Source: Patescibacteria group bacterium (lineage in GTDB: Bacteria > Patescibacteriota > Microgenomatia > Levybacterales > UBA12049). Taken from it: a DNA stretch of 64,000 nt. Both the position numbers and the translations under genes were made by a program. Below the pieces are notes generated by a model. The model saw only the letters and a list, made by a program, of their open reading frames with translations, did not search any database and was not told the DNA's origin. This document shows positions 1 to 64,000 of this stretch, in pieces. Positions within the stretch are counted from its first letter, which is position 1, and each line of letters starts with the position of its first letter. The stretch is from the NCBI GenBank assembly GCA_038062115.1, contig JBBTXS010000004.1, positions 69,009-133,008 of the forward strand. Reading direction: 5' to 3'.

Positions 1-171
1 TTTACCTAGCGTGCTAATTCCGCAGGCTACATCAAGTACCTTTTTGCCAGGATAAAATGAAATTGCAAGTTTAGATTTAACAATTTTTACCCACTCTTTG
101 TTTATGCGAGCTGTCGAGTCATCAATGTAAGATTTGGAATAATATTGCTGGTATGGATTTTTTGTGTTCAA
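1..171 (-). CDS. class I SAM-dependent methyltransferase, 5' part only (gene runs off window edge)
   Basis: Reverse-complement translation from TTG at 171-169 reads LNTKNPYQQYYSKSYIDDSTARINKEWVKIVKSKLAISFYPGKKVLDVACGISTLGK. VLDVACG matches SAM-binding motif I. It is absent from the ORF track because it is truncated. Confidence 0.5.
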   Translation of the reverse strand, partial: MNTKNPYQQYYSKSYIDDSTARINKEWVKIVKSKLAISFYPGKKVLDVACGISTLGK

Positions 172-271
172 GTGTTAAAAGCATACCATATCATTGATTG
201 TGCGTAAAGAAGTTCTCAAGCAAATTGCCTTTTATGCCGGCAAATGATAAACTAATTCCTACATTCATTAA

Positions 272-673
272 ATGGAATTATTAATTTCTTTCTACGACAA
301 CGCCCTAATTTATTATTCAAATATTTTTTTTGCCACATTATTCCTGATTGGAATCTTAGGAATTTTCTTAACAATGAAAGGAATAGTTTACTTAAATAGA
401 GAATTTAGGAAAATTTTCAGCGACATAAAAAACGGCATTAGCAAAATAAGAATTAACCAAATAGGAATAAAAAAAATAAAAATAGATAAAAATCTCTCTT
501 CAGCTAATGTTATAAAACAGTTCCTTATAGAAAAGTTTATTAAAAGTTTTAAAGATGTACTTAAAATCATAAAGATTATCTTTATTAGGATAAATGCTGG
601 GTTTGAGTATTTACAATTGAAGGTAGAAAAAATATTTAAAAAGATAGGAAAAGAAATTTTTATTGAGGAATAA
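272..673 (+). CDS. hypothetical small membrane protein
   Basis: 133-aa ORF with ATG start and one hydrophobic helix (IFFATLFLIGILGIFLTM) followed by a Lys/Ile-rich tail. No recognisable motif. Confidence 0.35.
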   Translation: MELLISFYDNALIYYSNIFFATLFLIGILGIFLTMKGIVYLNREFRKIFSDIKNGISKIRINQIGIKKIKIDKNLSSANVIKQFLIEKFIKSFKDVLKIIKIIFIRINAGFEYLQLKVEKIFKKIGKEIFIEE

Positions 674-678
674 TTTTT

Positions 679-1206
679 ATGATAAAAAAAGTTTTTATAG
701 TCATTATTATATTTTTTTTGCTGACCCCAAACTATGGCTTTGCAAAAACAGATTATACTCTTGCCTGGCCAGGTATTCTTCCAGACAATCCGCTTTATAA
801 ATTGAAAGTTTTAAGGAATAAGATTATTGGAAAAATAATTATAGATCCTGTTAAAAAAGTTGAATTTGATTTACTTATGGCAGATAAGACAATTTATGCC
901 AGTAAGTTATTGGTAGATAAAGGAGAAATTGTTTTGGCTAAAGATACTGCCTTAAAAGGCGAGAATTATTACAGCATTATTGTGCAGGATTATAATGGAG
1001 CTTTGTTGAAGGGTAAGAAAATACCATCCTCACTTGATCAAAAAATAACTTTGGCCGCAATAAAGCATCAAGAGATCTTTAAAAAGTTGGAGAGTGTGGT
1101 TTATGGGGAAGACAAAAAAACTTTTCGGATTGTAGATAATTTTTCTAAAATTAACTATCAATTTATTGTAGGATTAAGGATTCCTAAAAAAGAAAATGGA
1201 AAGTAA
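679..1206 (+). CDS. secreted or membrane-anchored hypothetical protein, DUF5667-like
   Basis: N-terminal signal/anchor VFIVIIIFFLLTPNYGFA. PGILPDNPLYKLK followed by a helical region resembles the DUF5667 N-terminus. GAGGA lies about 10 nt upstream of the ATG. Confidence 0.45.
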   Translation: MIKKVFIVIIIFFLLTPNYGFAKTDYTLAWPGILPDNPLYKLKVLRNKIIGKIIIDPVKKVEFDLLMADKTIYASKLLVDKGEIVLAKDTALKGENYYSIIVQDYNGALLKGKKIPSSLDQKITLAAIKHQEIFKKLESVVYGEDKKTFRIVDNFSKINYQFIVGLRIPKKENGK

Positions 1207-2467
1207 ATTTAAAAAAAGCAATATCATCAACAAAAATTCCTCTATTTTTATTGTATCATTTTCCCTTTATAAAAAGGGGAAACGATTACCCAAAAACGGG
1301 ATGATCGAGCCAATGATTTCATTTTTTGCGCCTAAGGTTAAAACGCTATTGTTAGTGGACCAGCCACATCCGCTCAGCGACACAATTAACCCGCTGATCG
1401 AGAAATACCAGAATGCCAAGCAGATTAAAAAATATTCCTTATCAGCATTTTTGTATTTTCCTATTTACCTTTATTGTTTGATGGAAAGAAAAGGGTTAAC
1501 GCGCATATCTTATAAGCTGAGAGATTTTTTCTCCGTAATCTTTATGGCTCTAACACAAAAAGGGAACTATGATTTGTTTATTGGGCTGGAAGCAATTAAT
1601 GCGCTTGCGGGTATAATTTTGAGGAAATTAGGTAAAGTTGAGATAGTTGTATATTATGTCTCTGATTATTCTCCTAATAGATTTAGCAAATTTGGGAAAA
1701 AACTATTTAATACATTATATTTGTGGCTTGATAGATTTTGTGTTTTACATGCAGATTTTACCTGGGATGTCTCTTCAGCAATGCAAGAAGGTAGGTTGAA
1801 AAATGGACTTAATTCTGAAAAGAAATATCGTGTGATTCATGTTCACAATGGATTATTCCCTTCACAAATTAGGTCTCTTCCAATATCTAAACGAACTCCC
1901 AATAGTCTTGTATATTTAGGAACTTTAGAACCGGATTTTGGTGTTGAATTAGCTATTAAAGCACTTAAAGAAGTAAAAAGGAAAAACCCAAAATCTATGC
2001 TATGGATTATCGGGGGAGGGAAAGAACTTCTAATTTTAAAAAGGTTAGTACAAAAGTTAAAGCTTGAGAAGTCAGTCATTTTTTATGGTTTTGTAGAAGA
2101 TAATAATGAAGTGGCAAGAATTGTTAGAACTTCTTATATCAGTCTTGCGCCATATAGAGCCTTTCCTGAGTCTCTTCGGTGGTATGGAGATGCAGGAAAA
2201 ATACGCCAGTATCTGGCCGCTGGTTTGCCAGTCGTAACAACTCAAGTTCCGCCGCTTGGTAGGCATATTGTAGAAAAAGGTGCTGGAATAATGACAAAAG
2301 ATACAGTAGAAAGTTTTTCTAATGGAATAATGCAATTATTGTCAAATCATACATTGTACGCTAAGCTTACAAATGCTGCAGAAAGAATAAGCAGAGATAA
2401 TACATGGGAAAATGTCTATACAAAAGCGTTTAATGATATGGAGGCAATAGATAATAGTCGGTTGTAG
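1196..2467 (+). CDS. glycosyltransferase, GT4/GT-B fold
   Basis: 423 aa. The C-terminal domain has the typical GT4 segment GDAGKIRQYLAAGLPVVTT and the LVYLGTLEP..G linker motif. Confidence 0.7.
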   Translation: MESKFKKSNIINKNSSIFIVSFSLYKKGKRLPKNGMIEPMISFFAPKVKTLLLVDQPHPLSDTINPLIEKYQNAKQIKKYSLSAFLYFPIYLYCLMERKGLTRISYKLRDFFSVIFMALTQKGNYDLFIGLEAINALAGIILRKLGKVEIVVYYVSDYSPNRFSKFGKKLFNTLYLWLDRFCVLHADFTWDVSSAMQEGRLKNGLNSEKKYRVIHVHNGLFPSQIRSLPISKRTPNSLVYLGTLEPDFGVELAIKALKEVKRKNPKSMLWIIGGGKELLILKRLVQKLKLEKSVIFYGFVEDNNEVARIVRTSYISLAPYRAFPESLRWYGDAGKIRQYLAAGLPVVTTQVPPLGRHIVEKGAGIMTKDTVESFSNGIMQLLSNHTLYAKLTNAAERISRDNTWENVYTKAFNDMEAIDNSRL

Positions 2468-2517
2468 TATTTATTTCTTGCCTGCAATTGTATATACTTA
2501 AGTCTACATAACAGCAT

Positions 2518-3483
2518 ATGGATTTCCTTCAATATTATAAAAATAAAAAAATTGTTGTACCCGGCGGAAACGGATTTGTTGGTAGTCATATAGTTGAGAT
2601 ATTGAAAAAAATTCCATGCGAAATATTTATTCCTAAAACATTGGAAGGAATTGATTTTCGAAAATACGAAGATTGTTTTTCCTATTTGGATAGTAAAAAA
2701 CCACAGATAGTTATTAATTGCGCAGCAATTCAGGGAGGAATTGCGTACCACAACGGTAAACAGGCTGATCTTTTTATCGACAACATGTTTATTGGAACTT
2801 TTCTTATGAAAGCTTCTCAAAAAGCAGGCGTTGATAAATTTATTAATGTGGTTGCGGGATGTTCATATCCGGGTTATTTGGAAATTTCGGAAATGAACGA
2901 GGAGGATTACTGGAGCGGAAAACTGCATGACAGTATTTTTAGTTATGGATTTGCGCGAAAAGCATCAACCGTATACGGTCTTGCGCTTAAAAAACAATAT
3001 AATTTTAATTCAATTCATTTAATTATGGCTAATATGTATGGTCCGGGTGAGCATTTTAATCCTGAGCAAAGCAAAGCACTTGCAGGATTGATAAAAAAGA
3101 TTTACGAGGCGAAGGAAAATAAGATTTTGGAGGCTGAAGTGTGGGGTACAGGTAAGCCAATAAGAGATTGGCTGTACGTTAAGGACGGAGCAGAGGGAAT
3201 TTTACGCGCAGGAGCTGTCTATAATGATATTGAGCCGATGAACATAGCAACAGGTGTTGGTATATCGGTAAAAAAATTGGCGGAAACAATAAAAGAGATA
3301 GTAGGATACACGGGAAATTTAACATATAACACTTCTAAGCCTGATGGAGCGCTTCGTAAAACTTTTGGAATTCATACAATGAAGAAGGAATTAAAGTGGA
3401 TACCTAAGACATCAATAGAAAAGGGCATTAAGGAAACTGTTGAATGGTTTTCGAAAAACTATAAAAAGGCAATTGTATATTAA
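2518..3483 (+). CDS. fcl: GDP-L-fucose synthase-like NAD(P)-dependent epimerase/reductase
   Basis: Collinear with Fcl: GGNGFVGS Rossmann motif, NCAAIQGGI, MYGPGEHFNPEQSKALAGLIKK, VWGTGKPIRDWLYVKD, SKPDGALRK. Confidence 0.65.
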   Translation: MDFLQYYKNKKIVVPGGNGFVGSHIVEILKKIPCEIFIPKTLEGIDFRKYEDCFSYLDSKKPQIVINCAAIQGGIAYHNGKQADLFIDNMFIGTFLMKASQKAGVDKFINVVAGCSYPGYLEISEMNEEDYWSGKLHDSIFSYGFARKASTVYGLALKKQYNFNSIHLIMANMYGPGEHFNPEQSKALAGLIKKIYEAKENKILEAEVWGTGKPIRDWLYVKDGAEGILRAGAVYNDIEPMNIATGVGISVKKLAETIKEIVGYTGNLTYNTSKPDGALRKTFGIHTMKKELKWIPKTSIEKGIKETVEWFSKNYKKAIVY

Positions 3484-3488
3484 CTTAT

Positions 3489-4256
3489 TTGAAAACACTT
3501 GTTGTTATTGGCGGAAATGGAATGTTAGGGTCGGATTTGGTCAGACACCTCTCAGCTACATTTCGTGTTACCGCTATCGATAGAAAAAATTACAGCACAT
3601 ATATTGGTAGTTCTTTTGATGTCCTCATTAATGCCAATGGCAATAGCAAACGTTTTTGGGCAAATACAAATATATTTGATGATTTTACTGCGTCTACAGT
3701 GTCTGTATACAAAAGCATATTTGATTTTAAATTTTCTACTTATGTATATATATCCTCAAGCGATGTATACGCGAATCATTCAGGTAGTCAATTTACTTCT
3801 GAAAATCAAGCGCAAGATTCAAGTAAATTATCAGCATATGGATTCCATAAATATCTAAGCGAAAGGATCGTAGAAAATAACTGCAGAAATTATATAATTT
3901 TAAGATCGTCTTTAATACTAGGAAGCAATCTAAAAAAAGGACCCTTATACGATATTCTTAATAGGAAACCTTTTTATATATCTGATTCTTCTCGTTTACA
4001 ACTGATTACTACAAAAGAAATATCTCGTATAATCAGTTTTTTGTTAAATAAAAAAATTACAAAAGAGATATTTAATATGGGAGGAAAAGGCATTGTTGAT
4101 TTTAAAAAAATACAAAAGTATTTTTCTGTTCCTGTCACATTTTCCAAAGATACAGAAATACAGATTTATGAAACTAACGTCTCAAAGCTTAATAATATAT
4201 TTCCTCTAAAAACTTCAGAACTTTATTTACAAGAATTTTTGAAAACTCTACAATAA
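3489..4256 (+). CDS. short-chain NAD-dependent epimerase/reductase (RmlD-like)
   Basis: A TTG start is needed to include the Rossmann motif VVIGGNGMLGS. SSSDVY and YGFHKY (YxxxK) are catalytic-type motifs. Confidence 0.55.
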   Translation: MKTLVVIGGNGMLGSDLVRHLSATFRVTAIDRKNYSTYIGSSFDVLINANGNSKRFWANTNIFDDFTASTVSVYKSIFDFKFSTYVYISSSDVYANHSGSQFTSENQAQDSSKLSAYGFHKYLSERIVENNCRNYIILRSSLILGSNLKKGPLYDILNRKPFYISDSSRLQLITTKEISRIISFLLNKKITKEIFNMGGKGIVDFKKIQKYFSVPVTFSKDTEIQIYETNVSKLNNIFPLKTSELYLQEFLKTLQ

Positions 4257-4265
4257 AATTTTAAT

Positions 4266-5141
4266 ATGGCAGACAAAGCGTTTGATTACGAAGAAATGTT
4301 TATGGGAGTTAGGAAAGAAAAGCCCAAAACATATTTTCGCTCTTTCAAGCAAGATTATAGACTAAGATCGTTAGTAAGGACAATTAAATTAAATAAGGGT
4401 AAATTGTTAGATATAGGCTGTGGGGGTGGAATGCTGACAGAAAGTCTTCCATATTATTTCCCAAAAGCCAGTATATTTGGTTGTGATATTAGCAAGAGTG
4501 CGATAAAATATGCCGCAAAGTTTGGAAGCGGAAAAGTAAAGTATAATCAAATACAGAATAATCGTTTTCCCTACAAAAATAATTTTTTCGATGTATGTAT
4601 TTGCTTGGATGTTTTTGAGCATATTCCTGATGCAGATTTTTTTCTAAGTGAAGTAAAAAGGGTGCTTAAAAAAAGCGGCAGTTTTTTCTTGATAGTTCCG
4701 TGTGAGGGTGAAAGATTTACTTATACTTGGTTTTTTCAAAAAACTCATTTAGGAGAAGACCTTACCTTTCGTTATCTTGGTCATATTCATCCTGAGTTTA
4801 CTCACAAAAGGGTTATCGCTCTTTTGCAAAAATACGGATTTTCAATTCAGGAAAAAGCATATAGCGAGCATATATTTTATCAGCTTATACAATTTATTGT
4901 TTTGTTCCTGCCTAAAATATTGTTAGAGATTTTCTTAGGGAAGAATAAGGCAAATGAATATACGAATAGCAGCTTGGTCAAAGCTCCAAAAAATAATAAT
5001 GATTATCTTTTGAAAGTGCGAAATCTTTGGTATAAAGTATGGGATTTTATGATGTTTTATCCCATGAACTGGGAAACGTTATTGTTAAGAAGAGTTCCTG
5101 TAACAGCATGGAAGCTACATGTTTTAAGTGAAAAAAAATAA
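4266..5141 (+). CDS. class I SAM-dependent methyltransferase
   Basis: LLDIGCGGG motif I, FDVCICLDVFEHI motif, LKKSGSFFLIVP. Confidence 0.8.
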   Translation: MADKAFDYEEMFMGVRKEKPKTYFRSFKQDYRLRSLVRTIKLNKGKLLDIGCGGGMLTESLPYYFPKASIFGCDISKSAIKYAAKFGSGKVKYNQIQNNRFPYKNNFFDVCICLDVFEHIPDADFFLSEVKRVLKKSGSFFLIVPCEGERFTYTWFFQKTHLGEDLTFRYLGHIHPEFTHKRVIALLQKYGFSIQEKAYSEHIFYQLIQFIVLFLPKILLEIFLGKNKANEYTNSSLVKAPKNNNDYLLKVRNLWYKVWDFMMFYPMNWETLLLRRVPVTAWKLHVLSEKK

Positions 5142-5164
5142 ATTCATAAATCAAATATAAAACT

Positions 5165-6130
5165 ATGAAAAAGAAATCTAAAGATAAAAATATTCTGATT
5201 ACTGGTGGTAGCGGTTTTATTGGATCTAATTTTTTAAGTTATGCTTTAGGACAAGACAATAGCAATAGCAAGAATGATTTAAACTTAAAAAAATTACAAT
5301 ACAGAATAATAGCTCCCAGTCATGGAGAATTAGACATTCTTAATATAAATCAACTAAGGAATATGTTTAAAGATCTCTCTCCGGAAATTGTAATCAATTT
5401 TGCAGCGCATAGGGATGCAAATTCCGCTGAGCTTCAAAGAGGTAATATAAATGGACCAGTTTGGAAAACTAATGTTAAAGGAGTTGGGAATATATCCAAA
5501 GTTTGCCAGGAATATGGTAGTTTTTTTATTCATATTTCGACAGATATGGTTTTTTCTGGTAATCGTGATAATCATGGTCCTTATGATGAAAAAACTAAGC
5601 CAGAGATGAGATTGGAAAATCTTTCATGGTACGGATGGACAAAAGCTGAAGGAGAACGTGTTCTCGCAAGTAATAAAAAAACTGCAATAATTAGGGTCGG
5701 AAACGTAACCAACATTCTTTATGATCCTAAGCTTGATTATGTAGGAAAAATATTGTTTTTATTTGACCACGGTAAACTGTATCCGTTATTCAATAATCAG
5801 TATCTCACGTTAACGTATATCCCTTCAATATTCGAAGTTATAGAAGTACTTATTGAGAGCAAAATAGATGGTATATTTCATGTAGCCAGCAAAAACGTCT
5901 TTACCCCTTATGGGCTGGGTGAATATTTGATTAAAAAAATACGAAATAAGACAGGTGTGATAAGAAGTATAAGTATAAATGACTATCTTAAAAAATCGCC
6001 TAATAGGTATCCCAAATATGGGGGTCTTTTGGCAGAAAAAACTGGGCAGCAATTACAAGTAAAATTATTTGATTGGGAGCAAATTGTTGATTTTTATGTA
6101 GATAAAATGGAATCATCTTTTCACGAGTGA
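5165..6130 (+). CDS. NAD(P)-dependent sugar-nucleotide reductase, dTDP-4-dehydrorhamnose reductase (RmlD)-like
   Basis: ILITGGSGFIGSN, INFAAHRD, HISTDMVFSG, WYGWTKAEGE (YxxxK). Confidence 0.6.
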   Translation: MKKKSKDKNILITGGSGFIGSNFLSYALGQDNSNSKNDLNLKKLQYRIIAPSHGELDILNINQLRNMFKDLSPEIVINFAAHRDANSAELQRGNINGPVWKTNVKGVGNISKVCQEYGSFFIHISTDMVFSGNRDNHGPYDEKTKPEMRLENLSWYGWTKAEGERVLASNKKTAIIRVGNVTNILYDPKLDYVGKILFLFDHGKLYPLFNNQYLTLTYIPSIFEVIEVLIESKIDGIFHVASKNVFTPYGLGEYLIKKIRNKTGVIRSISINDYLKKSPNRYPKYGGLLAEKTGQQLQVKLFDWEQIVDFYVDKMESSFHE

Positions 6131-6952
6131 ATAAAGAACTCCAAACACTCCAGCAATAGATTCAGCTGTTTTCATTATAATAAATAAAAAAGTGTCTTTT
6201 GGCCGCGATATGAATATTTTCCAATTCCTAATGTGCGATGCTCGAATGGGGAAATAGCCTTTTATACTTATTAGAGGTCTCTTGCGTATATATTTCAAAA
6301 CTTCCCTCTTATACATAAACTGTTTTTTTAATAAATGAATTAACGTCAACTTTCCTTCATTAGCCATTACTAAGCTCTTAATTCGTCCTACTTTATATCC
6401 TCTCTCAAGCGCCTTTTGATATAGATCCCGATCGTCTCCTCCCCCTGCTATATTTTCATCGTATCCTTTTAATGTATCCCATACTGTTTTTTTAAAAAAT
6501 CTTGGAGACTCAACTGTATCATCGTTCCAAAAAAATCTTCTTTCTAAATTTTTAGCACTTGCCCAAGGGCCTTCTCCAAATGAGTCTTCAGGAAGTATTA
6601 CTGCGTCAAATCCGTTATTGCATAATTCTATTGCTTCTTTGACAACGTTTCTGCTTAATTCCATATCTGCATCCATATGATAAATGAATTCACCCCTTGC
6701 TTTTGTAGCGGCATAATTCCTTTTTTTAGTAGCATCAAATAATCCCTTTTTTACATTTGGAATAAATATTAAAATCTTACAGCTATACTTTTTAGCAATT
6801 TCAATTGTCTTGTCCATGTCTTGAGACTTTCCATCTATAATTATAATTTCAATATCCTTATAGCTTTGAGATTTTATATGCGCCAAGCATTCATCAAGAT
6901 ATCTGGAGGAGTTTTTGGTTGGAATAATTATAGATACAAGCCCTTTTTTCAT
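6113..6952 (-). CDS. glycosyltransferase family 2
   Basis: VSIIIPTKNSSRYLDECL, IIDGKSQD, HMDADMEL (DxD-type). Overlaps the convergent 5165..6130 gene by 18 nt. Confidence 0.8.
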   Translation of the reverse strand: MKKGLVSIIIPTKNSSRYLDECLAHIKSQSYKDIEIIIIDGKSQDMDKTIEIAKKYSCKILIFIPNVKKGLFDATKKRNYAATKARGEFIYHMDADMELSRNVVKEAIELCNNGFDAVILPEDSFGEGPWASAKNLERRFFWNDDTVESPRFFKKTVWDTLKGYDENIAGGGDDRDLYQKALERGYKVGRIKSLVMANEGKLTLIHLLKKQFMYKREVLKYIRKRPLISIKGYFPIRASHIRNWKIFISRPKDTFLFIIMKTAESIAGVFGVLYSLVKR

Positions 6953-6954
6953 AT

Positions 6955-7788
6955 TTATTTTTTTTGACTAAGTATTGCTACACCGAGTCCATTTTTATTC
7001 TCTAAAAGAAAATCTAGTAATGTCAAAAGATAAAGAAAAGGGAAGATAATACCTGCAAGGACAAAGCTTTTTGAAAGAGTCAAATGGTTTAATTCCCATG
7101 ATAATTTTCCAAAGAAGCCAAAAGTGTCTTTAGATACAATTATTTTAAATCCTAATTTTTCAAGTGAATTCTCAAGGTCATGTCTCTCGATTCCTTCACG
7201 AATATGATCTTCGTGATGCCATTTCTTGAATGAGTTAAAGATACGTTTTTGATTTGGTTGGGGGGCATGAATATATAAATATCCACCGCTTTTTAAAAGA
7301 TGAGAAAAATTCTCAAGTACTGATTCATAACGATCTATATGCTCAAGCACATCAATACTTACAATAAAATCGTACGTTGTTCTCTTTTCTAACCTTGTTG
7401 CATCCATATAGATAAATTTAACATTCTTTAGCCCCAACTCTTTAGCCATTATTTGGCAGGATTTTAACTTATATTTATCTATATCTCCTCCTGTAACTTT
7501 TGCTTGAGGGTAAGTTTGCCCAAGTAAAAAAGTATATGCGCCAATTCCGCACCCTACATCAAGAATTTTTTTTAGATTTTTATTTAAAAGATTGGTAGCT
7601 AAAATTTTTTTAAAATACATACTGCGGATCTGGAATCCGCTTTCTGGTATTCCAAATAACATTATGTAGATTTTCTTAAAAAAAGAGATGCTTGAGTTAG
7701 CCTTTATTTTTTTTTGATAGTGGTTGTTAATTTCTCCGAATGACGCAATGAGAACATCAAGATGTTTCGCATATTCTTTCCCAAACAT
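6955..7788 (-). CDS. class I SAM-dependent methyltransferase with C-terminal membrane helices
   Basis: ILDVGCGIGAYT motif I, FIVSIDVLEHI, LKSGGYLYIH. Hydrophobic C-terminus. Confidence 0.8.
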   Translation of the reverse strand: MFGKEYAKHLDVLIASFGEINNHYQKKIKANSSISFFKKIYIMLFGIPESGFQIRSMYFKKILATNLLNKNLKKILDVGCGIGAYTFLLGQTYPQAKVTGGDIDKYKLKSCQIMAKELGLKNVKFIYMDATRLEKRTTYDFIVSIDVLEHIDRYESVLENFSHLLKSGGYLYIHAPQPNQKRIFNSFKKWHHEDHIREGIERHDLENSLEKLGFKIIVSKDTFGFFGKLSWELNHLTLSKSFVLAGIIFPFLYLLTLLDFLLENKNGLGVAILSQKK

Positions 7789-7789
7789 A

Positions 7790-8902
7790 TTAATGCTTTC
7801 TCCTTATTCTTTCGAGAATACTCAAGCTCTCTTTGGATGAACGATCCCAATTAAAGCCGTTTGTCCATAGTGTTGCATTTGCACTTAATCTTTCACGAAG
7901 GCTATTATTTTTCAAAATCTCACAAATTTTTTTAACAAAATCTTCTTCGTTTTGTGCAAGCAATCCCGTCTTTGTGTCCTGTATAGATTCTGTTAGTCCT
8001 GAAACATTAAACCCCACGGCTGGCGTGCCATATAGATTTGCCTCAATAACCGCTATGCTCCACCCTTCTCCTATTGATGGATTGACAAAAAGCCATGATT
8101 TGGAAAGTAATATTTTTTTATCTTTGTCGCTTACCGGACCGGCCAAGCTAATTTTTTTCCGTAACGGATTTTTCATTATTAAATCAGCGAGATTTGCCGC
8201 TTCTGTTCCCCATCCGGCAATAATCAAACGAGCTTTTGGTACTTTTTCAACTATCTTCTGAAACATGTTGACAAGCAAATCAACTCTTTTATATTTTTTA
8301 ATTCTTCCTAAATACAGAAGTGTAGGGTTTGAAAATTTCTTCATTGGAGTTTTTGATAATTGATTCAATTTACTCATTCCGCAATAAACAACAGTTATAT
8401 TATCTTTTTTAAAACCAATATCTATAAGTTGTTTTTTTGTAGTTTCTGATATAGCTATAATTGGTAAATGTCTATAGAGTAATGGAAAGATAAATTTTTC
8501 TATTGCAAATCCAATATGGCTCAGAGGGGCAGGGAATTCATAAAAGAATTGGTTGCCATGTATATGATAAACAAAGCTTATTTTGGGGGTTCTACAAAAT
8601 ATTGGAGTGAAGAATGGAATACCGTTTTCAACATCTATGACAACATCTGCTTTTCCTCTAAAGCGTGTAAGATAATACCATACTGCCCAAATGTAAAGAC
8701 TATATCTTCCTCCTTTTCTATATATTTTTATGCTATTTATTATTTCAAAAGACGGAAGATCTTTTTCTATATCTTGTCCACAGAAAACTGTAACTTCATG
8801 TCCCATTTTTACCCAGCGTACGGCTTGCTCAAAAACATAAATCTCGCCTCCACCAGCCCAACTATGCTTGAGATCTCTCCAGTTAAAGATAAGTATCCTC
8901 AT
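7790..8902 (-). CDS. glycosyltransferase family 4
   Basis: MRILIFNWRD..GGGE N-terminus, LLYLGRIKKYKR, PSIGEGWSIAVIEANLYGTPAVG (E-x7-E region). Confidence 0.85.
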   Translation of the reverse strand: MRILIFNWRDLKHSWAGGGEIYVFEQAVRWVKMGHEVTVFCGQDIEKDLPSFEIINSIKIYRKGGRYSLYIWAVWYYLTRFRGKADVVIDVENGIPFFTPIFCRTPKISFVYHIHGNQFFYEFPAPLSHIGFAIEKFIFPLLYRHLPIIAISETTKKQLIDIGFKKDNITVVYCGMSKLNQLSKTPMKKFSNPTLLYLGRIKKYKRVDLLVNMFQKIVEKVPKARLIIAGWGTEAANLADLIMKNPLRKKISLAGPVSDKDKKILLSKSWLFVNPSIGEGWSIAVIEANLYGTPAVGFNVSGLTESIQDTKTGLLAQNEEDFVKKICEILKNNSLRERLSANATLWTNGFNWDRSSKESLSILERIRRKH

Positions 8903-8931
8903 TTAATTTTAGAATATAACATTTTACCATA

Positions 8932-8959
8932 CTGACAGAATACTGTATATTATTAATAT
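8932..8959 (+). promoter_or_regulatory. candidate sigma70-type promoter, probably leaderless, for the 8966 operon
   Basis: CTGACA (8932-8937), 16-nt spacer, TAATAT (8954-8959). The ATG at 8966 is only 6 nt downstream and there is no SD. Confidence 0.25.
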
Positions 8960-8965
8960 ATCTAT

Positions 8966-10273
8966 ATGACAAAATTGCAAATATTTTTGGTAGTTTTTGT
9001 TCTTTTTATAGGGTTAGTTCTCAAACTGCATAATTACTCAATTTACCCTCAGCGAGGAGCAACTAGCGACGAATACTCCTATTCTTTTTTAGGAGTAAGT
9101 CTTTTGGCAAAACATGTTCCCATTTCATGGTCAGCAATTTCAGCATATAAACATAGGTCGGATTTAACTATTAAAAATTTGTATTTCCCAATAGTATATC
9201 CGTATTTTGACCACCCGCCTTTAAATGGATTAGTTGTTGGGGGTTGGGCTCTTCTTTTTGGGCAGGACACATTTTCAAAAATCGAATTAAAAACTATTCG
9301 GTTAGTCCCTATTTTTCTGTCAATGGTGTCATCTGTTATTGTTTTTATTTTAGGGTTTCGTCTATATAATTTTAAAACAGGCACATGGGCACTTTTGATT
9401 TATTCAACAACCGCAATTTTTGTTATGAATGGAAGAGTGGTGCTCGCTGAGAATTTATTAGCGCCCCTTTTGCTAGCATCAGTTTATCTATTTCATATTT
9501 TTAGAGCGAATATGAATTTAAAAAAAACAATAATTATAAGCATACTTTGTGGATTATCATTTTGGACAAAAGAATTGGGAATCGCTGTCTTGTTAAGTAT
9601 GATTTATCTTTTTATTGCGGAAAAAATTAAGATAAAATTTACATTAGGATTAATCGCAACTTCTTTGTTTTTCGTACTGCTTTACGCTCTCTATGGGGCG
9701 TATTATGATTGGGAAGTTTTTAAGGCTGTTGTGTCAATTCAATCAGACCGAGTGGTGGGGCCCGAAACACTATTATACGTAACATCCATTCCTATTATCA
9801 TCAATAAAATATATTATGACGGTTGGTATTTTCTAGGGTTTATTTCTTTTTTCCTAAGTTTTCTGGATTATAAGAAGCATAGGTTTATTCTCGTTCCCGC
9901 TTTTATATATTTTCTCCTAATGATTTTTTCTCTTACCGAAAGAGGAGAAATGGGATGGTATCTTATTCCTCTTTTTCCTTTTATGGCAATATTCACCGCA
10001 AATTTTCTGGTAGAGGGTTTAGAAAAGAAGAATTGGTCTATCTTTGCATTGCTAATATTTGTTGGACTATACGAAGTCCAATACTTATTTAAGAGTAATT
10101 TTGGTTTGACTTCTATGCAGTTTCGTATGATTCTTATCTTGATGTTTTGTCCTTTCCTTCTTGCCTACGCTTTTAAAAAAGAGCAGCTTTTCTCAAAATT
10201 AGGAAACGCAGCGTTTTATATACTTATTTTTGGCAATATTCTTCTAACCTATAATTACGTCCACCCGTCATAA
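8966..10273 (+). CDS. polytopic GT-C-type glycosyltransferase (ArnT/PMT family 39-like)
   Basis: 435 aa with about 11 predicted TM helices. The early loop GATSDEYSYSFLGVSLL and YFDHPPL are typical of the PMT_2/ArnT-like first periplasmic loop. Confidence 0.55.
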   Translation: MTKLQIFLVVFVLFIGLVLKLHNYSIYPQRGATSDEYSYSFLGVSLLAKHVPISWSAISAYKHRSDLTIKNLYFPIVYPYFDHPPLNGLVVGGWALLFGQDTFSKIELKTIRLVPIFLSMVSSVIVFILGFRLYNFKTGTWALLIYSTTAIFVMNGRVVLAENLLAPLLLASVYLFHIFRANMNLKKTIIISILCGLSFWTKELGIAVLLSMIYLFIAEKIKIKFTLGLIATSLFFVLLYALYGAYYDWEVFKAVVSIQSDRVVGPETLLYVTSIPIIINKIYYDGWYFLGFISFFLSFLDYKKHRFILVPAFIYFLLMIFSLTERGEMGWYLIPLFPFMAIFTANFLVEGLEKKNWSIFALLIFVGLYEVQYLFKSNFGLTSMQFRMILILMFCPFLLAYAFKKEQLFSKLGNAAFYILIFGNILLTYNYVHPS

Positions 10274-10293
10274 TGTGTTAAAATGCTTAGCAA

Positions 10294-12600
10294 ATGTTTT
10301 TATTACATTTCTTCAAGAAATATTGGGTAGTTCTTTTAATTAGTTTTTTCCTTTTCATAATTCCTTTTTTTTGGTTTAAGCCAGGAGAGGTAGATTTAGG
10401 CGGAGACGGAAATAGACTATATTTCTACGATCCGCTATCATTTATTAAAAATGTTAGCTTGTATGCTATAGATTCTGAGGGAAAGGGTAATGTTGAACAA
10501 AGACACGCTTATCTTGTATATGTTGGTTTATTAGCTTTAATAAAGCACTTTATTGACTCACCGCATCTGTTGATTAGCATATTTAACGGCATCAAACTTT
10601 CTGTTGGATTTTTATCTATATATTTTATAGTAAAAGAATTTATTCAGAGGGGTGAACAAAAAAACAAAAGAATTCTTGCAGTAGAGTTATCAGCGATTAT
10701 TGCCGGGATTTTTTATATAGTTGCTACGGGATCCGAAAAACTAATCTTTTTTTGGGTTAAAGCTCTTCATTCACATGATCAAGTATTTTTGAATCCACTT
10801 ATATTTCTTCTTTTAATGCGTTATTTTCTAACACAAAATAAGTGGTGGCTTTTGAGTTTTCTTTTTGTGAGTTTTGTATTTTCATCTAACTTTGCGCTTA
10901 TTTCCGCACCTCCACTTTTTGCATTCTATCCTATCGCAATAGTCTTTCTCTTGCTTTATGTTATTTTCATTAGAAAAAGAAAAATTTTGATTAAAGATGT
11001 AGCTATCGGAATAATACTTTTTTTGGGAATGCAATCGTTTCATCTTATAGCAGAAGCAGCAAGTCTGTTTGACTTGGGCAGTGCTGTTCATAGCGTTGTG
11101 TTTAAGGATGTAATAAATGGCGGGGTAAATTTTTTTGTTGCCGTTCACGGTGAGGGAAAGGCAAGTATTAGTTTTCTTATTCCATCACCGGAAGTCTCAC
11201 TTCGATGGACATCATTTATAGCGCCTCTTGTTATTATCCTTGGATATATGTTGCTGAAAAAAAAACAAAAAGCAATGTTGTTAACCAGTGTATTTTTCCT
11301 TCTTACATTTTTTCTCGTGACGGCAAACATAACAGATATAGGGTTAGAGTTTTATAAAAGACTTTTTTATATTCCAGGCTTTTCGACGTTTCGCCATTTT
11401 TTTGTTCAGTGGGCATTCATTTTTATATTTTTCTATGCAGTGCTATTTGGACTGTCTCTCTCTGTAATTTTTACAAGACTTAAGTCTTCTTATGTTAAAA
11501 TTTCTGCTTTTATTATTCTTCTATTTTTTATCATTGGCTTTTGGCAATTTTTAAATGGCAAACTTGTAGATGGGATTCAATGGGGATCCAATGGCGTTAA
11601 AACCGCAATGATTATGGACCCCCGTTATGAGAAGACTATTGATTTTATTAGAAAACTTCCAGATGAGGGAAAAATATTGATGCTTCCGCTTACCGATAAT
11701 TTTAATCAGGTACTTTATGGCATTAATAATGCGGCATATGTTGGACCTTCATCGATATCAATCTTGACACACAAAAAAAGCTTTGCTGGCTATCAAATTT
11801 TTGATAACTATCCTTATCTACTTTCTGAAGATATCTTGCGTCTATCTCGCGAGAAGAACTACGAAGCATTGTTGCAGATCTTTTCACTTTTTAATATACG
11901 CTATATATTTCACAACGCAGACCCTAAAGTGTATGAAGAAAAATTCCTGAACATTTTTCCATATGGTTATATGATGACTTCTCTTCCAAAAACGCAACAG
12001 GAATACAAAGAATTTGTCAAAAAATTTTCTGTACGCTTACTTTATAATAATGGCCCATTTAATCTCTTTGAGTTTGATAAGAAAGTATATCGACCAGAAG
12101 TATATATTCCTGACAGTATTTATCAAGATGATATGATACAGACTATAAGCAATCAGAAAGTATCTTACCAGTCGGCATTTATTGATAAAGATGTCTGCAA
12201 AAAAAACCGAAGTGTCTCTGATTTTTGTAAAGCAGAATATAAACCTCCCCATACAGAAATTACTGTAAAAAAAAATAATCCAGTTCAGTATGTAATTCAC
12301 GTAAAGCAATCTGGAGGCACATCTCCTTTTTTGTTAGTTTTTCAAAACAGTTATCATAAAGATTGGAAGTTATCACTTAATCAGAATTCTTCCTTAAGCG
12401 AAGAAAAGCACTTTTTAGTTAATAAATATGCGAACGCGTGGATTATTGCAGAAGATGATCGTAAAGGAAAAACTGATTATATTTTGACTCTCAATCTTGA
12501 AAAACAGAGGTACTTTCAGTACGGACTTCTTGTAACTGGTCTATCTTTATTTATTTTTTTTGGGCTTGTTGTAAAAACTATAGTAAAGAAAAAAAACTAA
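10294..12600 (+). CDS. GT-C-type membrane glycosyltransferase, AftD/DUF3367-like, paralog 1 of 4
   Basis: 768 aa. N-terminal FWFKPGEVDLGGDGNRLYFYDP, mid motif IPGFSTFRHFF, extracytoplasmic C-domain with YHKDWKL...NKYANAWII and a final TM anchor. Confidence 0.55.
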   Translation: MFLLHFFKKYWVVLLISFFLFIIPFFWFKPGEVDLGGDGNRLYFYDPLSFIKNVSLYAIDSEGKGNVEQRHAYLVYVGLLALIKHFIDSPHLLISIFNGIKLSVGFLSIYFIVKEFIQRGEQKNKRILAVELSAIIAGIFYIVATGSEKLIFFWVKALHSHDQVFLNPLIFLLLMRYFLTQNKWWLLSFLFVSFVFSSNFALISAPPLFAFYPIAIVFLLLYVIFIRKRKILIKDVAIGIILFLGMQSFHLIAEAASLFDLGSAVHSVVFKDVINGGVNFFVAVHGEGKASISFLIPSPEVSLRWTSFIAPLVIILGYMLLKKKQKAMLLTSVFFLLTFFLVTANITDIGLEFYKRLFYIPGFSTFRHFFVQWAFIFIFFYAVLFGLSLSVIFTRLKSSYVKISAFIILLFFIIGFWQFLNGKLVDGIQWGSNGVKTAMIMDPRYEKTIDFIRKLPDEGKILMLPLTDNFNQVLYGINNAAYVGPSSISILTHKKSFAGYQIFDNYPYLLSEDILRLSREKNYEALLQIFSLFNIRYIFHNADPKVYEEKFLNIFPYGYMMTSLPKTQQEYKEFVKKFSVRLLYNNGPFNLFEFDKKVYRPEVYIPDSIYQDDMIQTISNQKVSYQSAFIDKDVCKKNRSVSDFCKAEYKPPHTEITVKKNNPVQYVIHVKQSGGTSPFLLVFQNSYHKDWKLSLNQNSSLSEEKHFLVNKYANAWIIAEDDRKGKTDYILTLNLEKQRYFQYGLLVTGLSLFIFFGLVVKTIVKKKN

Positions 12601-15014
12601 TGATAAAATTTATTATTCCAACCAATTCAAAAATTCTTGTATACACTATTTGCATTATACTTTTTATTCTTCCGTTTTTTTGGCTTAAACCAGGAGAGGT
12701 AGAGTTAGGTGGAGATAGTAATCGGCTTTTTCTTTATGATCCCGGATCCTACCTGCAAGTTAATGGTTTATACAGTATTGAACCAGAAGGATTAGGAAAA
12801 TTAAGGCCAGACCAATTTATGCTTCCGTTCTTATTTGCCCTGAAACTTCTGTACGCTTTTTTTCATTCTCCCTATATTCTTATTTGCTTGTTAAATTCAC
12901 TAAAACTCGTTGGATCATTTATATTTATTTACCTTATCGTTGTTGAAATTTTAAAAAATCATACAGAAAAGAATAAATCTCTTTTTATTGATATAGCCGG
13001 TATGCTTGCCGGTCTTTTTTATACATTCTCTCCAAGCGTTGGTGAGAATATGCACGCTGCCCTTGTTACGCATAATCAAGTATTTTTAAATCCAATGATA
13101 TTCTATTTAATGTTGCGTTTTTTACTATCGCAGCAAAGTAAATATCTTTGGTTTATACTTTTGACAACATTGATTTTTTCGCCCAATTTTTCCTTGAAAG
13201 CGCCCCCTCCCCCTTTTTCTTTTTACCCTTTGGCATTTTTGTTTCTTGTCTTGTATGTAATGGTAGTCCTTAAAAAATCTTTGCCTTGGAAAAAGTTGTT
13301 TTGGGGATTAATTCTATTTTTAGGGATTCATGCTTTTCATATTATTCCCGTTTTGGCCAATATTTTTGATCCTGGTAGCGATTATAATGTGCGTGCGTTT
13401 GATGCCTATGTAAATAAAAATGAAGCCCTTGAATATTTTAATGCAACCTTAGGTCTCGGAAAAGTTAGTCATCAAGTACTCTACATATATTCTCTTCCCG
13501 AGCTACGGTGGACTACCTTTGCAGTACCGTTTGTTATCATTTTGGGAATTTTATTAAACAAGAAAAAACAAGGAGTATTGGTCCTCATAGCAGCTTTTTT
13601 CTTCATAACACTTTTTCTAGTATCTGCCAATATTACCCATATAGGTGTTGAGTTTTACAGAAAGTTGTTTTATGTTCCCGGATTTTCCATGTTTCGTGTT
13701 TTTTATGGACAATGGCAATGGGTATACACTTTTTTTTATTCGTTACTTTTTGGTTTTGCATTATTTATAGTTTTGTCAAGATTAAAACGAAGGTATGTAT
13801 ATGTTTTATCGGTTTTTCTAGCAGTCCTATTTACCTATAATAGCTGGACATTTATAAGTGGTCAGGTTTTGAAAACAATTCATTGGGGATCAAATAATAT
13901 GACTAATATTATAAAATTGAATCCAGACTACGAAAAGGCGCTAGCTTTTCTAAAAGCATTACCAGATGATGGTAAGGTTTTTAACTTTCCTTTTACAGAT
14001 TTCACTTATCAAGTTGTACCGGGAGTTAATAGAGGTGCATATATTGGTCCATCTCCTACAGCATATCTTACCGGAAGAAGAGACTTTTCCGGCTACCAAA
14101 CTATTCTTCCGTTTTCTGATATTTTCCTTAAACTAGTAAAAGAAAAAAACTATTCAGCTATAAAAAGATTATTTAGTATATTAGATGTGAAATACATCTT
14201 CTATATTGCAGATAAAAAGGCATATCAAGAATCTTTCCCTCAGTTTCCTTACTCATTATTCCTAGAGTCAATACCAAATTCTAAGTCTCTCACAAGCTTT
14301 GTTGGAAAGCTCTCTGATAGGAAAATATTTCAACAAGGAGATTACTTTATTTATCAGGTGAATAATGGAAATTATCTTCCGCATTTTTATGTTCCGACAA
14401 GTATCCTTCCGTATGATAATAAAGGTCAGAACGAGGAGGAAAATGTATCATTTTTTGTTGATAGTATCCAAGGTGACCCAAGGGTTGGATATATGGAGCG
14501 GAGTACTTGCGAGAAACTTTTTACACATTTAGATTGCAAGCAAAAGATTAAGAAGGAAAATATCCCATCAATTATTTATAAGCGAATTAATCCTATAAAA
14601 TATAGCGTAGAAGTGTCTGGCGCTAAAGTTCCATTTGTTCTAATATTTTCTGATCAATTTCATAAAGATTGGAAGGCTTATATTTCCAAAAAAGAACCTA
14701 AAAATATAGAAATTAAACAGAGTTATTTTAATGGAAGTATTCAAGAGTATAAGCATGAAGATGTTTTTTTTAACGACCGCACTTTTGAGACAAAAGACAT
14801 AAGAAGCATATCTGAAAAGCAGCATTTTACAATGAACGGATATGCAAATGTATGGTATATAATGCCAACTGACTTTTCAGGAAACGAAAATCATGAGATC
14901 ATTGTTGAAATGGTTGGGCAGAGAATATTTTATTACAGCTTAATAATATCATCGATAAGTTTATTAGTTTTTCTTTTATACGGGGCAAAACTCTTAATGA
15001 AGCAAAAGTTATGA
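12600..15014 (+). CDS. GT-C-type membrane glycosyltransferase, AftD/DUF3367-like, paralog 2 of 4
   Basis: 804 aa. FWLKPGEVELGGDSNRLFLYDP, VPGFSMFRVFYGQW, FHKDWKAY...NGYANVWYI. Its start overlaps the stop of paralog 1 by 1 nt. Confidence 0.55.
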   Translation: MIKFIIPTNSKILVYTICIILFILPFFWLKPGEVELGGDSNRLFLYDPGSYLQVNGLYSIEPEGLGKLRPDQFMLPFLFALKLLYAFFHSPYILICLLNSLKLVGSFIFIYLIVVEILKNHTEKNKSLFIDIAGMLAGLFYTFSPSVGENMHAALVTHNQVFLNPMIFYLMLRFLLSQQSKYLWFILLTTLIFSPNFSLKAPPPPFSFYPLAFLFLVLYVMVVLKKSLPWKKLFWGLILFLGIHAFHIIPVLANIFDPGSDYNVRAFDAYVNKNEALEYFNATLGLGKVSHQVLYIYSLPELRWTTFAVPFVIILGILLNKKKQGVLVLIAAFFFITLFLVSANITHIGVEFYRKLFYVPGFSMFRVFYGQWQWVYTFFYSLLFGFALFIVLSRLKRRYVYVLSVFLAVLFTYNSWTFISGQVLKTIHWGSNNMTNIIKLNPDYEKALAFLKALPDDGKVFNFPFTDFTYQVVPGVNRGAYIGPSPTAYLTGRRDFSGYQTILPFSDIFLKLVKEKNYSAIKRLFSILDVKYIFYIADKKAYQESFPQFPYSLFLESIPNSKSLTSFVGKLSDRKIFQQGDYFIYQVNNGNYLPHFYVPTSILPYDNKGQNEEENVSFFVDSIQGDPRVGYMERSTCEKLFTHLDCKQKIKKENIPSIIYKRINPIKYSVEVSGAKVPFVLIFSDQFHKDWKAYISKKEPKNIEIKQSYFNGSIQEYKHEDVFFNDRTFETKDIRSISEKQHFTMNGYANVWYIMPTDFSGNENHEIIVEMVGQRIFYYSLIISSISLLVFLLYGAKLLMKQKL

Positions 15015-15026
15015 TATAATTCATTC

Positions 15027-15398
15027 ATGAAGAAAATCCTAGCTAAAGCCCTCACATCTGAAAATATTGAAAAGATTGAGAAAATGATCTCTTTTTTAAA
15101 AGAAAATAAAAAAATAGTTTTAGCTCTTCTTGTTGTTTCCATATTTGTCGATATTTTTTTTGTAAAGACGAGTTCAGATATCGTGATTTTTAGCATCTTA
15201 TTTCTTTATGGAATTTTTATAAAAATTTTTCAAATAAAGGGCAGGCGGACTTTTTTGTTATGTCTTGCATTGCTGGTCGCTATGTTTATTAATTTTCTTT
15301 TTACCGGTCCTTCAATACCAACAGAAAAAGCAGCGGTATGGCTAGTTCTTTTTATGGCATTGGGAATTTTTCAACAATGGAGAGAATCTGCTAGATGA
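15027..15398 (+). CDS. small integral membrane protein
   Basis: 123 aa with 3 hydrophobic helices. ATGA overlap with the following gene suggests translational coupling. Confidence 0.4.
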   Translation: MKKILAKALTSENIEKIEKMISFLKENKKIVLALLVVSIFVDIFFVKTSSDIVIFSILFLYGIFIKIFQIKGRRTFLLCLALLVAMFINFLFTGPSIPTEKAAVWLVLFMALGIFQQWRESAR

Positions 15399-18300
15399 AA
15401 TATCGATTTATCCCCTCCTTTATAATTACGCTTTTTCTATTTCTTGCCCCGTTCTTCTGGTTTAAGGAAGGAAAGATGGATTTAGGAGGGGACAGTAGCA
15501 GGTTGTATTTCTATGATCCATTGCACTATCTTGCCAGTCAAGCACTCTATGCGATTTCTCACTCGGGGCTTGGAGGGGAGGGTCTAAGCTACTTTGGCAT
15601 ACCTTTTTTCTTATTTTTGGCTGGGCTTAAAAATATCCTTATCTCTCCAACACTTTTAATTGCTTTTGTTCATGGGTTTTCTTTAAGTATCGCATTCTTC
15701 TCCTGTTACCTTATTGTTAAACAGTTGCTTTTCCAAGACGAAGAAAAGAAAACAACACGCACTATCGTGATTACTGAAATCTGTGCTCTTATAGCAGGAT
15801 TGTACTATGTGTCTGCCCCGGTTTCTACCTTAATCTGGAGTCATATGCTGTTGACTGATAACCAGATATTCTTAAATCCCCTTATCTTCTTATTACTTCT
15901 TAGATATTTACTGACTCAGAATATGAGATACCTCTTTGTTGTTCTTGGGATTACATTTTTGTTCGCGGCAAACTTTAGTATTGTTGGAGCGCCGGCATTC
16001 TTTGCTTTTTATCCCCTGAGCCTTTTGTTTCTGGTTCTTTACACGATGTTTGTTGTACGCAAGCCGCTTCCGTTGAAAGGCATTGTCGTTGGAGTTATTC
16101 TGTTTTTTCTTTTACATGCGTTTCATCTTGCGCCCCAGATTGAGAGTCTTTTGACACCGGGAAGCCCTACTAACAATCTTGTGTTTTCTCAAGGAGCAAA
16201 GCTCGATAGCGGTCTTGGGTACTTTAATGCGCTTGTACCAGGTATTAAGCCGAGCATAAGTCTTTTGGGTTTACAGCAAATGGCGCCGCTCACTTTTTTC
16301 TCTTTTGTCTTTATTATCTTTCCCGTTGTGTTTGTTCTTGGACTCTTATGGAATAGCAGAAAATCAATGCTTTTAACCGGTATTTTTTTCCTCATTACCT
16401 TATTTTTTGTTACAGCAAATATTACAGCCATAGGACTCAAGTTTTATATGCTGCTCTTTCATATTCCCGGCTTTTCTATGTTTCGTGTTTTCTTCGGACA
16501 GTGGATGTGGGTTTTTCTGTTTTTTTATACACTGATTTTGGGTCAAGCGCTTTTAGTAGTCTTGGCTCGCATAAAAAAATGGCAGGGGATTTCACTTGTA
16601 TTATTCCTTATAGTGTTTTTAATAATTATCGCCTTGCCCTTCATTATAGGGAAAACCCTCCAGTATATCCATTGGCAAACGAAAGACGTAAGCGCAATTG
16701 TCGCTATGGATCCAAAATATGAAGAAGTCCTTTCATACCTTCGATCGCTCCCTATTGACGGAAAAATTCTTTCTCTTCCGCTTACAGATCCCGGCTATCA
16801 GGTGGTAAAAGGTGATAATGACGCAGCGTATGAAGGTCCTTCAATGATCACGTATCTTGCGGGAAGAAACGAGTTTATGGGTTTTGTCGAGTTTGAGTCC
16901 TTTGGCACAAGCTTTTTAAAAGCTGTAAAGGCAAGGGACTACGTTGCTATCCGTGACATCTTGGTTATGCTCAATATTAGGTACATTTACTACAACGAAG
17001 ATCCTTACATTTATGGAGATAACTTTCCAGGGCAACCCTATATTCATGTCAGCAATTTTCTTCCTGATACCCAAGCGGGTTACAAAGAGTTTATTAAAAA
17101 CTTAGGCGTCAAAGAGATAAAAACGATCGGAGATAAGTACCATATCTATGAAATCGATGATGCTTCTTATTTACCGCATATTTATGCGGCAGGGAAGATA
17201 GCGTACTGGAGTGATTATCTTGTAAATTTGCATACTCCACTCTCTTTTTATACACAAGACAAGCGAGTAGCTTTTTACGATGATAGTAAAATCTTAGAAA
17301 GACACCCAGAGATTTTTAATGACGTTCTTTTCAAAGCACAAAACAAAAGTTCTATTTTCGATTTTTTTAAGGTTAAGAAACTTCCCAGGTTTGTTTCTCC
17401 CACTGTGAAGCAAAAACTTTCTTCTGTACTGTATCCCTTCATTGTGCTGCGTGAAAAAATAGATCTTGCTCGATTTAAGGCTGTAAACGACCGCTATATA
17501 GATAGGAGCGTTTATTTTATAGAAAAACGTATTAATGAGTTGGCAAAGTGGGCAGGAGAAATACCAATATTCGGAAATGTTAAAAGTATAACTTATTTAA
17601 GCAATATTTGGCTAGAGCCAAAATTATGGGAGCTCCACAAGTATAAGGAATATAATTCATGGGAGGTTACGCTTGTTAGATACCAACAGTCAGTAGAAAA
17701 ACTTATTGATGCGTTAGAGAAAACAAAACAATCAAATTACTCAACTATTACAAATAAAGTTGAGCTGAAAAATGACCTCATAAAACATCAGAATAAGCTG
17801 CGACAAGCAATACGTGAAGATTCCGCAAAGTCAATATATGATAAAAAATATCTTCTGGATTTAGTTGACGGAATGTTTGCTGACATTCTTGATAAGCTAA
17901 ATCTTGATTTGCCGGATGATTGGATCATACCCTATGAGGTTAGAAATCCATTAGGGAATGGAATATATCAGGTTTATGTTAACAAAGATGATATAAAAAA
18001 TTTAGACATAACACTTAGTATTGATGGGAAGAGTATCTCGTCAAGACCCTTGGATACAGGTGAATGGATAAGGTTTGACGATATTCTTGTTAAGAATAAA
18101 CCTTTTTTGCGTGTTGCTATTAAGATAAATAAGATTCCAAATCTTGTTAGTGAGACAAAGTGGAAAACGGCCGAAGAAAGAAAAGGGGAGCTACTTACGC
18201 AAGCAAAAGTAGAGGGAGCTAAACAAAAAGACACTGGGGAAGGCGTAACAACTCTTACAATATCATACAGTTATTTAGGTAATACAAGCGGATTAATTCG

Positions 18301-19219
18301 CGATATCAGCAAATGGAGAGAAGATTCAATTTATGTTATTTCATTTGACTATCTCACTTATGATCAGAATTTTCTATTTACGCTATATGAGAGAGGAGGA
18401 ACAAAAAAGAACCGGTATGTGAATAATACACATAGTGAAATATTGCGTTCAAAAGAATGGAAGGAGTTTAGCGGGGTAATTCTTTCTAGGAACGATGCGC
18501 AATCTGCCTTTTTGCAAATTTCCAAAGATCAGGATGATATTCAAGGTCAAAATTACACGGAAGGCATAAAGAAAATTGATATAAGAAACTTATCGGTATT
18601 AAGAATTACCGATTCTCAGATTGCTGATCCTCGTATTGTCTTTAAAAAAGTAGTAAAAGCAAAAGAAAGATCGACTCCTCAAGTTATTTTTACAAAAATA
18701 AATCCGACCAAGTATAAAGTAACAATCCATGGCGCAAAAGATCCATACGCTCTTGTTTTGTCTGAAAGATTTAATCCAAAATGGAAGCTATTTCTTCCTA
18801 ATGGAGTCAATGAAGCAAAAACTCTAAAAGGCTTGATTTCAAGAACTTTAGGAGAGATTTTTTCATCTATTCTTCATGCGAATAATATTGTTATTTCATC
18901 AGAAGCAAGCAAAGAAATTTTGACCAGTTATTTTAATGACAATGTTATTGAAGGAATGCATAAAAATATTTTTTTGGATAGAAACACTTTTGAAACGTTT
19001 GGACAAGACCCGATTCTCGAGAAGACGCATTTGCCGGTAAATGGATACGCGAACGCTTGGTATATCAGTCCGGAAGATGTACAGAATAAGGAAGATTATA
19101 CGCTAATCATCGAAATGACTTCTCAAAAATTATTCTATGGAAGCTTGCTGATATCATTAGGGGGACTTTTGTTGCTGTTTTTTCTGTTTCTAAAATCGTT
19201 TATACAAATACGAAAGTGA
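15395..19219 (+). CDS. GT-C-type membrane glycosyltransferase, AftD/DUF3367-like, paralog 3 of 4, with a large extra extracytoplasmic region
   Basis: 1274 aa. FWFKEGKMDLGGDSSRLYFYDP, IPGFSMFRVFFGQW, FNPKWKLF...NGYANAWYI. It has about 430 more residues than paralog 2 between YLPHIY and INPTKY. Confidence 0.55.
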   Translation: MKYRFIPSFIITLFLFLAPFFWFKEGKMDLGGDSSRLYFYDPLHYLASQALYAISHSGLGGEGLSYFGIPFFLFLAGLKNILISPTLLIAFVHGFSLSIAFFSCYLIVKQLLFQDEEKKTTRTIVITEICALIAGLYYVSAPVSTLIWSHMLLTDNQIFLNPLIFLLLLRYLLTQNMRYLFVVLGITFLFAANFSIVGAPAFFAFYPLSLLFLVLYTMFVVRKPLPLKGIVVGVILFFLLHAFHLAPQIESLLTPGSPTNNLVFSQGAKLDSGLGYFNALVPGIKPSISLLGLQQMAPLTFFSFVFIIFPVVFVLGLLWNSRKSMLLTGIFFLITLFFVTANITAIGLKFYMLLFHIPGFSMFRVFFGQWMWVFLFFYTLILGQALLVVLARIKKWQGISLVLFLIVFLIIIALPFIIGKTLQYIHWQTKDVSAIVAMDPKYEEVLSYLRSLPIDGKILSLPLTDPGYQVVKGDNDAAYEGPSMITYLAGRNEFMGFVEFESFGTSFLKAVKARDYVAIRDILVMLNIRYIYYNEDPYIYGDNFPGQPYIHVSNFLPDTQAGYKEFIKNLGVKEIKTIGDKYHIYEIDDASYLPHIYAAGKIAYWSDYLVNLHTPLSFYTQDKRVAFYDDSKILERHPEIFNDVLFKAQNKSSIFDFFKVKKLPRFVSPTVKQKLSSVLYPFIVLREKIDLARFKAVNDRYIDRSVYFIEKRINELAKWAGEIPIFGNVKSITYLSNIWLEPKLWELHKYKEYNSWEVTLVRYQQSVEKLIDALEKTKQSNYSTITNKVELKNDLIKHQNKLRQAIREDSAKSIYDKKYLLDLVDGMFADILDKLNLDLPDDWIIPYEVRNPLGNGIYQVYVNKDDIKNLDITLSIDGKSISSRPLDTGEWIRFDDILVKNKPFLRVAIKINKIPNLVSETKWKTAEERKGELLTQAKVEGAKQKDTGEGVTTLTISYSYLGNTSGLIRDISKWREDSIYVISFDYLTYDQNFLFTLYERGGTKKNRYVNNTHSEILRSKEWKEFSGVILSRNDAQSAFLQISKDQDDIQGQNYTEGIKKIDIRNLSVLRITDSQIADPRIVFKKVVKAKERSTPQVIFTKINPTKYKVTIHGAKDPYALVLSERFNPKWKLFLPNGVNEAKTLKGLISRTLGEIFSSILHANNIVISSEASKEILTSYFNDNVIEGMHKNIFLDRNTFETFGQDPILEKTHLPVNGYANAWYISPEDVQNKEDYTLIIEMTSQKLFYGSLLISLGGLLLLFFLFLKSFIQIRK

Positions 19220-21291
19220 GAAAATCAAACATTTTTTATACTTTGCTTTTTTTTGGTTTTATTTTTTTTATATTTCGTAATTGGTTTCTTGCGCCTCAGA
19301 TTATTGGTGGAGACTGGCCATATCTTTTTCCTGAAATGCTGCGGGATCCTTCAATATATTTTTCTTCCTGGAATCCCGGACAAGGCAACGGTCTTGGTGG
19401 GATAAACCCTGTCTATTCTTTGAGCATGTTTTTCGGCTTCACTGTCTTTTTGGCGCACACATTTAACATTCCATGGGTATTTATTTATAAGTTTTTTTGG
19501 TTTGCTCTTCCGCTACTTTTTGGAATTTTCTCTAGTATTTATTTGGTAAAAACTATTCTCCCACAATCATCTCTATGGCAGAAATTGCTTTCTTCATCTA
19601 TTTTTATCACAAATACATATTTTCTTATGATTGTTGGAGGCGGACAAATGGGAGTTGCCTTATCTTATGCCATTGCGCCACTTGTTCTCGCTAAATTTAT
19701 AAAACTTATTGACAATCTCCTTTTAAATAAAAATTTCAAATTTCAAATTTCAAATGTCAAATACGCAATAATTAGCGGATTATTTTTGACATTACAGGTT
19801 ATGTTTGATCCAAGAATTGCTTACTTAACAATGATTGCCGTGAGCGTGTATTATGTATTTTGTATTAGGTATTACATATTGAAAAGAAATATACTTAATA
19901 CTTTATACTTAATACTTTATGCTCTTGTGATTCCTGTTAGTATTGCCTTGCTTCTTCATGCAGCATGGATACTTCCTATTTTATTTCTTCAATCAAGCCC
20001 TATCCCGCAAGGATTTACAAGTGTTGAGGGATTTCGCTTTTTTAGTTTTGCAGATGTTTCTCACGCTTTTTCTTTGCTGCATCCAAATTGGCCAGAAAAT
20101 ATTTTCGGCAAAATATATTTTATGAGAAGTGAGTTTATTTTAATACCGATATTAGCTTTTTCATCGCTGTTATTTTTAATCAATTCAACAATAAAGCAAG
20201 TCAACAATAAGGCAATATTATTCTTTGCTCTTCTTGGATTGATTGGAGTATTTTTAGCAAAGGGCGTAAGGGATCCTTTTGGGCAAGTGAATCAATGGCT
20301 CTTTATTTCTATTCCTGGAATGAGTTTTTTCCGAGATCCAACAAAATTCTACTTATTAATAATACTATCTTATTCAGTGCTCATCCCTTTCAGTTTATTA
20401 CAAATTTCAAGGAAAGTATCAAGTATCAAGTATCAAGTATTAGGCAAAAAAATAAATATGCATAATACATACTACATAATACTCGCTACTTTTTTGGTAT
20501 TCTGGTTATTTTTGATCCGCCCTGCTGTTTTTGGTGAACTTGGTGGTACATTTCAAAAACGTGAAGTACCAGAAGAATACGTAAAACTTAAAGATTTTCT
20601 ACATAGTCAGCCTGATTTTTTTAGAATTTTATGGATTCCCCGTCAGCACCGTTTTACTTACTATTCTTTAACGCATTTACCTGTTGAGGCTGAGCCGCTC
20701 TTTAAGAAAGCAAAAATTATAGATATCGTTAATCAGCTGCGGAAGCCCGGGACAAAGAAATATCTGTCAGAACTTAGTATAAAATATATCATTGTTCCAT
20801 ACGATCCAAATGGTGAAATTTTTGTAAAAGATAGAAAATACGATGAAGTTGCGTATCTTAAGGCAATCGAGCACCTAGAGGATATACCATGGCTAGTAAG
20901 ATCGAGACAATTTGAAAAAATTGCAGTGTTTGAAGCGAAGAGTTCCCCGAAAGCTCTTTTTTGGCTAGAAGAAAAAGGGAAAATTACTTATTCCACAGAC
21001 GACATTACGCATTATAATATTAATGTTGAAATCGATTCCCCGCAGAGGCTTATTTTCTCAGAAAATTTTCATCCAAAATGGCAGTTGGTACTTAGTAATA
21101 GAGTAATTCATGCACAGGAAACCGATGAAGGATTGAATAGTTTTTTATTGAGCAAGGGAAATTATCAGGGAAATATAGTATTTTCTGGAGATAAATACTA
21201 TGTGTATGGAAAAATTATATCTTTAAGTACGATGCTTTTAGTAGTTGTCTTTTTTTTTGTAATTCATAAGAAAAAAGTATACAATACATAA
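19216..21291 (+). CDS. GT-C-like polytopic membrane protein, distant paralog 4 of 4
   Basis: 691 aa, GTG start in a GTGA overlap. GGDWPYLFPE near the N-terminus, IPGMSFFRDPTKFY, FHPKWQLV C-domain motif, terminal TM. Carries two in-frame repeat arrays. Confidence 0.45.
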   Translation: MRKSNIFYTLLFFGFIFFIFRNWFLAPQIIGGDWPYLFPEMLRDPSIYFSSWNPGQGNGLGGINPVYSLSMFFGFTVFLAHTFNIPWVFIYKFFWFALPLLFGIFSSIYLVKTILPQSSLWQKLLSSSIFITNTYFLMIVGGGQMGVALSYAIAPLVLAKFIKLIDNLLLNKNFKFQISNVKYAIISGLFLTLQVMFDPRIAYLTMIAVSVYYVFCIRYYILKRNILNTLYLILYALVIPVSIALLLHAAWILPILFLQSSPIPQGFTSVEGFRFFSFADVSHAFSLLHPNWPENIFGKIYFMRSEFILIPILAFSSLLFLINSTIKQVNNKAILFFALLGLIGVFLAKGVRDPFGQVNQWLFISIPGMSFFRDPTKFYLLIILSYSVLIPFSLLQISRKVSSIKYQVLGKKINMHNTYYIILATFLVFWLFLIRPAVFGELGGTFQKREVPEEYVKLKDFLHSQPDFFRILWIPRQHRFTYYSLTHLPVEAEPLFKKAKIIDIVNQLRKPGTKKYLSELSIKYIIVPYDPNGEIFVKDRKYDEVAYLKAIEHLEDIPWLVRSRQFEKIAVFEAKSSPKALFWLEEKGKITYSTDDITHYNINVEIDSPQRLIFSENFHPKWQLVLSNRVIHAQETDEGLNSFLLSKGNYQGNIVFSGDKYYVYGKIISLSTMLLVVVFFFVIHKKKVYNT
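19732..19759. repeat. 7-nt tandem array AATTTCA x3 + AATGTCA, in-frame
   Basis: Read directly from the sequence. Translates as NFKFQISNVK inside 19216..21291. Confidence 0.85.
20416..20483. repeat. composite repeat: GTATCAA x3 + GTATTAG, A-rich spacer, TACAWAM heptamer array; in-frame
   Basis: Read directly. Translates as VSSIKYQVLGKKINMHNTYYIIL. Shares the 18-mer TACATACTACATAATACT and its overall layout with 51183..51265. Confidence 0.85.
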
Positions 21292-21297
21292 ATATTC

Positions 21298-22326
21298 ATG
21301 AAAATTATTGTTACCGGCGCTGCAGGTTTCATGGGGAGTCACTTAGTTGATTTTTTGGTAAAAAAGGGAGGACATGAGGTTTTCGCTGTTGATGACCTTT
21401 CTGGAGGATACATTGAAAATGTTAATCCAAAAGCCCATTTTACAAAACTTGACTTGAGAAATCGCGAAAAAGTGGAAAAGTATATTCAAAAAATTAAACC
21501 AGAACTTCTCTACTATTTAGCAGCAGATGCTTCGGAAGGGAGAAGTCAGTTTACTCCCCTAAGTTCTACGGAAAGAAATTATTTAGCCTATATGAACACT
21601 TTGGTTTCTTGTATTAAATATGGATTAAAAAAAGTTATAGTTACAAGCTCTATGAGCGTATATGGCGCGCAAAAGCCTCCATTTTCTGAAGATATGCCCA
21701 AAAAGCCGGAAGACATATATGGAATCGCGAAGGCCGCAATGGAAGATGCAACAGAAGTTTTAGCAAAAGTACATGGCTTTGAGTATGTAATTGTACGTCC
21801 TCATAATGTATATGGTCCAAAGCAGAATTTAGCAGATCCTTATAGAAATGTTATTGCAATTTTTATCAATTGTCTTTTAAGCAATAAGCATTTTTATATA
21901 TATGGAGAAGGAAAGCAAAAGCGAGCTTTCACCTATATTGATGATTTTACTCCATATTTTGAACAAAGCGGTTTTAGCGATAAATGCAATGGAGAAGTTC
22001 TTAATTTGGGACCTAAAGAAGAACATTCAATAAATGAGTTAGCAAATGTGGTTCTTAAGGTTTTCTTTCCAGATGGAGACATTCCAAAACTCTTATTGCC
22101 CAAGTATCTTCCCCTGCGTCCACAAGAAGTTATGGAAGCTTATTGCACTAATGATAAAGCAGCAAAATTGCTGGGTTACAAAACTACAGTAACTCTTGAA
22201 GAAGGAGTAAGGAAAATGATTGAGTGGGCAAAAACCAAGGGTCCGCAAAAATTTAAATATTTAAAAAATGGCGTAGAGTTAAAAACTAGAGACCTACCTA
22301 AGACATGGAGCGAAGAGCTAATCTGA
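21298..22326 (+). CDS. NAD-dependent sugar-nucleotide epimerase/dehydratase (extended SDR)
   Basis: IIVTGAAGFMGSHL, TSSMSVYG, YGIAKAAME (YxxxK), RPHNVYGP. Confidence 0.75.
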   Translation: MKIIVTGAAGFMGSHLVDFLVKKGGHEVFAVDDLSGGYIENVNPKAHFTKLDLRNREKVEKYIQKIKPELLYYLAADASEGRSQFTPLSSTERNYLAYMNTLVSCIKYGLKKVIVTSSMSVYGAQKPPFSEDMPKKPEDIYGIAKAAMEDATEVLAKVHGFEYVIVRPHNVYGPKQNLADPYRNVIAIFINCLLSNKHFYIYGEGKQKRAFTYIDDFTPYFEQSGFSDKCNGEVLNLGPKEEHSINELANVVLKVFFPDGDIPKLLLPKYLPLRPQEVMEAYCTNDKAAKLLGYKTTVTLEEGVRKMIEWAKTKGPQKFKYLKNGVELKTRDLPKTWSEELI

Positions 22327-22327
22327 T

Positions 22328-23356
22328 ATGCCTAAGAAGGTTTCAATAGTAGTCCTTAACTGGAATGGCAAGAAATTTCTTAAAAATTGTTTAGACTCTC
22401 TTACGCAATTAACTTATCCCCAGGTAGAGATTATAGTAGTTGACAATAATTCATCAGATGGCTCTTGCGAATTTATTAAGACAAATTATCAAAAGGTTAT
22501 CTTAATAGAAAATAAGGAAAACTACGGATTTGCAAAAGGCAATAATATTGGATTTAAGGCAGCAACAGGAAGTTATATTTTAATTCTTAATAACGATACT
22601 ATTGTTACTCCAAACCTTCTTGGGCCTCTCATAACTGATTTTGAAGATAACCCAAAAATAGCATGTTTACAGCCTCAGATCAGGCTATTTAAAAATAAAC
22701 AACTCCTTGATGGGGTTGGAGCATTCCTTACCCTTACGGGATTTTTGTACCATTTTGGTTATTTAAAAGACAGAATAGATCCAAAATATAACAAGAAAAT
22801 GAAAATATTCTCAGCAAAGGGAGCGTGCATGTTGCTTAGAAGAAAAGCAATAGAGAAGGTGGGCTTGTTCGATGAAGATTTTTTTATTTTTTTTGAGGAA
22901 ACAGACTTATGTTTTCGTCTTTGGCTTGCCGGGTATTCCGTGATGTATGAACCAGAATCTATCATATACCATTTGGGTGGAGGAGACACTACATCATCTA
23001 ATTCTTATCAGCATGAAAAAAGAGTATACATGTCATTTAGAAATATGCTTTGTTGCTACTTAAAAAATTTTGGGACATATAATCTCTTTATGGTTATGCC
23101 AATGTTTATTTTTACCCAGACAATTCTATGTTTATATTATTTAATAACCTTAAAAATAAATTTAGTAAAAGTAATTATTAAGGCATATTACTGGAATATT
23201 TGCAACTTATCTTCAACTATAAAAAAAAGAAATAATATACAACATAACATAAGAAGATTATCTGATTATAGAGTTAATGAGTATATTTTTCATAATCCGA
23301 AAGCGAACTACTATTACTATCTCTTAACTGGAAAATTAAAAGACTATCAAGATTAA
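22328..23356 (+). CDS. glycosyltransferase family 2 with C-terminal membrane helices
   Basis: VSIVVLNWNGKKFL, VVDNNSSDGS, YGFAKGNN, ILILNNDT, FFIFFEETDLCFR. Confidence 0.85.
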   Translation: MPKKVSIVVLNWNGKKFLKNCLDSLTQLTYPQVEIIVVDNNSSDGSCEFIKTNYQKVILIENKENYGFAKGNNIGFKAATGSYILILNNDTIVTPNLLGPLITDFEDNPKIACLQPQIRLFKNKQLLDGVGAFLTLTGFLYHFGYLKDRIDPKYNKKMKIFSAKGACMLLRRKAIEKVGLFDEDFFIFFEETDLCFRLWLAGYSVMYEPESIIYHLGGGDTTSSNSYQHEKRVYMSFRNMLCCYLKNFGTYNLFMVMPMFIFTQTILCLYYLITLKINLVKVIIKAYYWNICNLSSTIKKRNNIQHNIRRLSDYRVNEYIFHNPKANYYYYLLTGKLKDYQD

Positions 23357-23368
23357 CTGTCAGTGCAG

Positions 23369-24598
23369 ATGAAAAAAATAGCATTTATCACACCTAATTA
23401 TTATCCTTCAACACTTACCGGTTCCGGAATTGTTGTAATGAAGTTGGCAGAAGAATTTGCAAGATTAGGACATGATGTCTCGGTAATTACATCCAATGCA
23501 TTAACTTCGCGATACTGGTACGATCCTATATTTGGGAAAAAAATCGAGAAAAGATATGAAACGCATAATAAAGTAAAAATTTATAGACTGTCATGCTATC
23601 AATTATATTCAAGCATGTGTTTTATTTTACTAAAACTTTTTAGCAAATTTTTGCCCAAAAAATTTATTGACTATCTTAAAATAATATCAAATGGTCCTTA
23701 TCTTATTGGTCTTGATAGAATTCTTATTTACCATAATTATGATGTTATTCATTGTTCGCCTTCGCCGCTTGCTATAAACAAGCAAGTGATTGCTCTACTT
23801 AGTAAAATGAAAAAAAAACCAAAATTAATAATTACACCTTTTTTCCATTCTCAATTATCAGACTTTACTAATCCCGGATTAAAGAAAGTTTTTCAAAGAG
23901 CTGATATTGTTCATGTTATTACAAATACTGAGAAAAATGAAATTTCTGCCAGATTCTCAATAGATATAAAAAAAATTATTGTTATTCCATTATTCTTAGA
24001 TATATCTAATATGCAAACTATGGAGTATTTAAAAAAAGACATTCTGCTTTTTAAAGAAAAATACGACTTAACAGATAAAAAGATAATTCTATTTGCAGGT
24101 ATTAAAGGTGCTGCAAAAGGCGCAATTGATTTACTTTTAACAGTTGATATGCTATACAGAACTAACCCTGAATATATACTTGTGGCAATCGGAACGGATA
24201 CATTAGAATGGAGTCAAACAAAAAAAACAGTTGACAGAAAGTGTTTTTTAGATTTGGGATATAAAACAGGAAAAGAAAAAGAAATAATTTTTGGTGCTTG
24301 CGATATTTTCTGTATGCCATCAAAGAGCGAATCGTTTGGCTTAGTCTATCTTGAGGCATGGCATAAAAAAAAGCCTGTCATTGCAGCAAGCACAGAAGCA
24401 GTTAAGGAGTTTATATGCGATGATGGAGTTTTTGTGGAGTTTGGTAATACTCAGGACATAATAAAAGCAATTAAACTAATAATTAGTAATAAATCAGTTG
24501 CGAAAGAGTTAGGAGAAAAAGGGTTTAATAAGTTAATGAAAAGTTACACATTTTCAAAAGTTTTTCCTGAATACATTACTTTATTTACTGACAACTAA
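23369..24598 (+). CDS. glycosyltransferase family 4
   Basis: MKKIAFITPNYYPSTLTGSG, PSKSESFGLVYLEAWHKKKPVIA. The track ORF begins at GTG 23363; ATG 23369 is preferred. Confidence 0.8.
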   Translation: MKKIAFITPNYYPSTLTGSGIVVMKLAEEFARLGHDVSVITSNALTSRYWYDPIFGKKIEKRYETHNKVKIYRLSCYQLYSSMCFILLKLFSKFLPKKFIDYLKIISNGPYLIGLDRILIYHNYDVIHCSPSPLAINKQVIALLSKMKKKPKLIITPFFHSQLSDFTNPGLKKVFQRADIVHVITNTEKNEISARFSIDIKKIIVIPLFLDISNMQTMEYLKKDILLFKEKYDLTDKKIILFAGIKGAAKGAIDLLLTVDMLYRTNPEYILVAIGTDTLEWSQTKKTVDRKCFLDLGYKTGKEKEIIFGACDIFCMPSKSESFGLVYLEAWHKKKPVIAASTEAVKEFICDDGVFVEFGNTQDIIKAIKLIISNKSVAKELGEKGFNKLMKSYTFSKVFPEYITLFTDN

Positions 24599-24602
24599 TA
24601 TT

Positions 24603-25640
24603 ATGAAATATCTTATTACTGGAGGTGCAGGTTTTATAGGGTCAAACTTGGCTCGGTCATTGCTTGGGAGAGGTCATGAAGTTATTATCTTCGATAATTT
24701 CTCTCGGAATGGAAGTAAATCCAATAGTGAATGGCTAAAAAAAACTTACGGACATAAAGTGAAGATAGTTGTTGGTGAAGTTAGGAATGGATATAAAGAA
24801 CTTCTAGAAATAATAAAAAAAATTGACGTTGTCGTCCATTTATTAGCGCAGGTTGCTGTTACGACCTCTGTTTTGAATCCTCGAGAAGATTTTGAAACTA
24901 ATGCTGTGGGAACTTTTAATCTTCTCGAGGCAGTAAGAGTGTCTGGTAATAATCCGATCTTTATCTATAGCTCAACAAACAAGGTCTATGGAGAACTTGA
25001 TGATTTGAAGATTATTGAGACAAAGTGGCGCTATAAATTTGCTCACATGAAATGGGGTATATCAGAAAAAAGAAATTTAGATTTCCACTCACCGTATGGG
25101 TGCAGTAAGGGAGCTGCAGATCAATATGTGAGAGATTATGCGAGGATTTATGGATTAAAGACGATTGTTTTTAGGCAATCATGTATCTATGGTACTCGTC
25201 AATTTGGTATTGAAGATCAGGGATGGGTTGCATGGTTTATGATCGCACTTACTCTGGGAAAGAATATAACTGTTTATGGCAATGGTAAACAGGTAAGAGA
25301 CATTTTGTATATCGATGATCTTATTCATGCATATGATCTGGCTATTAAAAATATTAAAAAGACGAGAGGGCAAGTATATAATATTGGCGGAGGCAGTGAG
25401 AATACAATTTCTATTTGGTATGAATTTAAACCAATTCTCGAAGAACTTTTTAAAAGAAAAATTAACGCAAGTTTTTCTGATTTTCGTCCCGGTGATCAGC
25501 CAATTTTTGTATCGGATATAAGAAAAGCAAGCAATGATTTTGGGTGGAAGCCAAAGATTGGGGTGAAGCCGGGGATGGAAAAACTATTCCATTGGATACA
25601 AGATAATAAAGAGCTATTTAGTGATTCTTGGCCTAAATGA
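24603..25640 (+). CDS. CDP-paratose 2-epimerase (tyvelose epimerase)-like SDR
   Basis: Near-collinear with RfbE/tyvelose epimerase: ITGGAGFIGSNLA, SSTNKVYG, LDFHSPYGCSKGAADQY, EDQGWVAWF, GNGKQVRD. Confidence 0.75.
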   Translation: MKYLITGGAGFIGSNLARSLLGRGHEVIIFDNFSRNGSKSNSEWLKKTYGHKVKIVVGEVRNGYKELLEIIKKIDVVVHLLAQVAVTTSVLNPREDFETNAVGTFNLLEAVRVSGNNPIFIYSSTNKVYGELDDLKIIETKWRYKFAHMKWGISEKRNLDFHSPYGCSKGAADQYVRDYARIYGLKTIVFRQSCIYGTRQFGIEDQGWVAWFMIALTLGKNITVYGNGKQVRDILYIDDLIHAYDLAIKNIKKTRGQVYNIGGGSENTISIWYEFKPILEELFKRKINASFSDFRPGDQPIFVSDIRKASNDFGWKPKIGVKPGMEKLFHWIQDNKELFSDSWPK

Positions 25641-26371
25641 TTATGGAGAATAAAGTATACAATAATTACCTGACAACACATCCATTTTACTCATCCAACC
25701 CTCTCAATTTAGAAGGATCATTTCGTTTTTTTCATGCAAATTACTTAAAATTTTTACCCGTAGATAAAACCGCAAGAATATTAGACATTGGCTGTGGTAT
25801 AGGGCATTTTCTCGCATATGTTAAGAACAATAATTACAACAATTTTTTGGGAGTTGATATTGGAAAAGAGCAAATAGATCATTGTGGGAAACATATAACA
25901 AAGAATGTACGATTAATTAATAATCTCAATGCTTTTCTAAAAGAAAATAAAAACTCATTCGATTTTATTCTGATGAATGATGTAATTGAACATATAGAAA
26001 AGGAAGAAATTATAGATACACTTTCTTTTGTTCGCACGTCTCTAAAAAAAAATGGTGTGGTTGTCATTAGAACGGTAAATCTTAAAAATAGATGGGGAAT
26101 GGCTGTTCGATATATGGATTTTACACATACAGTTGGCTTTACAGAAGAGAGCATAAGACAAGTTATGCTTACCGCAGGATTTAAAAATGTATCATTAGTG
26201 TCAGAAATACACCCAATTTATGATACAAAAAGTTTTATTAGAATATTCTTAAAACGACTATTTGAGTTTATTTACCGCTTAGAATATATTGCAAGTTTTG
26301 GTGCATTTAATCCAATGTTGTCAAATATGTTAATTACGGTAGGTACAAAGAGCAATCATGATGAAAAGTGA
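25637..26371 (+). CDS. class I SAM-dependent methyltransferase
   Basis: ILDIGCGIGHF motif I, FILMNDVIEHI, LKKNGVVVIRT. ATGA overlap with the upstream gene. Confidence 0.8.
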   Translation: MIMENKVYNNYLTTHPFYSSNPLNLEGSFRFFHANYLKFLPVDKTARILDIGCGIGHFLAYVKNNNYNNFLGVDIGKEQIDHCGKHITKNVRLINNLNAFLKENKNSFDFILMNDVIEHIEKEEIIDTLSFVRTSLKKNGVVVIRTVNLKNRWGMAVRYMDFTHTVGFTEESIRQVMLTAGFKNVSLVSEIHPIYDTKSFIRIFLKRLFEFIYRLEYIASFGAFNPMLSNMLITVGTKSNHDEK

Positions 26372-26461
26372 GCCTTGTGCGTCTTTACTTCTATTTTTTC
26401 GTGTTCACTCGTCCATAGATACGGTACGGTTGAGGAATAGTTGTCGTGTATAATGTCAAAT

Positions 26462-27400
26462 ATGATTAGCATTGTAATACCCCTATATAACGAAGAAGAA
26501 AGTCTAGACGTCGTTTACAACGAAATAATTAAAGTAGTTAAAGATCATAAATATGAAATTATATTTATTGATGATGGGTCAACTGATGGATCTTTTGAAA
26601 TTTTGAAAGAACTGGAAGAGAAAAATAGTCATGTAAGGATTTTTTCGTTTCGTAAAAATCAGGGCAAGGCAGAGGCGTTAATGCTTGGGTTTCAGAAGTC
26701 AAAGGGGGACTATATTATAACCTTGGACGCAGATTTACAGGATAAACCCTCGGAAATTAGTAAATTATTAAATAAAATAAATGAGGGTTGGGAGCTGGTT
26801 TGCGGTTGGAGAAAGAATAGAAATGATAGTTTTTTCAAAATTGTATCATCAAAAATATTTAATTTTATGGCCTCTTTATTTTGGGATCTTAAATTACATG
26901 ATTATAATTGTGGATTAAAAGCCTATACTGCTGAAGCTGCAAAAAGTTTATCTTTGTACGGAGGATTGCATCGTTTTGTTCCTCTTTTGGCATATCAACA
27001 AGGTTTTAAAGTAACAGAAGTTTCTGTAGATCATGAAAAACGAAAATTTGGAAAATCAAAATATGGATTTTCAAAGCTTTGGAAAGATATGCCAGATATT
27101 TTTACCATGTTGTTTTTGAGTAGATATAGCAAAAGACCAATGCATTTCTTTGGAGTCGTTGGGTCAGTGTTATTTCTGATTGGTACTTTAATATTAGGCT
27201 ACTTAAGCGTACTACGTTTTCAGGGCGAGACCATTGGAAGAAGACCAGTTTTATTTTTGGGTATGCTTTTGGTTATTGCTGGATTACAAGTATTCTTTAC
27301 TGGATTTTTGGCAGACCTAATTATTAATATTTCTAAAGAATCAAAGAAGAGTGGTGTCTTATTAAAATACTCAAGTGAAAAAAATAATGATTCCTTTTAG
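26462..27400 (+). CDS. polyprenyl-phosphate sugar synthase, GT2 (GtrB/ArnC/DPM1-like) with two C-terminal TM helices
   Basis: MISIVIPLYNEEES, IFIDDGSTDGS, ITLDADLQD, RFVPLL, then TM helices. The track ORF starts at TTG 26441. ATG 26462 is preferred because TATAAT lies at 26449-26454. Confidence 0.75.
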   Translation: MISIVIPLYNEEESLDVVYNEIIKVVKDHKYEIIFIDDGSTDGSFEILKELEEKNSHVRIFSFRKNQGKAEALMLGFQKSKGDYIITLDADLQDKPSEISKLLNKINEGWELVCGWRKNRNDSFFKIVSSKIFNFMASLFWDLKLHDYNCGLKAYTAEAAKSLSLYGGLHRFVPLLAYQQGFKVTEVSVDHEKRKFGKSKYGFSKLWKDMPDIFTMLFLSRYSKRPMHFFGVVGSVLFLIGTLILGYLSVLRFQGETIGRRPVLFLGMLLVIAGLQVFFTGFLADLIINISKESKKSGVLLKYSSEKNNDSF

Positions 27401-27412
27401 TGAGACTTAACA

Positions 27413-28696
27413 TTATTTAATTTTTTTATTTAGGATTATACTTGCCACTTTTTTGCCTAAGTATGCACCTTGGTGAAGATTACGATCGTGCGGATACATT
27501 TGGTCAATATTTATCATGTAAATATTTGATAAAGGCGTTTTTATAGGTGGTATTTTTTTCAATGAGTTAGTTTTAAATATAGTTTGAGCGCGGGGCACCC
27601 GAGAAATATATGACTTTATTACCCATGAATCATTATAATCTTTATTTACGTTTTTTAAAAATCCAAGATATTGCTTTATAAGCTGATCGTCTGGAGTTTT
27701 GAATCTTTTATCGTTTCTATGAATATAATTTGCTAAATATACTACTGTATTTCCGTCATAATTGGATTTGTCAATCATATTTGTATGCTCGACCAAAACT
27801 AGAACAGGCGCTTTTTTGTCGCAAATATTTAGCCAATATTGAGATTGTAAAGGCTTTTTAAGTTCTACAATTAAGCAAACAGCACCTAGATGATCAATAG
27901 AGTTAAGACTTTTTTTGTATTGACTTGGGAGCTTATTTTTTATAATTTTAGTGGCAATAGAAGATACAGTTGTAATTATTACTTTATCAAAATCATGAAT
28001 ATTTTTTTCTTCTGAAACTAAAACTCCTTTTTTTGTAGATTTTATTTGTCTTATTGCCACATTAAGTTTTATTTTGCCTCCTGATTTTATAATAGACTCT
28101 GTTAGTTTATCGAACAGTATTTTTACACTTCCATCGAAATATCCGAGTTTTGGGCTTCGATCTCTGATTCTTCCCCACAACCACAGAGCAGATACATAAG
28201 AGAAGAAAGATGAAAATTTTCCTTCCAGGAGAGGCCCCCAAATTTTTTGATAAATATTTTTTCCTGCATATCTTAGAATCCATTTTTTTGCTGAGATATT
28301 GTCCAAAGAGTCAATTGCGAATGGGAGGAATTTTAGAAACCCAAAGACAATTCCACATCTAATTCTGTCAACTAACGATAGTGGTTTGAAAAATAGAAGA
28401 TTAAAGGCAGAGCTAAATTGGTAAATTCTTCCGTTTGTATAAATTCCTGTTTTTGCTTTATAATATTTTAATTTTTTGGAAATCCCTAGTTCTCGTGCAA
28501 GCTGAATAATTTCAGTATCAGTTTCAAAAAAATGATGGTAAAACCGTTCGATATAATTTCCCTTTATGCTTATATAAGTTCCAAGTCCACCTACTGTGTC
28601 TGATCTTTCAAATATAGTTACACTATGACCTTCTTTTGTTAGCTGGTAGGCAGCAGATAGACCAGAAATTCCCGCTCCAATTATTCCGATTTTCAT
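27413..28696 (-). CDS. FAD/NAD(P)-binding oxidoreductase (amine-oxidase / protoporphyrinogen-oxidase-like fold)
   Basis: MKIGIIGAGISGLSAAYQLTKEGHSVTIFERSDTVGGL dinucleotide-binding motif. ATG 28696 is preferred over 28720 because it forms an ATGA overlap with the upstream gene. Confidence 0.65.
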   Translation of the reverse strand: MKIGIIGAGISGLSAAYQLTKEGHSVTIFERSDTVGGLGTYISIKGNYIERFYHHFFETDTEIIQLARELGISKKLKYYKAKTGIYTNGRIYQFSSAFNLLFFKPLSLVDRIRCGIVFGFLKFLPFAIDSLDNISAKKWILRYAGKNIYQKIWGPLLEGKFSSFFSYVSALWLWGRIRDRSPKLGYFDGSVKILFDKLTESIIKSGGKIKLNVAIRQIKSTKKGVLVSEEKNIHDFDKVIITTVSSIATKIIKNKLPSQYKKSLNSIDHLGAVCLIVELKKPLQSQYWLNICDKKAPVLVLVEHTNMIDKSNYDGNTVVYLANYIHRNDKRFKTPDDQLIKQYLGFLKNVNKDYNDSWVIKSYISRVPRAQTIFKTNSLKKIPPIKTPLSNIYMINIDQMYPHDRNLHQGAYLGKKVASIILNKKIK

Positions 28697-29292
28697 ATTT
28701 CTCCTAAAACCATTATCCATGGAAAAGGAAATTTAACTGCTTTTATTTTTACACTATTTTTTTTAAGGAACTCTTTGAAGGAGAACAATGTCCAATGTTG
28801 GATATGTCCTGGATCATTTCCCCATCTTGAAAGATTTTTTCCTCTAAGTAAATTGCTAATCATAAAAAAAGGCTCATTTGGTACAGAAAAAATTACATAT
28901 TTTTTTGAGGTTCTTAAGACTTCTTTCAAAGCTTTAATTGGAGTATCTACATGTTCTAAAACCTCTGTGCAGACAACAAGATCAAATGAATTATCTTTAT
29001 ATGGAAGATTATAAACGCTTCCTACCCCTATTGATAGATTAGGAAAAAGTTTTTTTCCAAGAGAAATTGCATCTTTTGAATACTCTATGCCTTCAATTTT
29101 TTCCCCTATTCCGTTTTTCTTTAATCTGTCCATAGTGAAACCTTCACCGCATCCTGCATCAAGTATAGTTTTAGGATATAAAGGCTTAGCGAGGGAAATT
29201 AGAGATGAGTAAAAGTTGTTGATTAGAATTCGCTGTATAGGATTTTTGCTAGTGTGTTTTATAAAGTTTGTTGGAAGTTGAGTTTTTGTCAT
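28693..29292 (-). CDS. class I SAM-dependent methyltransferase
   Basis: ILDAGCGEGF motif I, FDLVVCTEVLEHV, SKKYVIFSVP. Confidence 0.8.
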   Translation of the reverse strand: MTKTQLPTNFIKHTSKNPIQRILINNFYSSLISLAKPLYPKTILDAGCGEGFTMDRLKKNGIGEKIEGIEYSKDAISLGKKLFPNLSIGVGSVYNLPYKDNSFDLVVCTEVLEHVDTPIKALKEVLRTSKKYVIFSVPNEPFFMISNLLRGKNLSRWGNDPGHIQHWTLFSFKEFLKKNSVKIKAVKFPFPWIMVLGEI

Positions 29293-29361
29293 CTATAAGC
29301 TATGATTTGAATGTCACAAAAGTTAATTATATAGAGGATTAAGATTAAAGTAAAGTGTGCT

Positions 29362-29574
29362 ATGAAAATACAAGACTTTATATTCTTAATTGTTTTCTTG
29401 TTTTTAGTTATCCATAAGAATCCAAAAATGATGGTTTGGGGAGGAATCACCTGTCTTGTTTTATCTATTCCACTTTTTTCTTTTTGGATTTTTTTTACTG
29501 CAGAGCGCCTCACATGGTACGCCGCAGCATTTTTTTTATTGGCAATTATTTTTTATTTATTAAAAACTAAATGA
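29362..29574 (+). CDS. small membrane protein (2 TM), hypothetical
   Basis: 70-aa ORF consisting of two hydrophobic helices. No motif. Confidence 0.3.
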   Translation: MKIQDFIFLIVFLFLVIHKNPKMMVWGGITCLVLSIPLFSFWIFFTAERLTWYAAAFFLLAIIFYLLKTK

Positions 29575-29602
29575 ACGATAAACAAAAGCTCAATATGATA
29601 AA

Positions 29603-30148
29603 ATGAGAAAGAGAATCAATAATTCAGAAACAATTATGAAAGGGAAAGGTCATTCCTTATGGCTAATGCCAACAGGCGAGGCATATGACAAGCTCTCAGG
29701 TCTTATTAAAAGACTTGTAGAAGAATATAATGCTCCATTCTTTGAGCCTCATGTAACCTTACTTGGTGAAGCTATGCAGTCAGAGGAGGATGTGTTAAAA
29801 AAAGCAGAACAGCTTGCTTCAGGACAAAAACCATTTCCAATTGTTCTCAACACGGTTGATTATCAAGATTTCTATTTCAGAGCACTTTTTGTAAGAGCAG
29901 AGAGAACAGATCCATTGCAAGCTTTGAATGATCGCGCTAAAGAGGTATTCGAGATGCAAGACATTCCTGATTATATGCCTCACTTAAGCCTTATGTACGG
30001 AAATTTCCCTCAAGCAGTTAAGGAATGTATTATAAAAGCTATTGGAAGGGACCAAGCCACAGAATTTACTGTTAATAGTTTGCATATATTCAAAACAGAT
30101 GGAGAGGTCAATGCCTGGTATAAAGTAAAAGAGTTTCCGCTTTCCTAA
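29603..30148 (+). CDS. 2H phosphoesterase superfamily protein (cyclic phosphodiesterase / LigT-like)
   Basis: Two H-x-T/S-x motifs spaced as in 2H enzymes: PHVTLLG and PHLSLMYG. Confidence 0.6.
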   Translation: MRKRINNSETIMKGKGHSLWLMPTGEAYDKLSGLIKRLVEEYNAPFFEPHVTLLGEAMQSEEDVLKKAEQLASGQKPFPIVLNTVDYQDFYFRALFVRAERTDPLQALNDRAKEVFEMQDIPDYMPHLSLMYGNFPQAVKECIIKAIGRDQATEFTVNSLHIFKTDGEVNAWYKVKEFPLS

Positions 30149-30360
30149 AATGCCGCATCTTAGCTTTTGTATTTGATCTGTGGAAGATAACCAAAATTTA
30201 ATACAATTGAGGGATGAAGATTGGTATAAATATATCTTAAAGTAATTTTGTTGTGGCAATTTATTTTACTCCATCACTATCTAGTGCTGGAGTATTGTAG
30301 GGATGCTTGTAGAATCTGGACTCAAGCTATACAATTGCTATAAATAAAATATGTATCAAT

Positions 30361-30909
30361 ATGAAAATAGGAATTGATATAAGTCAGCTTGCGTATGAGG
30401 GAACAGGGGTTTCCTCATTTGTTGCAAGATTGGTTGAGGATTTGTTGAAGATTGATAGTAAAAATGAATATATTTTGTTTTTTTCGTCCCTGCGGAAACA
30501 ATTTCTAATTTCTAATTTCAAATTTCTAAATAAATCCCAAATCCAAAACCCCAATTTAAAAATTAAGGAGTTTAGGTTTCCGCCGACCCTGCTTGATATT
30601 TTATGGAACAGACTTCATATTCTACCGATTGAGTGGTTGATTGGGGATGTTGATATTTTTATTACTTCCGATTGGACAGAGCCGCCGACAAGAAGCGCTA
30701 AGAAGGCGACGATTTTGTACGATTTAATTGTTTACAAATACCCAAACGAAACAGATAGAAAAATTGTTGAGACGCAAAAGAGAAAGCTTAAGTGGGTAAA
30801 AAAAGAAACAGATATTATATTTTGCATCTCAGAGGCAACAAAAAAAGATGCTATAGAAATATTAGGGATTGAAGAGAGTCGTTTAAAAGTTATTTATCCA
30901 GGAATTTAA
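30361..30909 (+). pseudogene. GT4 glycosyltransferase, N-terminal domain only (C-terminal catalytic half missing)
   Basis: MKIGIDISQLAYEGTGVSSF...VIYPGI then a stop. The full-length paralogs at 38270, 47727 and 59477 continue for about 200 aa after the equivalent (Y/S)(P/E/G)G(I/V) position. Its stop codon interlocks with the convergent enolase stop on TTAA. Confidence 0.6.
30500..30564. repeat. composite repeat: AATTTCT/AATTTCA heptamers + AAATAAATCCCAAATCC tail; in-frame
   Basis: Read directly. Translates as QFLISNFKFLNKSQIQNPNLKI. The 14-mer AAATAAATCCCAAA is shared with 48289-48302. Confidence 0.8.
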
Positions 30910-32171
30910 CTCATTTGGTCTAATTCTCTTTTGATCTTAAGTAAGCGATTATATTTTATTACTCTTTCCCTTGCAGGAGCCCCGAATTTCACAAAATCCG
31001 CACCAACACCAATTGCAAAATCTGCAATAAATTCATCCATAGATTCTCCGCTTCTGTGGGACACAATAATTTTTAGATTATTCAAATGCGATGTATTGAC
31101 AACATCCAAAGCCTCGCTAATTGTTCCTATTTGGTTTGGTTTTATTATTATGCTATTTATAACGTTTTTGCTTATTGCTTGTTTTAGTCTTTCTGGGTTT
31201 GTGACAGTTAGGTCATCTCCAACAATAAGCGAATTCTGAGATAATTTTTCAAAACCTTTTTGCCAAGAGCTCCAATCATCTTCCGAAAAAGCGTCTTCTA
31301 AGTAAACAATATTAAAGTCCAATATCAGTTTTTGATATAACTTAGTAAGCTCTTCTGGATTGTAAGGCGTCGCCTTGTCTTTTAGAAGATATTGTTTTTC
31401 TTTATAGAAAGACGTAGAGGCTGCATCTATTCCCAAAGAAACATCCAAAGATAACTTGTAGCCTGATTTATTAATTACATCTTTCATTAATCGTAATGCT
31501 TTCATGTTGTTAGAAAAATTGGGAGAAAAGCCTCCTTCAATGGAGGTAAGTGTTGATAAACCTAATTCCAAAAGCTTGTTTTCTAACAAGTGATAAATAT
31601 TAACGCCTATTTCAATTTTTTCTTCAAAAGTTTTTGACGAAGAGGGTATAAGAAGGATTTCCTGGAAATCTATAGAATTATCTGCATGTTTTCCTCCAGC
31701 CAGCATTACAAATAAAGGAGTTGGATTTTTGTTAACGGTTTTATTGTTAGAAGCTAATTTATTAATATAAAGATATAACGGGAGAGATGAATTTTTTGCA
31801 CCTGCTTTGGCTACTGCTTGGGAAACAGAAAGTATTGCATTAGCCCCGAGTTTGCTTTTGTCTTTTGTGCCATCAATCTCTATCATTAAATTATCTATTT
31901 TTTGCTGATCGCCAACATAAACACCTAAAAGCTTTGGAGATATTATTTTGTTTACATTTTCAACAGCCTTAAGTGTGCCATAACCCCCATAACGTTTACT
32001 TTCAGTATCTCTTATTTCGTGCGCTTCGTATTTTCCTTTTGAGGTGCCAGATGGAGAGGAAGAGGAGGCAATAATATCATTTGAAAGAATCACAGTTGTT
32101 TCTACCCCACCATAACCTTTTGAATTTAATACTTCTTCAGCGAAAATTTTTTTTATCGTAGCCATAATCAC
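30906..32171 (-). CDS. eno: enolase (phosphopyruvate hydratase)
   Basis: IKKIFAEEVLNSKGYGGVETTV, SGTSKGKYEAHEIRD, SHRSGESMDEFIADFAIG, KFGAPARERVIKYNRLL. The start is either GTG 32171 (GTGA overlap) or ATG 32165. Confidence 0.9.
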   Translation of the reverse strand: MIMATIKKIFAEEVLNSKGYGGVETTVILSNDIIASSSSPSGTSKGKYEAHEIRDTESKRYGGYGTLKAVENVNKIISPKLLGVYVGDQQKIDNLMIEIDGTKDKSKLGANAILSVSQAVAKAGAKNSSLPLYLYINKLASNNKTVNKNPTPLFVMLAGGKHADNSIDFQEILLIPSSSKTFEEKIEIGVNIYHLLENKLLELGLSTLTSIEGGFSPNFSNNMKALRLMKDVINKSGYKLSLDVSLGIDAASTSFYKEKQYLLKDKATPYNPEELTKLYQKLILDFNIVYLEDAFSEDDWSSWQKGFEKLSQNSLIVGDDLTVTNPERLKQAISKNVINSIIIKPNQIGTISEALDVVNTSHLNNLKIIVSHRSGESMDEFIADFAIGVGADFVKFGAPARERVIKYNRLLKIKRELDQMS

Positions 32172-34438
32172 CTCTTGCCCTGTTCGATATTATATATAAC
32201 CCTTCGGGTTTTATTGATCACATCCGGAGCAACAGATACACTATCAATACCCCAGCGTATCAGGTTTTTGACAAGCTCAGGATAATTTGACGGAGCTTGC
32301 CCGCATATAGAGCAAAGTATTTTATATTTGCTGCATGTTTTTACTATTTTCTCAATCGCTATTTGGACTGCTTTGTTCATTTCATTAAAAGACTCTGTTA
32401 GTTTGCTATTGTCTCTATCAACACCCAAAACCAGCATGGTTAAATCATTTGACCCAATAGACACGCCATCAATTCCTACTTTTATAAAATCTTCCAAGAT
32501 TATAAAATTCGATGGGATTTCTGCCATCATATACAATAATAAATCTTTGCCCCTTTTAAGCCCAGATGCGGCAATAATTTTTTTGACCTCAATGAGCTCA
32601 TCAACTGTTCTTACAAAGGGGAGCATGATGTTTAGATTGGTAAGTTTTTTTACGTTTCTAACGTACTTTATGGCCTCAAGCTCCAGCATGAATACATCTT
32701 TGTCATGAATATATCTTGATACGCCACGGTATCCAAGCATTGGATTTTCTTCTTGCTCTTCATATTTTTCTCCACCAATAAGACCCCTATATTCATTTGT
32801 TTTAAAATCAGTTGTCCTAAAGATTACTGGCCTTGGATAAAAAGCTCCACAAATAGTTGCTAGATCCTTTGCCAAACTATCAGTAAAAACTTTTCCCTTA
32901 CCCTCACTTATTAATTTTTTTGGATGAATTCCAATTCTTGCTACCATAAATTCTGCTCGAAGGAGTCCAATGCCATCAACATTGCCTTTTGCAACCTCAA
33001 CTGCTCTTTGGGGTTCTGCAATATTTACAAAAACTTTTGTTTTGGTTTTAAGTTTGGCTGCTTCTGTATCTTCTTTTTTCTCGCTTTTTATAGATATAGC
33101 GCCTTCATAAACTTTTCCTGTATCACCAACTACTGTAATCTTCATTCCGTCTTTTAATATAGATAAAGCATTTTGGGCACCAACTATTGCTGGAATTCCA
33201 AATTCTCTAGAAACAATTGCGGCATGGGATGTTCTTCCTCCTCTTTCTGTAACAATTGCGGATGATTTTTTCATAATAGGAACATAATCAGGATTTGTAT
33301 AAGGAGCAACAAGAATATCATGAAGCTTAACTTTATCAGCGTCTTTTATGCTTTTGACTATTTTAACCTTTCCTATTGCAACACCTGGACTTGCAGGATC
33401 GCCTGTCAGAATTGGTTCTGGAAGTTTTGATGTTGAGAGTGAAATATTGTTTTTTTGATTGTTAATTGTTAACTGTTTATTGTTAATTGTTGTCACAGGT
33501 CTTGTCTGGACGATATAGAGAGTTTTTCCTTCCTTCGCCCATTCAATATCTTGAGGATAATTGTAATGCTTTTCAATAAGTTTTCCTAAACTTGCAAGTA
33601 AAACTATATCTCCATCTTCTAGTTTTTGACGTGAACCTTTACGGCTAGTTAATCTTATATCTTTATTTTCTCCATTTTGAAGCCTTAACATATTTTTTTG
33701 CGGTTCTACTTTTTTTGCCACAATTTTTAAAGAATCCTTGTTTACTTCGTAGTGATCTGGTGTTACTTTTCCTCCAACTATATATTCGCCTAGCCCGTAA
33801 ATTGCTTCGATTGCTATAGTCTTCCTATCATGCGTTACTGGATCTATTGTAAACATTACGCCAGAAGATTTTGAATCAACCATTTTTTGGACAACTAAAG
33901 ATATAGCAACTTTATTATCGTTAAGTTTATTTTCGTGTCTGTAAAACATAGCCCGTGCCGTAAAAAGCGATGCCCAGCCACCCAAAATTGCTTTGGTTAA
34001 GTTTTGGTTGCCTGAAACGTTAAGAAATGTCGCTTGCTGGCCTGCAAACGATGCGGTTTTTGAATCCTCGGATGTTGCAGAAGATCTTACTGCCACATGC
34101 GCATTTTCTCCTAGTTTTTTATAATGCTGCAAAACTGCATCAAGTATTTTAGGACTAATTGTTCCTCTTACAATAACATCTTTAATTTTTTTTGAAGAGT
34201 TGCTTAAGGAGTTTGGATCTTTATAATCTGTAGATTTCATTATTTTTTGTATTTTTTGCTTGAGATTATTTTCTTTTATGAACGTTTGATAGGCAGTTGA
34301 TGTTATAACAAAGCCATTGGGGATTGGAAAATTTGCTCTTAGCATTTCGCCAAGATTAGCAGCTTTTCCTCCGACATATGGAGCGAGCCTTTTGTCTATT
34401 TTGGACAGCCACAAAACAAAATCTTTTTGAGCGTTCAT
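32168..34438 (-). CDS. ppsA: phosphoenolpyruvate synthase (pyruvate, water dikinase)
   Basis: 756 aa. N-terminal PEP/pyruvate-binding domain (VGGKAANLGEM), swivel domain GGRTSHAAIVSREFGIPAIVG, C-terminal TIM barrel (GIGLLRAEFM, SIGSNDLT). A repeat-derived insert sits in the linker. Confidence 0.85.
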   Translation of the reverse strand: MNAQKDFVLWLSKIDKRLAPYVGGKAANLGEMLRANFPIPNGFVITSTAYQTFIKENNLKQKIQKIMKSTDYKDPNSLSNSSKKIKDVIVRGTISPKILDAVLQHYKKLGENAHVAVRSSATSEDSKTASFAGQQATFLNVSGNQNLTKAILGGWASLFTARAMFYRHENKLNDNKVAISLVVQKMVDSKSSGVMFTIDPVTHDRKTIAIEAIYGLGEYIVGGKVTPDHYEVNKDSLKIVAKKVEPQKNMLRLQNGENKDIRLTSRKGSRQKLEDGDIVLLASLGKLIEKHYNYPQDIEWAKEGKTLYIVQTRPVTTINNKQLTINNQKNNISLSTSKLPEPILTGDPASPGVAIGKVKIVKSIKDADKVKLHDILVAPYTNPDYVPIMKKSSAIVTERGGRTSHAAIVSREFGIPAIVGAQNALSILKDGMKITVVGDTGKVYEGAISIKSEKKEDTEAAKLKTKTKVFVNIAEPQRAVEVAKGNVDGIGLLRAEFMVARIGIHPKKLISEGKGKVFTDSLAKDLATICGAFYPRPVIFRTTDFKTNEYRGLIGGEKYEEQEENPMLGYRGVSRYIHDKDVFMLELEAIKYVRNVKKLTNLNIMLPFVRTVDELIEVKKIIAASGLKRGKDLLLYMMAEIPSNFIILEDFIKVGIDGVSIGSNDLTMLVLGVDRDNSKLTESFNEMNKAVQIAIEKIVKTCSKYKILCSICGQAPSNYPELVKNLIRWGIDSVSVAPDVINKTRRVIYNIEQGKR
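33445..33491. repeat. 7-nt array (coding-strand AACAATT family, about 6 units), in-frame in the ppsA interdomain linker
   Basis: The plus strand reads TATTGTT..GATTGTT AATTGTT AACTGTT TATTGTT AATTGTT. Translates on the minus strand as TINNKQLTINNQKNN. Confidence 0.8.
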
Positions 34439-34596
34439 ATAGTATAGATTGATATAGTTTGAATAAGTCGAATTGTAGTGTATTTAACCATTAAATGCAA
34501 TGGCCAAAAACCTCTGCTTTATCAAATGCAGGCAATTTCATACCACTATAGCTTGCAGGATAATAGACTAGTTTGTCAATACAATTTTGTTTTTTT

Positions 34597-34605
34597 TGAT
34601 ATAAT
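34597..34605 (+). promoter_or_regulatory. extended -10 promoter element TGaTATAAT for the toxin-antitoxin operon
   Basis: TG at 34597-34598 and TATAAT at 34600-34605. The ATG at 34614 is 8 nt downstream with no SD, which suggests a leaderless transcript. Confidence 0.35.
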
Positions 34606-34613
34606 TTTGATTA

Positions 34614-34961
34614 ATGGAAGAGATTATCTGGAATATTGAAACTTATGAAAGTGGAAGTGGAGAAAAAATAGTTGATGAGTTCATTAAAAAACAGCAATCT
34701 CAAGCAAAAGCCAAAATCGTTCACACAGTCAAACTTCTAAGGCTTCACGGGAATAAATTAGGATTACCCCATTCAAAAGCATTAGGATCTAAGCTTTATG
34801 AACTTCGGATAAGAGGCAAAGAAGAACTTCGCATCATTTATTGTTTTTCAAAGCAAAGGACTATTTATCTTCTGCACGGTTTTAAAAAACAAACACAACA
34901 AATACCACAAAAAGAGTTAGCGATAGCTTTAAAACGCATGAAGACCTTGACAACGATATAA
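34614..34961 (+). CDS. type II toxin, RelE/HigB superfamily (Gp49/DUF891-like)
   Basis: LPHSKALGSKLYELRIRGKEELRIIYCFSKQRTIYLLHGFKKQTQQIPQKEL is the canonical Gp49/HigB-like core. The toxin-first gene order is typical of HigBA. Confidence 0.75.
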   Translation: MEEIIWNIETYESGSGEKIVDEFIKKQQSQAKAKIVHTVKLLRLHGNKLGLPHSKALGSKLYELRIRGKEELRIIYCFSKQRTIYLLHGFKKQTQQIPQKELAIALKRMKTLTTI

Positions 34962-34983
34962 CATTTATGTTATTATTTTTGCT

Positions 34984-35259
34984 ATGAGTAAATGGAAAGA
35001 TTTAGAAAAAGAATTGTTATCTGATCCTAAAGTTAAAAAGGAATATGACCGTTTAGCTCCCCGCTATGCAGTTATTTCTCAGCTTATATCTGCTAGATTA
35101 AAGAAACGTATGACGCAAAGAGATATTGCGGAAAAGTTGGGAACCAAACAGTCTGCAATTGCTCGTCTTGAATCAGGCAATGTAAACCCTTCGTTGGAGT
35201 TTTTGCAAAAAATAGCTCAAGTGATGGGATATAAACTCAGCATCCACCTATCAAAGTAA
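34984..35259 (+). CDS. XRE-family HTH antitoxin (HigA-like)
   Basis: MTQRDIAEKLGTKQSAIARLESGNVNPSLEFLQKIA helix-turn-helix. Lies directly downstream of the toxin. Confidence 0.75.
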   Translation: MSKWKDLEKELLSDPKVKKEYDRLAPRYAVISQLISARLKKRMTQRDIAEKLGTKQSAIARLESGNVNPSLEFLQKIAQVMGYKLSIHLSK

Positions 35260-35327
35260 CCATCGACGCTTTTTAGTCACGAATAAAGATACTTCTTTTC
35301 TATTAGTAACATATCGGAAGAGAAAAA

Positions 35328-35336
35328 TGCTATAAT
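35328..35336 (+). promoter_or_regulatory. extended -10 element TGcTATAAT
   Basis: TG at 35328-35329 and TATAAT at 35331-35336, 19 nt upstream of GTG 35356. Confidence 0.3.
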
Positions 35337-35355
35337 TCCTACACTGCCTATTGAC

Positions 35356-35991
35356 GTGAAAAATAGGTTTGAAGTTTTATTAATTTTATCTTTATTGCTT
35401 TATTTACTTATCGGTCCCCTTAATGTTTCTTATTATAATCTTAACGCCAATAATATTACTGCCTTTGGTACTCTTTCCGCTGTTGTAGTTGCTTTATTTG
35501 GCGACTGGATTAGAAGCAAACTTTTTCCTTCTAAAGTACGTTTGTTAGAAAAATGGCAAAATACTCAAAACAATCAAGGACACACAAGACTTTTGTTTAG
35601 AAATATTGGAAGTACTACCGCTTACGAAGTAGAAATCTATGTAAATAAAATTATTGATAATGGTCGGATGCGACAGGGCTTCTTACCTGTTCCCTTAATT
35701 TGGACTCATACAGTTGGTACAGAAACAAAACGCGATATTCATCCTAAACAGTTTGGTTATTATTTAGATATCTGCAGGATTGATGATATAACTAATTTTA
35801 GTATTGAACCAAAACTTCCTTTAATCTTTGGCGCAGGGGTTGCAAGATATGAAAACATTTATCACGGAAAAACCACACTAAAACTTCTTGTATCTCAAAA
35901 GTTTGGAGAACTAATCAACTATGATGTAGATTTAGAATGGATTAGAGGTAAAGATCAATTTGTACGTGTTTTAGATTTTAGGAAGAAATAG
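35356..35991 (+). CDS. hypothetical membrane-anchored protein (2 N-terminal TM helices + beta-rich domain)
   Basis: 211 aa with GTG start. No recognisable motif. Sits between two TA pairs. Confidence 0.4.
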   Translation: MKNRFEVLLILSLLLYLLIGPLNVSYYNLNANNITAFGTLSAVVVALFGDWIRSKLFPSKVRLLEKWQNTQNNQGHTRLLFRNIGSTTAYEVEIYVNKIIDNGRMRQGFLPVPLIWTHTVGTETKRDIHPKQFGYYLDICRIDDITNFSIEPKLPLIFGAGVARYENIYHGKTTLKLLVSQKFGELINYDVDLEWIRGKDQFVRVLDFRKK

Positions 35992-36058
35992 GATTATCAA
36001 ATTAATTTTTTGGGGAATATTAGCTAGCTGGGGTTGTGCTTAAAACTACTTTATCTCG

Positions 36059-36391
36059 CTAGTAAATTTGTAAACAACCTAAGATTATATCTTTTTCAAA
36101 CAATAAGATGTCCTGACTGTGTTTTTCCATCAGACGTTTGATGTTTTTTGTTGAAGTATTCCCTGTACGCAGCCAAATTACTTTGGGTGGGTATCCGTAC
36201 ACAAGGCTTCTTTCGTTAAAATCAGAGTCTTGAGTTACAATGGTAAAACCATTGTCGCGAGCATAACTCCAAACTTCTTCATCAGAAGCTTTGTGTAAAC
36301 CAAGAAGGTAAACGTGGTTTGATCCCGGAAATACATCTTCAAGTTCTTTAACCAGTTTGCGAGAGATGTTTTGATCCAAGAGTAATTTCAT
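36059..36391 (-). CDS. DUF5615-family PIN-like putative toxin
   Basis: MKLLLDQNISRKL...VTQDSDF is the typical DUF5615 pattern. Paired with an upstream DUF433 gene. Confidence 0.6.
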   Translation of the reverse strand: MKLLLDQNISRKLVKELEDVFPGSNHVYLLGLHKASDEEVWSYARDNGFTIVTQDSDFNERSLVYGYPPKVIWLRTGNTSTKNIKRLMEKHSQDILLFEKDIILGCLQIY

Positions 36392-36611
36392 GGCTTGCCG
36401 TAGTTAAGGAGTGTTCTCTTTCTGAAGCATAAGACAAAACTGCCTTAATATCTTTTTTGGTTAACTCAGGAAAATCATTTAAGATTTCTTTTTCGTTCAT
36501 TCCTGAAGCAAGCATCTTTAAAACATCATATACTGTTATACGCATGCCTCGAATGGTGGGTTGGCCGCCGCGTTTACCTGATTCAATGGTAATAATACCT
36601 TTATAATTCAT
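36348..36611 (-). CDS. DUF433-family putative antitoxin
   Basis: GKRGGQPTIRGMRITVYDVLKMLASGMNEKEILNDFPELTKKDIKAVLSYA is the canonical DUF433 core. It overlaps the DUF5615 gene by 44 nt. Confidence 0.65.
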   Translation of the reverse strand: MNYKGIITIESGKRGGQPTIRGMRITVYDVLKMLASGMNEKEILNDFPELTKKDIKAVLSYASEREHSLTTASHEITLGSKHLSQTG

Positions 36612-36660
36612 ACTTTCATTTTACTAAAAAGAAAAAAATAAAGCAATACACTTCGACTCT

Positions 36661-36799
36661 GACATTACCCCACTTTGTAGCTGTCATTGCGAGGAGACCC
36701 GCAAAGCGGGGCGACGTGGCAATCCCATTGTGAAAAAAGAGATTGCTTCGCTTCGCTCGCAATGACATGAGTAATTTGAAGCAAAACTGGGGTAGTGTC
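36661..36799. repeat. nested palindromic element: outer inverted repeat GACATTACCCCA / TGGGGTAGTGTC enclosing a GTCATTGCGAGG...CTCGCAATGAC unit (36683-36766)
   Basis: Read directly. The inner arms also contain the CCCGCaaaGCGGG hairpin. The track ORFs 36616..36861 and 36665..36973 are translations of this repeat. Confidence 0.8.
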
Positions 36800-36813
36800 A
36801 GCCCAGAAGGGTA

Positions 36814-36842
36814 TTGACATGGGGTTGTATTTATAATATAAG
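36814..36842 (+). promoter_or_regulatory. sigma70-type promoter for fbp, probably leaderless
   Basis: TTGACA (36814-36819), 17-nt spacer, TATAAG (36837-36842). The ATG at 36849 is 6 nt downstream with no SD. Confidence 0.45.
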
Positions 36843-36848
36843 TTGTAC

Positions 36849-37997
36849 ATGAAGGTAACACTATCCGTTCTTAAAGCTGATGTTGGTTCTATTGGCGGCC
36901 ACACAAAACCATCAATAAGGATGATAGATGTAGTAAAAAAAGAAGTTAAGGAGGCCATAAGGAAATCCCTCATTATTGATGCATTTGTATCTTATACAGG
37001 CGACGATATAGCCATTTTATGTTCCCATAAACGTGGTGTAAATAGTCCAGATATCCACATGTTTGCTTGGAATGCCTTTCTAAAGGCAACAGAGGTAGCT
37101 CGTAAATATGGTCTATATGCGGCAGGTCAAGACCTTTTGGTAGATGCCCCTTCGGGTAATATTAGGGGCGCAGGTCCTGGAGTAGCTGAGTTAGAATTTG
37201 ATCATAATCCAGTTAAAGGTAGCATAAGGCCAGCAGAGTCTTTCATGGTTTTAGCTTGTGACAAGTGTAGTGCTGGAGCTTTTAATCTACCTCTTTTCTT
37301 AGGCTTTGCTGATCCCATGTATTGCGCTGGGTTAATGTTACCAGCAATGATTCAGGGCTTTAGTTTCCGCGTCATAGATATGAGCGAGACTCAAGGCGAT
37401 AGCATATTAAAGTTAAATTCTCCAGAAGATTATTACAAGATTGCAGTCTTACTTCGCGATAATGAGCGCTTTGGTGTCGAAGCCATATTCTCTCGCAAAT
37501 TTGGAACCCAAGCCGTAGCAGCTTCCGCAACTAGACTTCATAATATAGCTGGAGTGTATACGGGTAAGGATGATCCAGTGACAATAATTAGAAATCAGGG
37601 CATCTTTCCAGCGCCCGAAGAACTTATCTCGCCTTTTTCTAAAGCCCATTATGTGGGTGGCGATGCCCGGGGGTCTCATGTAATGCCTCTTATGCCAATG
37701 CCCATAAATACCCCAGTAACAGGTATGTATTGTTTACCCTTGGTTTCTTGTGTTGGTTTCTCTATGGACAAAATGGGCAAATTTTCTGATTCTTATATTG
37801 ATTTCTTTGATAATCCCTCGTGGGATGAAATACGTCGCAAAGCACAGCAGAAAGCCTACCTAATTAGAGAACAGGGTTGGTCTGGTGCAGCCATGCTTCC
37901 ATATTCAGAACTTGAGTATAGTGGATTTAGAGAGACTATAACAGATCTTGTTAACAGGTTTTCTTTAAAGAGCGCTCGGTCTCACAAGAAAAAATAA
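36849..37997 (+). CDS. fbp: bifunctional fructose-1,6-bisphosphate aldolase/phosphatase (class V FBPase)
   Basis: MKVTLSVLKADVGSIGGHTKPS N-terminus plus length and collinearity with the archaeal/deep-branching bacterial FBP A/P family. The track ORF starts at TTG 36843; ATG 36849 is preferred. Confidence 0.85.
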   Translation: MKVTLSVLKADVGSIGGHTKPSIRMIDVVKKEVKEAIRKSLIIDAFVSYTGDDIAILCSHKRGVNSPDIHMFAWNAFLKATEVARKYGLYAAGQDLLVDAPSGNIRGAGPGVAELEFDHNPVKGSIRPAESFMVLACDKCSAGAFNLPLFLGFADPMYCAGLMLPAMIQGFSFRVIDMSETQGDSILKLNSPEDYYKIAVLLRDNERFGVEAIFSRKFGTQAVAASATRLHNIAGVYTGKDDPVTIIRNQGIFPAPEELISPFSKAHYVGGDARGSHVMPLMPMPINTPVTGMYCLPLVSCVGFSMDKMGKFSDSYIDFFDNPSWDEIRRKAQQKAYLIREQGWSGAAMLPYSELEYSGFRETITDLVNRFSLKSARSHKKK

Positions 37998-38007
37998 AAT
38001 AAAACAT

Positions 38008-38208
38008 GTGATTATTGGTGCTGTTAAAGAGATTAAAGTTGGAGAAAACCGCGTGGGGATTACTCCATATGGCGTAAAAGCGCTTGTTGATGCCAACCAC
38101 ACTCTTCTTGTTGTAAAAGGAGTAAATACTATAAATGGAAAATGTACATATAAGGCTGTCGTTGAAACATTTAAACTTCTTTATACTCCTTTGGAGAAAG
38201 CCTTGTAG
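38008..38208 (+). pseudogene. remnant of an alanine dehydrogenase (or related AlaDH/PNT-family) gene, N-terminal ~40 codons only
   Basis: MIIGAVKEIKVGENRVGITPYGVKALVDANHTLLVVKG matches the AlaDH N-terminus pattern MIIGVPKEIK..E.RV.LTP.GV..L...GH.V.VE. It then diverges and stops at codon 67. Confidence 0.55.
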
Positions 38209-38269
38209 CCCACATGTGGTATCATAATAGAGTAAGTCTGTCACCGATTTATATCGCAGGAAAGATTTT

Positions 38270-39472
38270 ATGTTGATTGGTATTGACGGCAACGAGGCTA
38301 ATGTAGAAAAAAGAGTTGGGGTTGGAGAATACTCCTTTGAACTACTTCGGCAGCTCAAAGAATCTAGAATTCAGAATCTAGAATTCAGAATCTATTTAAA
38401 AAGAAAACCTCAAGATGATTTTCCAAAAGAATCCACAAACTGGCAATATCGAATTATCGGACCGCGCAAACTGTGGACGCAGATAGGATTACCATTTGAT
38501 TTGTATTTCCATAAACCAAAACCCGATGTGTTTTTTACACCCACCCATTATGCTCCACGCTTTTCTCCTATTTCAACTGTAATTTCAGTAATGGATTTAT
38601 CCTACATCCATTTTCCTGAGATGTTTAAACCTTCAGATTTGTATCAGCTTAAGAATTGGACGGGATATTCAGTGAGAAATGCAAAAAAGATCTTAACTAT
38701 CAGCAGAGCCAGTAAAGATGATATAATCAAATTGCATCAAGTGTTAGAAGAGAAGGTGGTAGTTACTTATCCAGGAATAAAAGTCAAAAGTCAAATGTCT
38801 CCGCCAAAGGCGGATCAGCCTCTGGCTGAAAAATCCAAAATGCAAAGTTCAAAAGTGCTTAAAGAAAAATATAAGATTGAAGGGGATTATATTTTGTTTG
38901 TGGGGACGCTGCAGCCGAGGAAGAATATTGTGAGGCTTATTGAAGCATTCTCAAGGATTATACACCCCCGAGGTGTGCGTGCCGTCGCAAACCACCTCGG
39001 GGGTGGCCGAATGGACTCCCCCGAGGTGAACTATTTGGTCATTGTTGGTAAAAAGGGATGGTTATACGGGGAGATATTTGAGGCTCCTAAGAAGTTTGGA
39101 GTAGAAGATAGAGTTAAGTTTTTAGATTTTGTTCCCGATGAAGATCTTCCTCTTTTTTATCAAAATGCTCTTTGCTTTGTTTTGCCAAGTCTATATGAAG
39201 GGTTTGGTTTGCCGGTTTTGGAAGCAATGCAATACGGCTGCCCTGTAATTACAAGTAATGTCAGTAGTCTTCCCGAGGCAGGAGGAGATGCGGCACTTTA
39301 TGTAAATCCGCTGGATGTTGAGGACATTAAAAAAAATTTAGAATTCATAATTCAGAGTTCAGAATTACGTAAAAAGCTTATCGAAAAAGGATATAAACAA
39401 GTTAAAAAGTTTAGTTGGGAGAAAACAGCGAGAGAAACTTTGAGCGTATTGGAGGACGTGGCGAGAACTTGA
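38270..39472 (+). CDS. glycosyltransferase family 4 carrying four in-frame repeat-derived segments
   Basis: [42 protein letters not shown]. Paralog of 47727 and 59477. Confidence 0.85.
38363..38390. repeat. 7-nt array TCTAGAA TTCAGAA x2 (perfect 14-mer x2), in-frame
   Basis: Read directly. Translates as [10 protein letters not shown]. Only this reading frame of the array lacks stops. Confidence 0.85.
38780..38857. repeat. 78-nt composite: AAAGTCA heptamers, twin GC hairpins TCCGCCaaaGGCGGA + TCAGCCtctGGCTGA, then AAAATSC-type heptamers; in-frame (26 codons)
   Basis: Read directly. Translates as [26 protein letters not shown] in the interdomain linker. Confidence 0.8.
38963..39031. repeat. 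GC-rich 69-nt element, copy E1, in-frame (23 codons)
   Basis: CCCCCGAGGTG (38965-38975) and an identical copy (39018-39028) are both perfectly complementary to CACCTCGGGGG (38993-39003). Translates as [23 protein letters not shown]. Confidence 0.8.
39337..39364. repeat. 7-nt array TTTAGAA TTCATAA TTCAGAG TTCAGAA, in-frame
   Basis: Read directly. Translates as [11 protein letters not shown] near the C-terminus of the GT4. Confidence 0.75.
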
Positions 39473-39475
39473 ATT

Positions 39476-40042
39476 ATGAATAATGAATTAGAAATTAAGG
39501 TTAAAAACAGAATCAAGACAATTTTGCTGGAATTTGCAGTTATGAAATTGCATTTTGTTGGTTTTGTGCCTTCACATCATTTCCGTAGATTTTTCTATAG
39601 ATTAGCTGGAATAAAAATTGGTAAAGGATCAACACTCCATACAGGTACAAGATTTTATAATCCATCTAATATAGAAATTGGGCAAGATTCTATTATTGGT
39701 GAGGGAACTGTTTTAGATGGGAGAGATAAACTAATAATTGGCAATCATGTTGATATTGCCTCAGAAGTTATGATTTATAACTCCGAACACGATGTGCAAA
39801 GCGATGATTTTCGTGCAGTTACTGCACCGGTAATAATTGAAGACTATGTTTTTATCGGTCCTCGTGCAATCATTTTGCCAGGGGTTAAAATCGGTAAAGG
39901 AGCAGTAATTGGGGCTGGGGCTGTGGTTACAAAGGCTGTTAAGAGTTTCGCAATTGTTGGAGGTGTGCCTGCACAAAAGATTGGAGAAAGAAAGATTAAA
40001 GATCTTAAGTATAAATTAGGAAGAGCGGCGTGGTTTAGATAA
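39476..40042 (+). CDS. hexapeptide-repeat (LbH) sugar O-acetyltransferase, WcaF/maltose-acetyltransferase-like
   Basis: IGKGSTLHTGTRF..IGQDSIIGEGTVL..IGNHVDIASEV..IEDYVFIGPRAIILPGVKIGKGAVIGAGAVV hexapeptide repeats. Confidence 0.8.
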   Translation: MNNELEIKVKNRIKTILLEFAVMKLHFVGFVPSHHFRRFFYRLAGIKIGKGSTLHTGTRFYNPSNIEIGQDSIIGEGTVLDGRDKLIIGNHVDIASEVMIYNSEHDVQSDDFRAVTAPVIIEDYVFIGPRAIILPGVKIGKGAVIGAGAVVTKAVKSFAIVGGVPAQKIGERKIKDLKYKLGRAAWFR

Positions 40043-40046
40043 GGAT

Positions 40047-40141
40047 GATTGTTGGATTGCTCAATTGTTTCATTGTTACCTCACCCTAACCCTCTCCTAG
40101 AAGGAGAGGGAACAATTTAGCAATTTAACAATGTAGCAATT
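40047..40141. repeat. intergenic composite palindrome: 8-nt-periodic NATTGYTN arm, GC hairpin CCCTCTCCTagaAGGAGAGGG (40090-40110), inverted ARCAATKT arm
   Basis: Read directly. It fills the whole spacer between the acetyltransferase stop and the GT2 start codon. Confidence 0.8.
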
Positions 40142-41035
40142 ATGACATTTCTATCAATAGTTATTCTTTCCTATAACACAAAAGACTTAACGCTTTCTTG
40201 CTTGCAATCGTTGATAGAACAATACAGAAAGGAGTTAAAAAGTGGGACGGTTGAGATTATTGTTGTTGATAATGCGTCAACTGATGGCTCGGTAGAAAGT
40301 ATTAAGTATTATGTATTAAGTAGTAAGTATAAAGACGTTAGATTAAGGGTTATAGAAAATGACGAGAATTTGGGGTTTGCTAAGGGTTGTAATATAGGGG
40401 CAAAAAAATCAAAAGGGAAATATATTCTTTTTCTAAATTCGGATACACAAGTGCTAGACAAGGGTTTTTTGAAAATGATAGGGTTTTTAGATAGTAATCA
40501 AAAAGTTGGAATTTTGGGAGGAAGGCTTTTAAATCCAGACAATTCACCCCAACCATCTGCTGGAAAATTTTACAATCTTTTTAATTTATTTTTAATGCTT
40601 ATAGGTAGCGAAAGATTTGGATTACTCCGTAAAAGTCCCAAAAATATTGAAAGAGTTGATTGGGTAAGCGGAGCATGTTTGATGATAGGGAAAAGCGTAT
40701 TTGATCAACTAAAGGGATTTGATGAAAATTTCTTTATGTATATCGAAGATATGGAACTGTGCTTTAGAGCAAACAAACTTGGTTTTTTAACTTATTTTTA
40801 TCCAGATATCAAGATAATACATAAAGAACTTGGAAGTAGCAATCGGTCTTTTGCTATAATACACATCTATAAAGGGCTTTTGTATTTTTACTCCAAGCAC
40901 AAAGGTTACTTTCAATATATTATTGCCAAAGTAATGCTAGAAGTGAAAGCTAAAGTCGGAATTGTTGTCGGTTTCCTTATTGGCAATTCTTCCTTAAAGA
41001 AAACTTACATTGAGGCAATAAAATTTAAGATATGA
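40142..41035 (+). CDS. glycosyltransferase family 2
   Basis: LSIVILSYNTKDLT, VVDNASTDGS, LGFAKGCN, LFLNSDT, FFMYIEDMELCFR. Confidence 0.85.
   Translation: MTFLSIVILSYNTKDLTLSCLQSLIEQYRKELKSGTVEIIVVDNASTDGSVESIKYYVLSSKYKDVRLRVIENDENLGFAKGCNIGAKKSKGKYILFLNSDTQVLDKGFLKMIGFLDSNQKVGILGGRLLNPDNSPQPSAGKFYNLFNLFLMLIGSERFGLLRKSPKNIERVDWVSGACLMIGKSVFDQLKGFDENFFMYIEDMELCFRANKLGFLTYFYPDIKIIHKELGSSNRSFAIIHIYKGLLYFYSKHKGYFQYIIAKVMLEVKAKVGIVVGFLIGNSSLKKTYIEAIKFKI
40299..40333. repeat. 7-nt array GTATTAA GTATTAT GTATTAA GTAGTAA GTATAAA, in-frame
   Basis: Read directly. Translates as SIKYYVLSSKYK directly after the DNASTDGS motif. Confidence 0.85.
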
Positions 41036-44000
41036 AAATACTCAGATTTGTTTGGAACAACATTTTATTTTTTATCTCACTTTTTTTGCTTGTCTTTGTT
41101 CCTCTTTACCCAAAATTGCCAATTTTGGATGTACAAAATACGTGGGTTTATGTCCGAGTAGAAGACTTTATTATTACATTTGTAATTCTTATATGGATTG
41201 TTTTGTTTTTGTTTAAAAAAATAACGATCAATACTCCGTTAACCCTACCTATTCTATTATTTTGGATTACTGGCGGAGTATCTCTTCTTCATGCGGTTTT
41301 GGTTATTTTTCCGACCATTGCCAATGTGTTTCCTAATGTTGCATTTCTAAGTTTTTTGCGAAGAATAGAATATGTCTTTCTATTTTTTGTTGCATTTGCT
41401 GGAATGAGGGATAAACGACTCATATATTATATTATTTACGCACTGCCAATTATCCTTCTTGTTGTAGTTGGCTATGGTTTTGGTCAAAAATTCTTTGGAT
41501 TTCCAGCGTTTTTGACAATGAATGAAGAGTTTGCGAAAGGAGTACCAATTCAGCTTTCGCAGTTGTCCAGGGTTCCTTCTACGTTTGCCGGCCATTACGA
41601 TTTAGCAGCGTATTTGGTTTTACTGATTCCAATTCTTGTAAGTTTAGCATTTGGTTTTAAAAATTGGCTTATAAAGATTTTTTTGTTGGGAGTTTCTTCT
41701 TTAGGATTTGTTCTGCTTTTGGAGACGGTATCTCGAGTTTCATTCTCCGTTCTTTTACTTGCTTTGGTAATGCTGTTAATTTTTCAGAAAAAAAGATTGG
41801 TTATTATTTCTCTTTTTGTGCTGACAGTTATATTATTAATTTTATCTCCAAGTCTTTTGCAGCGTTTCGGAAGTACAGTTTCGGAAATTGATGTTTTGGT
41901 GGACGCAAAGACAGGAAGAGCAATAGGTCATGTTACAGAAGTTCCATCTTTGTACTTTGAGGATAAAATTGTTTTGAGAGATTTTGCTCAAAGTGAACAA
42001 AATCCAAAACTTGCCACATCCTCCGCAATTGTTCCAAAGCTTCTTATTCCATCGCCCGCTGTACTTGTTACAGAACCAAACGAGTCCACAGGCGAAAATC
42101 TGCCGCAAGGAACAAGCTATATAAATCTTCCGCTTTCTCCAGTTGTTAAAAAAGTTAATCAATATTTTTATCAAAAAGCAAAAGAAAACAATCCCGAGCA
42201 ATCAACAAAGATTTATATGCTGTATGGAGATTTTCTTATAAAAAAAGCCAAAGCTTACGATCTCTCTTTTACTACAAGATTTCAAGGAGAGTGGCCAAAA
42301 ACCATTACCGCGTTTATGAGAAATATTTTTTTAGGAAGTGGCTATGGGTCTGTTAGTCTTGCTGTTGACAATAATTATCTTAGAATTCTTGGAGAAACCG
42401 GGATTCTTGGGCTTGTTTCATTTCTTTCAATATTTATAGTTGCAGGAATATTCATTAAAAAAATATTACCAGTTGTTGCGTCCCCAGTTGTTAGAAGTTT
42501 TGTTTTAGGATTTGTTGCTGGAACATTTGGACTTTTTCTAAACGCCATCCTAATAGATGTTTTTGAGGCATCGAAGATCGCTTTTTCTTATTGGCTTTTG
42601 ATGGGGGTAACTCTTGGAATTCTAAACTTACACAAAAGTGTAAATGTAGATATTTATAAAGAATTTAAAAACTTGATAACTTCTACCTATGCGATTGTTA
42701 TTTATCTTTTTATTTTAACTATATCTTTATACTTCTCTCTCTCCAATTATTATTTTACAGGCGATGATTTTACATGGTTTAGATGGGTCTCTGATTGTTG
42801 TAATGGTCTTGCTAACAACGGAATTGTTGATTATTTTACCAACGCGAATGGATTTTTCTACAGGCCAGGTACAAAAGTGTATTTTTTTCTTATGCATTCG
42901 GCTTTTTGGCTTAACCAAACAATGTATCATTTGGTATCCCTAATTTTGCATTTTTCCGTTGCGGCTCTTTTGTTCTTGATCTTAAAAAGAATATTAAAGA
43001 ATTATTTTTTGTCTGCGGCAGCGGCTATTGTTTTTCTTATTTTAAGTGGGCATCATGAAGCAATTTTTTGGATTTCCGCAACAGGCTTTCTTTTTAATGC
43101 TTTTTTTGCCCTTTTGAGTCTTCTTTTCTTTATTTACTGGAAAGAGAATAAAAAAAATATATACCTTTTAATTGCTTTTGTTGCAGTTTTTTTAAGCCTG
43201 CTGTTTCACGAGCTGGGCGTTATAGCGCCTTTACTTATAATCCTTTATGATTCTGTTTTTGGGGAAAAATTCAGCCTAAGCAATTTATATAAAAAATCCT
43301 ATTATTATATTTTGATTTTTCCGATAATCCCTTATTTGATTTTACGCTTTATCGCAAAAAGCCATTGGTTTAGCGGAGATTATAGTTATAACATTTTTAA
43401 TCTTCCTTATAATTTTATTGGGAATACAATGGGTTATTTGGGACTTTCTGTTTTTGGGCCTTTGTTTTTAACAATATATAATAGCATCAGAAATTTTTCT
43501 AAAGGAAATTTAGGGATAGCATTATTAGCATCAATAGTAATAATTTTCGCAGCTTTCTTTCTATGGAAATGGCTTATGAAAGCTTTGACAAAGGATGATA
43601 GCAGGATTGTTGTTTTTGGAGTCCTGTTTTTTGCAATTTCCCTGTTACCGTTTTTGGGACTGGGAACAATAACTTCCCGCTATAGTTATCTTTCCTCGGT
43701 TGGACTTGCAATTCTTTTAGCATTTTTTATTAAAAAACTATATAAGTATTTGATATTGAGCAACGAGAAGTACATTGCTGTTTCGATAGTTACTATAATA
43801 GTAATAATATTTTTAGCTAATCAGGTTTTTCAATTACAAAAAATAAATTCAGATTGGAAAACAGCAGGCGAGAAATCTAAAAGATTTGTTGTATCTCTTG
43901 AAGAAATGTACGAAAGAGAATGGAAAAATGACTCTCTAAAATTTTATTTTGTTGATGTTCCCATACGCAATGGAGAAGCATGGATATTTCCAGTAGGGTT

Positions 44001-44187
44001 ACCAGATGCTGTGTGGCTGCTTTTTCGCAATAAAAATATTGATATTTACCAATTACGTTCGCTTAAAGAGGTGATAGGCTCTGTAAAAGATCCGCGGACA
44101 GAAAAGGTGTTTGAATTTGACGAACAGGGAGGGGTTGTTGAAAGAAAAAAAGCGCAAGATGGGAGTGTTATCCCCATAGATAAATGA
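41032..44187 (+). CDS. fusion protein: Wzy_C/O-antigen-ligase-like N-terminal half + GT-C (PMT/TMTC-like) C-terminal half
   Basis: 1051 aa. The N-half has VDNNYLRILGETGILGLVSF (Wzy_C signature region). The C-half has YFTGDDFTWFRW, HHEAIFWISA and FHELGVIAPLL, typical of PMT_2/DUF1736-type mannosyltransferase-like proteins. Confidence 0.55.
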   Translation: MKILRFVWNNILFFISLFLLVFVPLYPKLPILDVQNTWVYVRVEDFIITFVILIWIVLFLFKKITINTPLTLPILLFWITGGVSLLHAVLVIFPTIANVFPNVAFLSFLRRIEYVFLFFVAFAGMRDKRLIYYIIYALPIILLVVVGYGFGQKFFGFPAFLTMNEEFAKGVPIQLSQLSRVPSTFAGHYDLAAYLVLLIPILVSLAFGFKNWLIKIFLLGVSSLGFVLLLETVSRVSFSVLLLALVMLLIFQKKRLVIISLFVLTVILLILSPSLLQRFGSTVSEIDVLVDAKTGRAIGHVTEVPSLYFEDKIVLRDFAQSEQNPKLATSSAIVPKLLIPSPAVLVTEPNESTGENLPQGTSYINLPLSPVVKKVNQYFYQKAKENNPEQSTKIYMLYGDFLIKKAKAYDLSFTTRFQGEWPKTITAFMRNIFLGSGYGSVSLAVDNNYLRILGETGILGLVSFLSIFIVAGIFIKKILPVVASPVVRSFVLGFVAGTFGLFLNAILIDVFEASKIAFSYWLLMGVTLGILNLHKSVNVDIYKEFKNLITSTYAIVIYLFILTISLYFSLSNYYFTGDDFTWFRWVSDCCNGLANNGIVDYFTNANGFFYRPGTKVYFFLMHSAFWLNQTMYHLVSLILHFSVAALLFLILKRILKNYFLSAAAAIVFLILSGHHEAIFWISATGFLFNAFFALLSLLFFIYWKENKKNIYLLIAFVAVFLSLLFHELGVIAPLLIILYDSVFGEKFSLSNLYKKSYYYILIFPIIPYLILRFIAKSHWFSGDYSYNIFNLPYNFIGNTMGYLGLSVFGPLFLTIYNSIRNFSKGNLGIALLASIVIIFAAFFLWKWLMKALTKDDSRIVVFGVLFFAISLLPFLGLGTITSRYSYLSSVGLAILLAFFIKKLYKYLILSNEKYIAVSIVTIIVIIFLANQVFQLQKINSDWKTAGEKSKRFVVSLEEMYEREWKNDSLKFYFVDVPIRNGEAWIFPVGLPDAVWLLFRNKNIDIYQLRSLKEVIGSVKDPRTEKVFEFDEQGGVVERKKAQDGSVIPIDK

Positions 44188-45662
44188 AAAAGATTGAACT
44201 TTTGATATTATTGCTTATTTTAATTGGCGGTTTTTTGGTAAGGCTTTATAGATTTAATAATCCAATTGCAGATTGGCATTCTTGGCGACAGGCAGATACT
44301 TCGGCAGTTTCTAGAAATTTTGTTAAATTTGGGTACGATATCTTGTTTCCCCGCTTTGACGATCTGTCAAATGGCGTATCTCTTTTAGATAATCCTAAGG
44401 GGTATCGTTTTGTAGAGTTTCCTTTCTATAATATTTTGCAAGCTGGTTTTTATCAGATATTCAATCATTTTACAATAGAGCAATGGGGAAGGTTAGTCTC
44501 AATAATTTCTTCTTTAATTGCTGCTGTTTTTCTTTATTTATTGGTAAAAAAACATGTTTCAACACGTGCTGGTTTAATTGCAGCCTTTTTTTATACATTT
44601 GTTCCTTATAACATTTATTATGGAAGAGCCATTATTCCTGATTCATTAATGGTTATGAGTTTTCTTGCTGGTTTGTATTTTTTTGACCAATATCTTGATG
44701 AAAAGGTGAATATTAAGCAATACACTTATTACATCCTAGCAATATTTCTTGTTGCATTATCCCTTCTTATTAAGCCTTTTGTTTTGTTTTTCTTTTTAGC
44801 CTTTTTATATTTAGTATTTATGAAGTTTGGTTTGAAAGGCTTTAAGAAACCAGAGATATGGGTATTTTTTGTTCTAGCTTCTTTACCGTTTTTTCTCTGG
44901 AGAATGTGGATGGAAAACTTCCCAGAAGGAATTCCCAGAAATGATTGGTTATATAACTGGAACAGCATCCGTTTTAAAGGCTCATTTTACTGGTGGATTT
45001 TTGCCGAAAGAATTTCCAAGATGATTCTTGGGTATTGGGGTTTGCCTTTTGTTATTTTAGGAATACTTTTTAAACCAGGAAATCGCGAAAAGTTGCTATT
45101 CTTTACCTTTCTGATATCTTCGCTTATTTATGTTCACGTATTTGCAACCGGTAACGTTCAGCATGATTATTATCAAATTCTTATTACCCCAACTCTTGCT
45201 ATATTTTTTGCAAAAGGAGTTGATGGTGCATTAAAAGCTTCAGGAGAATATTTTAGCTTATGGACTACAAGAGCAGTTATAGTTATTAACATAGTCTTTA
45301 TGTTAATGTTTGGATGGTATGTGATTCGCGATTTTTACGGAGTTCAGCACCCCGCAATAATAGAAGCAGGCAAAGCAGTAGATGAGCTTACGCCAAAAAA
45401 TGCTAAAGTTATTGCGGTTTATAGCGGAGATACGACATTTTTATATCACACTAATCGTCAAGGATGGCCTGTGGTGGAAAGAAGTTTTAGGCAATTTGTA
45501 AATGTAGGGGCAACGCATATTGCATTTGCCAATCCAACAGAAGAAGAACTAAATCTTGCAACTTTATTCGAGCCATTAAAAATAACAGACACGTATGCTA
45601 TTTTTGACCTTAATAAGCCAACCGTCGAGGGCTTGAAGGAATTAAAGAAAAAAGAGAAATGA
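44184..45662 (+). CDS. GT-C glycosyltransferase, ArnT/family 39-like
   Basis: 492 aa, polytopic. The first-loop motif IADWHSWRQADTSAVSRNF is typical of ArnT-like enzymes. ATGA overlap with the upstream gene. Confidence 0.6.
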   Translation: MKKIELLILLLILIGGFLVRLYRFNNPIADWHSWRQADTSAVSRNFVKFGYDILFPRFDDLSNGVSLLDNPKGYRFVEFPFYNILQAGFYQIFNHFTIEQWGRLVSIISSLIAAVFLYLLVKKHVSTRAGLIAAFFYTFVPYNIYYGRAIIPDSLMVMSFLAGLYFFDQYLDEKVNIKQYTYYILAIFLVALSLLIKPFVLFFFLAFLYLVFMKFGLKGFKKPEIWVFFVLASLPFFLWRMWMENFPEGIPRNDWLYNWNSIRFKGSFYWWIFAERISKMILGYWGLPFVILGILFKPGNREKLLFFTFLISSLIYVHVFATGNVQHDYYQILITPTLAIFFAKGVDGALKASGEYFSLWTTRAVIVINIVFMLMFGWYVIRDFYGVQHPAIIEAGKAVDELTPKNAKVIAVYSGDTTFLYHTNRQGWPVVERSFRQFVNVGATHIAFANPTEEELNLATLFEPLKITDTYAIFDLNKPTVEGLKELKKKEK

Positions 45663-46831
45663 GAAAGATATTGTTTCTTACTTATGATTTTCCTTATCCC
45701 GCAAATACCGGGGGCAAGAACAGAGCGTTTAATCTCATAAAGCATGCTAACAAAAACGTAGAGATTCATTTGGCTTCTTTTGTAAGAGATGATTTTAGAA
45801 AAGAATATGAAAAAGAACTAAAAAAAGTAGGAGTTAAGACGATTACGATATTCAAAAGAAGAAAATTAAAAGACATTAGAAATATTAAATTTTTATTTTC
45901 TAAGTCTTCGATCTTTCGACTCCTGTATTATAGAAAAAGCGTTGAAGATTCTATTCTGGATATTGTGAGATCTTTGAAGATAAATGTTGTTCATTTTGAA
46001 TCCTACTACACTTCGTTTTACATTGGGAAAAAGATTAGAGATGTGGGGGCGAAGCAAATATTCGGCACAGAAAACATAGAGCATTTTTTATACAAAGACT
46101 ATGCAAAACACAGCAGTTGGTTGAAGCATTTTATTTTGGATCGCCAAATTAGAAAAATAGAAAATGAAGAGAAGGAATTCTTAAAACTTTCCGATAAAAA
46201 TATTGCTGTAACAGACGATGAGGCAAAGTTTATCCAAAGCATAACTGGTAAAAAATGTAGCATAATTCCAAATGGAGTTGATCTTGATGATTTTACATAT
46301 AATCATCCCTCCAAAAAACTCGCAAACACCCTTCTTTTTATAGGGAATTTTAGTTATTTTCCAAATATTGATGCGATAAATTATTTTTACAACAAAGTTT
46401 TCAAGAAATTGAATGAAAACATAAAACTTTTAATAATCGGAAAAAATGCAGAAAAACTGGATATGTCAAAAGACAGTAGAATTGAAACAATATCTTTTGT
46501 TGAAGACATCAAAGAAGCCTACAATAGAGCTGATATCATGGTGTTTCCAGTTAGGGTTGGAGGAGGAACTAATTTTAAGATACTTGAGGCAATGGCTTAT
46601 GGAATTCCAATAATTGCTGATCCTGCAAGAATCGATAGTTTTGGGGTTAAAGATGGACGCGAGATGTTTTTGGCGAAAACGCCTTTAGAATACGAACAAA
46701 AAATAGATTTACTGCTTAAGGATTTTAGCTTAAGAGAGAAGCTCTCAAAAAATGCTAGGAAACTTGTAGAAAAAGGTTATTCATGGAAACCAATTGGAGA
46801 CAACCTTAATGCTATATGGAAAAACATATGA
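45659..46831 (+). CDS. glycosyltransferase family 4
   Basis: ILFLTYDFPYPANTGGKNR, LFIGNFSYFPN, GGGTNFKILEAMAYGIPIIA. Confidence 0.8.
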   Translation: MRKILFLTYDFPYPANTGGKNRAFNLIKHANKNVEIHLASFVRDDFRKEYEKELKKVGVKTITIFKRRKLKDIRNIKFLFSKSSIFRLLYYRKSVEDSILDIVRSLKINVVHFESYYTSFYIGKKIRDVGAKQIFGTENIEHFLYKDYAKHSSWLKHFILDRQIRKIENEEKEFLKLSDKNIAVTDDEAKFIQSITGKKCSIIPNGVDLDDFTYNHPSKKLANTLLFIGNFSYFPNIDAINYFYNKVFKKLNENIKLLIIGKNAEKLDMSKDSRIETISFVEDIKEAYNRADIMVFPVRVGGGTNFKILEAMAYGIPIIADPARIDSFGVKDGREMFLAKTPLEYEQKIDLLLKDFSLREKLSKNARKLVEKGYSWKPIGDNLNAIWKNI

Positions 46832-47730
46832 ATAAAAAAATTGATGTATCAATTGTTGTAGTTACCTACAACTCGTTTGACACCATAAAAGAATGCATTG
46901 ATTCTATTGAAAAAACCGTTAAAAAAAACTCATTTGAAATTGTTGTTGTTGACAATAATTCATCGGATGGATCCGCAGAGGGTATTAAGTATTATGTATC
47001 AAGTATTAAGTATGAGAACGTTAGAATTATTCCAAATAAAAAAAACATAGGGTTTTCGAAGGCCAACAATCAGGGCGTCAAAATTTCACAAAAAAGCCGT
47101 TATGTTTTGTTTTTGAATCCCGATGCAATCGTTTATGAAAACACTATTGATGGGATGGTGGATTTTATGAACAAAACTCCCAACGCGGGAGCGGCAACGT
47201 GTTTTATAGAGCTTAAAAATGGCAGACTTGACGATTCCTGCCACAGAGGGTTTCCTACACCTTGGAGGTCTTTATGTTATTTTATGGGTTTATCAAAGTT
47301 TTTTCCAAAAAGTAAATTTTTTGCAGGGTATAACATGACCTATCTTGGTCTTAATAAAACTCACGAGATAGATGCTCTGGGAGGGTCTTTTATGCTGATA
47401 AGGCGCGAAATAGGCAAAAGATTGGGTTGGTGGGACGAAGACTTTTTCTTTTATGGAGAAGATATAGACTTTTGTTTTAGAATAAAAGAAATAGGGTATA
47501 AAATATATTTTGTACCCGAATATAAAGCGCTTCATTACAAAGGGGTTTCAAGCGGAATAAAAAAAGTTTCGGAGTCAATAAGCAAAGCAACAAAAGAAAC
47601 AAAACTTTTTGCAACAAAACATAGATTTAACGCGATGCGAATTTTCTACAAGAAACATTATGAAAAAAAGTATCCAAAAATTGTTACGTGGCTTGTTTAT
47701 GGGGCAATTTGGGCTAAAGAACATTTATGA
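46828..47730 (+). CDS. glycosyltransferase family 2
   Basis: VSIVVVTYNSFDT, VVDNNSSDGS, IGFSKANN, LFLNPDA, FFFYGEDIDFCFR. ATG 46828 (ATGA overlap) is preferred over the track start 46816. Confidence 0.85.
   Translation: MNKKIDVSIVVVTYNSFDTIKECIDSIEKTVKKNSFEIVVVDNNSSDGSAEGIKYYVSSIKYENVRIIPNKKNIGFSKANNQGVKISQKSRYVLFLNPDAIVYENTIDGMVDFMNKTPNAGAATCFIELKNGRLDDSCHRGFPTPWRSLCYFMGLSKFFPKSKFFAGYNMTYLGLNKTHEIDALGGSFMLIRREIGKRLGWWDEDFFFYGEDIDFCFRIKEIGYKIYFVPEYKALHYKGVSSGIKKVSESISKATKETKLFATKHRFNAMRIFYKKHYEKKYPKIVTWLVYGAIWAKEHL
46982..47016. repeat. 7-nt array GTATTAA GTATTAT GTATCAA GTATTAA GTATGAG, in-frame
   Basis: Read directly. Translates as GIKYYVSSIKYE. 37 of 42 nt are identical to 40299-40340 by my count. 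Confidence 0.85.
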
Positions 47731-48869
47731 AAATAGGAATTGATGCTAGGCTTTGGAATGAGTCGGGAGTTGGAAAATACACTAGGAATCTTGTTGAACA
47801 GCTTCAGATAATTGATCGCAAGAATGAGTACATGTTGTTTGTTTTAAGTCAAGATAGAAAAAAGATTCTGAATCAAGTTCAGAATGACAATTTTAGCATA
47901 GTAAATGCAGACATAAGGTGGCATACACTGGAAGAGCAGATGAAGTTTTCATCGATAATTAATAAAGAAGATTTGGATTTAATGCACTTTACTTATCCTT
48001 CGGTTCCTATTTTTTACAATAAGCCTTTTATTGTTACAATTCATGATTTAATTTTGCATCATTTTCCGACAGGAGAAGCCTCAACTTTGGCTTTGCCTTT
48101 ATATTATTTAAAGCACTTCGCATACAAATTAGTGATTTTGCAAGCAGCAAAAAAGGCAAAAAGAATTATTGCAGTATCAAAGGCTACAAAAAAGGAGATT
48201 ATTGACCATCTTAGAGTACCAGAAAAAAAAGTAGTGGTAATATATGAAGGGGTAAGTAACGAGATTACAAATCCAAAATCTCAAATTCCAAATAAATCCC
48301 AAAATCCTAAATACAAAATACTTAATACTAAATACTTTTTGTACGTTGGGAATGCATATCCGCACAAGAACCTAGAGCGAATGCTTATGGCATTCGCAAG
48401 TATTAAGTATAGAGTATTAAGTATAAAGTTGGTTTTTGTTGGCAGAGAGGATTATTTTTACAAAAGATTAAAAGAAAAGGTAAAAAATATGGGTTTAGGA
48501 AAATCAGTGAATTTTTTAGGAGAAGTTAGCGATGATGAATTGATCTGTCTTTATAGAGATGCGAGAGCATTAGTTATTCCATCCTTGATGGAAGGGTTTG
48601 GGCTTCCAGCGTTGGAAGCCATGGCAAATAAATGTTTAGTTTTAGCATCAGATATTCCTTCGTTGAAAGAGGTCTGCGGAAATGCGGCAATTTATTTTGA
48701 TCCTTATGGTATTGATGATATATCAAAAAAAATGATAGAGGTTTACTCTAATGACATAAATCATTATAGTAGCAATATCAACAAAGGTTTTGAAAAAACA
48801 AAAATATTTTCTTGGGAGAAAATGACAAGAGAAACTCTAAAGGTATACGAAAGCTGCGTTGGCGGCTGA
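47727..48869 (+). CDS. glycosyltransferase family 4 carrying at least three in-frame repeat-derived segments
   Basis: MKIGIDARLWNESGVGKYT, LYVGNAYPHKN, PSLMEGFGLPALEAMANKCLVLASDIPSLKE. Confidence 0.85.
   Translation: MKIGIDARLWNESGVGKYTRNLVEQLQIIDRKNEYMLFVLSQDRKKILNQVQNDNFSIVNADIRWHTLEEQMKFSSIINKEDLDLMHFTYPSVPIFYNKPFIVTIHDLILHHFPTGEASTLALPLYYLKHFAYKLVILQAAKKAKRIIAVSKATKKEIIDHLRVPEKKVVVIYEGVSNEITNPKSQIPNKSQNPKYKILNTKYFLYVGNAYPHKNLERMLMAFASIKYRVLSIKLVFVGREDYFYKRLKEKVKNMGLGKSVNFLGEVSDDELICLYRDARALVIPSLMEGFGLPALEAMANKCLVLASDIPSLKEVCGNAAIYFDPYGIDDISKKMIEVYSNDINHYSSNINKGFEKTKIFSWEKMTRETLKVYESCVGG
47875..47902. repeat. half-unit of the GTCATT/ATGACAATT palindromic family (hairpin ATTCTGAA-tcaag-TTCAGAAT + GACAATT end), in-frame
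   Basis: Read directly. Translates as ILNQVQNDNF. Confidence 0.7.
48267..48334. repeat. composite repeat: AAATCY heptamers + AAATAAATCCCAAAATCC + four reverse-orientation GTATTAA-family units (TAAATAC AAAATAC TTAATAC TAAATAC); in-frame
   Basis: Read directly. Translates as NPKSQIPNKSQNPKYKILNTKY in the interdomain linker. Confidence 0.8.
48400..48427. repeat. 7-nt array GTATTAA GTATAGA GTATTAA GTATAAA, in-frame
   Basis: Read directly. Translates as SIKYRVLSIK, at the same alignment position as the GC-rich element E1 in the 38270 paralog. Confidence 0.85.
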
Positions 48870-48874
48870 GCCGT

Positions 48875-48955
48875 ACCGCAGGTGTAATCGTATCTACACC
48901 TCGGATGGTGGCAGCCCTGAGCGAAGTCGAAGGGCATGACTCCTCCGAGGTGGAC
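48875..48955. repeat. GC-rich element, copy E2 (intergenic, chimeric)
   Basis: CCGCAGGTGTA..TACACCTCGG hairpin, then GGTGG, then AGCCCTGAGCGAAGTCGAAGGGC, then GACTCCTCCGAGGTGGAC. Starts 6 nt after the GT4 stop. Confidence 0.7.
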
Positions 48956-49183
48956 ATCAGATTGGGAATGCTATTGTGGTTTGGTAGTCGTACTTGGATT
49001 TAGTGTTTAGCGGACCGTATTTATATGTTTCAAAGACCAAGCCTCTAAGTTTTATCTTCTGGCTTTCTATATACGAAAACAGCTTTTGGTAAATGAGAAT
49101 TAAATATTTATATGGACCATTATAGTTAAATGCTAAGACTTTGGTTTTGGGGTAAGGTTTGAAATAAAAATCATTATGTTGGT

Positions 49184-49254
49184 ATTCACCTTGGAGGAGC
49201 CGAGGTCGTTGCCTCGTCACCTCCGAGGTGTTGCGGAGCGATTCTTCGAAGGTG
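49184..49254. repeat. GC-rich element, copy E3 (reverse orientation, about 71 nt, degenerate)
   Basis: The reverse complement aligns with 63288-63356 over its whole length (shared ...GAGGCARCGACCTCG.CTCCT.C.AGG.GAA). Confidence 0.7.
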
Positions 49255-49274
49255 GAGCTTAGTATAAAGGTTAT

Positions 49275-49383
49275 GGCTGGGTCATAAATACCCATTTGTC
49301 ATTCCGAGCGAGCGTGAGCGAGTCGAGGAATCTCGTTGAAGGAGATTTCTCGGCAAGCTCGAAATGACAATTGTGACCCAGTC
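49275..49383. mobile_element. MITE-like nested palindromic element flanked by an 11-bp direct repeat
   Basis: Outer inverted repeat GGCTGGGTCA / TGACCCAGTC. Inner GTCATTCCGAG...CTCGAAATGAC (49298-49368). ATAAAGGTTAT occurs at 49264-49274 and again at 49384-49394. Confidence 0.5.
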
Positions 49384-49598
49384 ATAAAGGTTATCTCAAG
49401 AGGCGTATTTTGGGATTATAGGCGTTGTTGAGATAAAAAGTTATCTCAGAGGGTTTACATTTTAGCTTTAATCTTTTTGCTTCTTGCCAAAGAGTTTTTA
49501 TATACTCAGTAATCTTTGCATATTCCCCGTGTCCTACTTTCATACAAAATAGATTGAATGGGCCAAAGTTTTTGGTTTGAAATATGTTCTTTATGCTC

Positions 49599-49636
49599 GT
49601 CATTCTGGCAAGCGAAGAATGAGCGCGTCCAGAATC
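49599..49636. repeat. half-unit of the GTCATT palindromic family (GTCATTCTGG..CCAGAATC)
   Basis: Read directly. Overlaps the putative start of the GyrI-like pseudogene. Confidence 0.55.
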
Positions 49637-49660
49637 TATATCGTTTTGGAAGAAAAATGA

Positions 49661-49885
49661 CTTAATATTTTTCAGGAACCTATAGTCGATAGAATTCAAA
49701 GAGATAACGCAATTTTTTCTATCGTATCTGTAGGTAGTCTAGATATTATTGATCCTAAAAAAGACGAAAACGGTAGATATTTCTGTGGTTACAATCAAGA
49801 AGAGTATCGTGGGCTTTTGAATAAATTAAAAGCGGATTTGCTTTTGACCATGTTTCTTCGCGGCGGCGCACCGATTGTGAAGTAG
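49661..49885 (+). pseudogene. orphan open frame without a start codon (3' remnant of an unidentified gene)
   Basis: 74 sense codons ending ...DENGRYFCGYNQEEYRGLLNKLKADLLLTMFLRGGAPIVK then TAG. There is no ATG/GTG/TTG until close to the end. Confidence 0.2.
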
Positions 49886-49889
49886 CTGT

Positions 49890-50300
49890 CTACATTTCCA
49901 ATATTGTAGTTTTGTCTTTCATGACTAAAGTTAGTAGCTCTAAACATTGCAGCCTTCCTAGTAATGCTGGAATATCATTCCTATTTAAAAATCCCACAGG
50001 AATTCTATTTTCAAAGCTTCCTATTTTCGTGCGGACACCTTTCTTGTATAGATAAATTGCCTCTTTCCCACCGACGCCATAAGTATTTTCTAAAAAACAT
50101 TCTTTTTCTAATTCGATTCCCAAAAGTTCAGCATACCTTTTTGGGAAAAGCGAATAGTCTGCTCCGGTATCAACAACCATTTCAACTGGAATCCATTCGT
50201 CAATCTGATCAGAAGTTATAAGAATTTGTAGATATGGACGGTAAATTTTACCCAAAATACCCTTCCCTCGAAAGCTAAAACGAGAAGATATTATTTTCAT
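49890..50300 (-). CDS. retropepsin-like (clan AA) aspartic protease
   Basis: VEMVVDTGADYSLFP (D-T-G active site) and a C-terminal ALLGRL motif. Single-domain size of 136 aa. Confidence 0.7.
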   Translation of the reverse strand: MKIISSRFSFRGKGILGKIYRPYLQILITSDQIDEWIPVEMVVDTGADYSLFPKRYAELLGIELEKECFLENTYGVGGKEAIYLYKKGVRTKIGSFENRIPVGFLNRNDIPALLGRLQCLELLTLVMKDKTTILEM

Positions 50301-50536
50301 TTAAAGATAAGAATGTAAGAAGTTCCAGGATGTGGGACAAATACTAGAACTGGCGACTTGCCATATTTTTCTTTTAATCTCTTGAATCTTTCAAGTGCCC
50401 TTTTGCCACGTGCTAAAGGAACAACTTCCTTATCTACTACAAATACCTGTTTTCCACCATACTTTTTAACCAGAGGATGTAAACCAGAAAGCAGTGCGTT
50501 TAATGTTTTTCCTGTTTTATCCTCTATTTTTTTCAT
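50297..50536 (-). CDS. small DUF5678-like protein, translationally coupled to the aspartic protease
   Basis: MKKIEDKTG...YGGKQVFVVDKEVVPLARGKRALERFKRLKEKYGKSPVLVFVP. ATGA overlap with the protease gene. The longer track ORF (to 50704) overlaps the divergent GT4 start region and was trimmed to Met57. Confidence 0.5.
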   Translation of the reverse strand: MKKIEDKTGKTLNALLSGLHPLVKKYGGKQVFVVDKEVVPLARGKRALERFKRLKEKYGKSPVLVFVPHPGTSYILIFK

Positions 50537-50632
50537 AACAACTTTATTGTAAACAAAATATTCAAAGATTGCAAGCGGTTGTGGGTTCGACGGGCTGCTT
50601 CTTATCATGATAAAATAGGCGGAGTATTTACA

Positions 50633-51778
50633 ATGAAAATTGCATTGGTGTATGATCGGGTAAATAAGTGGGGAGGGGCAGAGAGAGTGCTTTTGGCATT
50701 GCATGAATTATTTCCAGATGCACCTATTTACACTTCGGTTTACAATCCAATAACTGCATCTTGGGCTAAAACTTTCGATGTTAGAAGTTCATTCTTGCAG
50801 AAATTTCCTTTGGCATCTATAGCTCATGAGTTATATGCGGTCTTGATGCCCATTGCCTTTGAAAGTTTTTCTTTTGACCAATATGATCTTGTAATTTCAG
50901 TTACGAGTGAGGCTGCAAAAGGGATAATAACCAAACCAAAAACAAAGCATATTTGCTATTGTCTAACTCCAACCCGTTATCTTTGGAGTGCTTACGATGA
51001 TTACTTTAGAAATCCCTTATTGCGATTTCTATCAAAACCAGTAGTTTCGTATCTTAGGACTTGGGATAAAATTGCAGCGCAAAGGCCAGATGCGTACGTT
51101 GCAATTTCTCAAGAGGTCAAAAGAAGAATTAAAAAATATTATGGGAGAGAGTCAGTGGTTGTATACCCGCCAGTAGACATCAGTAGTATGTATCATGTAT
51201 CAAGTATTAAGTATAAAAAAAATGCAAATGAAATACATAATACAAACTACATACTACATAATACTGTCGATTACTTCCTCATCGTCTCTCGGCTTGTTCC
51301 ATACAAACGAATTGATATTGCGATTAGAGCATTTAATAAGCTTAGACTTCCATTAAAAATTATTGGCGTAGGGTCACAAGAAAAGTATCTTAAAAGCATC
51401 AGTAGCCCAACTATAGAATTCCTTGGCAACTTGACTGAAGATGAGTTAGTAAGCTATTATAAGGGATGTCGTGCTTTAATTTTTGTAGGTGTTGAAGATT
51501 TTGGTCTTACTGTTTTGGAGGCACAGAGTTTTGGAAAACCCGTGATTGCGTTTCGCGGAGGCGGTACACTGGAGACTATAAAAGAAGGAAAAACTGGTGA
51601 GTTTTTTAGTCAACAAAATCCAAAATCACTTACAGATGTGCTTAAAAGATTCGATGAAAGAAAATATAAAAGTACTGACTGCATAGAGAATGCTAAAAAG
51701 TTTTCGTTTGAAAGATTTAAAGAAAAGCTTATGGATGTCGTTGCGAGGAGTTTAGCGACGAAGCAATCTCAAATTTGA
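50633..51778 (+). CDS. glycosyltransferase family 4
   Basis: MKIALVYDRVNKWGGAERVL, FLIVSRLVPYKR, VGVEDFGLTVLEAQSFGKPVIA. Start trimmed from 50579 to ATG 50633. The last 14 codons and the stop lie inside a palindromic repeat. Confidence 0.85.
   Translation: MKIALVYDRVNKWGGAERVLLALHELFPDAPIYTSVYNPITASWAKTFDVRSSFLQKFPLASIAHELYAVLMPIAFESFSFDQYDLVISVTSEAAKGIITKPKTKHICYCLTPTRYLWSAYDDYFRNPLLRFLSKPVVSYLRTWDKIAAQRPDAYVAISQEVKRRIKKYYGRESVVVYPPVDISSMYHVSSIKYKKNANEIHNTNYILHNTVDYFLIVSRLVPYKRIDIAIRAFNKLRLPLKIIGVGSQEKYLKSISSPTIEFLGNLTEDELVSYYKGCRALIFVGVEDFGLTVLEAQSFGKPVIAFRGGGTLETIKEGKTGEFFSQQNPKSLTDVLKRFDERKYKSTDCIENAKKFSFERFKEKLMDVVARSLATKQSQI
51183..51265. repeat. composite repeat: five GTATYAA-family units, A-rich spacer, four TACAWAM units; in-frame
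   Basis: Read directly. Translates as SSMYHVSSIKYKKNANEIHNTNYILHNT. Same architecture and orientation as 20416..20483. Confidence 0.85.
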
Positions 51779-51822
51779 TGGGGATTGCTACGCCCTTCGA
51801 CAAGCTCAGGGCTCGCAATGAC
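51737..51822. repeat. GTCGTTGCGAGG...CTCGCAATGAC palindromic element spanning a gene junction
   Basis: Read directly. The left arm encodes VARSLATKQSQI. The TGA stop (51776-51778) lies in the central loop. The right arm ends 10 nt before the manC ATG. Confidence 0.8.
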
Positions 51823-51832
51823 AATTAGACGT

Positions 51833-52915
51833 ATGAAGATTGTAATCTTTGCTGGAGGGGTAGGGACAAGACTTTGGCCGCTGTCTAGGAGAAATAGTCC
51901 GAAGCAGTTTGAAAAAATACTCGGCGATAAATCTACTCTTCAGCTTGCAGTGGATCGTCTTCTTCCAGACTTTGCCTTTTCGGATATTTATATTGCAACA
52001 GGTAAAAGATATAAAGATATTGTAAGAGAGCAGCTTCCAAAAATTCCAGGCGAAAACTTTATCTTTGAGCCAGAAGTTAGAGATGTAGGACCAGCTGTTG
52101 GGATGGCGCTATCAATTATAGGTAAAGGCAATCCTAATTCTCCGATTGCGATAGTGTGGAGTGACCACTTTGTTAAGAAGGAAAGAAGATTTCGGGAAGT
52201 CCTGCATTTTGCACAAAAATTAGTTAGAAAAAACAATAATTCACTTGTTCTTATAGGACAAAGGGCTCGATTTGCCAACCAGAATTTAGGATGGATAGAG
52301 TTTGGCGATGAAACTTCTGATATAAGAGGAACAAAAGTTTTTCAATTTAAAAGATTGCTTTATAGACCAAGTCTTAAACTCGCAGAAGAATTTTTAAAAA
52401 ATGAAAATTATGCTTGGAATCCAGGATATTTTGTCACTACTCCTAGCTTTATACTGTCTCAATTTAAAAAATTTACACCTAACTTATGGAAAGGACTTAT
52501 GAAAATACAAAAATCTGTAGGGAGAAAGGAACTAAATAGAGTTATAGGAAGCGTATACCCCACATTAGAAAAGATAAGTTTTGATAATGCAATTTTGGAA
52601 AAAATAGACCCAAAACATGTGTTTGTTATAGCAGCAAATCTTGGGTGGAGCGATGTTGGAGCATGGGAGGCGTTAAAGGAAGCTCTTCAGGTATCTTCAA
52701 CAGAAAATATCACAAAAGGAAAAGTTCTTATAAACGACTCAGTTGACAATCTAGTTTTTAACTACACTGATCAGATGGTAGTTGGGATAGATTTAGGGAA
52801 AATGATTGTTATAAATACAGACGATGTTTTATTAGTTTGTCCTAAGACTTCTGCTCCAAAGATAAAAAAATTAGTCGAGAGTCTAGCTGGAACCCCAAAT
52901 GAGCATCTTACGTAG
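51833..52915 (+). CDS. manC: mannose-1-phosphate guanylyltransferase
   Basis: MKIVIFAGGVGTRLWPLSRRNSPKQF, EPEVRDVGPAV, GWSDVGAWEAL. Start trimmed from TTG 51785, which lies inside the repeat. Confidence 0.8.
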   Translation: MKIVIFAGGVGTRLWPLSRRNSPKQFEKILGDKSTLQLAVDRLLPDFAFSDIYIATGKRYKDIVREQLPKIPGENFIFEPEVRDVGPAVGMALSIIGKGNPNSPIAIVWSDHFVKKERRFREVLHFAQKLVRKNNNSLVLIGQRARFANQNLGWIEFGDETSDIRGTKVFQFKRLLYRPSLKLAEEFLKNENYAWNPGYFVTTPSFILSQFKKFTPNLWKGLMKIQKSVGRKELNRVIGSVYPTLEKISFDNAILEKIDPKHVFVIAANLGWSDVGAWEALKEALQVSSTENITKGKVLINDSVDNLVFNYTDQMVVGIDLGKMIVINTDDVLLVCPKTSAPKIKKLVESLAGTPNEHLT

Positions 52916-52918
52916 CCT

Positions 52919-53584
52919 ATGCAATATGCTAGAGTTAGAAAAAGTGAACTATATGAAGTTACAGAAAGGTTAATAGATATTGTTTTCTCTATTGCTTTAA
53001 CTATATTCTTCTTGCCAGTTATCGTAATTATAGCCATAGTAATAAAACTCGATTCAAAAGGACCCATTTTAGCAGATACACCACAACGAGTTGGAAAGAA
53101 AGGTAAGCTTTTTAAGATGTATAAATTTCGTTCTATGGTTGAGAATGCGCACGAAATGCTTCGCGAAGATCCAGAATATTCTAAATTATACGATGTTTAT
53201 AAAAAGGGCAGCTATAAATTAAAAAACGATCCTAGAATAACAAGAGTAGGACGATTTATAAGAAAGCATTCCTTAGACGAAATCCCCCAGTTTCTGAATA
53301 TTTTAAGAGGAGAAATGAGTGTGGTTGGACCAAGAGCTTACTATCCAGACGAGTTGCGACAACAGCAAAAAAAATATCCGCAAACTTTGGAATCTGTGAA
53401 AACTGTGCTTTCGGTTAAGCCGGGTTTAACAGGATATTGGCAAGTTAGCGGTAGAAGTGAAATAAACTTTGATAAGCGCATAGAAATGGACGCTCAATAC
53501 GTGGAAAAAAGTAATATATTGTATGATCTTTGGATTATAGCCAAAACTCCTTGGGCCATGATTGCTGGCAAGGGAGCGTTGTAG
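52919..53584 (+). CDS. small monotopic phosphoglycosyl transferase (bacterial sugar transferase, PglC/WecP-like initiating enzyme)
   Basis: KRLIDIVFSIALTIFFLPV, KFRSM, LDEIPQFLNILRGEMSVVGPR, KPGLTGYWQVSGRS. Confidence 0.85.
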   Translation: MQYARVRKSELYEVTERLIDIVFSIALTIFFLPVIVIIAIVIKLDSKGPILADTPQRVGKKGKLFKMYKFRSMVENAHEMLREDPEYSKLYDVYKKGSYKLKNDPRITRVGRFIRKHSLDEIPQFLNILRGEMSVVGPRAYYPDELRQQQKKYPQTLESVKTVLSVKPGLTGYWQVSGRSEINFDKRIEMDAQYVEKSNILYDLWIIAKTPWAMIAGKGAL

Positions 53585-55518
53585 TGATAAAAGCGTCTCG
53601 AATCTTAAAAGACATTGACCTTTTTGATGCTGGAATAGTTTTGTTGGTTATTGCCTTTCTAGCTCTTACTATTTTGGGAGAACTAAGCGATAACATACGA
53701 ACATATAGCGTTCTCCTTGCCGCTGTAAGCTTTTGCTCGTTAACTTTAATAATTGTAAAACACCGAGCACTTGTATTCCCCCCAATTCCTTCTATATGTT
53801 TACTCCTATTTATTGGCTGGATGTTGGCTGGTAGTTTTTTTTCGAGCTACATCGGAGAAACTATTTGGGAGATTCTAAGAATTGCTTCTTATTTTGCACT
53901 TTTTCTTACAATTTACAATTTGATAAGAAAAAATAAATTAACACAGTCTTTTCTTCTTACATGCTTCGTAATTAGTGGGAGCATTTTACTTGTGAAAGAT
54001 CTTTACAATTTCTTTTCCTGGGGCGGATTATCCAACGGTAGTTATTTAGTTGGATCTTTTTATTGGCATAATCAAATGGCCGGTTTCATAGTTGTCTTAA
54101 TTCCTCTTCTTCTAAGTTTCTTTTTAGCAAGTCGAAATCTGTATTTTAAGTTTGTTTTACTTTCAATAATTTTTCTTTCACTCGTTGCAATAGTTTTTAC
54201 ATATTCTCGGGGTGGATGGATAAGTTTAGTCGCTTCCTTAATGCTTTTTTCTGTGATCTCCTTTAAAAAAATAAAATCTCATATAAAGCCGCTTTTTATA
54301 ATATTTGGGATCTTTACGATTGCTACATTTATAGTTCTTAAACCAGCAAACGTTGGTAAGAAAGCACAAAGTATAAGAACTGAACTATCCAATCAAACAA
54401 GAAGTGTAAGTGGAAATTTGCGAACAACAGTTTGGCAAAATACTTTTAAGATGGTCAAAGATAATCCAATTTTTGGGGTAGGGCCCGGGGCTTTTGGTGC
54501 AGCTTACAATAGATATCAAACTGTGCCGTGGTTGTACGCAAAGCATGTACACAACCATTATTTAGAGTTGGCTGCAGAACTTGGAATAATTGGATTCTTT
54601 CTATTTGCCGTAATTATCTTGAGTGCGCTTTTTGGAGTTTTGGCAGAAATAAAAGGATTTGGCGATGAGACAAGATACCCTTTGCTTTTGGGAGTAATTG
54701 CAGCTCTGTTTGGTTCGGCTTTACATGCGTTTATTGATATTGATTGGTCGCGAATCTCGCTTTATTCAATATTTTGGATATTGTTGGCTATTCTTTTTGC
54801 AAACTTAACAAAAAAAGAAAAAACGATTGATGTAATTGGAATAAAAAAACTTATATATTTATTTCCATTTGTCTTACTAGTTATATCAGCCATGCTATTG
54901 ATAAGCAACAGGAATTATGATATGGCGCAAAAAAATTTAGGCGATAATAATATATCTAAAGCAGAAAAAAATATAGTAAAAGCAATTACCCTAAACCCCT
55001 ACGACTCGACTTTGTATCTTCTTTATGGGCAAATAAAAGAAATTCAAAAAAAGCAAAATGATGCAAAAGCAATGTACTATAAGGCAGCTTCTCTTGCTTC
55101 TTATAATAGCGAACCTTATTATAGATTGGGAAATATAGAATTTGTAAATAAAAACCACAAACAGGCAAAAAAATTGTTCCTAAAAGCAATTGCGCTTGCG
55201 CCCTTTATCCACCCAAAACTGTATATTGCACTTTCTGATACCTATAATGAACTTGGAGAATTTAAAGAGTCGGAAAGGATTATTAGAAATGCTATAGAAA
55301 ATAAATTTTCCCTAAACGAATCGTTTCGCGGTTTTTCGTATATATACGGATACACTGGATTCAACAAGCATCTAGCCAATCTCTATCTAAGGCTTATAGC
55401 TATAGATATCAAAAATAAGAAAACAAAGGAAGCAAAAAGATTGTTAAACGTTGTTGCAAAAGATCTTGATCCCAAAAACCCCATGATCCCTATTTTTAAG
55501 ACTCTTGTGGTACAATAG
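53584..55518 (+). CDS. O-antigen ligase/polymerase-like (Wzy_C) membrane protein with C-terminal TPR repeats
   Basis: YSRGGWISL, HVHNHYLELAAELGIIGFFLF (Wzy_C signature region). The C-terminal ~200 aa are TPR-like (AEKNIVKAITLNPYDS, YYKAASLASYNSEPYYRLGN). GTG 53584 is preferred over the track start 53530. Confidence 0.7.
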   Translation: MIKASRILKDIDLFDAGIVLLVIAFLALTILGELSDNIRTYSVLLAAVSFCSLTLIIVKHRALVFPPIPSICLLLFIGWMLAGSFFSSYIGETIWEILRIASYFALFLTIYNLIRKNKLTQSFLLTCFVISGSILLVKDLYNFFSWGGLSNGSYLVGSFYWHNQMAGFIVVLIPLLLSFFLASRNLYFKFVLLSIIFLSLVAIVFTYSRGGWISLVASLMLFSVISFKKIKSHIKPLFIIFGIFTIATFIVLKPANVGKKAQSIRTELSNQTRSVSGNLRTTVWQNTFKMVKDNPIFGVGPGAFGAAYNRYQTVPWLYAKHVHNHYLELAAELGIIGFFLFAVIILSALFGVLAEIKGFGDETRYPLLLGVIAALFGSALHAFIDIDWSRISLYSIFWILLAILFANLTKKEKTIDVIGIKKLIYLFPFVLLVISAMLLISNRNYDMAQKNLGDNNISKAEKNIVKAITLNPYDSTLYLLYGQIKEIQKKQNDAKAMYYKAASLASYNSEPYYRLGNIEFVNKNHKQAKKLFLKAIALAPFIHPKLYIALSDTYNELGEFKESERIIRNAIENKFSLNESFRGFSYIYGYTGFNKHLANLYLRLIAIDIKNKKTKEAKRLLNVVAKDLDPKNPMIPIFKTLVVQ

Positions 55519-55528
55519 GTTCTTGGTT

Positions 55529-56296
55529 ATGACAGCAAGGAAGGCAATTTATCTAAAAGACTTAACGGTTGCATTTGTAGTTAAAGAGTTAAAATCAAAA
55601 TACAAATCAGCAACACTTGGCTTCCTTTGGATTCTGATAAATCCGCTTCTGCAGATGATAGTTCTAACTATTGTGTTTTCTATTTTTTTAAAAGTACCTG
55701 TCAAAAATTATCCTCTTTTTGTCTTCTCAGGACTGCTGCCATGGATGTTTTTTTCCCTAAGTCTTCAAAATGGAACATCTTCTCTTATTGCCAATAGAGA
55801 CTTGATTAAAAAGGTTAACTTTCCTCGCGAACTTTTACCCATCTCGTCAGTTCTTGCCCATCTTTCTACTTTTATCTTGGCAATGGTGCTATTGGCATTA
55901 TTTGTTGCGATAGTTTTTGGAGTAACGTTTAGTTTTTTTCTTCTTATTCCTATTGTTGTTTTAATGACGCTTCTTGCTATTGGCATTACTCTTTTGTTAT
56001 CAAGTTTTGATATTTATTATAGAGATGTGTCTTTTATTCTTCAGTCGGCACTTTTAGTTTGGTTTTACATCACTCCAATTCTCTACCCAACCGCACTTGT
56101 TCCAGAAAGTTTTTTGTTTTTATATAATCTAAATCCAATGGTTGGTATAATAACTGCATTTCAGGCAATTTTTTTAAATACAAATATGCCTGCGTGGAAC
56201 GTATTAACTATTTCGGTTTTTGAGACTAGCATATTATTGCTCGTAGGTTTTTTTGTATTTGCAAAACGTTCAAAATATTTTGCGGATTGGGTGTAA
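55529..56296 (+). CDS. wzm: ABC-2 type polysaccharide exporter permease
   Basis: KELKSKYKSATLGFLWILINPLLQM is the typical Wzm/TagG N-terminus, followed by 6 TM helices. ATG 55529 is preferred over TTG 55505. Confidence 0.8.
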   Translation: MTARKAIYLKDLTVAFVVKELKSKYKSATLGFLWILINPLLQMIVLTIVFSIFLKVPVKNYPLFVFSGLLPWMFFSLSLQNGTSSLIANRDLIKKVNFPRELLPISSVLAHLSTFILAMVLLALFVAIVFGVTFSFFLLIPIVVLMTLLAIGITLLLSSFDIYYRDVSFILQSALLVWFYITPILYPTALVPESFLFLYNLNPMVGIITAFQAIFLNTNMPAWNVLTISVFETSILLLVGFFVFAKRSKYFADWV

Positions 56297-56299
56297 AAG

Positions 56300-56746
56300 A
56301 TGAAGAAAAGAATTGTCTATCAAATTGATCAATCAGGGAAAATTGAACAGACGAGTCTAAATACAATAATTGCTCTAGTGAATAATATACGGTATGCGGT
56401 CGTCCTACCTAAACAAGTGAAACGCCTTCTTCAAAAGATCTTCCGTAACCAACAAAGACCAAGAATGTTCATTTACGATACTTTTGCCGCCTTAATTGTC
56501 TTAGTGTTTATAAAAACCAAACCAGTAGGTAAAGTTGTGATTGATAAAGAGTATGGAAATGAAGATCTAGTTAAAGCAAGAATTCTAGAGTTTATCAAGA
56601 TGCATAAAATACATTATAATCCTGATATTGAATTTGCCTTAGTTGGGAAATCATCCCAAGCACATATACATGCAGCGAAAATAGCTAATAAGAAAATCCC
56701 ACCCAACCTAGTTCTTGCTTTAGAAGATATTAGCGCTCTTTTATGA
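56300..56746 (+). CDS. hypothetical protein intercalated between wzm and wzt
   Basis: 148 aa, starts 3 nt after the wzm stop. IDQSGKIEQT near the N-terminus and one central hydrophobic segment. No family recognised. Confidence 0.45.
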   Translation: MKKRIVYQIDQSGKIEQTSLNTIIALVNNIRYAVVLPKQVKRLLQKIFRNQQRPRMFIYDTFAALIVLVFIKTKPVGKVVIDKEYGNEDLVKARILEFIKMHKIHYNPDIEFALVGKSSQAHIHAAKIANKKIPPNLVLALEDISALL

Positions 56747-56893
56747 CCAATAAAAAAGACCGGGTATTCTGCTATTAACAGAACCGAGGGCAACTTAACT
56801 CAGGACTGGTTACCTGGAGGTCGGAAGCCATCCCAGCCTTCTATATTTAGAACATATCACGAAAGAACTAAAAAGTCAATAAGATAGGTAAAA

Positions 56894-57011
56894 ATGTAAC
56901 ATTTTACAACCCTTGACATAAACTGTCATTCTGAACTTAGTTCAGAATCTCATTAGATGCTAAAATGAATTCAGCATGACAATTTGCGTCAGTAACGGTG
57001 AAATGTTACGT
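56894..57011. repeat. nested palindromic element: outer ~31-nt imperfect inverted repeat enclosing GTCATTCTGAACttaGTTCAGAATCTC + GATGCT..AGCATGAC (56925-56980)
   Basis: Read directly. Ends 11 nt before the wzt ATG. The track ORF 56989..57228 (-) is an artefact. Confidence 0.75.
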
Positions 57012-57022
57012 AAAAATTTGCT

Positions 57023-58246
57023 ATGTCCAATTCTATTATTTTAAACGATATTTCCAAAAAATACACTCTTGTCAAAGAGCGGCCGGTGCTTTTGAAAAAT
57101 CTTTTTCTGCCCCCAAAAAAAGAAGAAGTTTGGGCGTTAAAAAATGTTTCCTTAACCATTAAAAAAGGGGAGACGATTGGAATTGTTGGCGATAATGGAT
57201 CAGGAAAATCAACGCTTCTTAAAATCATTGCAGGAATAACTACTCCTACACAAGGAAATGTAAAAGTGAACGGTCGAGTTTCATCACTAATCGAACTCGG
57301 AGCAGGCTTTCACCCAGATCTTACAGGAAAAGAAAATGTATATTTAAACGGACAACTTTTAGGTTTTACCAAAAAAGAACTCGATAAAAAATATAATGAG
57401 ATAGTCGAGTTTACAGATATTGGAGAATATATCAACCAACCGATACGAACGTATTCATCAGGAATGGTTGTCCGTCTCGGCTTCTCAGTCGCCGTTCACC
57501 TCGATCCAGAAATTCTTCTTATTGATGAAGTACTTACTGTTGGGGATGAGGAGTTTCAGAGGAAGTGTATTAGAAAAATTAATATTCTAAGAAAAAATGG
57601 CAAAACAATAATTATGGTGTCTCATGATTTGTCACTGATAAAAATTCTTTGTTCAAAGATTGTTTGGCTTGAACACGGAAAATTTCTTCTTGTTGGTAAT
57701 TCCGAGAAAGTAATCCATTCGTACTTAGATAGACTGACAGAAAAAGAAGAAATAATTTTTTTAGATGAGTCTGCCAAAAAAAACTTATATAGAGGACAAA
57801 ACGACATAGTGTCAGGCAAAATTAAATTTGAAAAAGTAGTTTTACTTAATCAAAAAGGCCTAGAAACAAATAGCTTTGAATCGAATGAGAAAATTGTTAT
57901 AAGAGCAGCATTGAAAACAAATATGCCTATTAATAATCCTATCTTTGGTTTAATAGTGTACAGCGAGAGTGGAGATTATTTAGGTGGTACTAACTCAATC
58001 GCAGACAAAATTCTTGAGCGAATAAACGGTATTAGAGAAGTCGACTATATAATAGAAAGAATCTCGTTATTACCAGGAAAATATTTTCTTGATTTGGTGA
58101 TTAACGATAAAACTGGTAAGAAAATATATAATCGATACGGCAAGATATTACCGCTTTTTGTAAAGGGCTTAAAAAATAAGGATGGCTATCCAGTCTACTC
58201 TGGCCATATTCAAATACCTTGTAAATGGAAATACTATGAATCTTAA
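57023..58246 (+). CDS. wzt: polysaccharide ABC exporter ATPase with C-terminal Wzt-type carbohydrate-binding domain
   Basis: Walker A GDNGSGKST, signature YSSGM, Walker B LLIDEVLTVGD. An extra ~160-aa beta-rich C-terminal domain is present, as in Wzt of capped O-antigen systems. Confidence 0.85.
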   Translation: MSNSIILNDISKKYTLVKERPVLLKNLFLPPKKEEVWALKNVSLTIKKGETIGIVGDNGSGKSTLLKIIAGITTPTQGNVKVNGRVSSLIELGAGFHPDLTGKENVYLNGQLLGFTKKELDKKYNEIVEFTDIGEYINQPIRTYSSGMVVRLGFSVAVHLDPEILLIDEVLTVGDEEFQRKCIRKINILRKNGKTIIMVSHDLSLIKILCSKIVWLEHGKFLLVGNSEKVIHSYLDRLTEKEEIIFLDESAKKNLYRGQNDIVSGKIKFEKVVLLNQKGLETNSFESNEKIVIRAALKTNMPINNPIFGLIVYSESGDYLGGTNSIADKILERINGIREVDYIIERISLLPGKYFLDLVINDKTGKKIYNRYGKILPLFVKGLKNKDGYPVYSGHIQIPCKWKYYES

Positions 58247-59480
58247 GCCTACAGGTGTAATCTGGGCCGGACCAGTTTACAATATTGGAGGATACGGAAA
58301 CGTTTCAAGAAACTATATAAAAGGCCTTGTTAGGATTGGCGTTTCTGTTCGTATATTCAACTTAGATCGCGTAGATTTGGAGATTGGAAAAGACAATATA
58401 AAATTCCTAGATTCTCTTTCCAATACTTATGTTGGCACAAGACCAGTCTTAATCGTCCATTCCCTTCCTCCCCATTTTGATATAGTCAAAATACCAAAAG
58501 TTTACAAAAGAATTGGCTGCACTATATTTGAAACCAACAGGATACCTAAAGTATGGGTAAAACCATGCAATAGAATGGATGAGATTTGGGTACCCTCTCA
58601 TTTTAATCTCAAAACATTTTCTGATTCTGGAGTTAAAAAAGAAAAAATAAAGGTTATCCCATACGCAGTTGATACAAATATTTTTAATCCAAAGATAAAA
58701 CCTCTTCCGTTGCTAAGTCTTAAAAAATTTAAATTTTTGTATGTCTTCAACTATTCTTATCGAAAAGCTCCGGAGATTCTTCTTGAGGCATATCTTAAAG
58801 AGTTTAAGAAAGACGAAGATGTATGCCTTATGCTAAAATCTATCAATACCGACTATCCAAACTTAAAGTTCAATAAAAATCATATAAAAAAGATTATTAC
58901 TAAAATAAGAGGTTCTGGAAACAATTTGCCACAAGTTCATCTTATCGACTCTCCTTCATCTATTGACGAGCTTGCGTCCCTTTATAAAGCAATTGATTGC
59001 TATATATCTGTTGATAGGGCGAATGGTTGGGGTATGCCATGTATGGAGGCTATGGCTGTAGGCAAACCAGCCGCAACTGTAAATTGGAGCGGAAGTACGG
59101 AATTTATGAAAAAGAATAACAGTTTTCTTATATCCCCTAAAAGGCTAGTTGCGGTTGATAAAAAAACTTCAAAAATGCTTCCAATTTATAGTGGCCAAAA
59201 ATGGGCAGACATTGATATAAACAGTCTTAGAAAACTACTAAGATATATTTACCAAAATAAAGATAAAAGGATAGAAATTGCTAGAAATGGCTACAATACG
59301 ATTGTAAACAATTTTTCTATTGAAGCCATCGCGCAAATTACTGCGAGTCAACTAGGTTTCTCGCGTATAAAAATTTATAATAAATTTCTATATTTTATGA
59401 ATAGTCTTTTCGATATCAAACACAAGGGATTGAAAAGATTATTTTTAAGATTATATCGCCAGGTGGAGATAAAGGTATGA
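58236..59480 (+). CDS. glycosyltransferase, GT-B fold (GT4-like)
   Basis: VDRANGWGMPCMEAMAVGKPAATVNWSGSTEF corresponds to the GT4 E-x7-E region. Start trimmed from 58182 to ATG 58236. Confidence 0.55.
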   Translation: MNLKPTGVIWAGPVYNIGGYGNVSRNYIKGLVRIGVSVRIFNLDRVDLEIGKDNIKFLDSLSNTYVGTRPVLIVHSLPPHFDIVKIPKVYKRIGCTIFETNRIPKVWVKPCNRMDEIWVPSHFNLKTFSDSGVKKEKIKVIPYAVDTNIFNPKIKPLPLLSLKKFKFLYVFNYSYRKAPEILLEAYLKEFKKDEDVCLMLKSINTDYPNLKFNKNHIKKIITKIRGSGNNLPQVHLIDSPSSIDELASLYKAIDCYISVDRANGWGMPCMEAMAVGKPAATVNWSGSTEFMKKNNSFLISPKRLVAVDKKTSKMLPIYSGQKWADIDINSLRKLLRYIYQNKDKRIEIARNGYNTIVNNFSIEAIAQITASQLGFSRIKIYNKFLYFMNSLFDIKHKGLKRLFLRLYRQVEIKV

Positions 59481-60625
59481 CTATTGGAATCGATATTAGT
59501 GCTTTAACAATAAAGCGAACTGGGGTTGGTAATTATTCATTATCTGTGCTTGAGTCCCTTCTTTCTTTAGACGAGAAGAATAAGTATGTTCTTTTTGCTT
59601 TTGTCTTTTCGGGAGAATCGCTTATTAAGGAAAGTTCTTTAGTTAAATTTCCAAATGTTACAGTTAAGATATATCGAATGCACAGGGGGCTTTTAAGAAG
59701 ATTGTGGCATTTTATTCCATTTATTTCTGCGGACTTTTTTTATAAAGGAATCGACTTCTTGCATCTTTCGGATATATTTTATTTACCAACCAGAAGAATT
59801 CCAACTTTAGCAACCATATACGATGTAACACCTTCTCTTTTTCCCCATTATCATTATGCTCGCAATATTGAATTCCATAAGAGAAGGAACAAGTTTGTTG
59901 CCCAAAACTCTAAGCTAGTTATCACGCTTTCTCAAAATAGCAAAAAAGATATAAACAATGTTCTTGGTATACCAACCAGTAAAATCCGCGTTATTTCTGG
60001 AGGAATAAGTGATAAGTACTATCCTATCGAAAATAGAACAATTGTTCAGAAGGTTCTTAAAAAATACGATCTTAAAGACGGTGAATATTTTCTTTTTATA
60101 GGTACTATTGAACCGCGCAAAAACATAGAAGGATTTTTGGAAGCCTATGCTAAAATTCGAAATCAATTAAAATCTCCATTTAAAGTTGTAATAATAGGAG
60201 AAAAAGCGTGGGGGTGGGAAAATATACAAAAAAATATAGCGAGACTGAATCTTAAAAAAGATGTACTTGTTACAGGCTACATTTCTGATGATGACCTTGT
60301 TGATATTATAAATGGAGCAAAGCTTTTTATATACCCTTCGTTTTATGAAGGATTTGGATTGCCTGTTTTAGAAGCAATGGCTTGCGGTATTCCAGTTATT
60401 GGCTCCAACACTTCTTCGCTTCCAGAACTTATTGGAGACAGTGGATTTATGGTTGACCCCAACGACCACAATAAATTAGCATCTTATATGTTGCAAATAA
60501 CGTATGATGCCAAACTTTATGCAAAGCTCTCTAAAAAATCCTTGGAACGCGCTAAGTTATTTAGCTGGAAAAGTTCGGCTCAAAAAACACTTAAGGTCTA
60601 CGAAGAAATGAAAAAGTTTATATGA
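59477..60625 (+). CDS. glycosyltransferase family 4 (repeat-free paralog of 38270 and 47727)
   Basis: [63 protein letters not shown]. Confidence 0.85.
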   Translation: MTIGIDISALTIKRTGVGNYSLSVLESLLSLDEKNKYVLFAFVFSGESLIKESSLVKFPNVTVKIYRMHRGLLRRLWHFIPFISADFFYKGIDFLHLSDIFYLPTRRIPTLATIYDVTPSLFPHYHYARNIEFHKRRNKFVAQNSKLVITLSQNSKKDINNVLGIPTSKIRVISGGISDKYYPIENRTIVQKVLKKYDLKDGEYFLFIGTIEPRKNIEGFLEAYAKIRNQLKSPFKVVIIGEKAWGWENIQKNIARLNLKKDVLVTGYISDDDLVDIINGAKLFIYPSFYEGFGLPVLEAMACGIPVIGSNTSSLPELIGDSGFMVDPNDHNKLASYMLQITYDAKLYAKLSKKSLERAKLFSWKSSAQKTLKVYEEMKKFI

Positions 60626-61728
60626 AGGTATTGTTACAAGGAAGAATAGATTTACTAGAGCGTTTTGGCGGAGATACGACTTTAATAACAGATATTAAAA
60701 ACGCTTTCTCTCAACAAGAGGTTGATGCGAACCTTAATACGGATAAAATTGCCGACTTTGACAAATACGATTTAATCCACTTTTTTGGCATTATGAGAAT
60801 TAACGATTTATACCCATATTTTCTACAGGCAAAAAAGCAACATAAGAAAATTGTCGTCACTCCAATTTATGAGGACTTAAGCTATCTTGATAATTTTGGA
60901 AGGACTGGATGGGAAAAAATGGCAAAGATACTTCCGGGCGATCTAAAAGAATTTGTAAAAGGGCTTATACGAGGCGTTAAAGATTCTTCCCAACTAAAAT
61001 TGGCAGTTTTACAGCTTGTGATTCCGTACTCAAGGCAACAAAAAAATCTTCTTAAGTATTCAAACCGAATAATCTCTACCTCCCGCGGGGAAAGTATTCT
61101 ACTCCAAAATAAATTCTCGTTGCCAAAATCAAAATTTGATGTTATTCTGATTGGTATTGATAAAGAAAGTACAAAAGTAGATAAAAATGATTTTATTAAC
61201 AAATACAATTTAAGAAATTTTATTCTTAGCGTTGGACGCATTGAACCTAAAAAAAACCAACTCGGCCTTTTAGAAGCTCTTAAAAACGAGACTATTCCAC
61301 TCGTATTTATCGGGAGTCTTAGCGAATACCACTCATCTTACGGAAAACAGTTTTTAAAAACAGTTAGAAAATATTCTCACGTGTACTACTTAGGACAGTT
61401 GAATAGACAAATGCTTTTGTCTGCCTACGGTGCTGCAAAAGTCCATGTCCTCCCAAGCTGGTTTGAGGTGATGGGGATTACTAGTATGGAAGCAGCTATC
61501 AATGGCTGCAATGTAGTAACAACAGATAAAGGCTATACAAGGGAATATTTTAAGGATCTTGCATGGTATTGTAATCCACAAGATTCAGAGTCCATAAGAA
61601 GATCAGTTATTGAAGCATATTACCAACCGGTGAAAAAAGGGCTTAAAGAGTTAGTGGAAGAAAAATATACCTGGGATAAAATTGTCCCAAAAATTCTGGA
61701 AGTCTATAAAGATGCGTTAAAAAAATGA
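60622..61728 (+). CDS. glycosyltransferase family 4
   Basis: LSVGRIEPKKN, PSWFEVMGITSMEAAINGCNVVTT. Confidence 0.7.
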   Translation: MKVLLQGRIDLLERFGGDTTLITDIKNAFSQQEVDANLNTDKIADFDKYDLIHFFGIMRINDLYPYFLQAKKQHKKIVVTPIYEDLSYLDNFGRTGWEKMAKILPGDLKEFVKGLIRGVKDSSQLKLAVLQLVIPYSRQQKNLLKYSNRIISTSRGESILLQNKFSLPKSKFDVILIGIDKESTKVDKNDFINKYNLRNFILSVGRIEPKKNQLGLLEALKNETIPLVFIGSLSEYHSSYGKQFLKTVRKYSHVYYLGQLNRQMLLSAYGAAKVHVLPSWFEVMGITSMEAAINGCNVVTTDKGYTREYFKDLAWYCNPQDSESIRRSVIEAYYQPVKKGLKELVEEKYTWDKIVPKILEVYKDALKK

Positions 61729-61790
61729 AAATTCTTTTTGTCACCCCTCCTCCATATCTGCATAACGAGCTGCAAAGGAGTAATGTATAA
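61725..61790 (+). pseudogene. 21-codon remnant duplicating the 5' end of the GT4 gene at 62672
   Basis: MKILFVTPPPYLHNELQRSNV then a stop, compared with MKILFVIPPPYLPNRLHRNRSF at 62672. 33 of the first 37 nt are identical. It keeps the ATGA overlap with the upstream GT4. Confidence 0.6.
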
Positions 61791-61802
61791 TCAAAATAGA
61801 TT

Positions 61803-61808
61803 TATAAT
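61803..61808 (+). promoter_or_regulatory. TATAAT box 5 nt upstream of the DUF3800 start codon (leaderless configuration)
   Basis: TATAAT at 61803-61808, ATG at 61814, no SD. Confidence 0.3.
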
Positions 61809-61813
61809 GCATT

Positions 61814-62482
61814 ATGTACATCTATCTTGATGAAAGTGGCGATTTAAGAAGAAGTGATACTAAATATTTTGTTGTTGGAACGTATACTGTAGGTGATCCT
61901 AAACGTATAGCAAAGGCTTTTCGAAAATGGCAAAAAAGTAAATTTCCCAAGAAGTTAAAAGGTCAAACTGAGGTGAAATTTAATGACTCACATATCACCG
62001 ATAAACTACGACTTAAAACGATAAAATATTTAGCAAAACAGGATATTAGAATCTTTTATACATTCCTTAAATTAACAAATATTCCTGAAAAATACCGCAA
62101 AGAAGGAAAAGTATATGAAACAGGTCTCCTTTATACTGAGATTGTTGGATATACTCTGGAGTTATATTTGCCTCTTGCCGATAAAGATTTTCGAGTGTAT
62201 AGAGATCCACGAAGTTTAAAGGGAATACGTGTAGAAAAGTTTAATAAAATGGTAAAAGCACACCTTCTCCCTTTACTTCCTATAGATGTTTTATTTGAAA
62301 TTCAAGCTCCTGATTCGACAATTACACCTCTTATTCAAGTTGCTGATTGGGTAAGCGGAGCATTAGCAAGATACCATGAGGGAAAACTTTTAGGACAAGA
62401 GTTATACAATGGACTTAAAAAGAATATTATTCAAGAGAAAGAGCTCTTCTCAGATTATTGGATAAAGAAGTGGGAAAAATAA
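61814..62482 (+). CDS. DUF3800 family protein
   Basis: MYIYLDESGDL N-terminal motif and C-terminal DSTITPLIQVADWVSGAL motif are both characteristic of DUF3800. Confidence 0.7.
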   Translation: MYIYLDESGDLRRSDTKYFVVGTYTVGDPKRIAKAFRKWQKSKFPKKLKGQTEVKFNDSHITDKLRLKTIKYLAKQDIRIFYTFLKLTNIPEKYRKEGKVYETGLLYTEIVGYTLELYLPLADKDFRVYRDPRSLKGIRVEKFNKMVKAHLLPLLPIDVLFEIQAPDSTITPLIQVADWVSGALARYHEGKLLGQELYNGLKKNIIQEKELFSDYWIKKWEK

Positions 62483-62483
62483 A

Positions 62484-62509
62484 AAGAGGTCTGCATCCGC
62501 AGTCCTCTT
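62484..62509. terminator. GC-rich hairpin AAGAGGtCTGCatccGCAGtCCTCTT immediately after the DUF3800 stop
   Basis: Read directly. An A-run lies upstream and only a weak T-run downstream, so it is a better intrinsic terminator for the minus strand than for the plus strand. Confidence 0.3.
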
Positions 62510-62671
62510 AAAATTTGGAGTGGCGGTGCTATCCGTGATTGTCCTAGACTCAGTAGCGAGTGTTCCACTCGGGAGCATCTAGGCACTAGATAGCTTATTA
62601 TTACCAACTCCGAATAAAACTATATCATTTCCTAGAGTGTTTTGCAATAGGCAAATTATTCATATTTTCAA

Positions 62672-63895
62672 ATGAAAATTCTTTTTGTCATCCCTCCGCC
62701 ATATTTACCCAATAGACTTCATAGAAATAGATCATTTGATTTAATCAAGATTCTATCAAAAAAGCATGAGGTGCATCTTTTTTGTCTGACAACCCAAAAA
62801 GAAACACCTAAAGAGTTTAGTCAAATAAAAAAAGTCTGTAAATCCATAAACATTATTTATCTAAACCCGCTAAGAGCTTTGTTAAGTTGCTCCCTTTTTC
62901 CATACCTACCAGCAGAAGTAGCATTTTGTCGATCAAATCTTGCAAAAAAAACAATCGCGAATATTATCAAAAATAAAAAAATTGATCTTATCTATGCAAA
63001 GCGGTTAAGAAGCGCCATATTTATTCCAGAATTAAATATCCCAATTATTTTGGATACCACAGATGCGATGAGTATGTTTTATAACCGATTGTACAAAGGT
63101 TCAAATTATCCAAAAAAAATAATTTATAAGTTGGAGGAAGTAAAGTATAGGATTTTTGAGAAGAAAACTATGGAAAAGTTTAGAGACTGGATAGTTTGTT
63201 CTCCTGTAGATCAAAAATACTTACAAAAATTTGGAAGGGATGTTAATATTCATCTAGTTCCGAATCCGGTAGATGCATATTACTTTTCACCTCCGAGGAG
63301 TCCTTCGGCCACCTCGAAGGTGGCGAGGCAGCGACCTCGACTCCTTCGAGGCGAACACTTTAATTCTTTGTTGTTTCGTGGGCTTATGGATAAACCAGTT
63401 AATATTGATGCCTGTTTATTTTTTGCAAAAGAAATTTTGCCAAAGATTAAAAAAGATATACACGACGTAAAACTTTTTATTGTTGGTCCCAAGCCCCACT
63501 CCTCAATAAAAAAATTAGCAAACGAAAAAGACATTTTTGTAACTGGTTTTGTAAAGGATGTAAGAGAATTTATTAGTAGAACAAGTATATCGATCTGTCC
63601 TGTTCGGATTGGATCGGGGACAAGATACAAAATATTACAAGCTTGGGCGATAGGGCAACCAGTTATTTCAACAACTCTTGGCGCCGAAGGACTTATGTAT
63701 AAAAAAGACAAAAATATTGCGATAGCAGACAGCCCCAAAGAATTTGCAGAACAAATAATCAATCTATTAAAAAATAAAGAACATTATGATACACTTGCAA
63801 AAAATGGACGCAAAACCATTGTTGCAGAATATAGCTTCAAAGTTATTGCCCAAAAACTTGAAACAGTAATTCAGAATGTCAAAATTGCTAAATAA
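62672..63895 (+). CDS. glycosyltransferase family 4 carrying a GC-rich in-frame element
   Basis: MKILFVIPPPYLPNR, GSGTRYKILQAWAIGQPVISTTLGAEG. Confidence 0.75.
   Translation: MKILFVIPPPYLPNRLHRNRSFDLIKILSKKHEVHLFCLTTQKETPKEFSQIKKVCKSINIIYLNPLRALLSCSLFPYLPAEVAFCRSNLAKKTIANIIKNKKIDLIYAKRLRSAIFIPELNIPIILDTTDAMSMFYNRLYKGSNYPKKIIYKLEEVKYRIFEKKTMEKFRDWIVCSPVDQKYLQKFGRDVNIHLVPNPVDAYYFSPPRSPSATSKVARQRPRLLRGEHFNSLLFRGLMDKPVNIDACLFFAKEILPKIKKDIHDVKLFIVGPKPHSSIKKLANEKDIFVTGFVKDVREFISRTSISICPVRIGSGTRYKILQAWAIGQPVISTTLGAEGLMYKKDKNIAIADSPKEFAEQIINLLKNKEHYDTLAKNGRKTIVAEYSFKVIAQKLETVIQNVKIAK
63288..63356. repeat. GC-rich 69-nt element, copy E4, in-frame
   Basis: CCTCCGAGG (63290-63298), CCTCGAAGG (63312-63320) and CCTTCGAGG (63343-63351), plus the CGAGGcagcgaCCTCG hairpin. 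Translates as (S)PPRSPSATSKVARQRPRLLRGEH. Confidence 0.8.
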
Positions 63896-64000
63896 TTTTT
63901 TAAATAGAAATAATATCTTAACTCTTACACTTCTTTTTTCGGATGCTTTTGCCGTAGTCTTAGCATTTTTAGCTTCTTATTTTTTGAGAAATAAAGGAAT
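63885..64000 (+). CDS. possible 5' end of a polyprenyl glycosylphosphotransferase-type membrane protein (runs off window)
   Basis: The open frame reads ..NNILTLTLLFSDAFAVVLAFLASYFLRNKG, resembling N-terminal TM regions of WbaP/CpsE-type sugar transferases. The start codon is uncertain (TTG 63885). Confidence 0.25.
   Translation, partial: MLNNFLNRNNILTLTLLFSDAFAVVLAFLASYFLRNKG

Follow-up and report, generated by a model that had tools for sequence, protein, structure and literature searches.

Short genome-wide repeats are carried in frame, mostly at a few sites, within glycosyltransferase genes of a Levybacteria genome

The stretch of DNA analysed here (64,000 nt, hereafter the window) originates from a Candidatus Levybacteria (Microgenomates, CPR) genome and is ~94% coding. 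It contains at least eight Glycos_transf_1 genes, among them the opening (38270) and final (47727) genes of a conserved Levybacteria glycan operon; genes are named by their first position. The genes relevant to this analysis are as follows:

30361-30909, + strand: conserved N-domain-only ORF (Glyco_transf_4), 182 aa
38270-39472, + strand: GT4 (GT-B fold) glycosyltransferase, 400 aa (Pfam, AlphaFold2, Foldseek, orthologs, synteny)
45659-46831, + strand: GT4 gene of the 38270/47727 operon, repeat-free, internal negative control
47727-48869, + strand: GT4 glycosyltransferase, 380 aa (Pfam; AlphaFold2 pLDDT 83.4; orthologs)
50579-51778, + strand: GT4 gene with linker repeats (z = -3.8)
59477-60625, + strand: GT4 glycosyltransferase, 382 aa, repeat-free, in a Wzt-ABC-type cluster
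62672-63895, + strand: GT4 gene with linker repeats (z = -4.2)

The first-pass annotation had singled out genes 38270, 47727 and 59477 as clear paralogs. All three ORFs are real, possess the motifs described for them, match both Glycos_transf_1 and Glyco_transf_4 (Pfam), and are GT4/GT-B glycosyltransferases. "Clear paralogs" is nonetheless generous wording, given that their pairwise identity is 30-35% and that they belong to separate orthologous families.

Two classes of short repeat were identified in the window. The first consists of tandem heptamer arrays, comprising 3-6 imperfect units (66-100% match). In total, 21 period-7 arrays were detected, compared with a mean of 0.65 (maximum 4) in Markov shuffles, while periods 6 and 8 yielded 0 arrays, indicating that the excess is specific to period 7. 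Of these TRF arrays, 19/21 lie fully within ORFs, in a window that is itself 94% coding. The second class consists of GC-rich hairpin elements of 28-90 nt, including a 66-nt terminal-inverted-repeat (TIR) element translated as CHPE...QND. Family A, defined by 11-nt TIRs (TGTCATYCYGA), has 10 matches in the window against 2.15 expected, and CCCCGAGGTG has 5 against 0.56, three of them within 38963-39028. Intergenic copies of both GC-rich families (A and B) occur in the window, and all elements fold far better than shuffles (z = -3.3 to -5.4). For the GC hairpins, neither a target-site duplication nor a transposase partner nor an excision event was observed, and their mobility is therefore inferred. 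The principal repeats are:

36682-36767 and 56924-56981: further full family-A copies
38359-38394, + strand: perfect tandem repeat, AGAATCTAGAATTC x2.6, 14-nt unit (two heptamers), 100% match
38779-38858, + strand: composite of the interdomain linker of gene 38270, heptamers plus a GC double hairpin
38963-39028, + strand: GC-rich family-B hairpin, 66 nt, in frame (22 residues), fold z = -4.0
39335-39366, + strand: heptamer-like array AATTCAG x4.6, 11 residues, within helix H350-362
40292-40334, + strand: AAGTATT heptamer array (VESIKYYVLSSKYKD) in GT2 gene 40142
47863-47893, + strand: palindromic remnant of a family-A TIR, ATTCTGAA-TCAAG-TTCAGAATGACA
48268-48336, + strand: linker heptamer arrays, CAAATCC-type then AAATACT x5 (TNPKSQIPNKSQNPKYKILNTKYF)
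48398-48429, + strand: site-3 heptamer array AAGTATT/AAGTATA x4.6 (ASIKYRVLSIKL), z = -5.4
48886-48963, no strand assigned: intergenic family-B copy (CACCTCSGAGG hairpin)
49180-49256: second intergenic family-B copy
49297-49369, no strand assigned: intergenic full family-A copy, TIRs TGTCATTCCGA...TCGAAATGACA

Gene 38270 has 120 orthologs at 59-94% identity, with synteny kept in genomes L081, L082 and L086, and the top Foldseek hits of its AlphaFold2 model (pLDDT 85.3) are MshA, BshA, WaaG and PimA. Confidence falls below pLDDT 50 only at residues 174-185 and 237-249, corresponding to the linker composite and the family-B hairpin, respectively. The composite opens with AAAAGTC x3 (38779-38799), followed by the GC double hairpin CCGCCAAAGGCGG/CAGCCTCTGGCTG (38801-38828) and the heptamers AAAATCC, AAAATGC, AAAGTTC and AAAAGTG; a 10-residue peptide encoded by it was found again in P0005 and P0102. 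The family-B hairpin occupies a loop past helix Calpha1 and ahead of strand LVIVGK (site 3 below), which is empty in the orthologs from L082, L083, L004 and L002. The window element and an element of L082, the latter with a perfect 11-nt TIR, are both 66 nt long. Within the site-3 element synonymous divergence (pS) is 0.13-0.30, compared with 0.66-0.76 in its flanks, and in L081 a coordinated A:T to G:C change extends across all three arms. Such low synonymous divergence could mean function rather than selfishness.

Four inserts had been proposed for gene 38270, and all four repeats are present, but those at 38359-38394 and 39335-39366 were rejected as insertions, since orthologs are of equal length there and the segments form parts of strand E38-43 and helix H350-362, both predicted at pLDDT 85-95. 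The first of these encodes residues 30-42 (end of helix alpha1, loop and strand beta2), and its counterpart in L083 is TTAGAATTCAGAAT x2, representing a concerted change. Structure prediction places the true inserts in low-confidence loops, whereas these two segments do not pass as loop inserts under the structural test proposed in the first-pass annotation.

The three repeats reported near 47875, 48267 and 48400 in gene 47727 were also recovered. The palindromic remnant, which terminates in TCAGAATGACA, is translated as ILNQVQNDN, spans the end of helix alpha2 and the loop ahead of beta3, and is kept in most orthologs. The linker arrays extend into strand Cbeta1 and include the only residues with pLDDT below 50 (175-197). 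The site-3 array, complementary to the array at 48302-48336, encodes a helix end, a loop and the start of strand E234-238. Given that the segments at 38359 and 39335 and the end of that at 48398 encode parts of strands or helices, a description of the repeats as confined to loops is too simple. A common first insertion position for genes 38270 and 47727 and ORF 30361 does not hold, as the 38270 array covers the alpha1 end, loop and beta2, whereas the repeats of 47727 and 30361 lie one beta-alpha unit later, past beta2. The occupation of one position by different repeat classes is borne out at site 3, where gene 38270 carries a GC element and gene 47727 a heptamer array.

Similar placements were identified in other genes of the window. 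At 51183-51265, two heptamer arrays of opposite orientation, (AAGTATY)n...(RATACTT)n, fall exactly within the interdomain linker of gene 50579 (residues 204-229). In gene 62672 a GC-rich family-B hairpin (63283-63360) lies in the interdomain linker (residues 204-230), and a family-A half-terminus was found at 63868-63881. Repeats occupy the loop past DNxSxDGS in both GT2 families: directly past this motif in gene 40142, and likewise in its paralog 46816 (46982-47013). A further repeat occupies the domain boundary of the PEP synthase 32168. ORF 30361 carries the repeat reported at 30500, resolved here as two arrays past beta2 (30500-30554), and ends in ...VIYPGI*, precisely where the linker would start; in L081, L083 and L086 its ortholog immediately precedes that of gene 38270.

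The end of ORF 30361 right at the linker, together with the concentration of arrays in glycosyltransferase and other surface-polysaccharide genes, might suggest that the arrays are contingency loci for phase variation of surface glycans. Since the 7-nt unit is not divisible by three, each heptamer gained or lost would turn such genes off or on. We regard this as very unlikely: the arrays are short (3-6 units), imperfect (66-100% match) and sit in permissive loops, not close to gene 5' ends; one also occurs in the PEP synthase; every ortholog retrieved is full length; and the 182-aa ORF has itself been conserved, at 70-76% identity across three genomes. The data contained no frameshifted variants, although they are unable to exclude them.

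The trio had been presented as a natural experiment, with gene 59477 as its insert-free member. A search of 59477 for tandem arrays and GC islands found neither, confirming that it lacks repeat-derived segments. The trio is not a controlled experiment, however, its members being ~30% identical and from different families, with 59477 unmatched in both cluster and distribution. Gene 59477 has only ~11 close relatives, all of 381-384 aa, and its next hits (<=44%) are from other phyla; this narrow distribution makes it a poor control, and it may lack inserts because it has been in the lineage for only a short time, rather than as a matched absence. Gene 45659 is the better internal control: its family, part of the same operon in the same genomes, shows almost no length variation.

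The real experiment is provided by the ortholog sets, for which we compared 120 Levybacteria orthologs each of the 38270 and 47727 families. In these families, 79-88% of all length variation is confined to three sites, namely an N-domain helix-to-strand loop (site 1), the interdomain linker (site 2) and the loop past the first C-domain helix (site 3). Non-core residues of the 38270 family are distributed among site 1 (14%), the linker (33%) and site 3 (41%), for a total of 88%, and those of the 47727 family among the same sites at 10%, 36% and 33%, respectively. Inserts of at least 5 aa occur in the linker of 54/121 and 79/120 sequences, and at site 3 in 48/121 and 37/120. Presence or absence of a site-3 insert is homoplasious, with a minimum of 25 and 22 changes on (crude) neighbour-joining trees and several peptide types involved; empty and filled sites can be compared directly at the DNA level. 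Linkers of every ortholog examined are made of heptamer units. GT4 homologs from other phyla (35-45% identity) display only small scattered indels and no site-3 block. The proposed concentration of segments in a few loops and the linker is supported far better by ortholog alignments than by the trio.

The host genes are not pseudogenes, in agreement with the initial expectation: ORFs are intact, EX7E and GVG motifs are kept, catalytic motifs are invariant among orthologs, and core dN/dS is 0.10-0.12, indicating purifying selection. Furthermore, (AAGTATT)n would yield an in-frame TAA, yet the three genes examined have TAT, TAT or AGA at exactly that codon. These findings bear on the concern that assembly or gene-calling errors, junk-laden pseudogenes or chance low complexity in AT-rich DNA produced the pattern. 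The source is a metagenome-assembled genome and the near-identical contig L084 is mosaic, but repeats recur at identical sites in dozens of independent assemblies (NCBI, JGI, ENA, Logan), NCBI annotation calls the genes intact, and neither the stop-avoiding substitutions nor the period-7 specificity fits such an origin, which we consider scarcely credible.

We consider it likely that repeats are born or inserted frequently and filtered to permissive sites, a phenomenon resembling Rickettsia palindromic elements (RPEs) in a new lineage, with heptamer arrays added. Heptamer arrays probably grow, shrink and become homogenised in place via slippage or unequal exchange, while GC hairpins would act as MITE/REP-type dispersed elements, presumably spread by transposition, several of which lie within heptamer arrays. 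With so little non-coding DNA available, new copies would mostly arise in genes. Purifying selection, with tolerance as its presumed main filter, would retain only copies that keep the frame, are free of stop codons and lie where the fold accommodates added residues; in GT-B enzymes such places would be the interdomain linker and helix-to-strand loops facing away from the substrate cleft. The enzymes would remain functional while the repeats go on evolving as DNA elements, and a few hypervariable sites would have been repeatedly filled, emptied and refilled across orthologs by different repeat classes. Tolerance alone offers no obvious reason why only 3 of ~12 helix-to-strand loops are in use, and also leaves unexplained the near length-invariance of family 45659.

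The hot spots might instead be mutational and not just tolerated, with existing arrays or elements serving as landing pads or recombination substrates, so that new repeats would favour places that already contain repeats. Consistent with this, GC hairpins are nested in heptamer arrays, with units on both sides, in the linkers of the window, L081 and L086 and at site 1 of L085 and L086; two GT4 families, even within L086, carry the same family-A element at the homologous site 3; only 3 loops are used; array-free family 45659 remains length-invariant; and L084 is identical to the window as far as the 3' boundary of the site-3 element, beyond which the two diverge. However, site-3 GC elements lack flanking arrays, junctions show neither a conserved target sequence nor a target-site duplication, the breakpoint of the P0183 chimera lies in conserved coding sequence rather than repeats, and that of L084 (contig coverage 3) could be an assembly chimera. 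We hold mutational targeting to be plausible, if somewhat improbable as the explanation; it may act together with a selection filter.

Alternatively, the segments could be useful, either as flexible linkers tuning domain closure or partner contacts, or as intragenic RNA/DNA hairpins, which would affect mRNA stability, translation pausing or recombination. The low site-3 pS, the coordinated change in L081, the folding beyond shuffles and the wide recurrence of identical peptide types would accord with such roles. Nevertheless, many orthologs are insert-free at each site yet conserved, unrelated sequences fill one site, disorder is predicted for the inserts, and low pS also fits recent independent insertion or gene conversion from other genomic copies; we thus view usefulness as unlikely, and retain filtered repeat birth and insertion as the preferred reading.

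Among known systems, phase-variable simple-sequence repeats occur in glycosyltransferase and surface genes of Haemophilus, Neisseria and Campylobacter. Those tracts, usually close to the 5' end, are long and perfect and commonly have frameshifted alleles. The Levybacteria arrays share short tandem units not a multiple of 3 and a location in surface-glycan genes, but are short, imperfect and at permissive loops (see also PMC8262952 for phase-variable repeats). Heptameric repeats include cyanobacterial STRRs, GGGAATC in Xanthomonas and GGGGAYT in Nostoc (PMC4692102), and TAACTGA in Beggiatoaceae (PMC4679880). These resemble the present arrays in their tandem 7-nt units, several unit families per genome, frequent inverted pairs, variation in length and sequence between relatives, and a proposed origin by polymerase slippage. 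Whereas the known arrays are reported to be over-represented intergenically, 19/21 here lie inside ORFs, with translation cycling through all three frames, form linkers and even parts of strands, and carry point changes that abolish in-frame stops.

Intragenic copies are also known for bacterial MITEs and REPs, among them Coxiella QMITE, ERIC, BOX and GTAG/CGTC-tagged REPs (PMC5896051, PMC10969869, PMC3733652); these are likewise small, multicopy elements with TIRs or a palindromic stem and occasional in-frame fusion with host ORFs. Unlike these, the Levybacteria elements showed no target-site duplication or cognate transposase/RAYT; REPs are by definition mainly extragenic, and site-specific recurrence over hundreds of orthologs is unusual. 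RPEs, as summarised in PMC10969869 (citing Ogata et al. 2000), are selfish palindromic repeats in frame within protein-coding genes. On that summary, the Levybacteria elements are likely RPE-like in arrangement: both are dispersed hairpin repeats in conserved functional genes, translated as extra peptide where the three-dimensional fold tolerates it, with intergenic copies of the same families. They differ in being 28-90 nt rather than ~150 nt long, GC-rich within an AT-rich genome, and hosted by CPR bacteria (Levybacteria), apparently also Chloroflexia, rather than by an intracellular alphaproteobacterium. One site is also hit repeatedly across orthologs by several families, and a second class, the heptamer arrays, is found alongside the hairpins and often hosts them. 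Taken together, working sugar-transferase genes of this genome contain two kinds of short genome-wide repeat, in frame and mostly at a few flexible positions of the protein.

At least eight genes of the window (G+C ~33%), here named by their start positions, encode Glycos_transf_1 proteins (38270, 45659, 47727, 50579, 58182, 59477, 60622 and 62672), and the best protein matches were to Candidatus Levybacteria (Microgenomates, CPR/Patescibacteria). Three of them, with pairwise identities of ~30-35% and mutual best matches among the GT4 genes of the window, had been proposed by the first-pass annotation to be paralogs with shared motifs, and their reading frames, motifs and Pfam matches were all found to be present:

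38270-39472, GT4 gene 38270, open reading frame with the shared motifs
47727-48869, GT4 gene 47727, open reading frame with the shared motifs
59477-60625, GT4 gene 59477, open reading frame with the shared motifs

All three proteins matched PF00534 (Glycos_transf_1; E 1e-33 to 1e-39), while PF13439 (Glyco_transf_4) was above cut-off in 47727 and 59477 and weak in 38270. AlphaFold2 models of 38270 and 47727 (pLDDT 85.3 and 83.4, respectively) display the GT-B fold of two Rossmann-like domains and a linker, and a Foldseek search with the 38270 model identified MshA (3c4q; probability 1.00, TM 0.72), as well as BshA, WaaG and PimA (probability 1.00), as the nearest solved structures. E310 and E318 of the EX7E motif, G17 and R217-K218-N219 are invariant among 35 orthologs of 38270, and these motifs occur in all three paralogs, which are predicted from sequence and modelled fold to be retaining GT4/GT-B glycosyltransferases. 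A conserved operon was also identified, with the order GT4, hexapeptide transferase, GT2, 1051-aa protein, PMT_2, GT4 (45659), GT2 and GT4. The core codons of the genes that host repeats show dN/dS of 0.10-0.12 (with dS saturated) and their EX7E, GVG and RKN motifs are invariant; these repeat-carrying genes are predicted to be functional.

Levybacteria orthologs of 38270, at 59-94% identity, were aligned in a set of 35 and subsequently in one of 120, and 47727 was treated likewise. Lengths vary from 360 to 429 aa in the 38270 family and from 361 to 440 aa in the 47727 family, with shares of all non-core residues as follows:

38270 family, site 1 (N-domain loop), after residues 32-36, 14%
38270 family, interdomain linker, residues 174-189, 33%
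38270 family, site 3 (loop after the first C-domain helix, EAFxxI), residues 230-249, 41%
47727 family, N-domain loop, after residues 49-53, 10%
47727 family, interdomain linker, 36%
47727 family, site 3, 33%
47727 family, C-terminal tails, 11%

Model confidence falls below pLDDT 50 exactly at the linker and site 3 of 38270 and at the linker of 47727, and the differences in length from many orthologs identify these three segments as true insertions. The true inserts are modelled as low-pLDDT loops, at helix-to-strand loops and the linker, and Rossmann-fold topology suggests that they lie away from the catalytic cleft. Of the four segments of 38270 previously taken as inserts in loops and linkers, the linker and site-3 segments stand, in both alignment and predicted structure. 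The other two do not: those at 38359-38394 (end of alpha1, loop and strand E38-43) and 39335-39366 (within helix H350-362) have the same length in orthologs and are modelled with pLDDT 85-95. The 48398 array of 47727 adds ~3 residues and runs from the end of a helix through a loop into the start of a strand. A first insertion position shared between paralogs had also been claimed; however, the N-domain site corresponds to the alpha1-to-beta2 loop in 38270 and to the alpha2-to-beta3 region in 47727 and in the N-domain-only gene 30361, and is non-homologous between families. Long tblastn matches in loci L009 and L041, considered as large insertions, were rejected as merged frames or neighbouring ORFs. 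In a profile search of genome contigs with the 38270 alignment, the matches listed were mostly distant GT4s from other phyla, with orthologs numbering at least ~11.

As the first pass had noted, 59477 is free of repeats while its paralogs carry them, yet it is not a matched control because its relatives are narrow (~11 close relatives, all of 381-384 aa, the next matches being at most 44% identical and from other phyla) and it sits in a different, Wzt-ABC-type cluster. Among its homologs from other phyla (35-45% identity), small indels are scattered over many loops, the site-3 block is absent, and at least five extra linker residues occur in 6 of 121. The product of GT4 45659, from the same conserved operon, is 390 aa long in two genomes and 391 aa in a third, and 14 full-length representatives of its family, 42-51% identical, span 386-396 aa. 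As this family is nearly length-invariant within the same operon, insert accumulation is family-specific. Overall, the initial observation was largely real and its interpretation right in spirit, although the design was weak, two segments were mis-scored and one position was misaligned.

We identified 21 tandem arrays of period 7 in the window, against 0.65 expected and a maximum of 4 in shuffled sequences, and none of period 6 or 8; since the excess is specific to period 7, chance or composition was rejected as their source. TRF recovered every array listed in the first pass, and the listed hairpin at 38963 was likewise confirmed. A second class comprises GC-rich hairpin elements, divided into family A (58-90 nt; terminal inverted repeats, TIRs, of TGTCATTSYGA...AATGACA, the TIR motif having 10 matches against 2.15 expected) and family B (four copies with CACCTCSGAGG hairpins). 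All repeat elements fold far better than shuffles, and an Rfam search gave no match at the repeats. The elements are:

36682-36767, family A, full intergenic copy
49297-49369, family A, full intergenic copy
56924-56981, family A, full intergenic copy
47863-47893, family A, half copy within gene 47727
51780-51823, family A, half copy
63868-63881, family A, half copy
38963-39028, family B, the site-3 segment of 38270, a 66-nt GC-rich hairpin (z = -4.0)
48886-48963, family B copy
49180-49256, family B copy
63283-63360, family B copy
38801-38828, 28-nt GC double hairpin in the 38270 linker, with heptamer units on either side

Several further structures were observed in the window. Inverted heptamer-array pairs of the form (AAGTATY)n, A-rich loop, (RATACTT)n occur within ORFs at 19846-19920, 20412-20484 and 51183-51265 (hairpin z -3.3 to -4.3), and the gene at 19216-21291 (691 aa, no Pfam match) has five arrays. 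At 48300-48430, the linker array of 47727 (AATACTT) is complementary to its site-3 array (AAGTATT), and the two pair as a long stem (z = -5.4) bracketing the conserved YFLYVGNAYPHKN...AF coding segment; this pairing is absent from the ortholog in the related locus L082. An Rfam DUF3800-V RNA motif was detected on the minus strand at 62516-62612 (49.3 bits, gathering threshold 37.4), in the interval from ORF 61814-62482 to GT4 62672.

Comparison with homologous loci indicated that site 3 has been filled many times. Among 38270 orthologs, those of L082, L083, L004 and L002 have no element at the site, those of L081 and L085 carry the family-B element of the window, and that of L086 has a family-A element read as CHPE...QND, as do the 47727 orthologs of L082 and L086. 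The inserts of 66 nt, the length also of the L082 family-A copy, are in frame relative to empty ortholog sites, in conserved ORFs with dN/dS of ~0.1. An artefact as the source of the segments is a less likely explanation. Site 3 is occupied in 43 of 121 members of the 38270 family and 37 of 120 of the 47727 family, by several peptide types, and crude neighbour-joining trees require at least 25 and 22 changes of state, respectively, as rough minima. One ancestral insertion cannot account for this pattern. Synonymous difference is 0.13-0.30 within the site-3 element compared to 0.66-0.76 in its flanks; either the element is constrained or converted at the nucleotide level, or its copies were inserted recently and independently. 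In the L081 element, moreover, A:T has become G:C in concert in each of the three arms.

The linkers of every ortholog examined consist of heptamer units (e.g. AAAGTCA, AAAACTC, AAATTCG, AAATTCA, AGAATTT and AATACTY). Because units are uniform within an array and differ from ortholog to ortholog, linker arrays appear to undergo concerted evolution. At site 1, TCTAGAATTCAGAA x2.6 in the window corresponds to TTTAGAATTCAGAA x2 in L083, and the encoded peptide is identical. In histograms uncorrected for phylogeny, segment lengths show modes of 19 and 26 aa for 47727 linkers and 14 and 21 aa for site 1 of 38270; both spacings of 7 aa are suggestive of the gain or loss of three heptamers. Would-be TAA codons in (AAGTATT)n arrays are TAT, TAT and AGA in the three genes examined, and an AATTTCT array is similarly devoid of TAA. 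GC hairpins nested in arrays were found in the linkers of the window, L081 and L086, and at site 1 of L085 and L086. Hairpins within arrays have identical heptamers on both flanks, as expected for any in-phase array position, and no clear target-site duplication was seen at the site-3 junctions examined.

The best-supported explanation combines frequent repeat birth or insertion with a selective filter: repeats would arise or insert often in an almost wholly coding genome, and selection would then spare just those copies that keep the frame, lack stop codons and lie where the structure is permissive. Mutational targeting may plausibly contribute to these hot spots, as could be suggested by the nesting of hairpins in arrays, by the use of no more than three loops, and by the 45659 family, which has no arrays and keeps its length. 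An adaptive role of the segments is less likely than birth and filtering. Phase variation, with the arrays as contingency loci, is also less likely given that array tracts are short and imperfect. Near-identical protein clusters (>=90% identity), too small at 1-3 members each to be informative, showed no length variants of arrays. The phenomenon extends to other genes of the window: the linker of GT4 50579 carries an inverted heptamer-array pair and that of GT4 62672 a family-B hairpin, the loop that follows DNxSxDGS is encoded by an array and varies in length in both GT2 families, and in PEP synthase 32168 an array coincides with the boundary of a domain.

Features relating to domain boundaries were also recorded. 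The 182-aa N-domain-only GT4 ORF at 30361-30909 is conserved at 70-76% amino acid identity and ends (...VIYPGI*) at the exact would-be linker start. In L081, L083 and L086 its ortholog is found immediately upstream of that of 38270; in the window ~7.4 kb (30906-38270) separates the two, with PEP synthase, an archaeal-type FBPase_3 and other genes. The FBPase_3, at 36843-37997 just upstream of 38270, is a class V fructose-1,6-bisphosphatase (PF01950, E = 1.8e-135), and the corresponding neighbourhoods of L082 and L085 have a GlpX-type enzyme; from sequence, this difference may represent non-orthologous displacement. Repeats as domain-swap junctions were considered and rejected: the clearest chimera, P0183 of the 47727 family (residues 1 to ~154 identical to protein P0164, the remainder to P0136), is joined within the conserved ITVSNATK, ahead of the linker, and offers no support for repeat-mediated swapping because the breakpoint is outside the linker repeats. 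In P0102 of the 38270 family, the N domain is far more divergent (44-49% identity) than the C domain (72-77%). A Hainich groundwater contig of coverage 3 (L084:1-1640) is 100% identical to window positions 37395-39033, with identity ending ~5 nt beyond the 3' end of the site-3 GC element and divergence then reaching ~5% and subsequently 25-30%, the 39335 array region included. Either strains have recombined at the edge of the element, or the contig is a chimera of assembly.

Repeats were also observed beyond Levybacteria. A Chloroflexia GT4 homolog (L050:5761-6969, DATEOC010000004.1) unexpectedly carries in-frame arrays in its linker (CAGAAGG x4.9, AAATCCA x4.6) and directly after the EAY helix, i.e. 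at site 3 (AAATCCG x4.7), the two sites and the AAATCCR unit family being as in the Levybacteria genes. An adjacent ORF contains inverted array pairs of GATTTTG/AAATCCA (L050:7582-7717 and 8331-8414), and period-7 arrays are frequent in the further Chloroflexi loci L041, L068 and L022. The family-A terminal motif TGTCATYCYGA forms inverted pairs in Moranbacteria (L031:6921-7016) and Chloroflexia (L050:737-810), and all six of its L086 matches fall within called genes, including those for 1118-aa and 567-aa proteins; from these occurrences family A appears to span CPR and Chloroflexi. A bolder reading, which we consider improbable, is that arrays and nested hairpins form an active DNA-level system common to CPR and Chloroflexi, perhaps related to cyanobacterial tandem repeats (STRRs), that continually rewrites protein linkers and loop extensions, is kept as nucleic-acid elements, and seeds insertions and recombination at domain boundaries. 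Upkeep within genes would rest on arrays evolving in concert, on compensatory changes in stems and on low synonymous divergence. The Chloroflexia enzyme with its AAATCCR arrays at both of these sites, the termination of the N-domain-only ORF exactly at the linker, and the divergence of L084 from the window at the element edge are in line with such a system, which, if real, could make GT-B enzymes modular and surface glycans more diverse.

With hundreds of orthologs of two enzymes carrying independent in-frame insertions at the same two to three sites, these families represent a large natural data set, a mutational scan of a kind rare in nature that reveals which points of the common GT-B fold accept 5-45 extra residues, and in which selfish or slippage-prone DNA is seen turning into protein sequence. 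The segments also make proteins look more divergent than they are and disrupt sequence alignments, as in a PDB sequence search that aligned only the part downstream of site 3, and could mislead annotation and structure prediction for CPR genomes.

Among known systems, heptameric simple-sequence repeats are over-represented and mainly intergenic in Nostoc and Xanthomonas (PMC4692102) and in Beggiatoaceae (PMC4679880). Heptamer arrays similarly exceed those of other periods in the window and in related Levybacteria and Microgenomates loci; however, 19 of the 21 window arrays lie wholly within ORFs, such that a 7-nt repeat hitherto described mainly as intergenic is here translated through all three frames. 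Family A resembles MITEs, which measure about 50-500 bp, in its small size and TIRs, the L082 copy having a perfect 11-nt TIR (TGTCATCCTGA/TCAGGATGACA); no transposase stood out in those ORFs of the window that were scanned, and L082 has an IS1595-type gene. Unlike the mainly extragenic REP elements, copies reside in ORFs at 38963, 63283 and 38801, as do the L086 matches. Searches of the accessible open-access literature yielded no account of in-frame repeats in CPR. By description, the closest analogue is the Rickettsia palindromic element (RPE; PMC10969869). Sequence homology to the known RPE families is not to be expected. The elements described here are likewise in frame within conserved ORFs and dispersed in several copies, intergenic ones included, with further copies in L082, L086, L031 and L050, and the RPE phenomenon would on this likeness reach beyond Rickettsia to CPR bacteria.

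Follow-up and report, generated by a model that had tools for sequence, protein, structure and literature searches.

The window analysed here, 64,000 nt of a Candidatus Levybacteria genome from Hainich groundwater, contains four short G+C-rich elements (E1 to E4), two of them inside glycosyltransferase genes that remain open, and the question raised by this locus is what such elements are. The four copies of the preliminary description were all found where it had placed them. Their high G+C content against a background of roughly one third was also borne out, since they stand in islands of 86–132 nt with 56–58% G+C on a background of about 33%, and the hairpin units proper reach 60–67%. In the window, the 3′-end consensus GACTCCTCCGAGGTGAAC gave five matches with three or fewer mismatches (0.00 expected), and the palindromic core CACCTCSGAGGTG gave nine with two or fewer (0.16 expected); these pattern matches are confined to the four loci. 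A covariance model (CM) trained on copies from other genomes matched the E1–E4 loci and no others in the window at E<1, with best scores of 59.4 (E2), 55.8 (E1), 51.6 (E4) and 46.7 bits (E3).

An element of about 69 nt had been proposed. A form of 69–72 nt is real (E1, E3 and E4), but it is composed of two units in opposite orientation with a common palindromic left (middle) arm, and the repeating unit is a smaller, imperfect hairpin of 34–60 nt. The unit consensus is CACCT-N4-(bulged T)-GG.TGG, a variable tip, and GACT.CC-N4′-AGGTG-RA. In its basal stem the outer CACCT/AGGTG and inner GG/CC segments are constant and the 4-bp core between them is free in sequence but complementary; a bulged T or C, a T.T mismatch and a G.A mismatch are often present. 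Units are frequently found in inverted pairs or arrays, and the inverted pairs recur. What had been called internal filler does differ among copies, but it consists of recurring tip modules swapped between them, the tips being assembled from a few recurring sub-hairpins. The left flank has a weak A-R-A preference, and 3′ of the R arm there is GRA followed by mixed bases.

The mutual complementarity of the arms was confirmed for the basal stem, in which 99.4% of the stem cells are paired. Compensatory substitutions, whose search had been suggested previously, were abundant: double-sided changes were counted in 68 stem cells against 8.8 in shuffled data, and none of 500 shuffles reached 68. Among 36 copies not chosen by the search pattern, each of four stem pairs occurs as two or three Watson-Crick types and is paired in at least 35 of the 36. 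When a metagenome scan was run with N4 unconstrained, the core was perfectly complementary in 105 of 127 copies (1/256 by chance) and at least 13 different N4 cores were seen. Stop-free frames made up 87% of the six frames in units and 70% in shuffled sequences.

E1 (38963–39031, plus strand) is a composite element, codon-aligned in a 400-aa GT4 glycosyltransferase ORF (38270–39472, plus strand; Pfam Glycos_transf_1). In its upstream arm CACCCCCGAGGTG (38963–38975) an inverted unit survives in decayed form, and this unit is still recognisable as such in the orthologous locus L213 (CM match 10678–10722, minus strand). The intact plus unit at 38993–39028 reads CACCTCGGGGGTGG-CCGAATG-GACTCCCCCGAGGTG followed by AAC (CM match 38989–39032, E=5.5e-13). 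In the AlphaFold2 model of the host (pLDDT 85.7, pTM 0.83) the insert sits between helix 217–231 and strand 253–260, with residues 237–249 below 50, and the peptide of E1 is predicted to be disordered, a low-confidence loop joining the helix and the strand. E4 (63285–63356, plus strand) is an inverted unit pair, in-frame in a 407-aa GT4 gene (62672–63895, plus strand; Pfam), after the motif VPNPVDxxYF. The 69 nt assigned to it at 63288–63356 were recovered, but the inverted repeat begins at 63285. The arm CCACCTCGAAGGTGG (63309–63323) is common to its minus-strand unit (63284–63326; 35.4 bits, E=1.7e-7) and its plus-strand unit (63306–63357), to which the best score belongs. The outer arms are 18-nt terminal inverted repeats with two mismatches to each consensus, both ends fit the 3′-end consensus, and RNA folding gives z-scores of −5.0 and −5.5. 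As reported earlier, therefore, E1 and E4 are two in-frame copies of 69 nt each in intact GT4 genes, and they are read in different phases, E1 codon-aligned and E4 in phase 1 (peptide SPPRSPSATSKVARQRPRLLRGE).

E3 (49184–49254, minus strand) is a degenerate composite, in-frame in a 112-aa ORF (48957–49295, minus strand). On the evidence of Pfam (a GyrI-like match at E=6.5e-5, which does not reach the curated cut-off) and of the homologues P0241–P0244, this ORF is the C-terminal half of a gene of the GyrI-like effector-binding type. E3 comprises a unit at 49187–49230 and an upstream arm at about 49240–49254; the CM match (49183–49234, minus strand) has one broken pair. The gene had been considered broken, and it is indeed half of a split gene, in which the break is due to a frameshift together with a MITE of 109 nt, but the ORF itself is open. 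This true MITE, which adjoins E3 and carries an 11-bp duplication, indicates that MITEs do occur in this genome. Homologues of the E3 host were found both with and without units. The near identity of the E3 and E4 peptides, TSEVTRQRPRLLQGE and TSKVARQRPRLLRGE, matches the earlier description, and both are decaying copies. E2 (48866–48955, plus strand), located between convergent genes, consists of one unit whose tip holds a nested module; it has a degenerate upstream arm (about 48866–48896) and a canonical unit at 48897–48952 (CM match 48893–48956, E=5.8e-14). The nested module, CAGCCCTGAGCGAAGTCGAAGGGCATG, is also present in loci L175 and L117. E2 is abutted by the 3′ end of another GT4 gene (47727–48869, plus strand; Pfam), whose final codons, SCVGG*, lie within the G+C-rich tract. 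E2 had been called intergenic, which is right for the canonical unit, starting 28 nt past the stop codon at 48867–48869, but the G+C-rich tract starts at about 48853, before that stop. No terminator-like site was found at E2 or E3, nor a terminator-like T run at E2, and Rfam 15 gave no match at E1–E4 at the gathering threshold, nor at E≤10 on 48800–49400. A CRISPR array was also considered and rejected, as the copies are 10–14 kb apart in the window and inside genes.

A search for further copies, proposed in the preliminary description, yielded more than 100 matches among species-representative genomes and at least 127 more in metagenomes. The former (at least about 107 pattern matches) are in low-GC contigs, and nearly all hosts of the pattern matches listed are Levy-, Davies-, Gottesman-, Curtiss-, Woese-, Shapiro- or Chisholmbacteria; the latter are in contigs of 30–51% G+C. 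Within 712 kb of pattern-match loci the CM delimited 141 non-overlapping units. The family has multiplied to many non-homologous sites, with hundreds of copies in Microgenomates genomes and groundwater metagenomes, and the presence of identical units at different loci of a single genome indicates recent activity.

Regarding their placement, 114 of 140 units at the genome loci (81%) are inside ORFs, where the coding fraction is 0.88, and the metagenome replicate gave 96 of 127 (76%) for a coding fraction of 0.866. The preservation of the frame previously noted holds throughout the family: intragenic copies keep the host frame open, in all six phases, and, as these frames lack stops, the copies are presumably translated, probably as additional loops at the protein surface. 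These figures show insertion almost regardless of genes and retention where the frame is kept. The hosts include GatB (with four units), NadE, NadD, PurL, PcrA/UvrD, IspA and HMG-CoA reductase. A sense-strand bias was found at the genome loci (73:41, p=0.0035) and in the metagenomes (59:37), and some copies lie 7–10 nt 5′ of start codons.

Empty sites, which had also been proposed as a check, were found for both GT4 hosts, the insert being missing from most of their orthologs. Among 120 orthologs aligned with the E1 host, most have a loop of some 5–8 residues where the window protein has 25. Most of the 41 aligned orthologs of the E4 host read ...YFSFV-PKLE-YHNALLFRGL and contain no insert; relatives of this host have 1–4 units at the equivalent site. 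Empty and filled alleles differ beyond a clean insertion, so the exact ends of the element are undefined. No presence/absence polymorphism was seen at strain level, a second assembly of the same population being identical in E1–E3. Between orthologous hosts the E1 plus unit is identical in 39 of 39 positions, against 74.4% identity over the remainder of the gene (53.5% at third positions), and the upstream arm of E1 decays while the plus unit does not. Compensatory double changes were present at three orthologous sites, and L114 and L124 are orthologous sites with different core and tip. A function would be compatible with such strong conservation of the nucleotides at orthologous sites.

We consider it highly probable that the elements are dispersed, non-autonomous, structure-dependent mobile or converting hairpin DNA repeats of Microgenomates (CPR). 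The suggestion of a mobile or recombinogenic element tolerated when in frame is in this way supported, the distribution and the empty sites being what speaks for mobility. The two outcomes that the preliminary description had named as contrary to it, a lack of further copies or the presence of the segment as ordinary coding sequence in distant GT4 orthologs, were not borne out. The identity of the E1 plus unit counts against this reading, as passive selfish DNA would be expected to be less conserved. The sense-strand bias of 73:41, the failure to find a mobilising gene in the searches described below, the lack of polymorphism at strain level and the differences beyond a clean insertion between empty and filled alleles are also counted against it.

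That the elements are ordinary coding sequence, a conserved motif or low-complexity linker of paralogous glycosyltransferases, could be suggested by the two copies in paralogous GT4 genes and by the similar E3 and E4 peptides. However, E1 and E4 occupy different positions of the GT4 fold in different phases, one window copy is intergenic, and the reading is contradicted by the empty orthologs and by the use of the same DNA in six phases in unrelated proteins; an assembly artefact does not agree with the occurrence of the family in numerous independent assemblies of varied provenance, so that we give practically no credit to either. A classical MITE, with terminal inverted repeats and moved by cut-and-paste by the DDE transposase of a parent IS with target-site duplication, would fit short elements that encode no enzyme, the 15–18 nt terminal inverted repeats of the composites (E4) and the existence of a true MITE beside E3. 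Nevertheless, these "repeats" arise because two inverted units have a common arm, and single units of 34 nt are already complete hairpins rather than repeats around a body. Target duplications of at least 4 nt were found in none of the 140 units, in which identical 2-nt flanks numbered 38 (27.7 expected). No parent IS with matching ends was seen in the sampled hairpin loci. The 69 ORFs adjoining 37 intergenic copies contain 90 Pfam families, and the 25 commonest of these include no transposase. Furthermore, a core that is variable yet complementary is not predicted by a sequence-binding transposase, and we regard a classical MITE as very improbable.

More weight, although still little, is given to a functional cis-element held in place by selection, for which mobility was just the route of arrival, and which could be either an mRNA structure modulating elongation, RNA stability or initiation, or a DNA site for a CPR-specific protein. 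The arms resemble Shine-Dalgarno (GGAGGTG) and anti-SD (CACCTC) sequences, and the conservation of the E1 plus unit next to its decaying upstream arm, the double changes at three orthologous sites, the sense bias in both data sets and the copies before start codons are all in its favour. But 36–39% of intragenic copies are antisense, hosts are unrelated and read in six phases with no fixed position within the gene, and the element is absent from most orthologs. The differences between L114 and L124 resemble turnover rather than conservation, E3 and E4 are decaying, and neither an Rfam match, even at E≤10, nor a terminator signature was found, which makes this explanation unlikely. A somewhat better, if still low, chance is given to a combined proposal, in which the hairpin would serve an as yet undescribed, structure-reading system of CPR bacteria that copies or converts single-stranded DNA, and its SD/anti-SD-like stem would have been co-opted as an mRNA signal of coding regions. 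The stem might then, for instance, mask an internal ribosome-binding sequence or pace translation between domains, and the hairpin would be kept intact at orthologous sites within essential genes.

Under the preferred reading of dispersed mobile or converting hairpins, a structure-specific activity acting in trans would recognise the folded single strand and copy the non-autonomous unit as DNA. By analogy, the likeliest candidates would be REP/RAYT or IS200/IS605-type HUH enzymes, which, to our knowledge, leave no target duplication. Using approximate query sequences, phmmer did not reveal any Y1/RAYT-like ORF in about 800 kb of hairpin neighbourhoods. Alternatively, templated conversion between copies may operate. 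Resident copies would draw in further units, and tips would be exchanged or accept nested hairpins. Either selection on the fold or the correction of quasi-palindromes through intrastrand template switching could maintain the complementarity of the stem.

REP elements and BIMEs are imperfect G+C-rich hairpins of 20–40 nt, extragenic by definition and associated with RAYT (TnpA_REP), a HUH Y1 enzyme. In form the units described here resemble them, with regard to the imperfect G+C-rich palindrome with constant positions beside a stem kept by structure, the clusters of alternating orientation, the high copy number and the lack of target duplication. They differ in being about 80% intragenic (76–81% inside ORFs), and neither a GTAG-type 5′ tetranucleotide nor a RAYT gene flanked by units was found in the sampled DNA. 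In the IS200/IS605-derived PATE the left hairpin is distinct from the right one and a specific target tetranucleotide stands at the left flank; their transposition is of the single-strand "peel and paste" type. In both cases the recognised structure is an imperfect hairpin with bulged bases, target duplications are lacking and there is an orientation bias, which could reflect strand-specific insertion, but here the whole unit is a single hairpin and the left flank has just the weak preference mentioned. Integron attC sites, which flank gene cassettes beside an integrase, outside genes and with RYYYAAC/GTTRRRY boxes, also have their identity in the folded single strand, with extrahelical bases, conserved ends and a variable complementary interior; their cassettes, adjacent integrase, boxes and extragenic siting were not seen here. 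The terminal inverted repeats typical of TIR/DDE MITEs were found in the composite form alone (E4). ERIC, Coxiella QMITE1 and BOX, as intragenic bacterial MITEs, also form stable stem-loops with occasional in-frame ORF fusions, but they are mostly intergenic, longer and usually A+T-rich, with TIR and TSD (PMC10969869), and in-frame insertion, the exception in them, is the rule here.

In behaviour the likeness is with the Rickettsia palindromic elements (RPEs), which, as far as they are summarised in PMC10969869, are of about 100–150 bp and confined to Rickettsia (Ogata et al., 2000). RPEs as described in that summary and the units found here are both palindromic repeats in-frame in many unrelated housekeeping genes of a reduced genome, with no known mobilising enzyme and an extra peptide compatible with the protein fold, translation being deduced here from the open frames (PMC10969869). 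Compared with RPEs as outlined in that source, the present family is set apart by length (units of 34–60 nt, composites of 69–72 nt) and by its Microgenomates hosts. It also differs in its G+C-rich units in an A+T-rich genome, the variable complementary 4-bp core, the exchangeable tips, the inverted-pair and array forms, and the strong nucleotide conservation at orthologous sites.

These repeats would represent a second, independent RPE-like case, much larger and more diverse than that of Rickettsia. The inserts inflate protein-length variation, give rise to spurious "hypothetical" ORFs and may be involved in contig breaks, and their natural alleles, which are filled, empty or multi-unit and number in the hundreds, offer material for the study of protein tolerance to insertions. 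Ends that are conserved around a core free in sequence yet complementary pose a precise recognition problem for the putative enzyme or repair process. Finally, the tiny genomes of CPR bacteria are thought to have lost all that is superfluous, and here a hairpin repeat is found within essential genes (gatB, nadE, nadD, purL and pcrA) at nearly the density of random insertion.

The four G+C-rich copies reported in the preliminary description were all found in their places; as delimited here, they are E1 at 38963-39031, E2 at 48866-48955, E3 at 49184-49254 (minus strand) and E4 at 63285-63356. They sit in islands of 86-132 nt with 56-58% G+C, and their hairpin units reach 60-67% G+C, against a window average of about 33%. 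The common 3' end GACTCCTCCGAGGTGAAC gave five matches in the window at up to three mismatches (0.00 expected), the fifth being the left end of E4 on the reverse strand, and the palindromic core CACCTCSGAGGTG occurred nine times, versus 0.16 expected. E1 lies codon-aligned in a 400-aa GT4 ORF (38270-39472) and E4 in phase 1 in a 407-aa GT4 ORF (62672-63895), which bears out the claim that two copies are carried in-frame, in different phases, by genes of this type. E3 is located in a 112-aa ORF on the minus strand (48957-49295), and the E2 hairpin unit starts 28 nt past the stop codon of GT4 gene 47727-48869; a terminator role of E2 was rejected because no T run follows the hairpin. Orientation relative to the host transcript was identical in all four copies. 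A covariance model (CM) built from hairpin copies of other genomes and run with its filters off matched the window at the E1-E4 loci only. No Rfam family was matched at E1-E4 and no tRNA genes were found across the window.

Alignment of 69 copies defined the unit as CACCT, a 4-nt core, an optional bulged T/C, GG, TGG and a variable tip, followed by GACT, CC, the complementary core, AGGTG and usually RA. The shortest unit has 34 nt and the tip GCTTT; in longer units the recurring tip modules are CCGAATG, CCCGAAGGG, CGAGGCAACGACCTCG or CAGGCTGAGCGAAGCGAAGCCATG. At E4 the CM identified an additional, minus-strand unit (63284-63326; 35.4 bits, E=1.7e-7), which overlaps the plus-strand unit 63306-63357 through the palindromic arm CCACCTCGAAGGTGG. 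The copies of the family first described as an element of about 69 nt are thus real, but its basic unit is smaller and the 69-72 nt form is an inverted unit pair, with 18-nt terminal inverted repeats because the two units have one arm in common. The same architecture was observed in four other DNA records (L123, L131, L134 and L187). In a further record, L213, the orthologous E1 copy retains an upstream arm that can be recognised as an inverted unit; in the window, E1 has this arm in decayed form. E2 consists of one unit only, and its nested tip module is also present in other Levybacteria and in Curtissbacteria. A larger element was considered, since a subset of copies has common flanks (AAGCSNTAAAGA...GAGGAATCA), but conservation ends about 10 nt outward.

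In 150 CM-aligned matches, 99.4% of stem cells were paired and 68 stem cells showed changes on both sides, versus 8.8 in shuffles, none of 500 shuffles reaching 68; slid controls of this alignment gave only about 50-60% pairing. Because the search pattern introduces a bias into this alignment, 36 units beyond the selection of the pattern were analysed separately. In these, four stem pairs each presented two or three Watson-Crick types (e.g., C-G 26, G-C 5, T-A 4) and were paired in at least 35 of the 36 units. The cleanest covariation test was a metagenome scan in which both 4-nt cores were left unspecified. Among the matches listed, 127 of 129 were in contigs of 30-51% G+C, and in 105 of these 127 the right core was the exact reverse complement of the left one (chance, 1/256), with at least 13 different cores. 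The compensatory substitutions sought in the arms were therefore found, both as paired changes in excess of shuffles and as complementary cores: the stem has constant bases in its outer and inner parts and a core that is free yet complementary.

Copies are abundant outside the window. An exact-pattern scan with one genome per species gave at least 117 loci, to which the 127 metagenome matches listed at 30-51% G+C are added. About 107 of the exact-pattern matches listed were in contigs of 31-52% G+C; about 16 others listed, in Actinobacteria-type contigs above 65% G+C, look like chance. The named homologues of the E1 host belong to Candidatus Levybacteria or Microgenomates. Apparent carriage by Gammaproteobacteria was dismissed, as the contig set CAYUJR01 shares synteny with the window and encodes a 70% identical GT4 protein, and so was carriage by Bathyarchaeia, whose contigs encode bacterial DnaX and CysS; in both cases the label appears to be wrong. 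Many TPA MAGs titled 'uncultured Gammaproteobacteria' (binchicken, SRP co-assemblies; L096-L212, L213) contain Microgenomates-like or bacterial genes, and the taxonomic labels of these Gammaproteobacteria and Bathyarchaeia records look unreliable. No evidence of the family outside CPR bacteria was seen in the genome and metagenome matches examined. A loose two-arm pattern gave 94 viral matches, none in a contig below 45% G+C and most above 55%, which were treated as chance, and blastn against phage and plasmid collections gave no meaningful match.

Units were inside ORFs in 114 of 140 cases (81%) at genome loci with a coding fraction of 0.88, and in 96 of the 127 metagenome matches listed, with a coding fraction of 0.866. 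Intragenic units used all six phases, with a sense-strand bias of 73:41 (p=0.0035) at genome loci and 59:37 in the metagenome sample. Six-frame translation showed 87% of frames to be free of stops, versus 70% in shuffled sequences. A fixed unit length was rejected as the cause of in-frame survival, because core lengths fall into all residues modulo 3 (66, 44 and 30). Unit-bearing genes include those encoding GatB (four units), NadE, NadD, PurL, PcrA/UvrD, polyprenyl synthase and HMG-CoA reductase. Certain copies are directly upstream of start codons, and two sequences in the arms, GGAGGTG and CACCTC, are taken here to be Shine-Dalgarno-like and anti-SD-like, respectively, by the 3' end of 16S.

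Versions without the element exist for the hosts of E1, E3 and E4. Most of 120 orthologues of the E1 host have a loop of 5-8 residues between LIEAFSRI and LVIVGKKGW, the E1 peptide being limited to the query and three homologues (P0001, P0002 and P0004). In the AlphaFold model of this host (pLDDT 85.7, pTM 0.83), insert residues 237-249 are below 50 pLDDT and are placed in a loop from helix 217-231 to strand 253-260. In other Levybacteria this loop holds unrelated G+C-rich mini-elements (peptides such as CHPELVSGSQSKRDSDLRQND, CHPERSEGSRDSSATPQND, VILERSDRI... and RGPVGSFPPASAP...), which makes it a permissive hot spot shared by several coding-compatible families. The same gene has a second in-frame G+C-rich double hairpin at 38800-38835 (CCGCCAAAGGCGG ATCAGCCTCTGGCTGA), which encodes a 12-residue peptide, is present in certain orthologues only (P0005, P0015 and P0102) and is modelled as disordered (residues 174-185, pLDDT below 50). 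For E4, most of 41 host orthologues read YFSFV-PKLE-YHNALLFRGL and close relatives contain arrays of one to four units. Some homologues of the E3 host have 78 aa and lack the element; others have hairpin-encoded peptides.

The E1 plus unit was identical to that of the related record L214 at 39 of 39 positions, versus 74.4% identity in the rest of the gene and 53.5% at third positions. With L213 it shared 35 of 39 positions, two of the four differences being a compensatory change from T-A to C-G that the upstream arm mirrors; overall, identity in the upstream part of E1 was just 57-62%. Compensatory changes were also observed in two further orthologous pairs (L118/L190 and L177-L099/L185), and at certain orthologous sites the units had another tip, or even another core and tip (L114 vs L124). 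Judged from these comparisons, resident copies would be either under nucleotide-level constraint or repeatedly overwritten or re-inserted. The same population is represented by a second assembly (L001; ENA ERZ1292624), a contig from Hainich groundwater that encodes the E1 host protein. It is 99.88% identical to window 32180-49477, with no differences within E1-E3, and thus showed no strain polymorphism in these copies. This contig (Hain_H41_01um_R3_1248, 31260 nt) begins at window 32180 and, judging from its length, would end about 80 nt beyond E4, so the hairpin repeat may contribute to contig breaks.

Other repeats were identified in the window. Read on the minus strand, a 109-nt MITE at 49275-49383 is bounded by 10-nt terminal inverted repeats (GRCTGGGTCA) and contains an internal hairpin (GTCATTYCGAGC...GCTCGGAATGAC); its target duplication, ATAACCTTTAT, measures 11 bp (49264-49274 and 49384-49394). 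The MITE interrupts the GyrI-like gene, which is apparently short of one A in an A run at about 49408-49411, and the E3 host ORF has its start codon (ATG, 49295) within the MITE. Hairpins of the GTCATTCTGAAC...GTTCAGAATGAC type, 90% complementary to each other, are located at 47863-47893, in-frame in GT4 gene 47727-48869 (peptide KILNQVQNDNF), and at 56920-56950, between genes. A G+C-rich hairpin element, GTCATTGCGAGGAGACCCGCAAAGCGGGGCGACGTGGCAATCCC then GAGATTGCTTCGCTTCGCTCGC (36683-36760), lies upstream of an FBPase_3-type gene (36843-37997) which, with about 42% G+C against a background of 33%, may be horizontally acquired; the homologous neighbour in L214 is, unlike it, a glpX-type FBPase. 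Runs of the heptamer AGTATTA and its variants (20415-20455, 40298-40338, 46981-47021, 48392-48432 and 51182-51236; reverse copies at 19888-19926, 20455-20493 and 48301-48339) are a separate A+T-rich intragenic repeat family, found in-frame within several glycosyltransferase and membrane-protein genes as SIKY/KYYV-type peptides. Finally, the stretch separating a gene for a DUF3800 protein (61814-62482) from the E4 host gene contains an Rfam DUF3800-V RNA (RF02964; minus strand, 62516-62612; 49.3 bits, gathering score 37.4).

None of 140 units had a flank repeat of at least 4 nt as target-site duplication, and no linked transposase was found in the sampled DNA around units. The hairpin family therefore differs from MITEs, which are defined by such duplications. 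It resembles the Rickettsia palindromic elements (RPEs) in behaviour, but not in their size and host, and REP/BIME sequences in form, but REPs are by definition extragenic. A full-text literature search gave no account of elements like these from either CPR or Microgenomates. The arms could also be kept complementary without selection, by templated conversion between copies or by quasi-palindrome template switching. The closest working analogies would be the REP/RAYT and IS200/IS605 systems. Under a mechanism of that kind, a trans-acting activity would read the folded single strand via the constant positions, the bulge and the mismatches, and would be indifferent to the core sequence. The results presented here demonstrate a dispersed family whose fold is maintained, whose insertion is nearly blind to genes and which forms inverted pairs and arrays.

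Follow-up and report, generated by a model that had tools for sequence, protein, structure and literature searches.

Heptanucleotide arrays in two GT2 glycosyltransferase paralogs of a Levybacteria-like bacterium: probable members of a lineage-wide repeat class

Two GT2 glycosyltransferase genes of a Levybacteria-like CPR bacterium from Hainich groundwater contain a nearly identical stretch of DNA, because both carry one 7-base tandem repeat. These arrays are probably AAGTATT-family heptanucleotide microsatellites, belonging to a class of about 32 nt and 4–5 units that pervades Levybacteria and other Microgenomates, with upkeep at the DNA level and exchange between paralogs. The source group consists of ultra-small groundwater bacteria. 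The window referred to below is the whole 64,000-nt stretch of DNA analysed, and positions are counted from its first base.

Results

The two GT2 genes, their arrays and an internal control are as follows.
40142..41035, + strand: GT2a, GT2 glycosyltransferase of 297 aa (ORF; PF00535/PF13641; NCBIfam; AF2 model, pLDDT 90)
46828..47730, + strand: GT2b, GT2 glycosyltransferase of 300 aa, alternative start 46816 (ORF; PF00535; NCBIfam; deposited as MEK7533887.1)
40297..40334, + strand: GT2a array, imperfect (AAGTATT)n, 5.4 units, peptide SIKYYVLSSKYK, encoding helix alpha2, aa 52-65 (TRF; sequence; DSSP of model)
46982..47013, + strand: GT2b array, imperfect (GTATTAA)n, 4.6 units, peptide GIKYYVSSIKY, structural site as in GT2a (TRF; codon alignment)
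22328..23356, + strand: third GT2, array-free at the GT2 site, serving as internal control (sequence)

GT2a and GT2b lie 6.7 kb apart on one strand and have the GT-A fold (Pfam PF00535, NCBIfam, AF2 model pTM 0.88). TRF and the sequence agree with an earlier note that the array occupies the same position in both, its onset being two codons past DNASTDGS or DNNSSDGS. The third GT2, described in that note as non-repetitive here, reads DNNSSDGSCEFIKTNYQKVILIENKENYGF, with no array. Both arrays are 83–84% periodic with interruptions (TRF), and their 5.4 and 4.6 copies exceed the three head-to-tail copies, above chance, that mark a heptanucleotide SSR. In the AF2 model of GT2a, DSSP gives helices at 50-59 and 61-63, and the array forms surface helix alpha2, right behind the DNxSxDGS loop, with the lowest pLDDT of the N-terminal domain. 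At the ortholog level the array replaces the ancestral helix (MVKKEFPDVKL vs SIKYYVSSIKYKNIKI) and is not a simple addition. The encoded peptide is probably just a tolerated surface helix, and the GT2 array probably no ancient protein segment under purifying selection.

The match of 37 out of 42 positions counted previously was reproduced exactly (40299-40340 vs 46982-47023). Random 42-mer pairs from the two genes match at 11.8 positions on average, and the next-best pair, with 32 matches, covers the conserved DNxSxDGS motif itself. The codon alignment gives 51% DNA identity for the rest of the genes and 35% amino acid identity for the proteins, close to the third of residues estimated by eye. 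Over the 11 array codons 30 of 33 nucleotides are identical (91% over the 33-nt core; nucleotides p=3e-6), much of this because both arrays are built from one unit in one register. Where the two proteins have the same residue, the codon is also the same in 8/8 cases in the array, against 48/85 (56%) elsewhere (Fisher p=0.02). The observation in the earlier note is confirmed. Taken alone, the window pair is weak evidence for gene conversion: the two arrays differ by 3 mismatches, and other AAGTATT-type arrays elsewhere are only 3–5 bases off the GT2b 33-mer.

The resemblance had been taken for a peculiarity of the two paralogs. This was wrong, as they are one case of a lineage-wide heptanucleotide repeat class, with 11 arrays in the window and 224 in relatives. 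The 11 window arrays, all within real ORFs, compare with 0.13 expected from shuffles, and the other periods between 4 and 13 gave 0 arrays in the 64 kb. Besides the GT2 arrays, the period-7 features of the window are:
19731..19762, + strand: (AAATTTC)n, in frame in a 691-aa membrane protein, peptide NFKFQISNVKY (TRF)
19847..19917, + strand: inverted pair (TGTATTA)n / (ATACTTA)n, hairpin, in the 691-aa membrane protein ORF (TRF; fold -18.2 kcal/mol, z -4.5)
20414..20482, + strand: perfect (AAGTATC)x3.9 (SSIKYQVL) plus partly complementary (CATAATA)n, in the 691-aa membrane protein ORF (TRF; fold z -2.6)
30500..30554, + strand: (AATTTCT)n and (AAATCCC)n in a 182-aa GT4 N-domain protein (w30361), hot spot at aa 46-47 common to 20 other genomes (TRF)
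33458..33491, - strand: (ATTGTTA)n (plus-strand reading) in the PEP-utilising enzyme gene 32168..34438(-), peptide TTINNKQLTINNQ, end of the PPDK_N domain (TRF)
38359..38394, + strand: (AGAATCTAGAATTC)x2.6 in GT4 38270..39472, peptide RIQNLEFRI (TRF)
38779..38860, + strand: (AAAAGTC)n broken by two small GC hairpins (TCCGCCAAAGGCGGA, TCAGCCTCTGGCTGA), interdomain linker of GT4 38270
39335..39366, + strand: (AATTCAG)n near the C-terminus of GT4 38270 (TRF)
39470..39488, + strand: (TGAATAA)n across the GT4 38270 stop and the acetyltransferase 39476 start (TRF)
48268..48337, + strand: (CAAATCC)n then (AAATACT)n in the linker of GT4 47727..48869 (TRF)
48398..48429, + strand: (AAGTATT)n, peptide ASIKYRVLSIK, inverted partner of 48302-48336 (fold -35.7 kcal/mol, z -5.0)
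51188..51264, + strand: inverted pair (GTATCAA/GTATTAA)n / (AATACAT)n in the linker of GT4 50630..51778 (TRF; fold -19.2 kcal/mol, z -4.2)

The junction between GT4 38270 and the acetyltransferase also bears arrays in the related loci L009, L147 and L132. Four inverted pairs in window ORFs fold at z -2.6 to -5.0; neither GT2 array has an inverted partner or a fold stronger than that of shuffled sequence (z +0.7 and 0.0).

From 1.67 Mb of related loci 224 period-7 arrays were pooled, with a length peak at 31–34 nt, or about 4.5 units; 67 are perfect. Almost no intergenic space exists in these genomes, and the repeats are therefore pushed into genes: 199 of the 224 are in frame inside ORFs, the remainder at gene junctions. 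Metagenome relatives (816 kb) contain 152 period-7 arrays compared with 0–7 for each other period, and non-CPR GT2 loci have about none. Certain protein sites are hot spots hit by many different units, namely GT2b aa 49-54 (18 loci), GT2a aa 51-55 (7), PMT aa 172-180 (20) and GT4 sites (17–20 each); since all relative loci were taken from around glycan gene clusters, tolerance and targeting are inseparable in these counts.

The ortholog check proposed earlier bore out the recurrence of arrays at the GT2 site in related genomes, with at least 10 different heptamer units among orthologs of both paralogs. Units and lengths differ between genomes at this one orthologous site, perfect arrays included, as expected of SSRs under concerted evolution. 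The ortholog peptides form a mosaic (SIKYYVSSIKY, ISNLKSQISNLK, IQNSEFRIQNFK and others), the spacing is 16–18 aa without and 21 or 23–24 aa with an array, and length differences of 3 units (7 aa) occur, for example SIKYKNIKII vs SIKYYVSSSKYKNIKII. Sharing of units between arrays of one genome was 2.8 times more frequent than shuffles gave (p=5e-4). Dispersed copies have no family consensus beyond the 7-nt period, their units being diverse. The proposed survey of population variants was carried out at contig level: all 14 contigs of the population, which come from different samples, have the same sequence at the arrays, with no copy-number polymorphism among these consensus assemblies, which represent the majority allele only.

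The unit AAGTATT holds TAA in all three frames, and departures from the perfect repeat fall mainly at TAA codons, which become TAT in both GT2 genes and CAA, AGA, CAT, AAA or GAG elsewhere. Of 192 in-gene arrays, 183 have a full-length host gene to either side, contig ends truncate another 8, and the remaining 1 is doubtful; no clear frame loss was seen (0–1 with the doubtful case).

Across 26 genomes the variable segments of GT2a and GT2b resemble each other more when both come from one genome than when they come from two (permutation p=5e-5, in a test that ignores kinship), which favours intragenomic exchange, i.e. gene conversion. Array identity between the paralogs of one genome reaches 83% in L115, 78% in L144 and 76% in L147, and the window, L115, L118 and L162 each rank 1 of 26 for similarity to their own paralog. 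Identity profiles of the two genes peak at this segment, with lower similarity around it; the candidate exchange segment is about 100 nt long and bordered by motifs conserved for protein reasons. The GT2b 33-mer also occurs in GT2b orthologs of only 59% protein identity, and synonymous sites are unchanged in orthologs of 59–67%. In the L099 and L097 orthologs (59% aa identity), same-residue codons agree with window GT2b at 10/10 and 9/9 positions in the array, against 48–57% elsewhere. Synonymous sites frozen both between paralogs and between GT2b orthologs indicate conservation at the nucleotide level. On these sequence comparisons, the pattern points to nucleotide-level homogenisation or gene conversion, and not to protein-level conservation. 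The earlier note had offered preferred-site insertion, gene conversion and nucleotide constraint as alternative causes, and each appears to be part of the answer: at least 10 units recur at the preferred site, the within-genome likeness speaks for conversion, and the frozen synonymous sites for conservation of the nucleotides.

Discussion

A scheme that would account for these results begins with arrays that arise and stay repeat-like by a DNA-level process in 7-nt register, e.g. slippage or intra-array conversion, and selection would let an array stand only where the site is tolerant and the variant is in frame and free of stops. The segment between the DNxSxDGS and NxGF coding motifs would then be exchanged between GT2a and GT2b, which may be why one specific interrupted 33-mer is found in both; exchange among related genomes also seems likely. 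A period of 7 and not of 6 or 9, which would be far better tolerated in ORFs, is left unaccounted for by slippage alone, and so is the peak at about 32 nt of intergenic arrays. Different genomes have the same interruptions (TAT, TCA), which is a misfit with ongoing free slippage and a better fit with a conserved or recently spread specific sequence.

The arrays could instead be contingency loci, where one-unit slippage causes a frameshift that switches surface-glycan glycosyltransferases on or off, as in E. coli K1 neuO. In favour are a unit length that is no multiple of 3, the 67 perfect arrays among 224, the host genes, which are glycosyltransferases and PMT of a 64-kb glycan cluster, and a conserved location with free unit sequence, the signature expected of selection on mutability. 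However, no in-gene array clearly breaks its gene, which makes phase variation unlikely; neuO is OFF in 65.6% of genomes (PMC13001214), against 0 clearly out of frame of 192 here, where assemblies show the majority allele only. Array length is narrow, the population contigs are all identical, the arrays lie in mid-gene loops and not at 5' ends, and both GT2 arrays are interrupted repeats and not long uninterrupted tracts, so that we consider switching quite improbable. Still harder to believe is that both enzymes require the heptad-like peptide SIKYYVSSIKY, the DNA likeness being a by-product of codon bias. The peptide does recur in many orthologs of both families, and a heptamer array always gives a 7-residue periodic, helix-capable peptide. 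Yet other orthologs have unrelated peptides at the site (ISNLKSQ, IQNSEFR, FQFSIFN, PITNHQP) or none, the codons themselves are identical, including the rarer AAG, decaying copies (L115, L135, L100, L012) gain synonymous and non-synonymous changes together, and the pLDDT minimum of the N-terminal domain lies at the array helix.

Recent independent insertion of a small mobile repeat into one site of both genes, the likeness being that of young copies, is improbable, even though five different window genes carry AAGTATT-type arrays, which are also the dominant kind in L132, IVP cassettes at neighbouring junctions in relatives have arms of this unit, small GC hairpin elements are inserted at array hot spots, and 7 aa are present or absent at the GT2 site among relatives. 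Against it, the ancestral helix is replaced, the arrays have neither target-site duplications nor defined termini, and the TAT stop-fix is common only to GT2-site copies, which argues for GT2-to-GT2 copying and not for fresh insertion from a master copy. A comparable case is that of the Rickettsia palindromic elements (RPE), which Ogata et al. in 2000 reportedly described as selfish repeats in frame within protein-coding genes. As with RPE, the repeat DNA is tolerated in ORFs at surface, structurally permissive sites in reduced genomes with little intergenic space, the GT2a array lying in helix alpha2 of the model and the ORFs being full length and in frame, and some copies are palindromic (hairpins z -4 to -5). 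Unlike RPE, which are dispersed elements of 100–150 bp with a conserved consensus, these are tandem 7-nt arrays with only the period in common, and the GT2 arrays are not palindromic. It is somewhat less doubtful, though in our view still unlikely, that the arrays are cis-acting DNA or RNA elements in 7-nt register (sites for multimeric binding proteins, or arms of RNase III stems) under purifying selection on nucleotides that the coding sequence accommodates. The frozen synonymous sites across 59%-identity orthologs, use of the non-preferred lysine codon AAG throughout arrays, the preference for about 32 nt in coding and intergenic arrays alike, the folding inverted pairs, the inverted heptamer arrays flanking PF05635 genes in 24/24 cases examined (five phyla) and the position of the RNase III site of the Coxiella IVS, at its first heptamer (PMC4990558), all suit such elements. 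The unpaired, unfolded GT2 arrays and the lack of an IVP gene in the window do not, and no single sequence-specific reader fits units that vary widely within a genome and at one site between genomes. DNA-level upkeep with paralog exchange is the reading we prefer.

To our knowledge, no other long microsatellite is as over-represented in bacteria as the heptanucleotide repeat, and Mrazek et al. in 2007 reportedly noted a general heptamer excess. Described examples are cyanobacterial STRR, Xanthomonas GGGAATC, Nostoc GGGGA(C/T)T and Beggiatoaceae TAACTGA; in the literature searched we found no description from CPR. The present arrays resemble these in their strict period of 7, few to several copies and lineage-specific abundance, and in that some form inverted pairs or lie over stop or start codons and vary in length and sequence at one locus between relatives (PMC4692102; PMC4679880). 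Known SSRs are, however, overwhelmingly intergenic with one dominant unit per genome, whereas here most are translated in frame and dozens of units occur per genome. The neuO gene of E. coli K1 and phage CUS-3 has an AAGACTC heptanucleotide VNTR of 3–53 copies in its 5' coding region, and as here the array lies within the CDS of a surface-glycan enzyme and gives a 7-residue periodic peptide when in frame (PMC13001214). With neuO, about two-thirds of genomes are OFF and switching is measurable; our arrays have about 4.5 copies, no clear OFF state in 192, and positions in internal loops and not at the N-terminus.

Tandem GACAGAT heptamers precede the ORF of the Coxiella IVS, and the first of them has the RNase III site (PMC4990558). 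As in 23S rRNA IVS with an S23p / PF05635 ORF (Coxiella, Leptospira), PF05635 genes of organisms related to that of the window lie within complementary arms, but these cassettes lie between protein-coding operon genes and not in rRNA, and the window is without such a gene. Tentatively, heptamer arrays may be no mere products of slippage and may act in cis in a widespread cassette of a kind not described before, in which inverted tandem heptamers (in one clade, octamers) enclose a PF05635/TIGR02436 four-helix-bundle gene with kinship to the DGR protein Avd. In-ORF arrays in Levybacteria would then be solo or derived arms that conversion carried from such cassettes into neighbouring genes. The tie to single in-ORF arrays, one unit common to adjacent genes, is circumstantial. 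If the cassette reading is true, the bacterial heptanucleotide excess (STRR, GGGGATT, TAACTGA and others), noted long ago, would have a common, element-borne origin. The arrays flanking PF05635 genes offer a specific clue, open to testing, to the origin of heptamer repeats.

In genic arrays, the DNA-level process behind the repeats is laid open by selection against stops and frame loss. Period 7 persists where 3, 6 or 9 would cost far less, arrays return to the same protein loops, and repeat DNA can outdo the surrounding enzyme in conservation. For annotation, the arrays account for odd low-complexity inserts (SIKYYV.., ISNLKSQ.., IQNSKFK..) in CPR glycosyltransferases, and such inserts should not be taken as functional motifs or as evidence of recent duplication.

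Genes for PF05635 four-helix-bundle proteins ("23S rRNA IVS protein") were seen between inverted heptamer arrays in CPR, cyanobacteria, Bacteroidota, Azospirillum and Gemmatirosa.

The GT2 arrays

Two glycosyltransferase genes of the window carry heptanucleotide arrays at the same position:

40142..41035, GT2a, PF00535 domain match
40297-40334, imperfect (GTATTAA)n array in GT2a (TRF)
46828..47730, GT2b, PF00535 domain match
46982-47013, imperfect (GTATTAA)n array in GT2b (TRF)

The array starts two codons past the motif DNASTDGS or DNNSSDGS. In the codon-aware alignment that the earlier note had proposed, GT2a and GT2b were 35% identical in protein and 51% in DNA overall, whereas the 11 array codons agreed at 30/33 nt. 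Codons for the same residue were identical in 8/8 cases within the arrays, compared with 48/85 in the rest of the genes. The claim that the arrays are better conserved than the surrounding coding sequence thus stands, and its count of 37 matches in 42 positions, arrays plus the next nucleotides, was reproduced exactly. The sequence of the third GT2 gene (22328..23356) confirmed that it has no array at this site.

In-frame heptanucleotide arrays across the lineage

TRF listed about 20 period-7 arrays in the window. Our own scorer found 11, compared with 0.13 in shuffles, and no window array with a period of 4–6 or 8–13. Every one lies inside a real ORF and is translated, the hosts being a 691-aa membrane protein, four GT4, two GT2 and one PEP-utilising enzyme. 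Perfect (AAGTATT)n, the same unit as GTATTAA, translates as K-Y-stop-V-L-S-I whichever frame is read, and breaks in the perfect repeat fall mainly at TAA codons. The resulting departures read SIKYYVLSSKYK and GIKYYVSSIKYE in the GT2 arrays and SSIKYQVL, ASIKYRVLSIK and MYHVSSIKYKK in other window arrays. Four inverted AAGTATT-type pairs within window ORFs fold as hairpins (z −2.6 to −5.0).

Contigs from Hainich groundwater match the window, as does an NCBI "Patescibacteria" MAG; the nearest named relatives are Candidatus Levybacteria. From end to end the window is a cluster of surface-glycan genes (GT2, GT4, PMT_2, epimerases, methyltransferases, Wzy, Wzm/Wzt transporter), as are all loci fetched from relatives (L-numbers below), and array counts by gene type hold within such clusters. 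In the neighbourhood of GT2a orthologs (80 GTDB loci), arrays of period 7 were confined to Levybacteria, Roizmanbacteria and other Microgenomates, and arrays of other periods were absent. Metagenome loci around GT2b orthologs (816 kb) held 152 period-7 arrays, while the remaining periods between 4 and 12 had 0–7 apiece. The pooled set (1.67 Mb) contained 224 arrays, of which 199 were in ORFs and 67 were perfect; on the coding strand their units were A-rich and mostly without stops. Array length peaked at 31–34 nt, and the preference for about 32 nt held also for arrays between genes. With 11 arrays in the window and 224 in 1.67 Mb, the phenomenon is not confined to two paralogs, as the earlier note had framed it, but a class of in-frame heptanucleotide arrays that spans the lineage, a new variant of the known bacterial heptamer repeats. 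We found no literature on heptamer repeats in CPR. A period of 3, 6 or 9 would cost an ORF far less than 7; the only reason for 7 nt that we found suggested in the literature is a match to the polymerase contact (Mrazek 2007, cited in PMC4692102 and PMC4679880).

Some arrays at gene junctions (L009:9398-9426, L017:16668-16694 and window 39470-39488) span the upstream stop and downstream start codons; the L009 unit, AGGAATT, resembles a reiterated Shine-Dalgarno sequence. The short spacer directly before the GT2a start codon (40111-40141) holds a period-8/16 array (CAATTTAG x3.6), and the orthologous spacer in L032 an AAGTATT-type heptamer array.

Array hot spots

When array-bearing ORFs were placed on the window proteins, a few sites proved to be struck in many genomes, with the unit differing from genome to genome.

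Array hot spots on window proteins
GT2b, aa 49-54: 18 loci
GT2a, aa 51-55: 7 loci
182-aa GT4 N-domain protein, aa 46-47: 20 loci
PMT, aa 172-180: 20 loci
GT4 45659, aa 204-212: 17 loci
GT4 47727, aa 44-50: 20 loci
GT4 47727, aa 176-207: 20 loci

Small GT4 and GT2 genes had many arrays; across the same loci none occurred in the gene for the 1051-aa membrane protein (41032..44187) or in that for the acetyltransferase (39476..40042). Since arrays of differing units occupy the same GT2 position in so many loci, the suggestion of a preferred site holds. Peptides at this site in orthologs of both paralogs include SIKYYVSSIKY, ISNLKSQISNLK, ISNFKFQISN and IQNSEFRIQNFK, among others, while array-free orthologs have an ordinary VEMVKKEFPxV helix. 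The distance to NxGF is 16–18 aa in array-free orthologs and 21 or 23–24 aa where an array is present, and ortholog length differences of seven residues (three units) were seen. In the AlphaFold model (pLDDT 90), the GT2a array is predicted to form helix alpha2 and the next loop, the region of lowest model confidence in the N-terminal domain.

The 182-aa ORF (30361-30909) corresponds to the N-terminal half of the GT4 fold only. Its end (..VIYPGI*) is the interdomain linker, the exact place of arrays in full-length GT4 genes; in relatives its counterpart is followed by a cassette encoding an IVS protein (described below) and then a complete GT4.

Phase variation and other explanations

Phase variation was rejected as unlikely, as no in-gene array of 192 clearly breaks its host gene: 183 sit in genes of full length to either side, 8 are truncated by contig ends, and the remaining one is doubtful. 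All 25 arrays outside ORFs are at gene junctions, none marking a frameshifted gene, and the arrays do not differ among the 14 population contigs. An apparent GT2b frameshift in L001, where two ORFs were called, is explained by a 10-N gap in the scaffold, 130 nt downstream of an identical array. The known in-frame heptanucleotide switch neuO, with 3–53 repeats, is OFF in 65.6% of genomes (PMC13001214), whereas none of the 192 arrays here is clearly out of frame.

Neither did RNA or DNA structure account for the GT2 arrays, which fold no better than shuffles. The unit AAATTTC matches the X XXY YYZ slippery pattern, but the majority of units do not, and this idea was abandoned. Origin of the period as a transposon footprint (target-site duplication) was discarded, no element ends or excision footprints being found; to our knowledge a 7-bp duplication is untypical of every IS family. 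A gathering-threshold Rfam scan of the window for known RNA families gave only DUF3800-V RNA:

62516-62612, minus strand, DUF3800-V RNA (Rfam, 49 bits), adjoining the DUF3800 gene 61814..62482

Why the two arrays are alike

The GT2 arrays are alike in part because they share unit and register, and that part is trivial: AAGTATT arrays elsewhere are only 3–5 bases away from the GT2b 33-mer. Yet the likeness goes beyond unit sharing. The exact interrupted 33-mer with its TAT stop-fix occurs only at the GT2 site and in a single array between genes, immediately before GT2a in L032. The ortholog check that had been proposed found it in GT2b of L095, L097 and L099, at 59–83% protein identity: the array agrees with that of the window at 31–33/33 nt, and same-residue codons are all identical versus about 50% elsewhere. 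Interruptions are conserved across genomes. In decaying copies (L012, L100, L115, L135) synonymous and non-synonymous changes build up together, which argues against protein-level selection. Array conservation is therefore at the nucleotide level.

Where both paralogs of a genome bear arrays, these are of the same kind (window, L115, L144, L147), and in L115 GT2a and GT2b are 83% identical across the variable segment. Paralogs are more similar within genomes than between them (26 genomes, permutation p=5e-5), and arrays of one genome share units 2.8 times more than expected. Gene conversion between the paralogs is likely. The DNxSxDGS-to-NxGF segment would be exchanged between GT2a and GT2b, and probably also among related genomes; a DNA-level process would hold it repeat-like, and the sole role of selection would be to remove stops and frameshifts. 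Of the causes named in the earlier note, a preferred site and nucleotide-level conservation thus stand and conversion is likely, while its two-gene framing falls.

IVS-protein cassettes

Small PF05635/TIGR02436 four-helix-bundle genes ("23S rRNA intervening sequence protein", Avd-like) stand between cluster genes of L132, L117, L014, L021, L032, L157, L175 and L176; the window has none. Inverted arrays, of heptamers or in one clade of octamers, enclose them, with a unit specific to each cassette; 24 units make up one of the L132 arms.

IVS-protein cassettes in relatives
L132:539-980 and L132:10924-11478
L117:1042-1485
L014:7870-8300
L021:200-650 and 2500-2950
L032:7720-8160
L175:2960-3400
L176:1420-1900 and 2960-3420

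Outside CPR the same architecture, its flanking period-7 arrays mostly inverted, was found on plasmids (L186-L199) of eleven cyanobacteria (Nostoc, Calothrix, Aulosira, Anabaena, Stanieria, Geminocystis, Pseudanabaena) and of Riemerella, Azospirillum and Gemmatirosa. The best flank periodicity was 7 or 8 in 42/48 flanks, with a score of at least 9 in 34/42. Genes adjoining the cassettes in L117 and L132 contain in-ORF arrays with the unit of the cassette arms, which suggests a possible relation between the coding arrays and the cassettes. The heptamer arms resemble the Coxiella IVS, where GACAGAT repeats are reported to precede the S23p ORF, with the RNase III site at the first repeat (PMC4990558); this was the only published link between an IVS-protein gene and heptamers that we found, with no general statement. 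The link of the in-frame arrays to IVS-protein cassettes is promising, and classical cyanobacterial heptamer repeats may tie to four-helix-bundle genes. In Pseudanabaena and Anabaena 90, the four-helix-bundle gene lies between cas6 and cas4.

GC-rich inserts and other features

GC-rich islands were dismissed as a general class of inserted elements, most matches being ordinary coding sequence rich in Gly/Pro/Arg; the two that stood out were 38963-39028 and 38800-38829. The former is a GC-rich palindromic insert (CACCCCCGAGGTG / CACCTCGGGGGTG / CTCCCCCGAGGTG) in the GT4 gene 38270..39472, translated in frame as 22 residues, in a genome otherwise of 33% GC. Tiny GC-stem hairpins of two families, YCCGCC-N3-4-GGCGGR and CCCGCCTTCGCCAAGGCTTCGGCGGGCAAGC (encoding RLRQGFGGQA), are inserted in frame at array hot spots, often in the middle of a heptamer array:

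window 38800-38829; L160:109-139; L151:7267-7297; L008:8753-8783
L101:2793; L106:1642; L111:12272; L032:10199; L116:910; L024:11978

They resemble the small dispersed repeats of cyanobacteria, which nest in heptamer repeats. The glycan cluster also holds two toxin-antitoxin-like small pairs (34614-35259 and 36059-36611), comprising Gp49 with an HTH protein and DUF5615 with DUF433.
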